From contig NC_086097.1 in NCBI RefSeq assembly GCF_963921235.1, positions 171,370,001-171,434,000 of the forward strand: a DNA stretch of 64,000 nucleotides, in the 5' to 3' direction. Every line of letters begins with the position of its first letter. The stretch's first letter is position 1. Origin of the DNA: Mobula hypostoma (taxonomy: Eukaryota). The notes beneath the pieces were generated by a model. It saw nothing but the letters and a program-made list of their open reading frames with translations. It was not told the origin of the DNA and searched no databases. Shown piece by piece: positions 1 to 64,000 of the stretch. A program made the translations under genes and the position numbers.

Positions 1-280
1 CGTTTGCTGCATCACTGAACTGTTTCCACATCCCAAGGACTCACTATCAAGGACTCTTCATCTCATGTTCTTGATATTTATTGCTTATTTATTTTTTTCT
101 TTTGTATTTGCACAGTTCGTTGTCTTTTACATATTGTTTGTCTGTCCCGTTGGGTGTGGTCTTTCACTTTGTGTCTGTTAGATTTATTGTGTATGCCTGC
201 AAGAAAATTAATTTCAGGGTTGTATATGGTGATATATATGCACTGTAAATACTTTGATAATAAATTTACTCTGAACTTTT
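1..280 (+). mobile_element. Rex1/Babar-type LINE 3' UTR fragment
   Basis: Colinear with 18850-19130, ending gataataaatttactctgaacttt. Confidence 0.75.
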
Positions 281-1134
281 CTCTGTTGCTCCCCAAGACG
301 CTGGAATTTGATGTTCTCAGTGGTTTTCCTGTCTCTCCGGCTTCATCTCGGCTACAGTGTAATAAGCCTTCACCTGTACTCCTAAACCTGAGGTGACCTG
401 TATCTTCAGAAGCTCTCATCACCTCCATGTAACTGTAAGGAAGCCAGCTCATCCTGAGCCAGATTCTGACCGTGGGAAGCGTACTTGTTCCTGAGGGGTT
501 TTGATAGTGTGGATGTGGAGAAGATGTAGATATGAATAAGAAGCATTTGTTCCCTTGAACGTGTTCCATCATTTAATGACTGACCTAACTGCAACCTCAA
601 CACTATATTTCAGTCTACCTGTGGTGAATTTTCATGCAACAAGCTATCTCTAACTTAAATTATTCACAAATTGTTACCAACATCAGTAGTAAGGAATGAA
701 AAAAATTAATGCAATTATGTGGGTCCCCTGGAATCAGAAATATACTTGTAACTGAAATGACAGAATAATTAAACAAATATTTTTGTTTAGTTTTCAAATA
801 ATTGTTAAGGGACCAGAATCAAGAATCACCATCATGTATAATATCACCAGCATATGTTGTGAAATTTGTAAACGATGTGACAGCAGTACAATGCAATAGA
901 TGATACTATAGAAAAAAACTGTGATTTATGTCCATTTAGGAATCATATGGCAGAGGGGAAGAAGCTGTTCCTGAATTGCTGAGTATGTGCCTTCAGGCTT
1001 CTGTACCTCCTTCCTGACGGCAGCAATGAGAAGAAGGCACCAGGGATCTAATGGGGAGAAGGTGATTGGAGGAGTTGTGAACAGTATTAGCGAATATTGT
1101 GGGATATAGAACCCTTATAGATTTGGGAAGAGAA

Positions 1135-2390
1135 GACCACAAGACCATTAAACATAGGGGGCAGAATAAGGCCATTTGACCCATTGATTCTGCTCTTCCT
1201 TTTGATCATGGCTGATATATTTTCCCTCTTAACCTCATTCTCCTGCCTTCTCCTCATCATTAGAAATCAAGAAATTGTCAACCACTGCTTTAAATGTACA
1301 CAATGACTTATCCTCCACAGCCATCTGTGACAATAATTTCCACAGCTTCACCACTCTCTGGCTAAATAAATTCCTCCTCATCTCCGTTCTAAAGGGATGA
1401 ACTATTCTGAGGCTGAGTCTGCTGAATAACTCAAATGGCAGAAGAGTTCAATCTGAACAAGTGAGAGCTGTTGCACTTTGGTGTTGGTGGGGGGGTGGGG
1501 GAGGTGTCAAATAAAAGGAGGGAGTATGCAGTTACTGTTAGACCTCATGATATTGAGGTACAGAATGATCCTGGGGACCAGATCCATAGTTCACTGAAAG
1601 TAGCTACCCAGATTGTTAAGGTGGTCAGGAAGGCATGTTTGCCTTCATTGGTAAGGGTGCTGAGTAGAAGAGTAAGGATGTAATGCTGCAGGTATACAAT
1701 TTTTTAATCAGGCCATATTTAGAGTATTATGTGCAGTCCTGAAGAAGGGTCTTGGCCCAAAACATTAACTGTTAATATATTTCCATGGATGTTCTGTGAC
1801 CTTCTGAGTTCCTTCAGCATCTTGTGTGTGTTGCTCTGAATTTTCAGTAGCTGCAGAATCTCTCGCGTGTATTATGTGCAGTTCTGGTTGTCCCATTATA
1901 GAAGGATGTGGAGACTATGCTGAGGGTACAGAAGAGTTTTACCAGGATGTTGCCAGATTAGAGTGTATCAAATACAAGGAAAATGGACAAACATGGGTTA
2001 TTTTCTCCGGAGCAGTAGAAGCAGAGGGGAGACCTGATAGAGGTTTCTAAAATTATGAGAAGTAAAGGTAGGTTTTCTCCAGGGCTGAAATACCAAACAG
2101 CTGAAGAAATGCCCCTAAGGTTAGAGGGAGAATGTTTAAAGGTAATGTGAAGGGCGCATTTTTATTTACGCAGGGTGTGGTAGGTACTTGGAATGAGTTA
2201 CCAGGAGTAGTAGTGGAAGTAACTAGTCTGGTGGAGTTTAAGGGACCTGTAGATAGATGAATGAATATGAAGGGCATTGAGGGATATGGATGGTACACAG
2301 GAAGAGGATGTTCAGTATAAATCGGCATCAACATCAGCATATCCCTATGGGCCAAGTGGTTTGTCCTGCACTGTACTGTTCTATGTTCAA
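1135..2390. mobile_element. Cluster of old CR1 3' fragments (minus about 1135-1415, plus about 1420-2390) with a short Penelope-type repeat at about 1734-1865
   Basis: Degenerate RPHLEY/WSP/GDLIEV-type sequence and ttctatg tail. Confidence 0.65.
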
Positions 2391-2546
2391 ACTAAAGGAG
2401 ATCAGCATTATTAAGAAATTGAGATTTAAGCCAGTCAGTGACCTGTAAACACAAAATAATCTGCAGATGCTGTAAAAGATCAAAGCAACACTTTCAGTAC
2501 GCTGGATGAACTCAGCAGGTCGGGCAGCATCAGTCAGAAATGATGA

Positions 2547-2580
2547 GTCGATGTTTCAGGCCGGAACCCTTCGTCAGGAC
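2547..2580 (-). ncRNA. Minimal type I hammerhead ribozyme-like motif in a Penelope-type terminal repeat (best-preserved copy; activity doubtful)
   Basis: Minus strand reads GTC-CTGACGA-AGGGTTCCGGCCT-GAAA-CA-TC-GAC: CUGANGA and GAAA cores, stem II, UH site and GTC/GAC stem I; the stem III palindrome ACGT has decayed to ACAT. Confidence 0.65.
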
Positions 2581-2979
2581 ACTGACACTTCAGTCAGAGA
2601 CCTGCCTTGATCTTGTGAACCACAGAGTAATAAACTAGGTGCCATAGAAATAGAAGTGCTTTTATTGCTATTTTCCAGAATTTTATAGATCATGAAGTTT
2701 CTAGAAATTGAAGAGTGGCATGAAAGTCAGGAAACTATAGATTGATTAGCATAAAATGAACAGTAGGCCACATGCTGGAGGTTCCTATAAAGAATTGGAT
2801 AACAGTACACCTTCACAATATCAGTAGATGACTCAAAGTCAACATAGACTGCTGGAAAGGAAATCATGTTTGACAAACCAGTCCTTTGAGGCCGTAACTG
2901 GCACAAGAGATAAGGGAAATTTAGTGATGTGTACTTGGATTTTCAGAAAGCCTTTGATAAAATCCTGCATAAAGGAGAT

Positions 2980-3582
2980 ACAAGAGGCTGCAGATGCTGG
3001 GGATCAGAAGCAACAAATAACATGCTGAAGGAACTCAGTGGGTCAGGTAACATCAGTGGAGGGAAATGGACTGAGAACAATTCAGGTTGAGACAACTTAT
3101 CTAGCCTGAAAGATTGAGAGGAGATAGCCAATGTAAAGAAGTGAGGGAAAAGGGTATGGCAAGATCTGGCAAGTGAAGGGAGGTACTAGGCAGACGGGGG
3201 GGGGGGGAGTAGTGACAGAGGCTCGGAGGTGATAGGTGGAGGCAACAGAGGACAGCAGATGATGGAATATGATAGGAAAGGAAGATGGAGCGTGGAGGTG
3301 GTGTGGGCCAGTAGGAACAGGTAGGAGACCGAGTGGGAGGAGAGTATGTTTGATGGGCTGCTGGAGTGTGTAGTGGAGGGAACAGAAACAGGATAATGGA
3401 GACTGAAGTAGATGTAAAAGGAACTGGGTTGGTCAGAAGAAGAGAGAAAAGGTTAAGATTGGGAGCAATTTACCTGAAAATGGATATTTCAAAATTCATG
3501 CCATTGGGCTGTAGACTACCCAGGCGGAATGTGATATGCTGTTCGTCCAGTTTGCATATAGCCTCACTCTGGCAGTGGACAT
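2980..3582 (-). mobile_element. Old Penelope-like 3' fragment
   Basis: CKLDEQHITFRLGSLQPNGMNFEISIFR (ORF 3470..3676) followed by a pyrimidine-rich 3' UTR and terminal repeat. Confidence 0.75.
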
Positions 3583-4439
3583 AAATTCTTTCTGTGGTAT
3601 GGATTATTCCCATTATAAAATAACCACCAGATTCTACAGAAAATGAATAGCAACTTGACCCAGTTATTGGAGACAAACTATTTTATTTTATACACATATA
3701 TAAATAGAAATATAGGATAAAAAGAAATATATATTTCAAATTTACAGGGAACAGAATTTATTTCTTATGCAACAAAGCACTTTGTCATTGATACTCAAAA
3801 GCTAACAAATCTAAAGCACAAACATAGATGTTCTCAAATGTATACAAAATATGTTAAATAATGGAATAAATTTTTAAGTTTCTGTAGCAATGAAAATATT
3901 AATATTGCCCATACTTCTAGTAACAATTTGCATCGCCCCACTTTTACTTCTGCTTGTTGGAAGGGGTAATTACCTGGAAAAGGAGTGTCTTCTCCACCTC
4001 AGGGATCCAAACCTCACCCACTGAATGCATCCAGAATTTTCTGTTATCATTATAGATTATGGATGTTAGGTTATGTATTTAATTTTAAAAACAAATTGTC
4101 AAAATCAGGACTGAAGTGTTACAATCTCTTGATCTAGCTGATGACCATTCAGATTTGATAAATTATGCCAATGTTGTCATCAGATTTATGGGTCGAGTAT
4201 GGGCAGCAGAATTCATTGCACTTTCTGTACATTCTAAATCAACAGCAAACTAGCTAGTTAATTATAAAGCATTTGAACTTATCCATAAATCATCAAACTC
4301 TTGATCACAATAAATGTCCCCAACTCTCCTTTAAACTCCTCCTCTTGAAGGATTTCGTCACCTGGTTTTGTACTTCTATGGTAAAGTGATGATGGCACCA
4401 AACAGCAACTCCTTTGCTTGTATCTTCGGAAACAGCTTT

Positions 4440-5172
4440 ATTTCTATCTTTGATATCTTTTTTTTTCCTTTTCGAGGTTTTTTTGAAGACCCTAGCCTGG
4501 AGTTACACTCTGACTTCAGTTCTTTGCAGGAATGGGACCTGCTGTCAGGGCCTCACCACCAGCTACTTTTTTGATATCCCAAGGACGTGGCCTGGAAGAC
4601 TAGTGTGCCTTCAGTGAACTGGATTTTCATGGCTCTGGAGATGGGCTGATTCAAGGCCGGTGCCCCTGACTGAGGTGTCATGGGAGAACATGGAACATCA
4701 GGAGCAGCGGGTTAGCTGCTGTGAGTTGTTTGTCCAGAGAGCTGAGCTTTCTGGGTGCAGAGCTTGAAAAAGCGGTGCAACAGACTTTTAACGTCATCAA
4801 TCAGTGAGTTGTTTATTACGCCTGCCCTCGCGCTGTGAAACGGGGACATCTCTTTTTCCCCTATAGGGAGAGAAAGAGCCTGTGGTATGTCGAATTACCG
4901 GGTGAACGAGTAGACTTTAGGGTACTGCAAGTCTGTCTTTATTGATGCTTTGCTGCACACTTGAGTGCTTGGTGGGGGGCGCCAATGCTTTTTGTTGGTG
5001 GGGGCGGTGGTGGGGTCATTGCCTTTCTGCTGCTTGTGTATGAGAGGAAACGTTTAACTATCATTCATTCTTTGGGGCACTCCTCTGTTTTCGTGGATGT
5101 TTGCAAAGAAAAAGAATTTCAGGATGTATATTGTATACATTTCTCTGACATTAAATATACCTATTGAAACCT
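4440..5172 (+). mobile_element. Probable non-autonomous retroposon with a Rex1-like 3' tail
   Basis: GC/CpG-richer non-coding block ending aagaatttcaggatgtatattgtatacatttctctgacattaaa, resembling the Rex1 tails at 19065-19125; single copy in this window. Confidence 0.55.
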
Positions 5173-5387
5173 AAAACAGAGGAGTCGATGGACCTAGTAA
5201 AGGTTTAGTCACCTATTTTGTACATCTATGGTAAAGCTGAGAAAGCGATAAACCTAGTGAGGGTTTAGTCACCTGTTTTTTGTATGTCTATGGTAAAACA
5301 GAGGAGATGATGGACCTAGTGAGGGTTTAGTCACCTGTTTTTGTACGTCTGTAGTAAAACAGAGAAGGTGATGGACCGAGTGAGGGC
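5172..5387. repeat. Minisatellite, about 60-bp unit x about 3.5
   Basis: Repeated taaaacagaggag..gatggacctagtgagggtttagtcacctgttttttgta..tctatgg. Confidence 0.85.
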
Positions 5388-7059
5388 AAATGGAATTAGT
5401 GTAGATCTGATGAGCTGAAGGGCCTGTTTCTATGCTGAACAAATCCAAAACTCTCAGAATGAGTGTTTCCATTGTAGCTTAGTCTCAACAGGCATGATAA
5501 AATTCTTGTGAAATATGTTGGCATCTTTGACGATTCAACCTTACAAAACTATAGAAAGATGATGACCCTTTTGTGCATTGAATTGGTAGTAGCTCTGTGT
5601 AACAGGAATTCATTGATCAAATTGCCTTAAATTCTCCTTATAGTTTGACACCTTACTCAAGTACTGCCAGTCCACATTTCAAAGCTACAATTAAATTTGT
5701 CTTCACTATTATATCTACTAGCATATTCCAGATTTGAACCATGAAGAAACTTTGTCTTCCTTTTCACTTTTGGTTCTTTTGCTAGTTACATTTGTTCAAT
5801 GCCTTCTAGTTCTTGATCCACGCCACTGGTGAGAACAGCTTTTCTCTACCTGATCAGTCTATACCCTTCATTATCTTAAATACCTCCATTAGATTCTATT
5901 GCAATGTTCTTCATTTGAAGGAGAACAACTTTTCTCTATGATTAACGTACATTCTCTTGGAACATTTTTAGTAAATCTCTTCTGCACTCCTTCAAAAGTT
6001 TACAGCTTTCCCAGTGTGTTGTGCCCAGAAATGGATCCTCTCAGTCAGCTCCACCACTGCTTGTGTTCTTCTTAGTCTTAGCCTATCTCAAACATTCCTT
6101 GTTCCCTCAGTTTTTTCTCATTCTTGGCAACGTAAACTATGTTTGATTTATAACATGTCCTACAAGAACATCCATGATGAGGGACAGGGAATTATGGTGG
6201 CCCAAATGAAAGGACTCAACTTCAAACATAAACTGTCCATTTCCCTCCACAGATGCCGCTGGATCTTTAGAGTTCTTCCAGTTCTTTTGTGTGTTGCTTC
6301 AGCCTCCAGCATCTGCTGCCTTTTGTGTCCACTGTTCTAATGACGCTCAGCATTAGAGCAAGGAAGAGCATCTCACCTTTTGGCCAGATGCATCATAGTC
6401 CACTAGACTCTACACTTCAGATGATCAGCCTTTACAGTTTGTATCAGAACTGGCCAGCTCTGATGAAAGATTGTCAACCTGAAATGTAAATGATTCCCTC
6501 TGTGCGCCCTCCACAGATGGCTACTTCCAGCATTCGCCGATTTTATTTCAGGCTTCTAGTGGCTGCTGTTTTTTTGACATTGTACATACTTTCAGGTCAG
6601 AAATAGGACAACTGGTGTAAGGATAAAAGAAAGCTGAGGAGAGTCTGGAACTCTCCCTATAAACAGATGGTGAGGGCGGAAACCTTCAGACATTTAAAAA
6701 CCGTTTTGCTGAATGTAATAAATCCCAAAATGATCACAGAACTATCAGACCATGATGAACACAATGGACCAAACAGTCTCCTACTCTGCTATTAATATTT
6801 ATGACTATGATTATATGGTTAACATCTAGTACAAGCTTAAAGACCTGCTGAAGTGCTCCAGCATTTTGTGTGTGTTGCTTTGTATTTCCAGCATCTGCAG
6901 AATTTCTCATGTTTATGGTATGTTGAAAAGGAACTCCAAAGATATATGAAGACAATCAATGTTATTGCTTCTGCTGAAATTGCTACATTGTGAAATAGAT
7001 TACAATTATGGAACTAGTGGGCTGAATGACCTGTTTCTCAGCTGTGTAGCTCTATTCAC

Positions 7060-7690
7060 CGAAAGTCACGTCACAGGTAGACAAGTGGGCAAAGAAGGCT
7101 TTTGGCATACTGTCCTTCATCAGCCAAGGCAATGAGTACAGAGGTCAGAACATTATGTTGCAGTTGTACAAGATATTAGTGAGACTGCATTTGAAATATT
7201 GTGAACAGATCTGGTCACCCCGTTACAGGAAAAATGCCACCTAGTCAGAAAGAATGCAAAGGAAATTCACGAGGACTTGAGGGTCTGAGTTATGGAGAAA
7301 ACTTGAACAGATTGAGACTTTTTTCATTGGAATGAGGGGTGATCTTATGGAGGTGTTAAAATCATGAATGCACACAGTAATTGCATCAGAGTTGGGGAAT
7401 CAAGAACTAGAGGCCATAGACTGAGGGTGAGAGGGGAGAGATTTAATAAGAACTTGTGGGGTAAACTTTTCACCCCAAGGGTAGTCAGTATCAGAATGAG
7501 CTGCCAGAGGAAGTGGTCGAGGGAGGTACACTTACAACATTAATGTGTTTAAACAGCGACATAGATAAGAAAGATTTAGAGAGATAGCCCAAAAGCAGGC
7601 AAATGAAACCAGCTTAGTTGGGAATACTGGTTGGCATGGAACCGTTGAGCCGAAGGACCCGTTTCTGTGCCTTACGACTCTACAACTATA
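7060..7690 (+). mobile_element. Old CR1 3' fragment
   Basis: Degenerate MLQLYKxLVRLHLKYCEQIWSP and SRTRGH; homologous to 17361-17960. Confidence 0.7.
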
Positions 7691-8779
7691 ATCCAACTGT
7701 CACCTCTGGTTAGAAGAAATTGATCTAAACGATAACACTTACCGGGGCTATACACAGAAAAAAATATCTATAGTGTGCAAGTAGCTTTCTGTAATGTAGA
7801 GGTTAAATCCATAGAGATGGTACTCAGTATAAACAGGAGGCTGATAAATTTATCATAATGGAATACAAAATGTGGTTTTAGATAATGGTATAATGGATAA
7901 GCTGTGTACAATCTGACAGATGAAGATCTTTTCTAGCTCATCCCCAAACACTGCAAACAGTGGGGTTCAACTGTATGCAAAATGCCACCTTGGAACTGTG
8001 CAAAGATAGAAATAACTGCACAATTTTCTTTCTATTCATCTATTAGTTCAATTTCTGCAGATACAATTGAAGTGATTGTTGGAAATATTTCCACTGACAG
8101 CACTTACTGTATAAATGTTGGTTTAGGGATTCCTTGCCCAGTGGCGCCCTCGATAAATATAAAAAGCGGCAGCTTAATAAAATCTTCATCTTAAATTGTA
8201 TGAGCAAGTTTACAGTTATTCCCAGCAACCGTACCTTGCAATAGGAATAAAGAGAAAGTTCAACGCTATATTACTACTAAGCTGGTATTCATCGGCTGGG
8301 GAGGAATAATTTATTTAAACAATGGCAGTTAAAATTGATACACACGGGGAAAAAAATCTCCAGTTTACAAATGTGTGTGTGTATATATATATATAAACTA
8401 ATTGCATTCTTCTCATGCTAACCAAAGATGAAGAAAAGAGTTGTATTTATATAGTGCCCTTCACAAACTCAGGATATACTGAAGTGCTCCATATTTGGAG
8501 GTTGTCACTGTGATATTGAAGGAAACAATAAACAGGGGCATCTGCATTTCACCAGCCCACATATGGATCCACCTATTGCCTGCCAACTCTTCCCTCTACC
8601 TCTTTATACTGGTTCCCTCTCCTCATCTTTTCAGACTAGATGTAGGGTCTCAACTGTAACCGCTGATTGTCGAATTCCCTCCACAGATGCCACCTGATCC
8701 ATTGAAATTCTCCAGTGTTTTCTGTGTTGTTCCAGATTCTAGCATCTGTAGCTTCTTGTGTCTCCACTCAGCTCTAGGT

Positions 8780-10281
8780 GTCTGCTAAATCATGGTTGAT
8801 AAAGACATACAGCCACAACAATAACCTCTCACTCAATGTCAGCAAGACCAATGAGCTGATTATTGACTTCAGGAGGAGAAAACTGGAGGTCCATGAGCCA
8901 GTCCTCATTGGGAGATCAGAGGTGGAGAGGGTCAACAATGTTAAATTCCTTGATGTTATCATTTCAGAGGATCTGTCCTGGATCCAGCCCTCCGGTGAAA
9001 AATGATATCGTATCAGTTAAATAGGCGCCATGGACAATTCTAATTTGATGGAGAGGGATGTGAAAGCACAGAGGAACATCTGGAAAAATTTCTGAAACGC
9101 TCATTCGCTGCTGTCATTACTGCGCAGTTGGGAATCTTTCGGAGGGAAGGCCTCAAAATCCCCGGCTTTGCCTGCTGTTGGCGACCAAGAAGGAGGTCGA
9201 ATCGTTCAGATAGAGATGGTGCTCAGTACTCGGTGTCGGAGAGCTGATCAGAGCTCGAAGTTTTCGGATGACTCAGAGCCGGACCGTGGTTGGATATGGC
9301 AGGGAGAGTTTTTCTTCCTTCTCCCGTCTGTGTGAGATGTGGGACATTTGAGAGACTTTGAACTTTTGCTGTGCTCATGGACTTCTTCATCAAGTTATGG
9401 TATTGTTGCACTGTTGTAACTATATGTTATAATTATGTGGTTTTGTTAGTTTTTTCAGTCTTGGTCTGTCCTGTGTTTTGTGATATCACACCGGAGGAAA
9501 TATTGTATCATTTCTTAATGCATGCATTGCTAAATGACAATAAGAAAAGGACTGTGTGTCTTCATAATCTAATCTAAATCTAAGTGCCATTACGAAGGAA
9601 GTACAACAGTGCCTCTAGTTCCTTAGAAGTTTGCAAACATTCAGCATGACTTCTTAAACTTTGACAAACTTCGAGAAGTGAGATTATATTGACTGGTTGC
9701 ATCACAGACTGGTATGGAAACACCAATGCCCTTGAACAGAAAATCCTACAAAAAGCAGTGGATATGAGTCAGTCAATCATGAATAAAGCCCTCCCCACTA
9801 TTGAACATATATACATAAGACGCTGTCACAGGAAAACAGCATCTATTATCAAGGACCCCCACCATCCAGGCCATGCTCTTTTCTGGCATCAGGAAGGTGG
9901 TACAGGAGCCTCAGGGCTCATACCACCAGATTCAGGAACAGTTACTACCACCTTCAATCAGGCTCTTGAACCAGAGGGGACAACTTTATTCATCTTCTCT
10001 TGCCCCATCACTGACTGTTTCTACAATCTATGGACTCACTTTCAAGGATTTTTTCATCTCATTTCTCGATATGTATTGCTTTTTAATTTTTTTCTTTCGT
10101 ATTTGCACAGTTTGTTGTATTTTTCACATTGGCTGTTTATCCGTCCTGTTGTTTGTCTGTCCTCCTGGGCACTGTCTTTCATTGGTTCTATTGTGCTTCT
10201 TAGACTTATTGTGTATGCCCACAAGAAAATGAATCACAGGGTTGTGTATGTACTTCAATAACAAATTTGCTTTGAACTTTA
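8780..10281 (+). mobile_element. Decayed Rex1/Babar-type LINE 3' part, interrupted by an insert at about 8986-9580
   Basis: LSLNVSKTNELIIDFRR...KFLDVIISEDLSW, then TGCITDWYGN...IIKDPHHPGHALF; tail aataacaaatttgctttgaacttt. Confidence 0.85.
8986..9580 (+). mobile_element. Related subfamily of the same non-autonomous retroposon, nested in a Rex1 fragment
   Basis: Shares cagaggaacatctggaaaa, ttcttcatcaa-ttatggtattg and the cataatctaatctaaat tail; the host Rex1 sequence resumes at taagtgcc. Confidence 0.8.
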
Positions 10282-11799
10282 AGCATTGAAACAGACCCTA
10301 CAGCCCATCTCACCCATGCTGATCTTTTCCTTCAGTGACACTTTTCTTATCCCATATACTTTCATATCCATCATCTCTGCCTTGAATAGACCCAGTGACT
10401 GATCTTCCATGGACCTGTTGGGTATTCACTCCTCCCTGGATGAAGAAATGAGGCCCTGACCCCTCATTCTAGACATGCCAAATTGATAGGATTTGGGTGA
10501 TAGGTGAAATATTTAAGGAGGTCCTGAGAGGGAATCTCTTCACTTAGCGGGTGATACTAGTGTGAAACAAGCTACTAGCGATGTGGAAAATGTGGACTAA
10601 TTACAACATTTAAGAGAAGTTTAGATTGATATATGGATGACAGGGGAATGGAGGGATTTGGTCCAGGTGCAGGTAGATAGGACGAGGCAAAACAATGGGC
10701 CAGCACTGACTAGATGGGCTAAAGGACTCGTTTCAGTTCTGTAGTATTCTATGTCTCTAAATTAGTGAACACATTCACCTCACGTCTCCCTTGTTGGACC
10801 CTGTAGGAAAGTTTTACATTGCGATGCAATTGCCTCACATTCTTCAAAACAATGGAAGATGAGCGAAGCCCTACCGCCCCCCACCCCGCCACATGCACCT
10901 CCAACAACCCATTCCCTCCCAAGCCTGTTCCACCATACCATGAGGTCATGACTGATCTGCACATTAACTCCATATGCTTAAAACTAAATCTATCATTCCT
11001 AAGATGAAAACTCACTGTCCATGCAGCCACAATTTCTATTTGCAGAAGAAAAATCAAAGGGTATCGCTTTAAGGTGAGAAGGGAAAGATCTAAAAGGACA
11101 CAAATTACAACTCCATAGCCTAGAGGGTTATGCATATATGGAGTGATTTGTTAGAGGAAGTAGTTGAGATAGGTACGTTGACAGCATTTAAAAGACACTC
11201 AGATAAGTGCATGGATAGGAAAGTTTTGAATGGATATGTGCCACACAAGGACAAATGGAATTAGCTTAGGTAGGCACCTTGGTCAGCATGGACCTTTTTG
11301 GGGACAGCACTGTGTCTATGCTCTTTGGTTCTATGATTCTTTAAGTGAGTTCCAAATTTCTACCATCCTGTATGTACAGACATATTTCTTGATGTTAGAA
11401 CTGAAATTAAACCAGGGAAAGCTGGAAATATTCAGCAGGTCAGGCAGCAACTATGTAGAGAGTATCAGATAAGATTAACGCCAACCTGAAACGTTAACTG
11501 AGATTCAATCTCCACAGCTGCTACCCAATTTGCTGAGTGTTCCCCACCCAGTTTGATTTTAGATTTTCACAATCTACAATTATTTTTCCCTTTGCTTATT
11601 AAGTTCTGAGCTCAGTAATTATACTCCTTAGTAGAATACTGTCATCTCAGTTCCAAAAATTCAGGCTTTCAGAGACAATTTATAAAGAAATTTAATTTCC
11701 AGGACAGTTAATGAATGAGAGAAAATTAATCTGTTGTCACACAGCTCAGCCCAAAGTCTTAAGTTAATCAACTTTTGATGCAATAAATGTTTTGGCTGA

Positions 11800-12278
11800 A
11801 TGTGGAAGCTTTAGAGAAGTCAGAGCATATTTACCAGGATGCTGCCTAGCTTTGAAAGCATGTCTTATGAGGAAAGGTCGAGAAAGCTAGGACTGTTCTC
11901 TTTGGAGCAAAGCAGGATGATAGTCAACTTAACAGAGGTGAATAAGATGATAAGAGACATAGACAGAGAGGACAGCCTGTGCCTTTTTCGTAGAGCAGTG
12001 GTGGCTAATACCAGTGAGGATCCTTTTAAGGTGAGTGGAGGGAAGTTTAGGGGAGATGTCAGAGGTAGGTTTTAACTCAGAGCGAAGCAAGTGCCTGGAA
12101 CGCACTGCCAGGGTGTTGGTAGAGGCAGATACATTAGGGACATTTAACAGACTCTTAGATAAGCACATAGAAGAAAAACAAATGGAGGATTATGAGCTTT
12201 ATATGAGGGAAGGGTTAGGTTGATCGTAGGGTAGGTTAAAAGGTCAATACAACATCAGGTACTGAAGGGCTATGTTCA
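11800..12278 (+). mobile_element. Old CR1 3' fragment
   Basis: MLPSFESMSYEERSRKLGLFSLEQ...FKVSGGKFRGDVRGRF. Confidence 0.75.
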
Positions 12279-12279
12279 T

Positions 12280-13408
12280 TTGCACAAACAGACTTCATTT
12301 CTACCAGTGCCCAGGAAGAATGTGGTAGCCAGCCTCAATGACTATCATCCAGTAGCACTTCCATCCTCTGTGATGAAATGCTTTGAGACGTTAGTGATGA
12401 AGCGTGCCAATTCCTGCCTGAAGAGCAACTTGGATCTGTTCCAATTTACCTACCATCACAACAGGTCAACAGCAGATGCCACTTCAATGGCACTCCACTC
12501 AACCCTGGAACATCTGGACAGTCAAGATGCATGCATCAGGATGCTCTTCTTTGACTACAGCTCAGCATTCAATATCATCATCCCCTCAAGACTAATCAAT
12601 AAGCTCCAAGACTTAGGCCTCAATGCAATTGGATCATCATTCTTCCCACTTGTAGACCCCAGTCGGCTCAGATTGGCAACATCATCTCCCCCACAATCTA
12701 CGTCAGCACAGGTGCACCACAAGGCCGTGTGCTTAGCCCCTATTTTACTCGCTTTACACTTATGACTGTACGGCTAAGCACAGCTCCAATGCCACATTTA
12801 AGTTTACTGATGACACTAATGTCGTGGGCCAAATCAAAGGTGGTGACAAATCAGGATATAGGAGGGAGATCGAAAATCTGGCTCAGTGATGCTACAACAG
12901 CAATCTCTTAATGTCAACAAAGCCAAAGATCTGATTATTGACCACAGGAGGGGGAAGCTGGACATCCAGGAGCCAATCCTCATAAGGGGATCTGAGTTGG
13001 AGAGGGTCAGCAACTTTAAATTACTCAGCATTATCATTTCAGAGGATCTGTCTTGGGTCCAGCATGTAATCACTAGTACAAAGAAGGCACGGCCATGCCT
13101 TTACTTTCTTAAAACTGTGTGTAGATTCAGCATGTCACCTCAAACTTTGAAAAACTTTTATAGGATGAGCAGCGGAGAGTGTAAAGACTGGTTATGTCAT
13201 GGCTTCTTATGGGAATACCAATTTTCCCGAAAGGAAATGGCTTCAAAAAGTAGTGGATACAGCCCAGTGCATCACAGGTAAAACCCTCCCCACAATTGAG
13301 CACATTTACAAGGAGCACTTTCACAGGAAAGCAGCATACATCATCAAGGACCTCCAACATCCAGGCCATGCCCTCTTCTCTTTGCTGCCATCAGGAAGGA
13401 GGTACAGA
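12280..13408 (+). mobile_element. Decayed Rex1/Babar-type LINE RT region
   Basis: LNDYHPVAL...MKCFETLV...NRSTADA...RMLFFDYSSAFNII; LNVNKAKDLIID; IIKDLQHPGHALFSLLPSGRRY; frameshifted. Confidence 0.85.
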
Positions 13409-15570
13409 AAATTGGATAGGCAAGAACTATCTACGGGAATAAGGGTGAGGGGACACTTGACTGCAACTTAATATCGCAAGGGGTTCTGACAGCATGGATT
13501 CAGATTTCTTGATGATATACTGTAGATGGGGGCCAAGCCAGTCTATACCAGCTGGATTAACCCACTGCAGAGGAGTAAGTGTAACCAAACGCACAGTGCT
13601 GAGGATATGGGACTGGGAGAGGAACCTTACAACGCAGCTGAGTGGGTCAATTGGATTGCTCTGTGAGCTGGCACAGAGTGGACCAATCAATCTGTCTGTT
13701 AATCCATGTCATTCGTATGGCCAACTTGTCTACCTGCACCTTCTCAGGAATTGCAGCACTATATTCTGCATTCTGCTTTGTTCTTTACTACCTCAGTGTA
13801 ATTGCGTACAGAATGTGATGCTTGGATGGCACGCAAAACGAAAACACATCACTGCTTTTGTGCATATTGCTGGAGAAACTCAACCGCTTGAGCAGTATTT
13901 GTTGACATTTTGGGTCGAAATCCTGTATCACAATTGAGAATGAAAGGGCAGGTGGCCAGTATAAAGAGGTGGGGGGGGGAGGGAGTCTAAGGTGATCGGT
14001 TGACTGAGAGATGACAGGTTGTGTCAGGAGTTTGGAGTTAGTTGGAGTTGGGACAGTGGAGTGAAATGGGGGGAGTGGGATGGTGGAATGTGAAATATCT
14101 GGAATGAGAAATGAGATAAGCAACAACATGAAGGACCACCAGGGCTAGGCTGTGATAAGTAAAGGTGAATAGAGAAGCCATTAGGGGAGAGGGGAATGGC
14201 AGATGGAATCAAAACCAGAGAGGGGATGGATGGTGAAATTGTGGATGGACTGTGGTTGGATGGTGGAAAGTAAGCCAGAAGTTTGACTGAGTGAATAAAT
14301 AAGAACAGAAAATGCTGGAAATATTCAGCAGGTTGGGAAGAGCAACAGAGTTAATTTTTCAGGTTGAAGGCACTTCATCAGAACTGGGAAGGAGAAAAAA
14401 GAGGCACACTGAACTGGAGGGAGGATCACAGGGTTATAGCGGGTGTGTCTCTGATAGGGTAAAACTGGGATCTACACAGAGATTAACTGTAAACAAGGCT
14501 ACATTGGAGCATCAGTAGCTGAGAAGAGACCGATAGAAGTGCATAAGATTATAAGAGGCACAAATAAATAGTTTGATCTATTTCCCAGGTCTGAAGTTTC
14601 TAATACTTTCAGACATGCATTTAAGGTGAGAGGGATGAAAGTTCAAAAGGTATGTGCCTGGCAAGTCTTTTTTAAAATATAGAGCCTGGAATGTGCTGCC
14701 AGGTGTGATGATGGAGGCAGGTGCAATGGAGGCAGTTAATTAGTTCCTAGATAAGCACATTAATATACAGAGAACGAAGAGATATTGATCATGTGCAGGC
14801 AGAAGGGATGGCACAATATCATGGGTTGAGGGTTATGTTCCTGTGCTATACTATACTACGGTTTAGATTCTAAAGTGACTTGGTCAGTGAGTGAGAGAAA
14901 GGAGATATAGAGTGAGAACACAGGCAAAAGAAATTAGACAAGAGAATGCAGGAGTTAGAAATGCAGAGCAGGAAGACATGGTCAGATCAGGCTGGGCTTC
15001 TTCCCCACTTCCAGAGAGAGAACAATGGAAAATAAAACACAATAAACTGAGCCAATATCACCAATGGATGAGTGATACAAAATGTGGCTTGCACTCAGAG
15101 CTGCTTATTGCTGAGAATTCTGTAACAAATGGTGAGAGTCTGTTTCCATTGGTTGGATAGATAGTAACAAGAGAGAAATAAATTAAATCAGTCACCAATA
15201 AAAGAGCATTTTGATCACTGGAGCTATGGAATGAACAATCTTTCCGTTAACTGTGAGTACTGTTTGTAAAGTGAGCTGGTTCAGTATCAGTATTATTTCC
15301 TGCCTAGACATTGATAGGTCACATAAGCATCCCTAATAGGGTCCTAATCACTATTAAATTGCTACTGTCACGATAGTGCAGTCAGAAGTGCTCTTCTGAG
15401 ATTGGTTTGGTGCTGAGCAAGTTTTGCTTTACACCGTACAAGGCAGTCTTGGTAATGCATGAGACAGGCGCTGCGTGACTGAAATGGAAAGTATCCTGTC
15501 TTGCTGAATAAGCGCAAAACTGCTCTAGGAAAGCTACAGGAAAACACAACAAAAGCAGGGTGATTAAAAA

Positions 15571-16006
15571 ACTCTGCAGCTTAACTGGTAAGACTACTGA
15601 CTCATAATCAAAAGGTTAAGGGTTCAAATCCCCCTCTGGGGAATACAGAACAACAAGTGGAGTATGTTATTATATTGGAGCAGTTGCCTTTTCAGAAGGA
15701 TTGCTAAAGCAAGAACAGTCTGTTTTCTCAGGTGGATCTAAAGGATCTCACAATGCTATTTTGAAGCAGAAAAGGACAGTTCTGCCTGGTCTCCTGGTTA
15801 ACATCAGTCCCACAGCTAGAATCAAAAAATGATTAGCTGGCTATTTTCATATTGCTGTTTCCAGGAGCTTGCAGTATGTGCAAATTGGCCAATATAATTC
15901 CTACACTACAATAGTGACTTGCAACTCATAAATACCTTGCTGATTAAAAAGTGCTTCAGGACATCTGTAGTGAAGGGTGTTATAGAAGTCTAAGGCCGGC
16001 TTTCTT
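15571..16006 (+). mobile_element. Ancient DeuSINE (SacSINE1-like): tRNA-derived head, Deu domain, LINE-derived tail
   Basis: B-box GGTTCAAATCC at about 15621; ctcaggtggatctaaaggatctcacaatgctattttgaag and attgctgtttccaggagcttgc...gcaaattggc match my recollection of the Deu consensus; partial tails also at about 8430-8530 (minus) and 56525-56680. Confidence 0.7.
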
Positions 16007-16854
16007 AAAATTTGAAATATTCTCTTACTGATCCACAAAATGCACCAATCTACACACTTCCATCAGAATTTACACTGAAATGTTTTGTTGTAAATGAGTT
16101 AGTGCCTTTGTTAGAACAGCTTAGAAGATCTGGGTAACAGATTGTGCACTGCATCATCTTGAATGTTAGTTATCTGCATAACGCCAGATCCCCTCAATGC
16201 ATCTTCCTCATCACCCTCCACTATCACCACACCCCTAAGTACTGTGCAACCTTGAAAAGATGATGTTTCTAGTGAGTGGCAACATCTCCATTTAGTATTG
16301 TATCTGAAAGAGGCCACCATGAGTGTCAGTTTAGTTCATGTATTCATGACCCTAGAGGGTAAGAGAACCCATAATCTACTGACCAATGGTAGAAAGACAC
16401 TGAACCTGTAGATGTGGCTGACCTCTGACCCATGAGCTTAGGAAATGGAGGAACACTAATTCAAATTCCGTTGGTGCTCAAAATTTTACACCAACGAATT
16501 CAGAATGCTAAATAAATCACTTCATTTTGTCTTTAGTTTGCAATGTTCCAAGTCCATGTCAGGTGAGAACTGACATGAAAAGGATCTTCAGCAGTCACAT
16601 TCTCCACAGATTCCCACTGAAGCCCATTTGTTATCCCAGTGTCGCTGATGAATTTTTCCATTGCTCTGGATTCACGCCAAGAATTTCAGGTTCCAAACAT
16701 CTAATGAGAAGCAATCTTCTGAAAGTGGAAAGTGGTAAAAGTTTTTTTGCATCAGAAGGAATGCCCAGATGTAAGCAGGCACAGTAGGTGAATGAGGCGA
16801 CATCAAAAGCACGGGGATGACCTCAACAGAGATACTCACGACTGCCTCCTGCCT

Positions 16855-17342
16855 TCATGAGGCTGTGTCATAGTTCCCATACAGTTCAGCCAGGTGGTGG
16901 AATCGGGGACCCCAGTCGCAGAGATAATCGTAAGGTGGGTCTGAACTAGAGGCTATTGAAGAGATTGAACTTAGGGATCCTGCCAGTGAGCCACTCCCCT
17001 CAAATGCATAGGTCTGCAGGGAATCATAAGGGAGAGCAGAGGGATCCGTGTCCGCTTCCCTCAGCCTGTCGTTGATAAACTCTCGGAATACAGCAGCATC
17101 AGGCCCCAACCCAAGAGACTGCCTGCATACTGACCGAACTTCTGATTTTACGTTGTCACGGAGCTTGGCTGCTCGCCTCATGTGAGACCCTCTCAGGGTA
17201 GCAATGTTGAAAGCCTGGGTGTCCTCCTCTCCGCCTCCTTCGTCGTCGTATCTGATAATGTTCTCACACACATCGTCACCTTCGTCAGCTGACTGAGGCT
17301 CCTTCTTGTGTTGCCTGAGCGTAAGGAGGAGGAGAATAATTG
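16855..17342 (-). CDS. cdh19: Cadherin terminal coding exon: end of TM and cytoplasmic p120/beta-catenin-binding domain, stop TGA
   Basis: Acceptor ttttcctcctcag|CA; encodes ENIIRYDDEGGGEEDTQAF, ADTDPSALPYDSLQTYAFEGSGS and YDYLCDWGPRFHHLAELYG (ORF track 16855..17358). Confidence 0.96.
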
Positions 17343-17360
17343 CTGAGGAGGAAAACAAAA

Positions 17361-17960
17361 GAAAGTTGCGTTACAGGTAGACAAGGTGGTGAGGATAGCT
17401 TTTGTCACACTAACCTTCAGCAGTCAGAGAACTGAGTATCAAAGAATGTTATGTTACAGTTGTACAAGATGGTGATAAATTTGGAGTATCACGTTTTATT
17501 TTGGTCAGCATTTTAGAGGGAAGATGGTATTAAACTGGAAAGAGTGCAGAAGAGATTAGCAAGAATTTTCCTGGGACTCAAGGGACTTGGTTGTAGAGAG
17601 AGAGTGAGAAGGTTGGGACTTTATTCATTGGAATCTGGCAGAATGACTGGTGAGAGCTGTGCTAAGTCATGAGAGATATAAATACGGTGAGCACACAAAA
17701 GTCTTTTTTTCCCAGGGTTGGGGAATCAAAATCTAGAGTGCATAGGTTTAACGTGAGAGGGGAGAGATTCAAGAGGAACACGAGTGGCAATGTTTTTACC
17801 TAGAGAGTGGCCCATATATTCCATATATAGCCAAGCTACCAGAGGAAATGTTTGAAGCATTTAAAGGACACTTGGACAAGTACCTGAATAGGAGTTTAGA
17901 CTGACAAGGGCAAATGGGATTAGCTTAGATGGGTATCTTGGACGTCATGGATTAGTCGTA
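17361..17960 (+). mobile_element. Old CR1 3' fragment abutting the last cadherin splice acceptor
   Basis: Starts gaaagttgcgttacaggtagacaag (compare gaaagtcacgtcacaggtagacaag at 7061); degenerate LERVQKR and SRVHRF motifs. Confidence 0.75.
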
Positions 17961-18469
17961 ATTTGAAAAGATTCAGCTGGCCATTTGCAATACGATGATA
18001 ACTTGAAGCAGGATCCAGCAACCAACATTGTAGCTGGACTTCAACCACACTGAACATGTCACACAGCACCTTTCAATACACAAGGTGCTGGAAGATTTGA
18101 AACTTTTTATTCATTGAAGAGATGTGAGCTTTTCAGGCTAAGACAACATTTAATTGTCCATCCCTATTTTTCCTCGGAGACAAAAGAGGCAACAGAGATG
18201 GAAAATGCTAGAATCTGGAATAACTCATAAGACTGGTGGCACTACATATGTCAGGTCAGGTACCAGCATCCTTTGAAAAGGTAGTGATGAGCTGGTTTCT
18301 TGAACTGCTACAGTGTTTGAGTTGTGAGTACTATCCACAATGTTATTAGTGAGTTAAAATCTTGGAAATCTCTCAGTGAAAGAATATAGTTCCAAGTATG
18401 GATGGTGAGAGCCTTGGAGGGAATTTTCCAGATAGGGACTTGGGACTCCACCTATCGAAGACATCTTCT

Positions 18470-19382
18470 GTTCGCCATGACATCTAAAAGTTCGACAGAC
18501 TACCATGGGTGTGTAAGGGTGGGAATATTGACTGGCTGCATCATAGCCTGGTATGGAAACACCAATGCCCTTGAATGGAAAATCGTACAAAAAGTAAAGG
18601 ATACAGCCCAGTCCATCATGGGTAAGGCCCTTCCAACCATTGAGCACATTTACACAAAGTGTTGTTGCAGGAAAGCAGCATCTAACATCTGGGACCTCAA
18701 TCACCCACGTCATGCTCTTCTCGCTGCTGCCATTAGGCAGAAGGTACAGGAGCCTCAGGACCTCACCATCAGCTTCAGGAACAGTTACTACTCCTCAATC
18801 ATCAGGCTTTTGAACCAGTGGCAACAACTTCACTCAACTTCACTTGCCCCATCACTGAACTGTTCCCACAACCAATGGACTCACTTTCAAGGACTCCATC
18901 GCATGTCCTCGATATTTATTGCTTATTTATTTATCATCATTATTTCTTTTTTCATTTGTATTTGCAGTTTGTTGTCTTTTGTATATTTTTTTTGTCTTCC
19001 CTGTTGGGTGTGATCTTTCATTAATCCTATTATGGTTCTTGGATTAACTGAGTATGCTCTAAAGAAAACAAATCTCAGGGTTGTATACGGTGATATATGT
19101 ACTTTGATAATAACTTCACTTTGAGCTTTGACCTGCAGACTTAATTTCAAGGTCTCTTTACAACTCATGGTCTCAGTATTATATTTTTTTGAATTGCATT
19201 GTCTGCCTTATTTTGTATATTGGTTTATTGTCTGTCTTTGTCTGTTATGTATAGTTTTTTTTTTGTAAATACTATTATAGTTCTCTTTTATCCCTTTTAA
19301 AGGCCTGCAAGAAAATGAATCTCAAGTTAGGATATAGTAATATATACTGTACGTGCTTGGGTAATAAATTTACTTTGACCTT
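18470..19382 (+). mobile_element. Rex1/Babar-type LINE 3' fragments (two tandem tails)
   Basis: ILTGCIIAWYGNTNALE...ALPTIEHIY; 3' UTR shared with 1-280 and 9950-10281. Confidence 0.8.
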
Positions 19383-19484
19383 AAAAGAATCCAGTGATTG
19401 GAACTTCACAACTTTTGGGATGGAGCATTAGACAGTTTGATGACCCTTACACTGAGCCCTCCAGCACACCTCAGCCAAGGAGGA

Positions 19485-22091
19485 CGGGTTGCACTTGAAT
19501 CTGAGGGGGACCAATATCCTGGCAGGGAGGTTTGCAAAAGCTATTGGGGAGAGTTTAAACTAGAATTGCTGGGGGGTGAGAACCAAACTGAAGAGACAGA
19601 GGAAGAGGTGGTTGGCTCACATATAGACAAAGCTTGGAAACAGTGCGAGAGGGAGGATAGGCAGGTGATAGAGAAGGGATATGCTCAGACCAATGGTTTG
19701 AGATGTGTTATTTTAATGCAAGAAGCATCATGAACAAATCGGATGAGCTTAGAGCGTGGATCAGTACTTGGAGCTATGATGTTGTGGCCATTACAGAGAT
19801 TTGGATGCCTCAGGGGCAGGAATGGTTACTCAGAGTGCCAGGCTTTAGATGCTTGAGAAAGGATAGGGAGGGAGGCAAAAGAGGTGGGGGCTTGGCACTG
19901 TTGATCAGAGATAGTGTCACGGCTGCAGAAAAGGAGGAAGTCATGGAGGGATTGTCTACTGAGTCTCTGTGGGTGGAAGTTAGAAACAGGAAGCGGTCAA
20001 TAACTCTACTGGGTGTTTTTTATAGACCACCCAATAGTAACAGGGACATCGAGGAGCAGATAGGGAGACAGTTTCTAGAAAGGTGTAATAATAACAGGGT
20101 TATTGTGGTGGGAGATTTAAATTTCTCAAATATTGATTGGCATCTTCTTACAGTAAGGGGTTTAGATGGAGTGGAGTTTGTTAGGTGTGTTCGGAAGATT
20201 TCCTGACACAATAAGCCTACAAGAGGAGAGGCTGTACTTGTTCTGGTATTGGGAAATGAACCTGGTCAGGTGTCAGGTCTCTCAGTGGGAGAGCATTTTG
20301 GAGACAGTGATCACAATTCTATCTCCTTTACCACAACATTGGAGAAGGACAGGAACAGGCAAGTTAGGAAAGCGTTTAATTGGAGTAAGGGGAAATATGA
20401 AGCAACAGGTAGGAACTTGGAAGCATAAAATGGGAACAGATGTTCTCAGGAAAATGTATGGCAGAAATGTGGCAAATATTCAGGGGATATTTGTGTGGTG
20501 TTCTGCATAGGTACGTTCCAATGAGACTGAAAGGATGGTAGGCTACAGGAACCATGGTGTACAAAGGTTGTTGAAAATCTGGTCAAGAAGAAAAGAAAAG
20601 CTTGCGAAAGGTTCAAAAAACTAGGTAATGATAGATATCTAGAAGATTATAAGGCTTAAGAATGAAACTAGGAGAGCCAGAAGGGGCCATGAGAAGACCT
20701 TGGTGAACAGCATTAAAGAAAACCCCAAGGCATTCTACAAGTATGTGAAGAGCAAGAGGATAAGATGTGAGAGAATAGGACCAATCAAGTGTGACAGTGG
20801 AAAAGTTTGTATGGAACCAGAGGAGATAGCAGAGGTACTTAATGAATACTTTGCTTCAGTATTCACTACAGAAAAAGATCTTGGTGATTGTAGGGATGAC
20901 TTACAGATAATTGAAAAGCTTGAGCATATAGACATGGAGAAAGAGGGTGTACTGGAGCTTTTTGAAAGCATCAAGTTGGATGTCTCTGGGACCGGATGAG
21001 AGGTACCCCAGGCTACTGTGGGAGGCGAGGGATGAGATTGCTGAGCCTCTGGCAATGATCTTTGCATCATCAATTGGGACAGAAGAGGTTCCAGAGGATT
21101 GGAGGGTTGTAGATGTTATTCCCTTATTCAAGAAAGGGAGTAGAGATAGCCCGGGATATTATAGACCAGTATGTCCTTACTTCAGTGGTTGGTAAGTTGA
21201 TGGAAAAGATCCTGAGAGGCAGGATTTACGAACATTTGGAGAGTCATAATATGTTTTGGAATAGTTAACATGGCTTTGTCAAATTTAGAGAAGTGGATGT
21301 AGTGTATATGGATTTCAGCAAGGCATTTGATAAGGTACCCCATGGAAAGCTTATTGAGAAAGTAAGGATGGAGGCATAGGATCCAAGGGGACCTTGTTTT
21401 GTGGATCCAGAACTGGCTCACCCACAGAAGGCAAAGAGTGGTTGTAGATGGGTCATATTCTGCATGGAGGTCAGTGACCAGTGGTGTACCTCTGGGATCT
21501 GTTCTGGTACCCCTTCTCTTCATGATTTTTATAAATGACCTAGATGAGGAAGTGGAGGGATGGGTTAGTAAATTTGCTGATGACCTCACTACAGGAAGGA
21601 TGAGGAAACTATAGAAAGGGTGCAGAGGAGGTTTACAAGGATGTTGCCTGGATTGGGGAGCATGCTTTATGAGAACAGGTTGAGTGAACTCAGCCTTTTC
21701 TCCTTGTAGCGTCGGAGGATGAGAGGTGACCTGATAGAGCTGTATAAGATGATGAGAGGCATTGATCGTGTGGATAATCAGAGGCTTTTTCCCAGGGCTA
21801 AAATGGCTAGTACAAGAGGGCACAGTTTTAAGGTGCTTGGAAGCAGGTACAGAGGAGATGTCAGCACTAAGATTTTTACACAGAGAGTGGTGAGTGTGTG
21901 GAATGGGCTGCCAGCGATGGTGGTGAAGGCAGATATGATAGGGTCTTTTAAGAGACTCCTGAATAGGTACATGGAGCTTAGAAAAATAGAGGGCTATGGG
22001 TAACCCTAGGTAATTTTTAAAGTATGTATGTGTTCGGCACAGCATTGTGGGCCAAAAGGCCTGTATTGTGCTGTAGGTTTTCTATGTTTCT
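19485..22091 (+). mobile_element. Decayed CR1 LINE (ORF1 C-terminus, endonuclease, partial RT, 3' tail) with internal deletions
   Basis: DGLHLN-type ORF1 end near 19485-19540; NARSIMNKSDELRAW...YRPPNS...[13 protein letters not shown] and FADD; frameshifts and stops; ttctatgtttct tail. Confidence 0.9.
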
Positions 22092-22252
22092 TTCCCACCA
22101 GTGGGAGCTAGCATTTGCTGTTATTTATTCACCTCAATCCATCAGTGTAAGCCTCCCTTCCCTTCTTCACATGTTTGCCCAGCCTGCCATGAAATGAGAA
22201 AATACTATTGGGTTCACCACTCCCTGCAGATTGTCTCCCATTCTCACGACTT

Positions 22253-22819
22253 CAGACATCCTACCCTGCAAAAACTCATTTCAGGGAGGTAGCAACATCA
22301 ACTTGCGGGAGACTCCCGGAACTTCCGGGAGAGATGGGATGTCTGCACTGTAGCTCCTTAGCAGCTAGCCAGCTAGTTTAAATAACGTTAGCTATGCTAA
22401 TGAGGAAAAGACACCTGTTAAACTCACCTCAACATGTCTTTTACATTTTAACCCACCATAGGCAATAGAAAAGTCACTGTTGCAAACAGTGCAGCCAGCA
22501 ACACTGTCATTATTTTGACCCTTATTAGGCAGGGGTACACTTTAGTGTAGTCTGGGGTGACGTACGTTTTATATTTGCTTATTTTGGAACACTCTGCCAT
22601 GGCGTTCTCTCTCTCTCTGTCTCTCTCTCTCTCTCTCTCTTGTGGTCGCTCTTGCTCTCTCTCTCTCTCTCTCTCGTGGTCGCTCTCACACTGTCTCGCT
22701 TCCTCGCTCATTCTCAAAAAAATTGATTTGCGGGATATTGTATATAATTTGTGGGCACCAGGGAGCCACTATTAATATTTGGGAGTCTCCCAGAACTTCC
22801 GGGAGAGGTGGGATATCTG
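22253..22819. mobile_element. Non-autonomous DNA transposon (hAT-like MITE)
   Basis: Imperfect 13-bp TIR CAGACATCCTACC / GGTGGGATATCTG; flanks CGACTT / CTACTT (5/6 match, possible 6-bp TSD); internal CT microsatellite. Confidence 0.75.
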
Positions 22820-22988
22820 CTACTTTTTCACTAAGGAGGGAATTTGTAAGTTTAGCTACCTGTTTTATAACTTGACATGATTAATGTTGTTCCAAGATCG
22901 CAAGTCCTGATGTGAAGCACCCCCCCACATACTTTTCATCCCCACGGGTGACACACAGTGCTAGTAGAAAGGCAGTGAGCTTCCTCAC

Positions 22989-23240
22989 CTAATATCATCA
23001 GAAGGCAGACTACCACAGCAATGAGAGCTCCTGTGCTAAGGCCAGCAGGTAGCAGTAAAGTCTCAGCGTTGCATAGTTGGCCAACGCCATTGTTACTGCA
23101 TTTACACACAAAGACAGTGAGGGTATTGGTGCTGCTCCGAGAAGGCATCCCATTATCCTCAATCAGGATGGGCAGCAAGTAAAAGGCCTGTGACCGCCGA
23201 TTAAATCCAGTTGTCCGTGTCAGAATTGCAGCGGTGTTAT
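22989..23240 (-). CDS. cdh19: Cadherin exon, end of EC5 plus most of the transmembrane helix (DNTAAILTR...VCKC...LCNAE...GLSTGALIAVVVCLLMIL)
   Basis: Acceptor gtctgcag|AT, donor TTAG|gtgagg; 252 nt; SSTNTLT, EC5 cysteines and the GLSTGALIA juxtamembrane motif. Confidence 0.95.
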
Positions 23241-23309
23241 CTGCAGACCAAGACAATACACAAAATCTTTGTTAGGCAAAACAGTAAAATAAAATTACAG
23301 TAATTTAAT

Positions 23310-24020
23310 AAACTGTTATTATCATATATTGAGGTACAGTGAAAGACTGCTATGTACGCCATTCCTACAGATTGATCCTTCATTTAGTACTTCGAGGACG
23401 GACTCGGGAAAAGCATCAAAAATATTACAGAGAAAGTGCTAGGTCTTTACGAGGATGATTAGTGAGGTCAAGAGTTCATCTTAAGAAGTGAGGGGATCAT
23501 TCAATAGTCTTTTAACAATGGGATAGAAGGCATCCTTAAGCTTTAGTTCTATGTGCTTTCAGTTTTTGTATCTTCTGTCCAAAGGGAGTGAGAAGAGAGA
23601 ATGTCTAGAGTGGTTGGGACATTGATTATGTTCTTTGCTTTACTGAGGCAGCAAGAAATGTAGACAGAGTCCATGGAGAGAGTGCTGGTTTCAGGGTCTG
23701 CTGAGCCGTGCCCACAATCCTCTATAGTTTCAAGTGATTACGTGCAGAGCAGTTGCCATATCAAGCTGAAACGTATCCAGATGGAATGCTTTCTGTAATA
23801 TATTGATAAATATTGGTGAGAGACAAGGGGGACATGCCAAATTTCTTTAGCCTCCTGAGGGTGTAGAGGCACTGGTGAGCTTTCTTATCTGTGGCATCCA
23901 TGTAGCTGAAACATGACAGGTTATTGGTGATGTTTATCCCAGGGAACTTCAAGCTCTCAACCATCTCTACCTCAGCACCATTGATGGAAACAGGTGTGTC
24001 CACTTTCCCACTTCCTGAAG
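23310..24020 (-). mobile_element. Old Rex1/Babar-type 3' fragment
   Basis: PVSINGAEVEMVESLKFPGINITNNLS...KKAHQCLYTLRRLKKFGMS (ORF 23761..24078). Confidence 0.75.
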
Positions 24021-25269
24021 TCAATAACTGGCTCTTCTCAGTGTATGTGGCAAAGAGAACACCCAGCATATTCTCCATGGGTTAATATCAAAAGACATAT
24101 GACACAACACAGTGGTACATTAAGTCAAAGTCACTCTCGGTTGACATTCCTCCAATTTACATCCAGTCACAATGTCTGCTTGGATAACAAACATTATCCC
24201 TGTGGAACTATATATAAAGCATGCATAGGTTATTTGGCCCAACTTGAACATGCTGTTGACAAGGGCCTCCATCTGCACTTCCTCTTCATTCACAGAGCCA
24301 CCTATTCCTTCTGTTTCAAGTGTCCATCTACATTGCCAAAGTACCTGCGGCTTTAGTTCACCATGTCATATTCTGACCATTCTGTCCATGGTCTCTTGAA
24401 CTGCCACACTGAGGCCCAATGCAAACCTAAGGGACAACACCTCATATTCGGACATATTCCAGTCTTCAGGATTCAATATCAAATCCACTAATTTAAGATT
24501 ACTCACTTTCTGTTTATATCAGAATTGTCCAACTCTACTCAATATCATACAATCAGATCATTAGGCAAATCATTCTTTCTTGCGCAGAGAAAATAGAAGG
24601 TGGAGTTTGATCTGGGCAAGGATGAGTTGCTGCACTTTGGAAGATCAAACAAGGGGAAAACAGTTTAAAAGGCAGGACCCTTAACAGAGTTGAATGTACC
24701 AAGGAAGAAGAAAGAATGAGCGGATTAAGCTGAGTCTTTATCAATTGAGTCCATCTGATCAATTGCAAGGGAGTAGAAGATCCCTTAGAATAACGATGCA
24801 TCTCAGTGTGTACACGAGAAATTAAACTGTATTAGGTAGCTAAAAGAACAGAAGACACTAGAAATATTCAGGTCAGTTTGCATCAGTGGGAAAAAGAATC
24901 ACCCTTCTGGGTCAGAGATCCTTTGTTAAATACTCAACAGCCTGGCCTGCTGAGCATTTACAGCATTTTCTCTGTCTGTCGTAGATTCCTGACATCCGCA
25001 GCATTTGGTTTTCATGTGCCAATTGACTTAAATGAAACCACCACATTTAAAAAAAAAAGTTACAGGACATACAACAAGAAAAGAGCTCAGAGTTTCTCTA
25101 GAGCACTTTGGTAAGTTACAGTATTTTGGGGGCAGAAACATTTCACTCCCTCTGACAAAAGCAGAGACACACATCCATCTGCAGTTCCTGTAGGATTGGC
25201 ATTGCCCTTTACTGAATGCCAAGGTTCATGGACCTATCACAATGATCCTATATCACACTACAAAATGCA

Positions 25270-26700
25270 CGGAAGACGTCCTGCCTCGACCCTGTGCCGA
25301 AGACGCCGCGCCCCAGTGGCCTCAATGACTACAGACCGGTGGCATTGACCTCCCACATCATGAAGACCCTGGAGAGACTTGTTCTGGAGCTGCTCTGGCC
25401 TATGGCCAGGCCACACTTAGATCCCCTCCAGATCACCTACCAGCCCCGACTAGGAGTTGAGGATGCCATTGTCTACCTGCTGAACCGTGTCTACGCCCAC
25501 CTGGACAAGCCAGCGAGCACTGTGAGGGTCATGTTTTTTAACTTCTCCAGTGCGTTCAACACCATCCACCCTGCTCTGCTGGGAGAGAAGCTGACAGTGA
25601 TGCAGGTGGATGCTTCCCTGGTATCATGGATCCTTGATTACCTGATTGGCAGACCACAGTACGTGTGCTTGCAACACTGTGTGTCCGACAGAGTGATCAG
25701 CAGCACTGGGGCTCCACAGGGGACTGTCTTGTCTCCCTTTCTCTTCACCATTTACACCTCGGACTTCAACTACTGCACAGAGTCTTGTCATCTTCAGAAG
25801 TTTTCTGATGACTCTGCCATAGTTGGATGCATCAGCAAGGGAGATGAGGCTGAGTACAGGGCTACAGTAGGAAACTTTGTCACATGGTGTGAGCAGAATT
25901 ATCTGCAGCTTAATGTGAAAAAGACTAAGGAGCTAGTGGTAGACCTGAGGAGGGCTAAGGCACCGGTGACCCCTGTTTCCATCCAGGGGGGTCAGTGTGG
26001 ACATGGTGGAGGATTACAAATACCTGGGGATACGAATTGACAAAAACTGGACTGGTCAAAGAACACTGAGGCTGTCTACAAGAAGGGTCAAAGCCGTCTC
26101 TATTTCCTGAGGAGACTGAGGTCCTTTAACATCTGTCGGACGATGCTGAGGATGTTCTACGAGTCTGTGGTGGCCAGTGCTATCATGTTTGCTGTTGTGT
26201 GTTGGGGCAGCAGGCTAAGGGTAGCAGACACCAACAGAATCAACAAACTCATTCGGAAGGCCAGTGATGTTGTGGGGATGGAACTGGACTCTCTGATGGT
26301 GGTGTCTGAAAAGAGGATGCTGTCAAGTTGCATGCCATCTTGGACAATGTCTCCCATCCACTACATAATGTACTTTTTGGGCACAGGAGTACATTCAGCC
26401 AGAGACTCATTCCACCGAGATGCAGCACAGAGCGTCATAGGAAGTCATTCCTGCCTGTGGCCATAAAACTTTACAACTCCTCCCTTGGAGGGTCAGACAC
26501 CCTGAGCCAATAGGCTGGTCCTGGACTTATTTCCTGGCATAATTTACATATTACTATTTAATTATTTATGGTTTTATTACTATTTAATTATTTATGGTTT
26601 TATTACTATTTAATTATTTATGGTGCAACTGTAACGAAAACCAATTTCCCTCAGGATTAATAAAGTATGATAAAGTATAACTACGACTATGACTATGACT
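25270..26700 (+). mobile_element. Relatively young 5'-truncated Rex1/Babar-type LINE
   Basis: LNDYRPVALTSHIMKTLERLV, FSSAFNTI, GAPQGTVLSPFLFTIYT, FSDD, LNVKKTKELVVD; few frameshifts; AATAAA followed by a (GACTAT)n tail at about 26685-26700. Confidence 0.9.
26551..26623. repeat. 26-bp tandem repeat x 2.8 in the Rex1 3' UTR
   Basis: TTACTATTTAATTATTTATGGTTTTA at 26551, 26577 and 26603 (partial). Confidence 0.9.
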
Positions 26701-26814
26701 AATGTGCAGCTGCCAAGAGGGCAACTTAAGTTAAATCATGTGCTCAGTAGGGAGTAGCACAAAAAGCCAGAGACATCAGCAGACCTAGCCCTGACCACAA
26801 CTCTGCATGGCACT

Positions 26815-27965
26815 GGAATTGGTTTATTATTGTCACATGTAACACGATATAGGGAAAAACTTGTCTTGCATGCTGTTCATACAGATCAAATCATTGAGGC
26901 AGAATGAAGTGGAACAACTACAGAAAAAGTGCAGTGCAGGTAAACAATAAGATGCAAGGTGGACAGTGAGCTGAATTGTAAGGTTAAGAGTCCAACTTAT
27001 CATACAAGGGAACTATTCAACAGTCTTATAGTAGCAGGATGAAAGTTGCCCTTCAGCCTGGGGGAACGCACGTTCAGGTTCGTGTACCTTCTGATCAATC
27101 GAAGAGGGAAGAAGAGAGAACATCCAGGTGTAAGAGGTTTATTTATTATGCCGACTGCTTTACTAAGGCAGTAAGTGTACAGTCCAGAGAGGGGAGGCTG
27201 GTTCTTCTAATGCTTTGAGCTGCATCCACAACTCTGCAGTTTCTTGCAGCCATGTGCAGAGCAGTTGCCATGCAGAGGCATTATGCATCCAGATAGGATG
27301 CTTTCAATGATGCATCAATAAAAATTCAAAGTTCAAAGTTCAAACTATATTTATTATCAAAGTACATATACTGTATGTCACCATATACAACCCAGAGTTT
27401 CAGTTTCCTGTGGGCATGAACAGTAAATAAAAGAAACACAATAGAATTCATGAAAAACTGAATACAACAGAACAAGCAACCAAAGTACAAAGGACAATGA
27501 ACTGTGCAAATAGAAAAAGAAAAGAAAAAATAATAATAATAATACTTAAGCAGTAAATATTGAAAACATGAGATTGAGTTCTTGAAAGTGACTCCATAGG
27601 TTGTAGGAACATTTCAGTGATGGGGCAAGTGAAGTTGAGTGAAGTTATCTCCTCCGGTTCAAAAACCTGATGATTGAGGGGTAATAACTGGTCCCGAACC
27701 TCGTGGTTTGGATCCTAAGGGTCCTGTACCTCCTCCTTGATGGCAGCAGCGAGAAGAAAGCATGGCCTGAATGTTGGGAGTACTTGATGATAGTTGCTGC
27801 TTTCCTGTGGATTGGAGAGAATCAAACGAACATGCCAACTTCTTTTGCCTTTTGAGGAAATAGATAGATACATTGATATCTTTCCGTTGCCATGGCATCT
27901 ACATAGTTGGATCACGACGGGTTATTGGTGATGTTCACTCCTAGGAATTTAAAGCTTTCAGCCCT
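26815..27965 (-). mobile_element. Stack of Rex1/Babar-type 3' fragments reaching to about 10 nt from the cadherin donor at 27976
   Basis: ESFKFLGVNITNNPS motif at 27912-27960; Rex1-type tail (plus strand ttcaaagttcaaagttcaaa) at about 27325-27345. Confidence 0.75.
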
Positions 27966-27976
27966 CTTAAACCTAC

Positions 27977-28094
27977 CTTGATTATCTCTGACAGTGAAGT
28001 TGAGACTACTGGTAGCATCTGTAGCAAGAGTGAAGCGGAAATGTTGGCCCTCCACCGGATCATCCTTGTCCACTGCACTGATAGTCTGAATGAG
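27977..28094 (-). CDS. cdh19: Cadherin exon, EC5 (LIQTISAVDKDDPVEGQHFRFTLATDATSSLNFTVRDNQ)
   Basis: Acceptor ccctcttcag|CTC, donor CAAG|gtaggt; 118 nt; AVDKD motif. Confidence 0.95.
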
Positions 28095-28123
28095 CTGAAG
28101 AGGGAAAGATTCAAATATCAGCC

Positions 28124-30684
28124 TAACATAGAAACATAGAAACATAGAAAATAGGTGCAGGAGTAGGCCATTCGGCCCTTCGAGCCTGCACCGCCATTTA
28201 TTATGATCATGGCTGATCATCCAACTCAGAACCCAGCCTTCCCTCCATACCCCCTGACCCCTGTAGCCACAAGGGCCATATCTAACTTCCTGTTAAACAT
28301 AGCTAATGAACTGGCCTCAACAGTTTGCTGTGGCAGAGAATTCCACAGATTCACCACTCTCTGTGTGAAGAAGTTTTTCCTAATCTCGGTCCTAAAAGGC
28401 TTCCCCTCTATCCTCAAACTGTGACCCCTCGTTCTGGACCTCCCCAACATCGGGAACAATCTTCCCGCATCTAGCCTGTCCAATCCCTTTAGGATCTTAT
28501 ACGTTTCAATCAGATCCCCCCTCAATCTTCTAAATTCCAACGAGTACAAGCCCAGTTCATCCAGTCTTTCTTCATATGAAAGACCTGCCATCCCAGGAAT
28601 CAATCTGGTGAACCTTCTTTGTACTCCCTCTATGGCAAAGATGTCTTTCCTCAGATTAGGGGACCAAAACTGCACACAATACTCCAGGTGTGGTCTCACC
28701 AAGGCCTTGTACAACTGCAGTAGTACCTCCCTGCTCCTGTACTCGAATCCTCTCGCTATAAATGCCAGCATACCGTTCGCCTTTTTCACCGCCTGCTGTA
28801 CCTGCATGCCCACTTTCAATGACTGGTGTATAATGACACCCAGGTCTCGTTGCACCTCCCCTTTTCCTAATCGGCCACCATTCAGATAATAATCTGTTTT
28901 CCTATTTTTGCCACCAAAGTGGATAACTTCACATTTATCCACATTAAATTGCATCTGCCATGAGTTTGCCCACTCACCCAACCTATCCAAGTCACCCTGC
29001 ATCCTCTTAGCATCCTCCTCACTGCTAACACTGCCACCCAGCTTCGTGTCATCCGCAAACTTGGAGATGCTGCATTTAATTCCCTCATCCAAGTCATTAA
29101 TATATACTGTAAACAACTGGGGTCCCAGCACTGAGCCTTGCGGTACCCCACTAGTCACCGCCTGCCATTCTGAAAAGGTCCCGTTTATTCCCACTCTTTG
29201 TTTCCTGTCTGCTAACCAATTCTCCACCCACACCAATACCTTACCCCCAATACCGTGTGCTTTAAGTTTGCACACTAATCTCCTGTGTGGGACCTTGTCA
29301 AAAGCCTTTTGAAAATCCAAATATACCACATCCACTGGTTCTCCCCTATCCACTCTACTAGTTACATCCTCAAAAAATTCTATGAGATTCGTCAGACATG
29401 ATTTTCCTTTCACAAATCCATGCTGACTTTGTCCGATCATTTCACCGCTTTCCAAATGTGCTGTTATCACATCCTTGATAACTGACTCCAGCAGTTTCCC
29501 CACCACCGACGTTAGGCTAACCGGCCTATAATTCCCCGGTTTCTCTCTCCCTCCTTTTTTAAAAAGTGGGGTTACATTAGCCACCCTCCAATCCTCAGGA
29601 ACTAGTCCAGAATCTAACGAGTTTTGAAAAATTATCACTAATGCATCCACTATTTCTTGGGCTACTTCCTTAAGCACTCTGGGATGCAGACCATCTGGCC
29701 CTGGGGATTTATCTGCCTTCAATCCCTTCAATTTACCTAACACCACTTCCCTACTAACATGTATTTCGCTCGGTTCCTCCATCTCACTGGACCCTCTGTC
29801 CCTTACTATTTCTGGAAGATTATTTATGTCCTCCTTAGTGAAGACAGAACCAAAGTAATTATTCAATTGGTCTGCCATGTCCTTGCTCCCCATAATCAAT
29901 TCACCTGTTTCTGTTTGCAGGGGACCTACATTTGTCTTTATCAGTCTTTTCCTTTTTACATATCTATAAAAGCTTTTACAGTCCGTTTTTATGTTCTCTG
30001 CCAGTTTTCTCTCATAATCTTTTTTCCCCTTCCTAATTAAGCCCTTTGTCCTCCTCTGCTGAACTCTGAATTTCTCCCAGTCCTCAGGTGAGCCACTTTC
30101 TCTGGCTAATTTGTATGCTACTTCTTTGGAATTGATACTATCCCTAATTTCTCTTGTCAGCCACGGGTGCACTACCTTCCTTGATTTATTCTTTTGCCAA
30201 ACTGGGATGAACAATTGTTGTAGTTCATCCATGCAACCTTTAAATGCCTGCCATTGCATATCCACCGTCAATCCTTTAAGTGTCATATGCCAGTCTATCT
30301 TAGCTAATTCACGTCTCATACCTTCAAAGTTACCCCTCTTTAAGTTCAGAACCTTTGTTTCTGAATTAACTATGTCACTCTCCATCTTAATGAAGAATTC
30401 CACCATATTATGGTCACTCTTACCCAAGGGGCCTCTCACGACAAGATTGCTAATTAACCCTTCCTCATTGCTCAAAACCCAGTCCAGAATAGCCTGCTCT
30501 CTAGTTGGTTCCTTGACATGTTGGTTCAAAAAACCATCCCGCATACATTCCAAGAAATCCTCTTCCTCAGCACCTTTACCAATTTGGTTCACCCAGTCTA
30601 CATGTAGATTGAAGTCACCCATTATAACTGCTGTTCCTTTATTGCACACATTTCTAATTTCCTGTTTAATACCATCTCCGACAT
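28124..30684 (-). mobile_element. Young 5'-truncated CR1-clade LINE
   Basis: Uninterrupted ORF2, short 3' UTR and (TTTCTATG)n tail at about 28126-28150; ACAT microhomology at both junctions. Confidence 0.95.
28226..30649 (-). CDS. CR1 ORF2 (C-terminal part of APE endonuclease plus complete reverse transcriptase), 807 aa, N-terminally truncated
   Basis: Motifs GDFN, SDH, KSPGPDG, PGNYRPVSLTS, QHGF, YLDFQKAFDKVPH, SGVPQGSVLGP, FADD, RPHLEYCVQFWSP and RTRGH; no internal stops. Confidence 0.93.
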   Translation of the reverse strand: MCNKGTAVIMGDFNLHVDWVNQIGKGAEEEDFLECMRDGFLNQHVKEPTREQAILDWVLSNEEGLISNLVVRGPLGKSDHNMVEFFIKMESDIVNSETKVLNLKRGNFEGMRRELAKIDWHMTLKGLTVDMQWQAFKGCMDELQQLFIPVWQKNKSRKVVHPWLTREIRDSINSKEVAYKLARESGSPEDWEKFRVQQRRTKGLIRKGKKDYERKLAENIKTDCKSFYRYVKRKRLIKTNVGPLQTETGELIMGSKDMADQLNNYFGSVFTKEDINNLPEIVRDRGSSEMEEPSEIHVSREVVLGKLKGLKADKSPGPDGLHPRVLKEVAQEIVDALVIIFQNSLDSGLVPEDWRVANVTPLFKKGGREKPGNYRPVSLTSVVGKLLESVIKDVITAHLESGEMIGQSQHGFVKGKSCLTNLIEFFEDVTSRVDRGEPVDVVYLDFQKAFDKVPHRRLVCKLKAHGIGGKVLVWVENWLADRKQRVGINGTFSEWQAVTSGVPQGSVLGPQLFTVYINDLDEGIKCSISKFADDTKLGGSVSSEEDAKRMQGDLDRLGEWANSWQMQFNVDKCEVIHFGGKNRKTDYYLNGGRLGKGEVQRDLGVIIHQSLKVGMQVQQAVKKANGMLAFIARGFEYRSREVLLQLYKALVRPHLEYCVQFWSPNLRKDIFAIEGVQRRFTRLIPGMAGLSYEERLDELGLYSLEFRRLRGDLIETYKILKGLDRLDAGRLFPMLGRSRTRGHSLRIEGKPFRTEIRKNFFTQRVVNLWNSLPQQTVEASSLAMFNRKLDMALVATGVRGYGGKAGF

Positions 30685-31282
30685 GGAACTAAACATCTCA
30701 GCTCCCCCTATGATTGACAGGAGCTGGATTGTGGTTGCAGGATGGAATGGACGTTTAAATATTCTCTTTTGAAGCCATTTGGAGTCAATATGTGCCATTC
30801 TAGTCAATTCATTACAGAAAGGATGCAGAGTTTTTGGAAAGGTTCACTGGGATGCTGCCTACGGTAGAGGGTTTGTGTTATAAGGAGAGGATGCACAAAC
30901 TTAGGTTGTTGACTCCAGAGTGCTAGACACTGAGCAGAGAAGTGAGAGAAAGTTTTTAAAACTATATATGGCTTAGAGTCTTTTTTTTGCCAGGGTGCTA
31001 TTGTCAAATACTAGAGGGTATTGCTTTAAATAAGGAGTTGGGATGGGTGGCGAAGAAGTTTAAAGGACATGTACAGGGCTAACTTTTTAAAAATATGTAC
31101 AGAGAATGATTAGTATCTGGAATGTACAAGCAGGAGTAGTGGCTGAAGCAGGCACAAGAGTGACATTTAAGACTCAAAGTCATTTTTTTTTATCATATCC
31201 ACAAGTACATGTATGCACAGGTGCAATGAAAATCTTACTTGCAGCAGCATCACAGACATATAGTATCAGAAGCACACATTTA

Positions 31283-34200
31283 CCATAAAACCATAAAATA
31301 TAGAAGCAAAATTAGGCCATTTGGCCCATTGAGTCTGTTCCACCATTTCATTATGGCTGATCCAATTTTCCTCTCAGCCCCCATTTCCTGCCTTCTCCCC
31401 ATATTCCTTCATGCCCTGACCAATCAAGTATCTATCAGCCTCTGCCTTAAATATACATAAAGCCTTGGCCTCCACAGCTGCCTGTGGCCAAGAATTCCAT
31501 AGATTCAGCGCTCTCTGTCCAAAGAAATCCCTCCTCTGATCGCCCTCTATTCTGAGGCTGTGTCCTTGGGTCTTAGACTTACACCATTGGAATCATCCTC
31601 TCCACATCCACTCTGTCATGGCCTTTCACCATTCGATAAGCTTCAATGAGGTCATCCCTCATTCTCTTGAATTCCATAAATACAGGCCATTCAATCCTGG
31701 AATCATTTTCATGGATCTCCTTTGAAATCTCTCCAGTTTCAGTACATCTTTTCTAAGATAAGGGGGCCCAGAAGTGCTCACAATACTCTGTGAGACCTCA
31801 GCAATGCTCAGCATTCCAGACTCTAGTGATTCTTGAAAGATCATTACTAATGCTTCAATAATCTCTTCAGGGACCACTTTTAGAACCTTGGGGTGTACAC
31901 CATTATTTACCGTCAAACCTTTTATTTTCCCAAGAACCTTCTCTCTAGTATTGGTAACTTCACACACTTCATGACCCCTGATACTTTGAATTTCCACCAT
32001 TCTGCTGGTGTCTCCCAGAGTGAAGACTGATACAAAATACTTACTCAGTTCATCCACCATTTCCTTGGCCCCCATTCCACCCCTCCAGCATCATTTTCCC
32101 TCAGTCCGATATCCACTCTCACCTCTCTTTTGTACTTTATGTATCTGAAGAAACATTTGGCATCCTATTTAATATTATTGGCTAGCTTACTTTTGTATTC
32201 CATCTTTACTATCTTAATGACTTTTTTTTTAGTTGCCTTCTGTTGGTTTTTAAAAACTTCCCAATCCTGTAACTTCCTACTAATTTTTGCTCTATTATAT
32301 GCCCTCTCTTGGCTTTTATGTTGGCTTTGATTTCTCTTGTTAAACACAGTTACGTCATCTTTCCTTTTGAATACCTTTTCCTCTTTGGGATGTATATACC
32401 CTGTGGCTTCTGAATCGCTTCCAAAAATTCCAGCTATTGCTGCTCTGCCGTCATCCCTGCCAGCATACTTTTCCAAACAATTCTAGCCAACTCCTTTCAA
32501 TGCCTCCGTAATTCCCTTTACTCCACTTAATACAAATACATCTGACATTAGCTTCCCCTTTTCAAATTTCTTGATCACTTTCCCCCAAAGGTTCTTTTAC
32601 CTCAAGGTGTCTAATCCTACCCAAGTCATTGGTACTTACATAGACCATAACCTCTGGCCGTTCACTCTCCCACTTAAGAATCCTGAGCACTTGATCAGAG
32701 TTGTCCCTGGCTCTGGCACCAGGGAGGTGACATAACATCCGGGAATCTTGTTCTTGCCCACAGACCCTGCCGTCCGTTCCTCTAACTGATGAATCCCCTA
32801 TCACCAGAACATGCCTTTTCTTCTCCCCTTCCCTACTGCATCACAGAGCCGGACTCAGTGTTAGAGACCAAACAGCCAAATCAGCGGCAGGAGCAGGTCA
32901 CAGGGATGAGGTTTCACACAGGTCTGCGACGCTTGTTTAAAAGTACAGAAGAGACAAGCGGGGTGGCCATTGCTGGAGTAGGCCAGTAGTGAGAATAGGA
33001 GTGTCAGGCTTTGGCTCAAAGGAGATTTTGGCTCCGGATAAGTTTCTGTTAAGGTTCACTTTTTTTCTCTCACTGTACCTAGTGTAGAAAATGGTTGTTG
33101 TGTGTTTTTCATGCCAGATATTAGAGTCCTGGGAGACCCAAAGTCTGTGTGAAAAGCATCTGGCTGCAGCTCCTTGGACACCGTGTTAGGGATCTGGAGC
33201 AGTAGCTGGATGACCTTCAGCTTGTACAGGAGAGGAGATCATCGATTGCAATTACAGGGAGGTAGTCAGCCCGAAGTTGCAGGAGGCGAGTAGCTGGGTG
33301 ACTGTCAGAAGAAACGGAAATGTGAATAGGCAGTTAGTGCGGAGCACCCCAATGGCTGTTTCCCCTCAATAATAAGTATACTGTTTTGTGGGGGCTGACC
33401 TTCCAGGGGAATGCCACAGAGACCTGTTTATTGGCACTGAGCATAGCTCGTGGTCCTGAAGGAATAGAGGGAGAAGAGGCAAGTGGTAGTGACAGGGGAC
33501 TCAAAAGTCAGGGGAACAGACAGGATATTCTGTGGATGTGAACGGGACACACAAATGGTATGTTGCCTCCCTGTTGCCATGGTCAGTGACATCTTGGATC
33601 ATGTCTACAACATTTTCGAGAGGGAGGGAGAGTAGCTAGATGTCTTGGTATATATTGGTACCAATGATATGGGAAGGAAAAGCAAAGAGATTCTGTGAAG
33701 AGAATTTAGACAGTTAGAGAATTTAGAAAGCTGAGAAGCAGGACCTCCTGGGAAGTAATTACTGGATTGCTGTCTGTGCCACATGCCAGTGAGAGTAGAA
33801 ACAGGATGATTTGGCAGATTAATGCCTGGCTGAGAAACTGGTGCTGGGGCAGGGCTTTTCGTTCCTGATTTATTGGGATCTCTTCTGGGAGGGGTATGGC
33901 CTGTTCAAAAGTGACAGGTTGCACCTGAACCTGAGGGGAACCAATATTCTCGCAGGCAAGTTTGTTAGAGCTTTTGGGGAGGGTTTAAACTAATTTGACA
34001 GGGGAGTGGGAACCAGAGTGAAGGGACTCAGGATAGGATGGATGGTAAAAAAGGAAAGATAGCATGTTGTCAGATTGTCAGGAAGGGCAGGCAGATTATA
34101 GGACATAATTGCAGCCAGCAGGGTGAGTATCAGTGCACTAGGGATGCAGAATCAAAAAGGATAGCAAATACAGTACTCAAAGTGTTGTATCTCAATGCAT

Positions 34201-35990
34201 GGAGTATAAGAAATAAGGTGGATGATCTTGTTGCACTATACAGATTGTCAGGTATGATGCTGTGGCCATCACTGAATCGTGGCTGAAGGATGATTATATT
34301 TGGGAGCTGAATGTCCAAGGTTACACGTTGTACCGGAGGGATAGGAAGGTAGGCAGAGAGGGTAACATAGCTCTGCTGGTGAAGAATGGTATCAAATCAA
34401 TGGAAAGATGTGGCATAGGATCAGAAGATGTAGAATCCTTGTGGGTTGAGTTAAGAAACTGCAAGGGTGAAAGGATCCTGACAGCAGTTATATTCCGGCC
34501 TCCCAACAGTAGCTGGGATGTGGACCACAGATCACAATAGGAAATAGAAAAGGCATGTCGAAAGGGCAATGTTATGATAGTCACGGGAGATTTCAACACG
34601 CAGGTCATTTGGGAAAATCAGGTTGGAAATGGATCTCAAGAGAGTGAGTTTGCTGAATGCCTATGAGATGGCTTTTTAGAGAAATTTGTTGTTGAGCCTA
34701 CGAGGGGATTAGCTATACTGGATTAGGTATAAAGTAATGAACTGGAGCTGATTAGGGATCTTAAGGTAACAGAAACTTTTGGAGGCAGTGATCACAATAT
34801 GATTGAGTTCAACTTGAAATTTGATTGGGAGAAAGTAATTTTGAGGGATAGGAGGTGGATTCTCATTGAGACCTTTTGTAAGTTGAAAAGCCTAGACAGA
34901 CTAGAAGTGGAAAGGATGTTTCCCATAGTGGAGGAGTCTAGAACAAAAGGGCACAGCTTCAGGATAAAGGGGCGTTTATTTAAAACAAAAATGCAGAGAA
35001 ATTTCTTTAGCAACAGGGTGGTGAATTTGTGGGATTTATTACCACAGGCAGCTATGGAGGCCAGGTCGTTGGATGTATTTAAGGCAGAGCTTGATAGGTT
35101 CCTGATTGGAGATGACATCAAAGGTTACGGGAAAAAGGCAAAGTAGTGTGGCTGAGGAGGGGAAAAAAAAGGATCAGCTATGATTAAGTGGTGGAGTAGA
35201 CTCGAAGGGCCAAAAGGTTAAATTCTGCTGCTATGTCTTATGGTCCCGACCACTGTGAGTTCCTCTGTTAGGTCAACCCCTCCAATAGCAGCCAAAGTGA
35301 TATTCCTGTTGTTAAGGAGAATGACCAGAAGGGTACTCTGCTCTGGCTCCTTAACTCATTTTCCCTTCCGGATTGTCACCCAGTTTCCTGCTTCCTGCAC
35401 CTTGGATGTAACTACCTCTGTATATATGTCCTATCTATCACACCCTCAGTCTCCTAAATGATCCGGAGTTCATCCAGTTCCAGCTCCAACTCCTTAACGT
35501 GGATTGTTAGAAGCTGCAGCTGGATGCACTTCTCGCAGCTGTAATCAGAGACACTGGAGGTCTCCCTGCCTTCCCACATTCCCGCAAGAGGAGCATTCCA
35601 CTATCCTGCCTGGCATCTCTACTGTCCGAGCTGAGCAGATATAAAGAAAGGAAGGAGAAAAAAGAACTTAACCTAGATCTTTTCTTTTCTTTACCTTCTC
35701 AGATTGAAGCCTCTGTTCGTGGAGCCTTGAAAAGCTAAAGCCTCAAGATCACCACTCTGACTCTGTTCTCTCAGACGATGGGCACTGCACTTGTCCCTGC
35801 CTTCCTTTAATTTACTCTTCCTAATTAATCACAAATGCAGATCAGCTTTATTGTGCTGCAGCAACGATCCACTGCTCCCTTTTCTACTTGAGCAGTGGAC
35901 CTGAGTGAAACCCCCTCCTCTCAAAAGTTTCAATGTCTGGACTAGTTGCTGGTCAAAGCACTATTTCGAAGAGAAAAAATTCCACGTGAA
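31283..35990 (-). mobile_element. Decayed, internally deleted CR1 (5' UTR/ORF1 at 35245-35990; ORF1 esterase, ORF2 pieces and 3' end at 31283-32869), split by a nested CR1
   Basis: IGDSSVRGTDGRVCG (SGNH-like ORF1), EPLGESD, HPKVLK and LRKDVLKLERFQRR fragments; the two halves rejoin as gagacc|cgaccactgtg across the insert. Confidence 0.8.
32870..35244 (+). mobile_element. CR1 with 5' UTR, ORF1 and endonuclease joined directly to a 3' end (RT missing), nested in another CR1
   Basis: ORF1 esterase motifs near 33485 and 33912; LKVLYLNAWSIRNKVDDL, AITESWL, FRPPNS; abrupt switch near 34840 to LIETF...ESRTKGH...FFSNRVVNLW; tcttatggt tail. Confidence 0.85.
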
Positions 35991-36169
35991 AGAACACAAC
36001 TAGAGGAAAGCAAAATCCATTGTAGTGGAAAGTGCTCACAATGTTTTTACACAGGTAATGATAAGAGTTGTGCAGGTTCGTTCAAGAACTGAATGGTTAA
36101 AGGAAAGTAGCTGTGGTAGATGAGGGAATTCAGGCTTCTGTACCTCATGCTGAATGGCAGCTATGAGAA

Positions 36170-36822
36170 GCAATACACACAAAATACTGGAGGAACTCAG
36201 CAGGGAAGATAGCATCTACGGAAAAGAGTAAACCGTCGACTTTTTTGGGATAAGATCCTTTATCAGGAAGGAAGGAAAAAAACTCTGGGAAGTCGATTGG
36301 TGAAAGAGATAAAGGGCTGGTAAAGGGGGAATCTGATAGGAGAGGACAGAAGGCCATGGAAGAAAGGGAAGGGGGGAGGAGCACCAGAGGAACGTGATGG
36401 TCAGGTGAGGAAATAAGGTGACAGAGGGAAATGGGAATAGAGAATGGTGAGGGAGCGGGAAGCAATAACAGAAGTTTGAGAAATCGATGTGCATGCCATC
36501 AGATTGGAGGCTATCCAGAAGGAATATGAGGTGTTGATCCTCCAACATGAGTGTAGTCATACTGCAGGAGTAGAGGAGGCCGTGGACTGACATGTTGGAA
36601 TGTGAATGGGAAGTCGACTTGAAATGGGAGGAGAGGGGCAGGAGGAGGGGAGGGGGAGAGGGGAGAGGGGAGGTGGTAGCCGACAAAAAGGCAGGCATAG
36701 TTAAGACCCATGCAAATACCTGTGGCTACACCTTTTATTTGAAGGAAGTAGGAGGAGCCAAAAGAGAAATTATATATAATATAGATATAGAGAGAGAGAG
36801 AGAGAGAGATATATAGAGATAG

Positions 36823-36879
<57 letters not shown>

Positions 36880-36880
36880 T

Positions 36881-36939
<59 letters not shown>

Positions 36940-37140
36940 GATAGAGATAGAGAGAACGAGAACAAGAACAAACCAGTTATGCTAGATGGTGGAGAATGGT
37001 GGAAGAGGGGAATTGTTTGGGTCTGGTGTCCAGAAGGCAGCAGAGAGCTTTGAGGCCTTCCTGTTGGGGGATAGAGGTGTATAGAGACTGGATGTTTCAT
37101 AGTGAAAATGAAGCAGCTGGTCTGGGTAGTGGGGATCTTT
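36170..37140 (-). mobile_element. Internally deleted Penelope-like element containing an expanded microsatellite
   Basis: LEDQHLIFLLDSLQSDGMHIDFSNF; RT pieces MGLNYACLFVGY and FIFTM; terminal repeat at 36170-36270. Confidence 0.8.
36781..36955. repeat. Compound (GA)n/(GAGATA)n microsatellite
   Basis: Directly visible. Confidence 0.95.
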
Positions 37141-38299
37141 GTTGATTTACATGCAAGGAAGGTAGAAGTGTGAATCATGCACAGGCAGAAGTACAATTCA
37201 AATTGGTACTATGGTTGGAAAAGACATCATGGACTGAAGGGCCTGTGACTCAGTGACAGTCCATACTGATCTATGTTCACAGCTCTGATGAGGGATGGTG
37301 CTACTCTTTACACCCTCAAGTCAGTCTTTCACTCTGATTGATGGGAAAGATTTATGAAGATTGATGGATGCTTCGAAGTCATTGTTTCACACCCTTAATG
37401 TCAACAAGATCAGAGATATATAAAAAAATCACATAGGCTGTGGGGACTATGGGAAGATTTAATCTCAGTATATAAAATTATCACTGGTCTGCACAAAGTC
37501 AACAGCAAGGGCAAACTCTCCTGAGCACAGGGGAAAATGGAGCATCCATTCAAAATAATTATTTAAAGGACTGGTGGAGGAGGCGGCGGGTGTGAGGCAG
37601 AATAATATCGCCCCATCAGTGGTGAAATTCACTGCCCAAAGGAACGGTGGAGACACAAAACTCAGCAAGTTACTTAATTACTTGCGTGAAATCTTGAAGT
37701 GCCAGGACTCACACAGGTGAGGTTCAGGAGCTGGGAAGTGGATGTCCGTTTGTTTTGTCAACACGGATAAGGTGGACCAAGTGGCCTTCTGCTCTCTAAG
37801 GTGTGATTTCTTTGTGTTTTTAAATGCACTGAAAGCAAAAACTCGGCACAGAAGCTGCCTGACTTCCTGTGTGTGTGTGTCTGCCAGTGGCTACTGAATG
37901 AGTCCGGTGCAAAGTAAATCATGGTAAAATGGTGCATAAAAGAATCTTATTTCTCTGCTGAATGCTCCACTGACTTTTTGGAACACATTGTTTCCCCATA
38001 AAGGATTGAAATTGGTGATTCTCAGATGAACAGGAACAGACAAGCTGGAGAAGCTTTGCAGGCACCGTGGTCTCTGCACACTCGATACTGGAGGCTTGCT
38101 TAACTCCAGCTGTTCCTTTCAATTGGTAAGCTGATTTGTTGTCCAACATCACTTGTAGGATTCGTTTTAGCAAGTTAGAATGATAAATGATAACTAGGTG
38201 ATGCGGAATGGGAGAGCTCAGACGAGCTGGAGATACTCTCTTGTGGACATTAAGTGCCAAGTTTAAAAAACAACCGGGGCCTATTGGAACTTATCTATG

Positions 38300-39050
38300 G
38301 AGCAGGAAATTGCTTGGGTTATTAGTAACTTAGCAAGGGCCGAAAAAAAGAAGCGAGCTACAGGCAGAGCAGCCATTGTGGGAACAGACATTGTTGGAGT
38401 TGGGCAGTGTTAGAGTAATCATGCTTTTGCTCAACCAGCTTTGGTGAGAACAGGCGTAGGCTAAACCGTAAGCTTGAGAAGTTAGGGTTATAACAAGTGT
38501 AGGCAAGATGTAGTTCAGGCAGTCGAATGCTTCTCTTGGGAGATGTGGGACTTTAGGGTGCCTGACAATCTCCCTGATGACCACATCTGCAGGAAGTACG
38601 TCCAACTGCAGCTCCTGACTGATACGGTTAAGGAACTGGAGCCAGAGCTGGATGTACTCAAGGCCATCTAGGTGGCGGAAAATGTCATACTGAGGTGGTC
38701 ACACCGAGACTGTGGGCTTCAGATACTAGATGGGTGACTACCAGCAGAAGTGAAGTGAATAAACAGTCAGTGCAGATTTCCCCTATGGCCATAGGACTCA
38801 GCAACAAGCATACCCCTTTGGATACTGCTGGGGGGGATGACCTATCAGGACACAGCAGCAGCTGCCAGCCCAGTGGCACTGTGGCCGGCTCTGAGGCTCA
38901 GCAGGGAAGGATAAAGTCAGGCAGAGCGATAGTGATTGGAGACTTGATAATTCGGGAGATGGACAAAAGATTCTGCTGCAAGAAATTCGCCAGGGTGGTG
39001 TGTTGTGTCCCAGATGTTAGGGTCAAGGATGTCTCAGAGGGGCTGGAATT
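38300..39050 (+). mobile_element. CR1 5' UTR/ORF1 fragment
   Basis: WVTT...SPMAIGLSNKHTPLDTAGGDDL...AIVIGDLIIREMDKRFC...VCCVPDVRVKDV (ORF 38695..39084), typical of CR1 ORF1. Confidence 0.8.
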
Positions 39051-39072
39051 GGAATGGTCGGAGGAGGGTTAC

Positions 39073-39390
39073 ATAGAAACATAGAAAACCTACAGCACAA
39101 TACAAGACCTTTGACCCACAATGCTGTGCCGAACATGTATTTATTTTAGAAATTACCTAGGGTTACCTATAGCCCTCTATTTTTCTAAACTCCATGTAAC
39201 TCTCCAGGAGTCTCTTAAAAGACCCTATCATATCCACCTCCATCACCATTGCCGGCAGTCCATTCCACGCACTTACCACTCTGCGTAAAAACTTACCCCT
39301 GACATCTCCTTTGTAGCTTCTTCCAAGCACCTTAAAACTATGCCTTCTTGTGATAGCCATTTCAGCCCTGGGAAAAAGCCTCTGACTATC
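39073..39390 (-). mobile_element. CR1 3' end, same family as 21590-22091 and 51225-51782
   Basis: Near-identical DSQRLFPRAEMA...HSFKVLG...SFKRLL segment and ttctatgt tail. Confidence 0.85.
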
Positions 39391-40189
39391 TTGGTGGATA
39401 TTGGGAAAAATAAGAATGTGAAGAAACGAACAGGATAGGCCATTTAGCCTCTCTTGTCTGTTGTGCTTATAACTCCAGCACCACCTTCTTAAACCATCTC
39501 CATATCCCTTGATTAATTTATTGGGTAAAACTCCATCAGGCCTTGAAGATCCTGTTGCAGAAGGCATTGGATTAAATTCTGAACTTTACCGTAAATGGAA
39601 ATATTACCAATTTCCATTTACCTGAGTGTTCTGGGGACCCATAAAATGATTCAGACCTTAATTTTAGACTTCCCATTTCTTCTCCGAGTCTTTGCAAGAC
39701 CATCTGACATAGAAGCACCACCCCACCCCATTCTCCCACCTCTGCCCGTAACCATGAAGCCCTTTACCAATAACATTATATCACTGCCTCAAATACACTC
39801 ATTGATTTGGCTTCCACATCTCTCTGTGCAACAAATTCTACGGATTCACCACCTTCTGGCAGAAGAAATTCCATATCTCAGTTCTAAAGGAATGCCCTAT
39901 AATTCTGAGCCTGCGCCCTCAGATTCTGGACTCTCCTACTAATGGAAACATTTTTTCCACTTCCAATCCATCCAGGTGTTCCAGTATTCTCCAGGTATAA
40001 CAATCCAAGGCTGTAACTTTTCATGTGAACAATTACTGTCCTTTTTCTGCCAACTCATTCTAAATTGATCCAATTACCCTCTCCCCAGAACTCCATAAAT
40101 CTTTTTCTGACAAGTGCTTATCTAGTGTTCTTTTCAACATAATTGAATCTGTTCCAGCAGGTCTGCAGAGTCTTGTCACATATAAACAG

Positions 40190-40476
40190 ACCTATCAGCC
40201 CACTGAATCTCTGCTGACCATCACACGCCCAATGACACTAAATCCATATTCTACTCCTTGGATCTGCATTGGATCTCCTCCCACCCAGATCATACTGCTA
40301 TCTCCCCATTACAGTTAAATAATCTACCAGCCACCACATCATCAGAAACTGGAACACACAGAGGAAACCCATAGAGTCACAGGAAGAACGTGCAATCTCC
40401 ACATTGACAGCACTCAATGTTAGGATCGAAACTGGGCCTTTGGAGCCGTGAGACACCATTGCACTATTGTGTTGCC
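40190..40476 (-). mobile_element. V-SINE (HE1-like) remnant
   Basis: Minus strand has B-box-like gtttcgatcc and V-core-like tgtggagattgcacgttcttcctgtgactctatgggtttcctc. Confidence 0.7.
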
Positions 40477-40793
40477 TCCAGATACCAGCATTTATCTCTC
40501 CATAAATTCTGCTACTTAGGCCATGAAATATTTTGTGTATTAAATAAAGTATCAACAATGAGGACCCTGAAATCAGTAGATCATAACATAATCTTTCATT
40601 GATTTTTTTGACAACTCATATGTAATACCTAACCCAAAGTCCACTCAATTAGATAGGTAAACTTCCCTCAAATCAAGGACCACACCCCATGGAGTGAATT
40701 CAAAAAACTCCTGAAATGATACTTGCATCTCCCACATGGCAAGTGAGAATAATTTGCAACAGGAACAGCCTCCTGTTTCTGGGGATTGCTTAC

Positions 40794-40915
40794 CTGCCCG
40801 TACTTTGCATTTTCACACACAAATGTTTCATAGGGAATTGGAAACATCGGAGAGTGATCATTCTTATCCAGGACTCCTATGTGTACCAAAACAGAGGTAA
40901 TCTTCTTTGAGTCAT
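40794..40915 (-). CDS. cdh19: Cadherin exon, EC4/EC5 junction (NDSKKITSVLVHIGVLDKNDHSPMFPIPYETFVCENAKYGQ)
   Basis: Acceptor ctttctccag|AT, donor CAG|gtaagc; 122 nt; DxNDxxP Ca2+-binding motif and YETFVCENA. Confidence 0.95.
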
Positions 40916-41074
40916 CTGGAGAAAGGAAGGGATAATGAAGAAGGGTTTACTAATATTTATACCTCTTTTTCCTCTAAGCCTAATCACTTCTCTTCTGACA
41001 ATTTTGCTCAATGCCTGCCATTGCTTAAAGACTGTTGCTGATTTTAAAAGATTTTCCATTTGTTTCACTCATGG

Positions 41075-41346
41075 CAACAGACCCTTCAATCTGAAGATCA
41101 GTGTCCATTTACATTAATCCTAAACTGATCCCATTTAATTCTCCCTACAATCCTATAATCTAATCACCCACAAATTCTCCCATTAGGGTTAATTAACTTA
41201 CCAACTTGTCTACTTTTGGGATATGGAAGGAATTGAAGCGTCCAGGGGAATCAATGCAATCACAGTGAGAACATGCATTAGACAGTGCCAGAGATCAGAA
41301 TTGAACCTGGGATATTGGAGCTATGAGGCGATATACCATTGTGCCA
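41075..41346 (-). mobile_element. V-SINE (HE1-like) remnant
   Basis: Homologous to 40190-40476; B-box ggttcaattc. Confidence 0.6.
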
Positions 41347-41411
41347 GCCAGAATGAGCTGATTAGTTGGATTGTCTTTTTAACACCAGTTTCTGAATTTG
41401 ATCATCTATTA

Positions 41412-42100
41412 GGCGGAGAAGATGGCGGCACGACGGTGGCGCGTGTGACCTCTCCGGTGACGAATATCTGTTATCTGTCAAGTAGGGGACCGTGCACAAT
41501 TCTGATTTGATGGAGATGGACGTGAGAGTACAGAGGAACATCTGGAAAACTTCTGAAATGCCCGCTTCGCTGCCGCTGCTACTGTGTTGTAACCGGAATC
41601 TCCAGAGCAGAAGGCCCCGAAATTCTTGGCTTTGCTTGTTTCAGCGGCCGGGGCAAGGTCGAAGGTGCTCGGCAGACGATAGCACTCAGGAGGCTATATT
41701 GGAGGGGCTGGTCGGAGGCTCGAAGTTTTTGGACGGATGGACTCAGTGTCGGCTGTGGTCGGCTGCTTCCAAGGCATCGACAAGTTGACGGTGCCTGGAG
41801 GTTTATGGCAGGGAGTTTCTCCCTTTTGCCACCTGCTATCAGGGACTCGGGAGTCGATCGACTCAGGGACTTTTCAGACCTTTTTTACCGTGCCCATGGT
41901 TTGTTCTTCATGAAATTATGGTATTGCTTTGCACTGCTGTAACTGTATGTTATAATTATGTGGTTCTGTCAGTGTTAGTCTTTGGTTTGTCCTGTTTTCT
42001 GTGATATCTCTCTGGAGAAACATTGTATCATTTATTAATGCATGTATGCATTATAAATGACAATAAAAGAGGACTGAGTGTTCTCATAATCTAAATCTAA
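41412..42100 (+). mobile_element. About 690-bp non-autonomous retroposon (SINE-like, no tRNA head recognised), copy 1
   Basis: Highly similar and colinear with 48750-49438; starts GGAGAAGATGGCGGC; ends gacaataaaagaggactgagtgttctcataatctaaatctaa. Confidence 0.85.
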
Positions 42101-42130
42101 GCTCACAGTATTGATTGAGTAGTGACTCAG

Positions 42131-42993
42131 TGTGACGAGAATACACATAAAATTAAGATGTTTGCTGGCCTGGGTTAGCATCAGTGACATCAGCAAGTGG
42201 TCTGCCACCTGTCCCCAGGGGAAGGAGAGATAAGGAACAATGGAGCAGCGTCTGGAGATGTGTAATGAAGGGACGGGGGAGAGAGAGCTGTCTGGAGCGG
42301 CTCCCCCCTTTGAACCTTGAACTGTTTGAAGTGATGGACAGGCGATACCCCAGCAGGGGGATAAAAAGGGACCGGTTCGCTAAGGCAGGACACACGCCAC
42401 CCGAGGTAACGAGACCCAGGAAGCGGTACGCCTCTGACGAGTCGGTGGGAAGTACTAGACAACGGCCAGGGTGGAAAGGTACGATCAGCGGGAACCCGGT
42501 GTGTGTCCGCCCTTGCCTGGGTGCCGGGTTCTCTGCAGAGGATCGACCGCATCTGGAGGAGGGGTCACAGTCGGTGACCTCAGGTGACATCACCAAGGAC
42601 CTGCCCAAAAGCTGCTTGTGAGCCATATCGCCGGTCTGTGAGTGAAGCCATGTCTGAATGATCAGTTGTTACTGTTCTCCCTCTCTCTCTCCCCCCACGT
42701 TGTCCATCGCCATGGAAACGATTACTGCGAACTGAACTACTAAACTGGACTGAACTTTGAGTCACTTTGAAATTTGGTCATTTACCCCTAGATAACGATA
42801 GAGCTTGATTGATGCTGTTATCTTAATTCTGTGCACATGTGTGTTTATAATCGCTGAACTGTTGCATTTATTATCCTTTCGATTACTGTGTTGCTTGTTT
42901 CTTTAATAAAACTTTCTTAGTTCTAGTACTCCAGACTCCAACTGAGTGATCCATTTCTGCTGGTTTGGCAACCCAGTTACGGGGTACGTAACA
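42131..42993 (+). mobile_element. Solo LTR (863 bp)
   Basis: TGTGACG...CGTAACA termini; 5-bp TSD CTCAG at 42126-42130 and 42994-42998; ATAAAA at 42361 and AATAAA at 42905-42910. Confidence 0.9.
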
Positions 42994-44667
42994 CTCAGTA
43001 ATAACAAGTTATGTTTTATATAATTTACCACATGATATGTAGGCATCACAGGTAGAAGAGATACTACCCTTTTGTAACTGTCCCTGAAAAACGTGCTGAA
43101 CCATCTTCTGGAACATCTGCAGACCTGGTAATGTAGGTTCTCCTAGATATGGGATTCTTAGGCTGAAACCTAGTAATGAGGAACAGTGAGATATACCCAA
43201 AACTAATTGGTGTGTAAGTGTTATCCTTCAAAGTACTTGCATGATTACTTACATGATAGTACCTCATTTAAATAGAGATGATGAGTGATTCGTGGTCTCA
43301 AGGACACAGAAAACTAGAAGTAATAGGATATTTATTATAACATGCAGATAATATGAAATGGAACAAGTAATCATACTTGACAGTTTGATTGCAATTTTGA
43401 ACCTCTTCCATGAATGGTATTGGTTTGTTGCCATGTACTGATATAAGGTAAAATGAAACTATGTGCGCCACCCAAGCCGATCATACCATGAGTGTATTGA
43501 GGTAGTAAAAACAAAATAGAATGCAGAAGGTACTGTTGCAGCCATGGAGAAAGTGCATTTCAGGTTGGCAAATAAACTGCAAGGGTCATGAGTAGATCGG
43601 GAGATCAGTTGTTCATCTTTAACATAGAAGAGGTCCATTCAATAGTCTTATAACATTACCAATTATACCAATTTTTATCAATGCACCATAGAAAGCATTC
43701 TGTCTGGATGCATAAAGGCTTGGTATGACAACTGCTGTGGACACAGCTCAGCATATCGCAGGAACCAGTCTCCCCTCGACGGATCTATACTTCAAACTGC
43801 TGCAGTAAAGTAACCTGCATAATTAAAAATCTCACCCACCTCAGACATTCTTTCTTTTCCCCTCTCCAATCGAGCAGAAGATACAAAAGCCTGAAGTCAT
43901 GTACCACCAGGCCCAAGGACAGCTTCTATCCCACTGTTATCAGACTCTTGTATGGACTTTTTGTTCCAAAATATGGATCTTAGGCCTTGCAACCTACCTC
44001 ATTATGATCTTGCTTTTTATTGTTTACCTTCATTACACTCTTCTGGTAGCTTTTACTCTTTATTTTTCATTGTTATTGTTTTACATTATTCTTTCTCAAT
44101 GCACTGTGTAATGATTTGATCTGCATAAACAAGCTTTTTACTGTATCTTGGTACGTGACAATAATAAACCAATGCCAATATAACCACAAGGTAGAAAGTG
44201 TACTTGAGTTTAGTGCTATGTGCTTTCAAACTTTTGTATCTTCTGTTCAATGGGAGAGGGCAGGGAGATGAGAGAATAACAAGGGTGGGAGGGGTGTCCT
44301 TGGTTATGTCGACTACTTTTCCAAGGAAAAAGGAAATGTAGATGGAGTCAAGGGAGGGAAAGCTAAATTACATGATGGACTGGGATAAGAATAGAAAATT
44401 GAAATTATGAGAGAATTTGCTAGATACAGTTTAGCATAGAGTCACCACACTCCAGCACCATTGATTGTGTGGTAATTGTATGTTTTATATCTAATGTCAA
44501 TGGATTTTTATTAACCAAAACTATTAAGGAATAAGGAATATTAGGTTAGGTCACAGATTGATTATGCTTCCAAATGATAGAACTGGTTAGGGAAGATGTG
44601 GACTGAATGGTGTTCTCTTCCTCAGAGATGCAGGAAGATGGAAGATCAAATCTTCCTCTCTCATCTA

Positions 44668-46800
44668 AGCAACACACAAAAAAATGTTGGAGGGACTCAG
44701 CAGGCCTGACAGCATCTATGGAAAAGAGTAAATAGTTGACATTTCAGGCCGAGACCCTTCAACAGGACTGGTAAAAAAAAGATGAGAAGTCAGCTCAAGA
44801 AGTTGGGGGAGGGGAGGAAGAAATACAAGGTAGTAGATGATAGGTGAAACAGGGAGAGGGATGAAGTAAAGAGCTGGGAAGTCATTTGGTGAAAGAGATA
44901 AAGGGCTGGAGAAAAGGGATAAGGGGGAATCGGAAAGGAGAGGACAGAAGGCCATGGAAGAAAGGGAAGGGGGAACAGCACCAGAGAGAGGTAAAGAGAT
45001 AAGGTGAGAGAGGGAAATGGGAATGGGAAAGGATGAAGGTGGATGGGGGGAGCATTACAGAAGATCAAAAAATTGATGTTCATGCCATCAGGTTGGAGGT
45101 TACCCAGATGGAGTATAAGATGCTGCTCCTGCAACCTGTGTGTGACCTCATCACAGCAGTAAAAGAGGCCATGGACTGACGTGTCAGAATGGGAATGGGA
45201 AGTAGATTAAAATGGGCGGCCACTGGGAGATCCCGCTTTTTCTGGGGGACAGAGCATAAGTACTCAAAGCAGTCTCCCAATCTACGCCAGGTCTCACCAA
45301 TATACAGGAGGCCACACTGGATACAGTAGATGACCCCAACAGACTCACAGGTGAAGTGTCGCCTCACCTGGATGAACTGTTTGGGGCCCTGAGTGGTAGT
45401 GAGGAAGGAGGTGTAGGGGCAGGTGTTGCACCTGTACCACTTGCAAGGATAAGTGCCAGGAGGGAGATCAGTCGGGAGGGATGAATGGACAAGGGAGCCA
45501 TGTAGAGAGCGATCCTAGTGGAAAGCAGAAAGTGAGGGGGAGGGAAAGATGTGCTTGGTTGTGGTATTCTGATGGAGAAGGTGGAAGTTATGGAGCATTA
45601 TTTGCTGGATGTGCAGGCAGGTGGATGGTGTGAAGGCAGATGTGTGTGAAATGGAAGAAATGTGGTTGAGGGCAGTATTGATGGTGGAGGAAGGGAATCC
45701 CCTTTCTTTGAGCAGGGAGGACATCTCCTTAGTTCTGGAATGAAAAACCTCATCCTGAGATCAGATACGACAGGGACGGAGGAGTTGAGAGAAGGGGATG
45801 GTGTTTTTATAAGTAACGGTGAGAAGAGGTATAGTCCAGGTAGCTGTGAGAATCAGTGGGTTTATTAAAGATATAGGTAGATAAGCTGATGCAAGAGATG
45901 GAAACAACAATTGAGAAAGGGGTGGGAGGTAAATTTGAGGGCAGGGTGGACGTTGGAGGCAAAGTTGATGAAGTCAACAAACTTGGCCTAAGTGCTGGAA
46001 ACAGCACCAATGCAGTCATTGATATAGCATAAGAAAAGTAGGGGCATGATACTGGTGTAGGCTTGCAACATAGACTGTTCCACATTGCTGTAAAAAAGAC
46101 AGACACAGCTAGGACCCAAGTGAGTGCCCATGGCTACACCTCTTGTTTGAAGGAAGTGGGAGGAGCCAAAGGAGAAATTATTGGGAGTTAGGACAAGCTC
46201 TGCAGATGGAAGAAAGTGGTGGTGAGGGGGAGCTGGGTTGCGTATGGTATCAAGAAAGAAAAGGCGAGTTTTGAGGCCTTTCTGGTGGGGGATGGAGGAG
46301 TATAGGGACTTGACATCCATAGTGAAAATAAGATGATTGGGGAACTTGAAATAATTGAAAAGATCAAGAGCCTGTGAAGTGTCAGTGTTGTAGGTAGGAA
46401 GGAACTGAACCAGGGGATATAAAACTGAGTTGAGGTATGCAGGTACAAGTTCAGAGGACTAGGAACAAGCAGAAACAATAGGTCTACCTGGACAGGCAGG
46501 TTTATAGATCTTGAGTAGGAGAAAGAAATAGGAGTTGCAGGGTTAAGGAACTATGAGGTTGCTGGTAGTGGACAGGAGATCCCCAAAGTTAATAAAGTCG
46601 GTGATGGTGTGGGAGACAATGGCCTGGTGCTCCTTAGTGGAGTTCATTTTGAAGGGTAGGTAAGTGGAGGTGTCTGACTGTTGTTGCCTGGCCTCTGCAA
46701 GGTAGAGTTCAGTCCACCAGACTTCAACGGCACTCCCCTTATCTGCGGGTTTGTTGCTGAGTGTGGAGAGACTGGAAAGCAATGCGTTCGGAAGGAGTGA
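44668..46800 (-). mobile_element. Decayed Penelope-like element (RT + GIY-YIG endonuclease + terminal repeat)
   Basis: KPADKGSAV, MDVKSLYSSIPH, FLQTRGVAMGTHLGPS, YINDC, KPTDSHSYLDYTSSH; GIY-YIG region FTCESVGVIYCIQCGLLYIGETWRRLGD; LGNLQPDGMNINF. Confidence 0.9.
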
Positions 46801-48026
46801 GGTTGGAATAGGAGAGAGGAGTAGTGAAGTCAAGATGGCTGATGGCTCTTTGGCAGTAGTGGGGTCCTGTCTGAGGGGTAGGTAATCCCATATACAACTT
46901 TTTCTCATCAATCCTTCACTGTGCTATCTCTTGTCTTGTTGTGTGGTGTTGTTCTTCTCATCGGCACTGGTTTTCCATCTGGTTTATGGGTTTAAAGAAA
47001 AGGTTCAGGTCTCTAACGAGCTGTTATAAATGTCTGGCATGGAAGGCAATGCACCCAAAATGGGTAAGTGTGATTAGAATAGACAGGTACAATGATCAGC
47101 ATGAACACCCTCAGCTGAAGAACCCATTTCTGTGTTGCACCACCCTATGATTCTCTATGATGAGGAGGTGCTGGACTGCTTGAATCTGTATTGAAGTACT
47201 ACTCAAGAAATTAGTCCTACTAACTGCTTTTGATGGAGATAGATCACATAACATAATAAATGAACTGAAAGGATTAACATAATAACATTATTGCCTTCCA
47301 CCGTGTGCCAGGTTTTGAGGACGTTCAAGTTTTGGATGCTGAAGAGAGAATGATGGTCAGATTAATGGCTCTAGGTAATACACACAAAATGCTCGAGAAG
47401 GATTACAGCTCAATATGTTGACTATTTACTCTTTTCTATAGATGCTGCCTGGTCTGCTGAGTTCCTCCAGCATTTTGTGTGTGTTGCTTGGATTTCCAGC
47501 ATCTGCCGATCTTCTCTTGTTTGAGATTAATGTCTCTGTTCATTCTGCTTTGCAAACTATAGGTAATAGCAGCTTTCTGATTGTATTACTAGATTAATAA
47601 TCCAGAACTATCAAACAATGCACAGAAAAATCTCAATGCAATTGGAAAAATGTTTAAGCAATGGAATTGTTACTGAATTACAACTCCTTCCTTGTACATG
47701 TAAAATACAAGACCCTCATCAGAACTGTTATGAACTAAATTAAAGAAATTAACAAAATAATTATTTGGTGAAATTCAGCCTGATGTAGGAAGCTGCTATT
47801 GAAAATCAAAAACTAGATGATTAAGAACGAACTTTTAAAATGGAAACAAAATAGTCGATGGTGTAAATCTGAAAGAGAACTGTAAAGTGCTGGAAACACT
47901 CAGTAGGTCAGGCAGCACCATTGGCGAGTGAATGAGAGTTAACATTCCAATTTAATGATTATTTCAAAGACACCCGACCTGCCGAATGGCTCCAGCATTT
48001 ATTGGTGTTACTGAGTATGAACTTAC

Positions 48027-48163
48027 TTGCTTCTGAAGCCCACACTGATACATTGTACCAAGGGATCTCCTCTCGGTCAAGGGATTGAGAAGTTATGATG
48101 GTCCCGTTGTTTGCATCAATGATGAAGGCACCACCCATATTTGTCTGACGATTAATGGAATAC
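48027..48163 (-). CDS. cdh19: Cadherin exon, EC4 (YSINRQTNMGGAFIIDANNGTIITSQSLDREEIPWYNVSVWASEA)
   Basis: Acceptor cctgtgcag|G, donor GCAA|gtaagt; 137 nt; LDRE motif; completes the split Arg codon AG|G. Confidence 0.95.
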
Positions 48164-48749
48164 CTGCACAGGAAGCAAACCACCCAATTTTAAAACATTT
48201 TGTCTTTGTAATGTAAATCCACAGCAGCACCGCACACTCTACAAATAAATAGTCTTCCCAAAATAAATTTGATTAGAATTCAATCTCTTTCCTGAACTTA
48301 AGTTAAAAGCAGCAAAATCTCATTTTTAAACAACGCAATCTCCAGACTGACAGAGCTGAATCATAGTTGAGCATTCACTTGCAAACATATTTATTGCAAT
48401 AAAAATTTGGCAAGCTTCAAGTACCCTCCTCTCTGTTCAAAGTACAGAGCATTTCAGACACAGGGTTACTGGACTGAAACAATAACTATTTTCTTCTCTT
48501 CAGATGCTGCCTGACTGAATTGGCTATTGTGAGCTTATGTTAGAACTTCTATATGTATATGATACTGTTTAGACCATTTAATATATACTTTGTTGTGAAC
48601 TTGAAGTTCAATGATCTGGAAGACTATGGACCAAGCAGGAGCTGACACACTGGCTCTTTCTTGATTGGCATGGAAACAATAGTCCGATTGGCCTTGTGAC
48701 TTAATTTTATCAACTGGAATAAAATAAATTGAAATAATCCTCCTGGGCG

Positions 48750-49438
48750 GGGGGAGAACATGGTGGCATGACGGCAGCGTGTGCGGCCACTTCGGTGATG
48801 ATACCTGTTATCTGTCAAGTAGGGGACCATGCACAATTCTGATTTGATGGAGATAGACGTGAGAGTACAGAGGAACATCTGGAAAATTTCTGAAATGCCC
48901 GCTTCGCTGCCACTGCTACTGTGTGGTAACCAGTATCTCTGGAGCTGAAGGCCTCGAAATCCTCGGCTTTGCGTGTTTCAGCGGCCGGGGAGAGGTCGAA
49001 GGTGCTCGGCAGAGGATGGCGCTCGGGAGGCTGTATCAGAGAGGCTGGTCGGAAGCTCGAAGTTTTTCGGACGGATGGACTCAGTGTCGGCTGTGGTCGG
49101 CTGCTTCCAAGGTATTGGCAAGTTGACGGTGCCTGGAGGTTTATGGCAGAGAGCTTCTCCCTTTTGCCGCCTGCTATCGGGGACTCAGGAGTCGATCGAC
49201 TCGGGACTTTGAGACTTTATTTTTACCGTGCCTATGGTCTGTTCTTCATCAAATTATGGTATTGTTTTGCACTGCTGTAACTATATGTTTTAATTATGTG
49301 GTTCTGTCAGTGTTAGTCTTTGGTACGTCCTGTTTTCTGTGATATCACTCCAGAGAAACATTGTATCACTTCTTAATGCATGTATGCATTTCTAAATGAC
49401 AATAAAAGAGGACTGAGTGTTCTCATAATCTAATCTAA
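48750..49438 (+). mobile_element. About 690-bp non-autonomous retroposon, copy 2
   Basis: Colinear with 41412-42100, same (AATCT)n tail. Confidence 0.85.
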
Positions 49439-50879
49439 ATACACCAGTTGAGATCCAAACTATAATTGACACAAATACACAAAGTGCTTTGAGAAAACAT
49501 CAGGAAGTCACAAGCGATTCTGCATATGCTAGAAATCTTGAGCAACACACATATAAAATGCTGGAGGATCTCAGCACGTCAGGCAGCAACTGTGGCAGGA
49601 AATGGAAATCAAGCTTCCAGTCTGAGATCCTTCATCATCACTGGCCTGCTGAGTTTCTCCAGAATTTCACATGATACCACCTGTTGATCCACCATTTCAA
49701 TGCTGATGATTAAGAACCTATCAGTGCTAATCCTATTAACCAACACTACGCACAACCTTTTAAACACTGAGGAGTTGTGCTCATATAGATAGTTTGACAT
49801 CTTTAGAAAGTTTCTGCCTCCACAGCTCTCAGAGAGTGTATTCTAGAACAATTGATGTTTTATTCCATTCTGTCACCATGGAAACAGATGCAGGGAGCAT
49901 CACCTTGCATCTTTCCTGCTTATTACACATTGCCAATGGACAAGCATTACTGTTAGGGATTATTCTGGAGTGATTAAATTATGGAGAACATAATTATGGA
50001 TTAATTAAAATCCATAACTGGTTCTCCGTTGTCTATCCTGTCTGTTATATCCTCAAAGAATTTCAGCATATTTGTCGGGGAATTTCCGCTTAAGGAAACT
50101 TTGCTGACTTTGGCATTTTATTGTGTGCCTCCAAGTGCTCTGAGATAAAGCCTATATACAATATAACTTTAACTGAGATTTTAAATGTACTGTTATTGGT
50201 TGATTATTGTCACATGTACTCCAATACAGTGAAGCACTTGTCACGTGTACAGTTCATACACATCGAATCATTACACAGTGCATTGTGATAGAACAAGGTA
50301 AAACAATAACAGAATACAGAACATAACAGCTACAGAGAAAGTACCATGCAGGTAAACAATAAGGGGCAAGAACATAGTGAGGTAGATTGCGAAGTCAAGA
50401 GTCCAAATTATTGTTCCAGGGAACCACTTAAGTAGTCCTATGAAACTAGTCATTGGGTATAGGACATTCTGATCCTGTACCATAGAAACTGCACAGCGGA
50501 AGACAATAGATAAATGTTCATATTAATTGGAGCCCATTGAAAACTTCAGGATGTGTGCAGGAAAGACATTCAATGGCCATTTCCTGTATAAAACCCATTT
50601 TAAAATGTATATCCCAGACTCTTAATGCATAATTGAGGACAACAACACACACACAAAATGCTGGAGGAACCCAGCAGGCTGGGCAGCCTCTGTGGAAAAA
50701 AGTACAGTCGACGTTTCAGGCTAAATGAGGACATGTCTGATTTGTCTCTATTAGGCCCAGGTCTGATCTGATTAGTTGTATTGTATGTTAAGGGAGACAT
50801 AGCATAATACTGTAACAAAGGAGGGCATATTTGGGAGCTAGGAGATTGTGCTCAGAAGCACTTGTGAACAGACACCAGC

Positions 50880-52700
50880 ACTGAAAATTCAAAGGGCTTG
50901 AAGGTTTCAAGGCAGCTGAAGAAATTGTGGTGATATTAGCAGTGATCTTTCAAGACTCAACAGATTTTGGAATGGTTCAAAATGAAAAAAAGCAAATGTT
51001 GCACCACTCCTTAAAAAGGGAAGGAGGGAAAAGACAGGAAAGTATATACTAGTCAGCCTCACTTCGTTAACTGGTAACATAATGGACTCCATTATTAAGG
51101 ATGAGGTGTCAGTATACCTAGATGCACACAATAAAATGCTGGTGTCACTATAGTTTCCTTTAGGGAAAATCATCCCTGACAAATATGTTAGAATTCTTTG
51201 AGGAAACAACAGGAAAGGTAATAACAAGACCTTGGTCAGACCCCACTTGGAGTACTGTGTTCGATTCAGGTCACCTCACTGCAGGAAGGATGTGAATACT
51301 ATACGAAGAGTGCAGAGGAGATTTACAAGGATGTTGCCTGGATTGGGGAGCATGCCTTATGAGAATAGGTTGAGTGAACTTAGTCTTTTCTCTTTGGAGC
51401 GACGGAGGATGAGGGGTGACCTGATAGAGGTGTATAAGATTATGAGAGGCATTGATCATGCTGATAGCCAGAGGTTTTTTCCCAGAGCTGAAATAGCTAA
51501 CATGAAGGGGCATAGTTTTAAGGTGCTTAGAACTAGGTACAGAGGGGATGTCAGGGCTATGTTTTTTTTACAGAGAGTCGTGGTGCGTGGAATGCAATGC
51601 TGGTGATGGCAGTGGAGGCGGATACAATAGGGCCTTATAAGAGACCCTTAGATAGGTACATAGAGTTTAGGAAAATGCGGTAGGGTAATTCTAGGCAGTT
51701 TCTAGAGCAGATTACATGGTTGACACACCATTGTGGGCTGAAGGGCCTGTAACATTCAGTAGCTTTCTATGTTCTATATTCTAAAGACAAAGGAGAGTTA
51801 GAGGACGTAGATTATTTGCATTTTCAGAAGGGCTTAAACAAGGTGTTGAACATGAAGCTGCTGAACAAGAGTATGTGGTATTACAGGAAAAGATACTAAC
51901 AGGGTAAGAAGATTGGCTGACTAGCAATAGGGAAAGAGTGGGAATAGATGTGTCTTCTAGATGGCTGCAGATGACTAGAGGTGTTCCACAGGGGTCAGTG
52001 TTGGGACCGCTTCTTTTCACGTTATATGTTTATGATTTGGATGATGGAATTGATGGCTTTATGGCCAAATTTGTGGAAGATACAATGATAGGTGGAGGGG
52101 CAGGTAGTGTTGAGGAAGCAGAAAGTCAGCAGAAGAACTTAGACAGATTAGGAGGATGAGCAAAGAAATGACAGATGGAATACAGCAGAGGGATGAGTAT
52201 GTTTATTGCACTTTGGTAGAAGGAGTAAAGGCATAGACACCTTTCTATATGGGAAGCAAATTCAGTAGTCAGAGGTGCAAAGGGCTTGGGAGTTCCAGTG
52301 CAGGATTCCCTGAAGGTTAACTTACAGTTTGAGTCAGCAGTAGGAAAGGCGAATGCAATTCATTTTGAGATGATTAATGTATAACTACAAAGATATAATG
52401 CTTAGAATTTACAAAAATATTGGTCAGACCACACTGAATTCTTTTGGGCCCCATATGTAAGTAAGCATGTGCTGGCACTGGAAAGGATCCAAAGGAGTTT
52501 TACAAGAATAATCCCAGGAATGAATGGCTTAATGTTTTGGGCCTGTATCTACCAAATATTGTAAGAACTAGACAGAGTGGATGTGGAGAGGATGTTTCCA
52601 ATAATGGGGAAGTCTAGGACCTGGAGGGCACAGCTTTAGAATGCTGTGGAGTACAAGTTATTAGGTATATTTAAAGAGGAAGTTGATCAGTTCCTGATCA
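50880..52700 (+). mobile_element. Decayed CR1 RT fragment with a younger CR1 3' piece (about 51225-51782) nested inside
   Basis: Host carries RGVPQGSVLGPLLFTLYVYDLD; insert carries RPHLEYCVRFRSPH...RRMRGDLIEVYK and its own tail; the host resumes at gacaaaggagag. Confidence 0.8.
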
Positions 52701-52839
52701 GAATCAGGTTTCATATCACTGGCATATGTTATGAAATTTGTTAACTTTATGGCAGCAATACATGATAAATTAATATAGAGAGAAAAAAAACAAGTTGCTT
52801 TAAGTATATATACGTATGTATGTATATGTGTACCAAGTA

Positions 52840-52929
52840 TTATTTATAATACTTATTTTAACTTAACTACTTTTTATATATATATATATATACACAAAAT
52901 AGTTAAGTTAAAATAAGTATTATAAATAA
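52840..52929. repeat. Perfect 30-bp AT-rich inverted repeat with a (TA)n spacer
   Basis: 52840-52869 is the exact reverse complement of 52900-52929; 30-nt spacer. Confidence 0.92.
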
Positions 52930-55005
52930 AAACCGAAATAAAAAAGCATGGGATAGTGTTCATGGATTCAATGTCCATTTAGAAATCGAATGGCAGAGGG
53001 GAAGAAGCTACTCCTGAATTGCTGAGTTCCTGTTTCCTGACGGTAACAGCGTGAAGAGGGCATGTACTAGGTTGTGGGAATCCTTAATGATAGACATCAC
53101 CTTCCTAAGGCACCTCCCCTTGAAGATATCTTGGATTCTAAGGAGGCTAGGACCCATGATGGAGCTGATTAATTTTACTCAGCTATGGAGGGAAAGGTAG
53201 GAGAATGGGGTTGAGGGGGAAAATAATTCAGTATGATCAAATAGCTGAGCACTCTATGGCTTGAGTAGTCTGATTCTGCTCCCATGTATTATGCTAATAT
53301 TGAACCCCCCCCCACCCCCCACCGCTATCTTCATAGCTAAACAGTAAGAAAAGTCTGTTTAACCTTGAAAGCAGTTTCAGAAATGGTTGACTATTGAAGG
53401 CAGAGACATGAAAGTATTTCCTCTGTGGGTGTTGAATCTTTGGAATTCATTGACCTAGAGGGCTTGTGTGGGGAGCTAAGGTTTTCGTGAGGACCTGAAA
53501 TGGGTAATAGTTGTTTAATGAGAGTTATTAATCATATAAGAGTTCCCTATGCTTTTTCCTTGTGATTCGCTCTTCATATTGCAGTCTCCCAGTGCTTTCC
53601 ATTTAAACTTGTTAAGTTTTCTTTGATTGACTGAGGATTTCCCTGTTACTTGTATTATTTAAGCAGATGGTTATCACGGGGCCCTAGTTTTGAGAATCTT
53701 TGTCTCACAGTGTCACTCAGCTGAACCACTGATGTTCTTTTGGAATTCATATGAATAGACTCTGATTGCTGTCTCTACATTGGAATCTATCTTTCCTCTG
53801 CACTTGAGTTCCCACATCGTGAGCAGTAGAGCAATGGATGCTGTGTCAATGAATATGATCAGAGCAGAGATGAACCAATTTTTGGATTACTGAAGTGTTA
53901 ATAGTCACAAAGGGAACTGGAGCTGAGACCCAAATCAGATCAGTTATCTGTTAGTGGGGTAGCATCAAGGTTCTGAAAGGTAAACTTCTGCTCCTTATCC
54001 TTTTTGGAATTGATGTAGATTCAAAGGTTCTCAGAAATCAAGGAGGTTATGGCCATTTTACTTAGTGTTACAAGAACAAAGAAAGGCAAAGAAAAAGTTG
54101 TAATAATCTCCAACTTAGATTAGAGATAAAGCACACTGCTAGTACATAACATATGAAATAACCAGGTTCAAGTGGTGTGACACCTGCTGCAGAAAAACTG
54201 AAGCTTCTAGAAAATACAGAATAAGTTGTATTAGAAAATTTACTGAACAATTGCACACATACACTATTGGTGATTACATAAAAATCAGAAGCAAGCAAAG
54301 GAAAGTTAAACTACAACAAAAATAACAATTCTACACTCTAATCCAACACCCTTGACATACTTGTGTATGGAATAATCTGTGCAATAGCATGCAGAAAGTA
54401 GTGTTTCATTATATCTCGAGTTACACACACACACACACAATACTGCAGAAACTCAACAGGTCAGGCAGCATCTTTGGAAGAGAAAGAACAGTCAATGATT
54501 GTGACAGAGACCCTTTGTCAGGACTGGATTGAAGAGCAGAAGAAGCCAGAATTAAAAAGGTGGGGGTACAGGGAGGAGTTCATGCCTGTAGGTGATAGGT
54601 GAGACCAGGTGACAGGGAAGGTGGCTGGTGCATGCGACAATAATAATCAAAATAATCTTCAGTTTTCTCTGCTAGTGAGAATACACCACAACACTTCAAT
54701 TATTGGAAAATAATGTAAACATGCTTAAACCAGATTACATACCATACATCTGCTCAAATGTAAGGAGCTAAGTTTCTTCTTTTATCAACCACCTCAGCCC
54801 TTAAAGCTTTTTGCCAAGGTGGCTTCACGCGAGGAACAATGGTGTCCTGTTGTTACTGAACAAGTCACCGTTACCTCAGTAATACATGTTAACCTCACAT
54901 AGTAGAACACAAAAGCCTTACGCACTAGATTTCTGACCAAATCTTGATGCAATTGACTCATTTGACTAAGCTGACAAGAAATTGAACTGCACAAGTTTAA
55001 CCCTG

Positions 55006-56303
55006 CAAGAGAAAATCTGCAGATGTTGGAAATCTGAGCAAAACACACAAAATGCTGAAGGAAATCAGTAGGCCAGGCAGCATCCATGGAAAAAGGTATG
55101 GTTGACATTTCGGGCCGATTCCTCCATCTCCATTGTATCTGCTACGCCATCCTCTTTTCTCAATTCCTCCTTCTCCACCACATGTGCTCTCACGATGAGG
55201 CTTTTCATTCTTGCTTCTAATTTTATGTAATGTCCTCCTTTTTCAAAGAAAGGGGCTTCCTTTCTGCCACCATCGAAGTTGCCCTCAACCGCATCTCTTC
55301 CATTTCATGCACCTCTGCTCTGACCCCACCCTTCCACCACCCTACCAGGGATAGGCTTCTCTTGTCCTCACTTACCACCCCACCAGCCTCTACGTCCAGC
55401 ACATAATTATCCGAAACTTTCGCCATCTCCAACGGGATCCCATCACCAAGCAGATTTTTCCGTCCCCCCACTTTCTGCTTTCCGCAGGGATTATTCTTTA
55501 TGCGACTCCCTTGTCTATTCATCCCTCCCCAGTGATCTCCCTCCTGGCAAGTGGAACAAGTGCTACACATGTCCCTACACCTCCTTCCTCACTACCATCC
55601 AGGGCCCTAAACAGTCCTTCCAGGTAAGGCGACACTTCACCTGTGAGTCTGTTGGGGTCATTTACTGTGTTTGGTGTTCCCAGTGTGGCCTCCTGTAGAT
55701 TGGTGAGACCCGATGTACATTGAGAGACCATTTCGTCAAGCACCTGCGTTCCATATGCCAGAAAAGACAGGATCTCTCAGTAGCCACGCATTTGAATTAC
55801 ACTTACACTTCCCATTCCCATATGTCCATCCGTGGCCTCCACTGCCGTGATGAGGCCACACTTAGTTTGGAGGAATAACACCTTATATTCCGTTTGGATA
55901 GCCTCCAACCTGATGGTATGAACATCGATTTCTCAAATTTCCAGTAATTTCTTCCCAACCCCCTCTTCTCCATTTCCCATCCCCTTTTCACTTTTGCACC
56001 TCACGTCCTTGCCCACTCATTGTCTTCCTCTGGTGCTCCTTTCCCCCCTTTCTTTCTTCCATGGCCTTCTCTCTCTTTCCCTAATCAACTTCCCGGCTCT
56101 TTACTTCATTCCTCCCCTTCCAGGTTTCATATGTCACCTAGTGGTTCTCTCTCTCTCCCCCCCCCCCACCTTTTAAATCTACCCCTCAGCCTTTTTTCTC
56201 CAGTCCTGCCGAAGAATTTCAGCCCGGACTGTCAACAGTACTTTTTTTTTCCATAGATACTGTTTGGCCTGCTGAGTTCCTCCAGCATTTTGTTTGTGTT
56301 GCT
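55006..56303 (+). mobile_element. Truncated Penelope-like element with an inverted terminal repeat at its 5' end and a 13-bp TSD
   Basis: GIY-YIG region at about 55630-55760; 55006-55117 is an inverted copy of the 3' terminal repeat; AAGTTTAACCCTG at 54993-55005 and 56304-56316. Confidence 0.9.
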
Positions 56304-58461
56304 AAGTTTAACCCTGAAGTCCTTTTCCTGAGGATTGGTACTTTGTTATTAATAAAATATCTCCCATCTTTATTATTCACTTGATTCTGGAGGTCACTAG
56401 TAATGTGCCTCAGTCACGAATCTCCCAATTGATGCTGCTGTTAATTGCTTCTAACTGCAATCTGTTGAGCTCTCAATGTTTCAGCAAACATTCATCCCAC
56501 AGTGCAGAAAAATATCTCTAGTCAGTATCAAATTGTTGTTTCTGGGATCTAGCTGTGTGCACATCATCTACTCTCTTCCTTCTGTTCTACAATGACTTCA
56601 ACATAACGCATCTGTTGGATAGTTCCTTGTATCTTCCTGAGATTGTGAAAGTTGCTATACAAATGCAAGATCTTTGCTTACTTCCTCTGCCATTGATGCA
56701 TATTCTAATTATTACAGAGTCAAACAGCACACTTAGCAATTAGTCCTGCCTGTGGTGTCATTTCTCCAATAAGCATCCCAAACAACAAGTGATTGTGTAC
56801 AATAGCACAATGTCTTGAATTTCAAAAATCTGGATTAAATGCTTAACAAAAGTTTATAAAATTATGAAGAACATTGAGGTAGTGATAGAAGTAGACATGA
56901 GGAATTTAAGAGGCTGAATATGCAAGGATTGTAAGGATATGGGTCATGTTCAGGCTCAAGAGATTTAGTTTAATTCAAAATAGTGTTCAGCACACACATC
57001 CTGGGCCATTGGGTCAGTTCCTGTACTGTACTGTTCTCTGGTCTTGAATAGAATACCATAGAAACAAACTCTTCCAATGGAATTGTCCATGGTGAGCAAG
57101 ATGCCCATCTAAAAGTAACCCCATATGCCATTGAAACTTTCCTATCTATGTACCTGTCCAATTGTCTTTTAAAATTGCACCCAGCTCAACTGATTCCTGT
57201 GGCAGTTTGTACTACATACACACCACCCTGTGAGAAGTTGCCCCTCAGACTTCAAATTGTACCTTCCACCTTAAACATGTGCCTTCTAATTCTTTTAAGT
57301 TTCCCTTCCCTGTGAAACAGATTGCGCATTCACTATATCTTTCCCTCCATGATTTTATACATTATAATAAGTTCATTTCAAAGGCTCCTACACCTCAACA
57401 AATAAATTCCTCCTGCAATTCAGGCCCTCAAGTGTTGGAAATGTTTTTGTAGATCTTCCTTGTCCACTTTCTAGCTAAATGACATGTTTTACATCGCAGG
57501 GTAACCGAAACCATTCACTATCACCGAAACCACGCAGCCTCACTAATGAGCTCATGGCAGCCAGTGTTCAATTTCTATCAAGTAAATTAAATGGGACCAG
57601 CTTAGGTGGGAATCTTGGTCAGCATGGACCAGTTGGACCGAAGGACCTGTTTCCATGTTGCACAACTAAAGTCTGATGTTAAACGTAACATTTCAATGAT
57701 GATATCCACAGAAATCACATCATCAAATTCTAGTGTGATCTCTCAGAAGGGGTGAAGGAACCTTGCCATTCTTTTGGATGGCCAGTATATATGCAACTCC
57801 CCACTTACAGAACGTCTTTTGCACTCTTCTGATATGATCCAATGATCCACTTAGTTTAAAAAGCAATTAGGGTAGGTAATTAATGCAATCATGCACATAT
57901 CTTTGAAATAAATATCAAAAAAAAGAAACATGACTTTAAGGTGTGCTGATTCATTGCTGCTGTACACACCTGGATAAAGGAAAATAAAAATTTCTGTCTT
58001 CCCTGCTTCAATATTGACAGGAGTATTCTGCTGGTTTAGGGAGATATGTTTGATATGTTCCTTGTGAATATGCCCACAGAAGCAGCAGATAATGCAAGCA
58101 AGTCTAAAGCCGGAGTAACAACATCACTAAATGATGTCAATAATGAACTAGCAACAAGACACTCGCAAGTGAGTCAATTACGGCGAAATCTTTGAAAGTT
58201 CATTAAGCACAACGTGAAAACAGGATGACAACTAATAATGGTTGCTTGTTTTAAGTGTTTATCTGGTCCTCCTGACTATTTTCATTGTCTTGAATTTATT
58301 TATATTGTTCAAAGAAGCGAAATAGCAAGGCTTAAGTGTGCAATTTCCTCCTCTGTTGTCACAGAAGCAGCAGGGGTTCCTGTAATCAGGATTGCATGGA
58401 GAATTTACACACTGCTTAATGGAATTGGCAATCAGCTCCATCATTCTGAAGCATCGCCTAC

Positions 58462-58715
58462 CTGATTGAATTGTTTGCTGCGTCGGGGTCCCTGGCAGTC
58501 ACCTCTCCTACAAAGGCTCCTGGCTCCCGGTTTTCGTGAACCCAGAAAGTGTACGTGGAAGAGAGAAAGAGCGGGGCCTCGTCGACGTCAAGCACATTGA
58601 TCTTCACACTGGTTGTATCTTTAAATCGTTCCAGCCGGAGCTGCCGTGGGTCAATGTGCTTGTTGAGCACTTTCACCCTGAGGCTAAACCACCTTTTGGC
58701 CTCATAGTCCAGAGT
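58462..58715 (-). CDS. cdh19: Cadherin exon, end of EC3/start of EC4 (TLDYEAKRWFSLRVKVLNKH...ARDPDAANNSIR)
   Basis: Acceptor tttccttcag|ACT, donor ATCAG|gtaggc; 254 nt, a typical type II cadherin exon size; LDYE, DVDEAP and ARDPD motifs. Confidence 0.95.
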
Positions 58716-59099
58716 CTGAAGGAAAGTACAGAAAGGATTCTGTTAACTCTCTAATCATTACTGATTCCAAAAACATCAGGTTATTGATCAGCCACACATT
58801 CCAACACAGATAACTTGCCAGCCACATGATTAAAGGCCTGCTTGTTCCTTTGAGTAGTTCTGCCATTCAGTTTTAATTAACCAGATTGTGGGCATCACTC
58901 ACATTTGGTACCTTGCTTCGGGAGTAACACAGTGAGAATGGAGAGTGGTTACGAATTGATCATCTATTAGTGTAGGGCTTCCAAATAAGAGGAAAGTGAC
59001 ATGTAGAGCCTGACATTAGGAAAAAATTTCAATGTTACTGGAAATTACTTTAGAATTGAGCCATACATCAAAGTCAAGTTTATGACGTAGGTGAAGGAA

Positions 59100-60070
59100 T
59101 AGGCCATTTTCTTAATAGGCCTTTGATGCCCTTATTAATCAAGAGCATATCTACCTCAACTTTAAATACGCCCAATGATTTTCCCTCCACAGCCATCTAT
59201 AACAATGAATTTGACAGATACACCACCCTCTGGCTAAAGAAATTTCTCCTCACCTCCATACTATGAAGACATCTTTCTATTCTGAGGCTGTGCCCTCAGG
59301 TTCTGGACAGTTCCACTATTTCAATCATCCTTTTCATGTCTACCAGGCCATTTAATATTCGGTAAGTTTCAATGAGATTCCCCTTCATTCTTCTTAGCTC
59401 CACTGAGTACAGACCCAGAATCATCAAAAGGCTCCTCATATGTTAACCTTTCCATTCCTGTAAACCTCCTCCAGGCTCTCTTCAATGCCAACACATTCTT
59501 TCTCAGATACAAGGCCCAAAACTGCTCACAACATACCAAGTGAGGTCTGACCACTGCTTATAAATTCTCAGCATTACACTGTTGCTTATATATCCTACTT
59601 TTCTCAAATTAATGAAAAATTACATTTGCTTTTCTTATTACCGACTTAACCTGCAAGTTAATCTTTAGGGAACCCTGCATGACCCCTTGTATCTCCGATT
59701 CCTGAATTTGCTCTGTTTAGAAAATAGTCTTTGCTTTTATTCCTTCCACCAAAGATCATAACGTTTCAACCCCCAACACTGTTTCTATCTGCTGCTTCTT
59801 TGCCCATTTTCATAGCTTGTCTGAGACCTTCTGTAGCCTCTTTGTTTCCTCAATACTGCCTGCCCCTCCACTTACTTTGCATCACCTACAAACCTGGCCA
59901 CAAAACCATCAACTCCATTATCCAGATCAATAACATATAACATGTAAAGTAGCTGTCCCAACCATGATGCTTGCAGAACACCACTACTCACTGGCAGCCA
60001 ACAAGAAAATGCCCCCTTTATTTACACTCTTTGTCTTCTGCCAGTCAGCCAAGCTTCTGTCCATGCTGCA
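59100..60070 (-). mobile_element. Old CR1 RT/3' fragment
   Basis: MVRPHLVCCEQFWALYLRKNVLALKRAWRRFT; degenerate. Confidence 0.75.
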
Positions 60071-60489
60071 CTTTTTCTATTGTATTATGTACAACAATAT
60101 ATATGGTCAGGAGCAATGAAAAACTTACTTGCAGCTGCATCACAGGTGCACTGCTTTAGAGACACAATGTTCAGAAGAAAAAAGACAAATGAAACATAAA
60201 TTATACAAAGAATACATGGAGGAACAGAATCGGAGGAAGAACAATAAATCCAATTGTAGTGCAAAGCGAGGTAGTGTTTTTGCCGATGCGTTCAATAACT
60301 GAATCGTTGAAAGGAAGCAGATATTTTTGAATCAGTGGTGTGGGTCTTCAGTCCTGTCTGATGGCAGCTGCAAGGAGATGGCATGGGCCAGATGGTGGGG
60401 ATCTTTAACAATGTATCTTGCCTTCTTGACATAGTGTCTCAGAGAAGCATTACTGCCCATCTCTAATTTCCCTTGATAACACAGAGCAC

Positions 60490-61013
60490 AATAGGAGTAG
60501 CTGCAGGCCACCTGCCCTTTTGAGACTGTCCACCGTTGAATGGGTTCACATCCCTCGTTGTCATCATACCTTGGAAATGAACAATCAAGCCAAATTGGAC
60601 AGCCCATTCCACCGGGCAGTAATCATTCTCTGCTGAGGGTAGGTAAGGACCATCCACTCATTCCGTGGACGTGACGCGTTAAACCACAAAAAGCCAACAT
60701 GAAGAAATGTAACATCGATATCAACGTCAACAATTGGGAAACCAATGCCAAGGACAGGAAACTCTGGCAAGCCATCATCCAAGAAGGAATAGCAACTTTC
60801 AAAGCTAACAGATGTGCAGAATTACAAGAAAAGGGAAGAAAATGGAAAGAGAGGCAGCAACAACCAAAGCCCAATCTGCCATTGGAACTACCTGTCCTGA
60901 ATGCGGAAGAATTTTCAAAGTCAAGATTGGACTCATAAGCCGCTTGAGAGCCCATAAGTAGATCAACAGAACGAAGACCATCATCCTCGACCTCCAGGGT
61001 TAGCCACGATGAC
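60490..61013 (+). mobile_element. RTE-clade LINE remnant (C-terminus and 3' UTR, probably joined to 5'-end sequence)
   Basis: KANMKKCNIDINVNNWETNAKDRKLWQAIIQEGIATF...; shifted frame gives TCPECGRIFKVKIGLISRLRAHK* (degenerate C2H2 finger typical of RTE ORFs); short 3' UTR catcctcgacctccaggg. Confidence 0.75.
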
Positions 61014-61986
61014 CTCTTCTGTACCAGTTCCTCATCCCCCTCAGTTCTCAAATCTTTCAAAAATTCCAGCACTAAGAGGCTTGGACTCTTGATAGGGAGA
61101 TGTGACTTCAAATCCCACCATTGAAACTAGAAAAGTTAAATTCAAAGACTTAAATAAATCTGACATTTTAAATCTGGTAGTAGGATTGCTTATTTTATTT
61201 TTTTCAGAAGACTTCAAGTTCCTGGTACACCTGGTATTTATTGTCATTCCCTAATGGGTTTTGAATCTAGGTTGGAGTTTTGAATCATTTATGTTAAGCA
61301 TACAACTACTGCCTATAAACGTCCCATCTGCTGGGAGCAAGATATTCCAGGGATATCAACATCCCATCTGCTCTATTAAGTGAAAAAACCCTGTTGTCCT
61401 TGCTTGGTCTGACTAGAATGTAGCTCTAGACTGCTTTGTAGTAATGGCAACCCTTTTTCATTGAACTACCCTACCTATGTTGCCTTACTTTGCCTGTTTT
61501 TGCCAAACTTTGATTTCTCTAGACTGTATAGTTTCAAACTTTGGCTACCATTCAGCCATGCTTGTGTAATGGAAATTAGATCACACTGATTTATGAATAT
61601 TTGCCACATTAACTCCCATTCAGCTTTTTGCAAATGCATTGTGCATTTAGATATACTGCTTACAGATTTAAACTTATAACATTTTTCCCAGAAAGCATTT
61701 TGCTTCAGGAGTTAATGTAGAAAGCAAATAAAATAGGCAGTCTAAACAAAGGTAGGCATTAAATTGTGTCAGAGCAAAGAAAGATGTTAAATTGGAAAAT
61801 CATCATACGAAATGCGTAAATGGGCAAAAAAGGTCAGTGAGTTTAAAAAGGGGGCCCTTTACGTTTTTGATGATACCAGCTTTTTTAGGTTTTGGAATGG
61901 TTGCAGTATATTTATAGGAAGGAAAGGTGATCTCACATCCTTAAAAAAAGGAGAGAGAAAGCAGGAAAAATGCTAGAATCTGTAAT

Positions 61987-64000
61987 TGTCATGGTCCCAT
62001 CTGGCAAATCCCCATCTTGCTATTACCCCCTTAATTGGGCCTTAATCCCCTCGTCCGATTTCCAATTATTCCCAGTTCCACTAATTACAGCACACCTGGT
62101 TTCCATTAGTGAACATAGGATAAAACTCGTGTGGTACAGCCATACTTTGCCAGTTTGTTGGCTGACTCCAGAGTGAGTAGACCTTGTTTCCTGATTCCTT
62201 GGGATTGACAGTTCTAAGCTCTGTATCATTTCTGGGATACTCTATGTAAACCTCAACTCTGTATGAAGACTCTCCTGGATACTGGTTCCCTGTTTGCGGT
62301 GGTGCTAATGCCTCACGACTGCCTCTGCGCCTGTGTCCTGCACTTGGGTTTGTCCTCAGCCTCATCTGTGCAACAGAATGAACTAGCCAAGAATGAACCC
62401 AGCAGACACAGACCCTGTGCAATAGGCCCTCGATAGCTAGGGATACCTACTGGGTGCCCGCAACCAGCTGCTCAGAGAAATCACGGAAAACTTCTGTGTG
62501 CTGTCCACGAATGTGAGGAAGGTCAGTGAGCAGGTTGACTGGCTATTTGCTTCCCTTACTCCGTCCCTTCCAAGAACCCTGACTAACCAAACTGCACAGC
62601 CTGGGATGGCTACGCCCCTTGGATAGGCAACACACTCCCCTCAAGAGCTGTATGTACCCAAACTGAAACCCTACACTGGGGACCTAGGGAAGTGCTGGGC
62701 CTTCTTATTACAATGCTCTTTGGTCTTTGAGCAACAGCCACATACATACACCTTGGACAGATTGAAGATTGCATACTTCATGGGGCTGTTACGAGGTGAT
62801 GCCTTGGCATAGGCCACCATGTCTGGAACAACTGCCCAGAGGTCTGTTCCTCCTTCGTCTCTGAAATGAGGAACGTCGTTAAACAGCCCATTCGCGGTAA
62901 GGACGCCACTAAGCGCTTGCTAACTCTCAGTCAGGGCTTGTGAAGCGTAGCTAAATACTCCACTGAGTTCCAAACATTAGCGCCGACTCTGGGTGGAATG
63001 ACGAGGCACTACGGGAAGTGTTCCGACAGGGCCTCTCAGATAAGATAAAAGATGAACGGGCAGCGAGGGATGATGCAGACAGCCTGGACTCTCTAATCTC
63101 TCCAGCCACCAGGCCCAATAAGAGTGTCTAACCAGTCGCCCCGCTCCTCGGGTCAGCCCACGTCCCACCTTACCATCTTCAGCCAGCCTCCCTTCCCCAG
63201 CCGCTTCAACTATGGTTCCTGCTCCGACCGTCCCCACTACCCTGGGAGAGGAACCGATGAAGCTGGGACAGAACCATCTCTCCCCTGCTGAACGACTTCA
63301 GAGGCGGAGAGCTGGGGATCATTACCATTGCGGCCAGCCATGACATTTCCGGGATACCTGTCCTCGTCAGCCAAAAGGGAGAGCTCACCAGTAGAAAGGG
63401 GGACCCTGGTGAGCCGGATGACACTCCCTTCAGTCCGCCAGACCTGATGCAGATCCCAGCTACCATGAATTATCAACAACAGTCCCTGTCCCTATGTGCC
63501 TTGGTGGATTCCCGAGGGAAATCTGCTGGGTGAGGACAGAACCTCCCGGGCCGGAATACCTCGGGCCCCATTAAGTATCCCTCTGGAAGCCCTGGCACTG
63601 GATGGAAAACTGCTGGCTCAGATTACCCACTGTACGCCACCCCTGACCTTCATTCTGTCTGGAAACCATCAAGAGGAGGTACAATTTAATCTCATCCATT
63701 CTCCTCAAGCTCTTGTAGTTCTAGGATATCCCTGGCTGAACCACCACAACCCCTACATCGACTGGTCTACCGGGAGGATAGCCAGCTGGAGCCTGTTTTG
63801 CCACTCCACCTGTCTGCGGTCGGCTCCATCCCCTAGGGAGATTGCCGCAACCCCATCTGTCTTGGAACCTCTCGACTTGTCCAGAGTCCCCGCAGAATGC
63901 CATGACCTGGGATAGGTATTCAACAAACAACAGGCTCTTTCCCTGCCTCTGCACTGCCCATATGATTGCACTATCGACCTTCTCCCCGGGGCCTCGTTAC
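61987..64000 (+). mobile_element. Decayed Ty3/Gypsy LTR retrotransposon of the Tf1/sushi group (5' LTR 61987-62375, gag, protease, start of RT); continues beyond the window
   Basis: TGTCA...AACA LTR; gag ATG at 62393 (MNPAD..., stop at 62423); YTGDLGKCWAFLLQCSLVFEQQP...KIAYFMGLLRGDALA; degenerate CCHC knuckle at about 63320-63363; protease ALVDS...LVVLGYPWLNHHNPYIDW; LPLHCPYDCTIDLLPG. Confidence 0.92.

What the first reader, a model, noticed from the sequence alone, without database searches (positions are those of the whole stretch)
1734..56240. Minimal hammerhead-ribozyme motif recurring in Penelope-type terminal repeats across the window
Seen: dispersed copies at 1734-1771(+), 2547-2580(-), 6455-6492(+), 14349-14386(-), 36232-36268(-), 44733-44770(-), 50705-50720(-, half), 54490-54527(-), 55101-55117(-, half) and 56201-56238(+). 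Most align to a consensus CAGTC-CTGATGA-AGGGTCTCGGCCC-GAAA-CG-TC-GACTG. This gives both hammerhead core boxes (CUGANGA, GAAA), a GGG/CCC stem II preceded by one extra A, a GUC cleavage triplet, a CAGTC/GACTG stem I and a loop-less palindromic stem III (ACGT). A second variant has AGTT/AACT as stem I (14349-14386; half copy at about 11484-11500), which looks like compensatory change. Established: Penelope-like elements carry minimal type I hammerheads thought to work as dimers through such a palindrome. Inference: these are relics of a self-cleaving RNA-processing system, mostly damaged by CpG decay. No copy here is fully intact. Several lie in the sense strand of the cadherin pre-mRNA.
Basis: partly seen in the sequence, partly recalled or inferred. 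Interest (0 to 1): 0.7.

Follow-up and report, generated by a model that had tools for sequence, protein, structure and literature searches.

The report
Ray Penelope retrotransposon hammerhead relics
The scattered motifs are real, decayed end-pieces of a very abundant Penelope-type jumping gene in a ray genome, carrying an already described tiny self-cutting RNA motif; the copies here are likely inactive, and young copies elsewhere in the genome mostly run across the cut site, so they were likely copied from uncut RNA.

Summary
Observation confirmed; interpretation largely right but known. All listed copies are present; 26 pLTR-type fragments lie in the window (reversed control 0), three at the 3' end of Penelope RT/GIY-YIG relics. 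The genome holds 7,638 exact copies of the hammerhead consensus and at least 73,775 of one young family, plus full-length pLTR-ORF-pLTR elements with a Neptune-type linker. This is the minimal hammerhead of fish Penelope-like elements (Cervera and De la Pena 2014). Subfamilies keep the core and covary in stems I and II; the AGTT/AACT variant is a true subfamily (14 of 14). Inserted copies decay near-neutrally, 61% of functional damage being CpG-type. In nine cadherin gene bodies there is no sense depletion (119 vs 109), so no sign that lone intronic copies cut pre-mRNA. Added detail: of 142 young copies, 134 span the cleavage site, none starts at it, and 54 start within 30 nt at the ribozyme's 5' half. 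A genome-wide count shows only a small, ambiguous excess (about 2-fold, under 1% of copies) at the cut site. The scan noted the same elements and pile-up in other shark/ray genomes. Cleavage itself was not tested.

The parts
44667..46857 (-). 5'-truncated, frameshifted Penelope-like (Neptune-type) element: RT, linker, GIY-YIG remnants, 3' UTR and pLTR; in a cadherin intron, sense
   Evidence: tblastn 58-67% to intact ORF of L062, residues 380-1015; blastn 75-77%; RVT_1 E=6.6e-6, below cut-off
44733..44770 (-). minimal hammerhead in that pLTR; core A6 lost, CpG changes
55144..56303 (+). truncated PLE: end of RT, GIY-YIG, 3' UTR, pLTR; antisense to cadherin
   Evidence: tblastn 64-75% to L062 ORF residues 744-1016
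56201..56238 (+). damaged hammerhead of that pLTR
55006..55118 (-). inverted short pLTR copy (half hammerhead 55101-55117 plus tail) head-to-head with the element above
36171..37114 (-). rearranged PLE fragment (RT and EN pieces) ending in a pLTR; hammerhead 36232-36268 with G8 and G12 lost
1734..1859 (+). short pLTR copy, old main family; G12 lost
2444..2581 (-). short pLTR copy of subfamily B; best-preserved hammerhead in the window (core intact, palindrome broken)
6455..6542 (+). short copy resembling the old U-A stem I variant, damaged
14304..14386 (-). short copy of the U-A stem I variant (AGTT/AACT), damaged stems II/III
11421..11540 (.). head-to-head pair of pLTR fragments with half hammerhead 11484-11500(+)
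50643..50724 (-). short pLTR copy with 3' half of hammerhead
54421..54530 (-). short pLTR copy with damaged hammerhead (54490-54527)
16855..64000 (-). host cadherin-7-like gene (last exon 16855-17343; further exons near 22990-23241, 27921-28145, 40791-40916, 48028-48165, 58461-58718); context only

Best explanation
The motifs are decayed 3'-end fragments (pLTR hammerhead plus tail) of Penelope-like retrotransposons with a Neptune-type linker, and their minimal hammerhead likely cuts only weakly, as a pair or with the element's protein, in the parent element's RNA. Shown: association with RT/GIY-YIG ORFs, presence in both pLTRs of full-length copies, core invariant across four subfamily consensuses with covarying stems, near-neutral CpG-led decay after insertion, no sense-strand depletion. 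Shown for young copies: 134 of 142 span the cleavage site, so reverse transcription likely used uncut (or religated) RNA. About 38% stop within 30 nt at the ribozyme's 5' half. The likeliest cause (about 50%, inferred) is that the element's RNA begins near there and reverse transcription, starting internally at the tail just downstream, runs off its 5' end. Lone copies in the cadherin introns would be passive passengers.
For: Full-length L062: 523-bp direct pLTRs at 96% around a 1043-codon open frame, hammerhead 85 nt before the frame and 298 nt after it; L063 likewise. A sense hammerhead lies 298-731 nt after the longest frame in 18 of 20 fetched long-ORF loci. RVT_1 and GIY-YIG hits. 7,638 exact genome matches, reversed control 0. 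Structure-only descriptor: 28 hit rows in 1.264 Mb, 26 of them this element, 1 in each control. Covariation. Orientation 119:109, p=0.55. 5' ends; 9 of 18 short copies not flagged as inverted have 11-14-nt target duplications versus 12 of 306 mismatched pairs with 8 nt or more. Folding: no monomer stem III; in young copies core GACG pairs with CGUC, hiding the cut site; the active dimer (-11.5 to -16.7 kcal/mol) is far above inactive duplexes (-30 to -34). PMC4209133 (sections read): monomers inactive, dimers weak. PMC11167929 (parts 1-2 read): Anolis PLE ribozyme needs the protein, and unprocessed RNA is the main insertion substrate.
Against: No cleavage or RNA-end data were obtained; the runs laid were contigs not on record as RNA. 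Pfam scores for RT and GIY-YIG are below curated cut-offs. Intact copies lean antisense (9 sense vs 16, p=0.23; Fisher vs damaged p=0.094), so a modest cost of intact sense copies is not excluded. Junctions exactly at the cut site are about twice the neighbouring positions (95 vs 36, 46, 61 raw; p=2e-5), which could be a trace of cleaved templates. Covarying pairs rest on few subfamily events. The transcription-start reading of the pile-up is untested.
Confidence: 0.88

Rival explanations
1. The ribozyme routinely cuts the element's RNA in vivo and sets the ends of the transposed unit, as HDV-like ribozymes do for R2 elements.
For: Core kept across subfamilies with covarying stems. About 2-fold excess of junctions at the cut site over neighbours; 2 of 30 such loci are clean insertions with 13-14-nt target duplications. 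About 20 of the 100 listed broken copies resume exactly at the cut site, counted by eye.
Against: 0 of 142 sampled young copies start at the cut site and 134 span it. The excess amounts to roughly 470 of at least 74,000 copies, not counting two microhomology classes left out by the pattern. 17 of 30 loci were flagged as inverted junctions, where purine-rich arms give G/GA/GAC microhomology that mimics a +1 start. PMC11167929 found no reads ending at the site in Anolis.
Confidence: 0.12
2. The 5'-end pile-up comes from the ribozyme's own structure: reverse transcription stalls at the partner-paired stem I of a dimer, or the new cDNA folds back through stem complementarity and self-primes, giving short and head-to-head copies.
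For: Peak of ends at -34 to -28, the 5' strand of stem I. 19 of 37 such copies were flagged as joined to an inverted arm. Recurrent junctions use GAC/GACT/CGTC complementarity inside the motif. Position is the same with or without the tail (15 of 37 vs 22 of 62), so it is not set by cDNA length.
Against: Ends gather after the enzyme has already crossed most of the fold, not at its 3' edge (3 of 97 at -10..-1). Clean non-inverted copies with target duplications end at the same place.
Confidence: 0.3
3. Some intronic copies were kept by the host to cut or regulate the cadherin pre-mRNA.
For: Five listed copies are sense-strand intronic; this gene has 11 sense vs 5 antisense copies.
Against: Every intronic copy in the window has core lesions. 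Old copies decay almost as fast in the core as downstream. No orientation bias over nine genes.
Confidence: 0.02

Closest known systems
Minimal type I hammerheads (min-HHR) of metazoan PLE pLTRs, incl. fish Xena, Poseidon, Neptune (Cervera and De la Pena 2014, PMC4209133)
   Same: CUGANGA plus one extra nucleotide, stem II, GAAA, palindromic C-G at 15.2/16.2, NUH, short stem I; in both pLTRs; mostly dispersed single copies and opposite-strand pairs.
   Different: No shark or ray appears in the part of the supplementary alignment read (file 1 could not be searched). Stem II is short (4-5 bp). The youngest long-ORF subfamily has G-U and the old variant A-U at 10.1/11.1 instead of the usual G-C.
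Neptune-clade EN+ Penelope-like elements (Craig et al. 2021, PMC8557442, passages read)
   Same: One ORF with RT then GIY-YIG, DKG motif, CX4CxxC linker, partial-tandem pLTRs, inverted 5'-truncated partners, optional 30-40 bp tail.
   Different: Clade assigned by motif only (Nematis also has such a linker); no RT tree was built. Copy number of the pLTR end is very high (at least 73,775 for one young family).
Poseidon element PAc of Anolis (Frangieh et al. 2024, PMC11167929)
   Same: Two 3' end classes (with and without tail) just downstream of the hammerhead; copies made from uncut RNA.
   Different: In PAc the ORF starts inside the hammerhead. Here the core is CUGACGA and the first ATG of the long frame lies about 165 nt after the core.
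Non-LTR retrozymes (bioRxiv 10.64898/2026.07.22.740005, passages read)
   Same: Non-coding, hammerhead-bearing derivatives of pLTRs.
   Different: Those are tandem arrays with one ribozyme per unit. The copies here are dispersed single or head-to-head insertions; no such array is in the window.

Membership tests
PLE minimal hammerhead | Core boxes CUGANGA and GAAA, NUH triplet | tested here: met
   Subfamily consensuses and 7,638 exact genome copies; only 1 window copy keeps them
PLE minimal hammerhead | Extra nucleotide between 9 and 10.1; palindromic 15.2-16.2 with no loop 3 | tested here: met
   A in 148 of 152 copies; ACGU in consensuses
PLE minimal hammerhead | G10.1-C11.1 pair (usual, not universal) | tested here: inconclusive
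   Met in old main and B families; G-U in the youngest long-ORF copies; A-U in the old variant (fixed by the pattern; also window 6455)
PLE minimal hammerhead | Stems I and II supported by covariation | tested here: met
   2.1/1.1 C-G versus U-A in 14 of 14 variant copies where the pattern allowed both; 2.5/1.5 C-G versus U-G; few independent events
PLE minimal hammerhead | Self-cleavage as a dimer or with protein | not testable with these tools
   Only energy estimates
EN+ Penelope-like element | Single ORF with RT and C-terminal GIY-YIG | tested here: met
   L062 frame: RVT_1 E=2e-5, GIY-YIG E=0.0024, both under cut-off; window relics 58-75% identical
EN+ Penelope-like element | pLTR direct repeats, inverted truncated partner, optional tail | tested here: met
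   523- and 922-bp direct repeats; inverted joins and tails
Neptune clade | CX2-5CxxC linker between RT and EN | tested here: met
   CX4CxxC in translations of L061, L062, L065, L066
Neptune clade | RT phylogeny groups with Neptune | not tested
   No named reference set fetched
Non-LTR retrozyme | Tandem units each bearing a type I hammerhead | tested here: not met
   No such tandem array in the window

The most novel reading that the evidence does not exclude
The ray genome is a large fossil record of the Penelope cycle. The hammerhead is kept switched off during reverse transcription by a built-in core-to-cleavage-site pairing (GACG with CGUC). About 38% of young insertions are ribozyme-tipped stubs whose 5' ends mark the element's RNA start or a ribozyme-dimer block, and a small surplus of junctions exactly at the cut site (about 1% or less) would be the first genomic trace of in vivo cleavage by a PLE minimal hammerhead.
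Probability: 0.3. Interest if true: 0.5.

Novelty: new member of a known kind. Interest (0 to 1): 0.2.

Why it matters
The motif and its link to Penelope-like elements are published, and the copies in this window are debris, so the finding as given is ordinary. What has value is the family as material. It has tens of thousands of young copies and near-intact ORFs, and their insertion ends bear on the open question of whether PLE hammerheads cut at all during transposition (PMC8557442 calls their function unclear). The data here say that most copies come from uncut RNA and that intronic sense copies carry no detectable cost.

Tried and rejected
Rfam scan: no hammerhead family matched. Sequencing runs: no RNA holder listed; four runs laid were contigs, with no start/end signal and no interpretable splice joint. 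A first core-versus-flank test gave p=4e-11 but pooled subfamilies misaligned by an indel; redone per family it fell to p=0.08 (old, 81 spanning copies of 185) and p=0.06 (young, 28 of 40). A first 5'-end mapping had an artefactual cluster near -155 and was redone with gapped alignment. Splice-product reading of the pile-up (pyrimidine tract plus CAG just before the motif): 0 of 18 short copies show upstream element sequence joined in direct orientation, so not supported, though a very short first exon is not excluded. Deletion after insertion as the cause of short copies: rejected for the 9 of 18 with target duplications. Length-determined truncation: rejected by the tail/no-tail comparison. 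Lunse et al. (PMC5785218) was not held; I saw only its citation in PMC6765202. Paper searches (listings only for most) showed no title or abstract on shark/ray PLE hammerheads or on the 5'-end pile-up; subscription papers and Repbase are outside the library.
Full report
Observation. The ten listed copies and the extra half copy are in the sequence as described. An iterated nhmmer profile gives 28 related fragments in the window, 26 at E<0.01, and none in the reversed window. All share a conserved block downstream of the motif ending in a TG-rich stretch, some with a further tail. Rfam gave no hammerhead match. Only 2547-2580(-) keeps both core boxes and stems I and II, and its ACGU palindrome is broken.

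Host context. The last cadherin exon is 100% identical to a protein labelled cadherin-7-like of Mobula hypostoma, with other rays and sharks next. Its coding exons run on the - strand from extended position 103418 to 16858. Five listed copies are therefore sense-strand intronic and one antisense; the others lie beyond the stop codon.

Parent element. Three hammerheads end Penelope ORF relics: 44667-46857(-), 55144-56303(+) and 36171-37114(-), with 58-75% protein identity to an intact relative. A window RT fragment found 34,481 candidates in the genome, 150 scored. Of 20 long-ORF loci fetched, 18 have a sense hammerhead 298-731 nt after the longest frame. L062 and L063 are full pLTR-ORF-pLTR units with direct repeats of 523 and 922 bp. 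The L062 frame has RVT_1 and GIY-YIG matches below Pfam cut-offs, a DKG motif and a CX4CxxC linker. PMC8557442 (passages) gives that linker for Neptune and Nematis; Neptune is inferred, with no tree built. The 34-nt hammerhead consensus occurs 7,638 times exactly (control 0), and a downstream 20-mer of the young family 73,775 times.

Structure. The motif reads stem I, CUGANGA, extra A, a 4-bp stem II, GAAA, CG, UC, stem I, which is the min-HHR consensus in PMC4209133 (main text parts 1-2 of 4 and supplement file 2 part 2 read; file 1 not searchable). A structure-only descriptor found 28 rows in 1.264 Mb, 26 from this element, against 1 in each of two controls. Consensuses of the old main, B and young families share the core. 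The compensatory change is therefore real at subfamily level, though it may be one event. No ORF remnant was found beside those 14.

Decay. Among 81 old-family copies spanning the motif (of 185), non-CpG core positions differ in 78 of 716 cells versus 381 of 2839 downstream (p=0.08; base-matched expectation 102). Only 5-17 of 81 keep each of five CpGs, and 146 of 239 changes at functional positions are CpG-type. Selection acts mainly on master elements; inserted copies decay close to neutrally.

Effect on host genes. In nine cadherin gene bodies (1,057,701 nt, partly inferred intronic) 119 copies are sense and 109 antisense (p=0.55). Between confirmed exons only, the count is 93 vs 89 (p=0.82). 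Intact motifs number 9 sense vs 16 antisense (p=0.23). There is no evidence of depletion, but power for intact copies is low.

Energetics. A monomer cannot form stem III. In young copies the lowest-energy monomer pairs core GACG with CGUC at the cut site. The active double hammerhead scores -11.5 to -16.7 kcal/mol against -30 to -34 for inactive duplexes (no tertiary terms). This fits the weak dimer activity in PMC4209133 and the protein-assisted cleavage in PMC11167929 (parts 1-2 of 4 read).

Insertion ends. I mapped 5' ends of young copies chosen only by downstream anchors: 43 from the 1.264 Mb and 99 from loci of the first listed genome matches; some are two arms of one insertion. Pooled, 134 of 142 span the cleavage site, 0 start at it, 54 start at -40..-11 and 13 at -150..-41 (both samples are significant on their own). 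The position holds with or without the tail, and 9 of 18 short copies not flagged as inverted carry 11-14-nt target duplications, so the ends were set at insertion. Against a purely passive ribozyme: genome-wide counts of junctions at -1, +1, +2 and +3 are 36, 95, 46 and 61, about a 2-fold excess at +1 after normalising (p=2e-5). But this is under 1% of copies, 17 of 30 inspected loci were flagged as inverted joins prone to microhomology, and only 2 of 30 are clean target-duplicated insertions.

Mechanism. Shown: anatomy, association with the element, covariation, decay, lack of orientation bias, read-through of the cut site. Inferred: weak dimer- or protein-dependent cleavage in the parent RNA, and short copies arising when internally primed reverse transcription runs off an RNA 5' end near the motif (about 50%) or stalls or folds back on the motif (about 30%). 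[quoted passage not shown]

Verdict. A new host example of a published motif-element association; the window copies are relics. The scan's earlier notes report the same elements and the same pile-up in other shark/ray genomes (my counts preceded that look-up), and none near this window. Interest 0.2.

Noticed in passing
window 28226-30688 (-): An 820-codon uninterrupted CR1-like LINE frame (endonuclease and RT matches) inside a cadherin intron, sense orientation; looks young.
   Followed up: partly
window 25246-26466 (+): RT fragment of another non-LTR element (Rex/L2-like by recall), 264 + 141 codons.
   Followed up: no
L062 (pLTR, just 5' of the hammerhead): A long pyrimidine tract ending in CAG precedes stem I, like a 3' splice site; D. 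virilis has an intron end at the same place (PMC4209133). No spliced form was seen.
   Followed up: partly
L061-L080: All long-ORF (youngest) copies with a hammerhead have G-U instead of G-C at pair 10.1/11.1; the extra A could pair with that U instead.
   Followed up: partly
window 41464-42052 and 48801-49390: Two copies, 90-93% alike, of an unidentified repeat of about 590 bp.
   Followed up: no
window 5172-5386: Tandem array of a 62-bp unit, 3.5 copies.
   Followed up: no
window 62081-63915: Frames that resemble an LTR (gypsy-like) gag/protease remnant by eye; not searched.
   Followed up: no
L063, L064, L066, L070, L071: An internal tandem duplication of about 210 bp in the proline-rich N-terminal part of the PLE ORF is present in several copies.
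   Followed up: no
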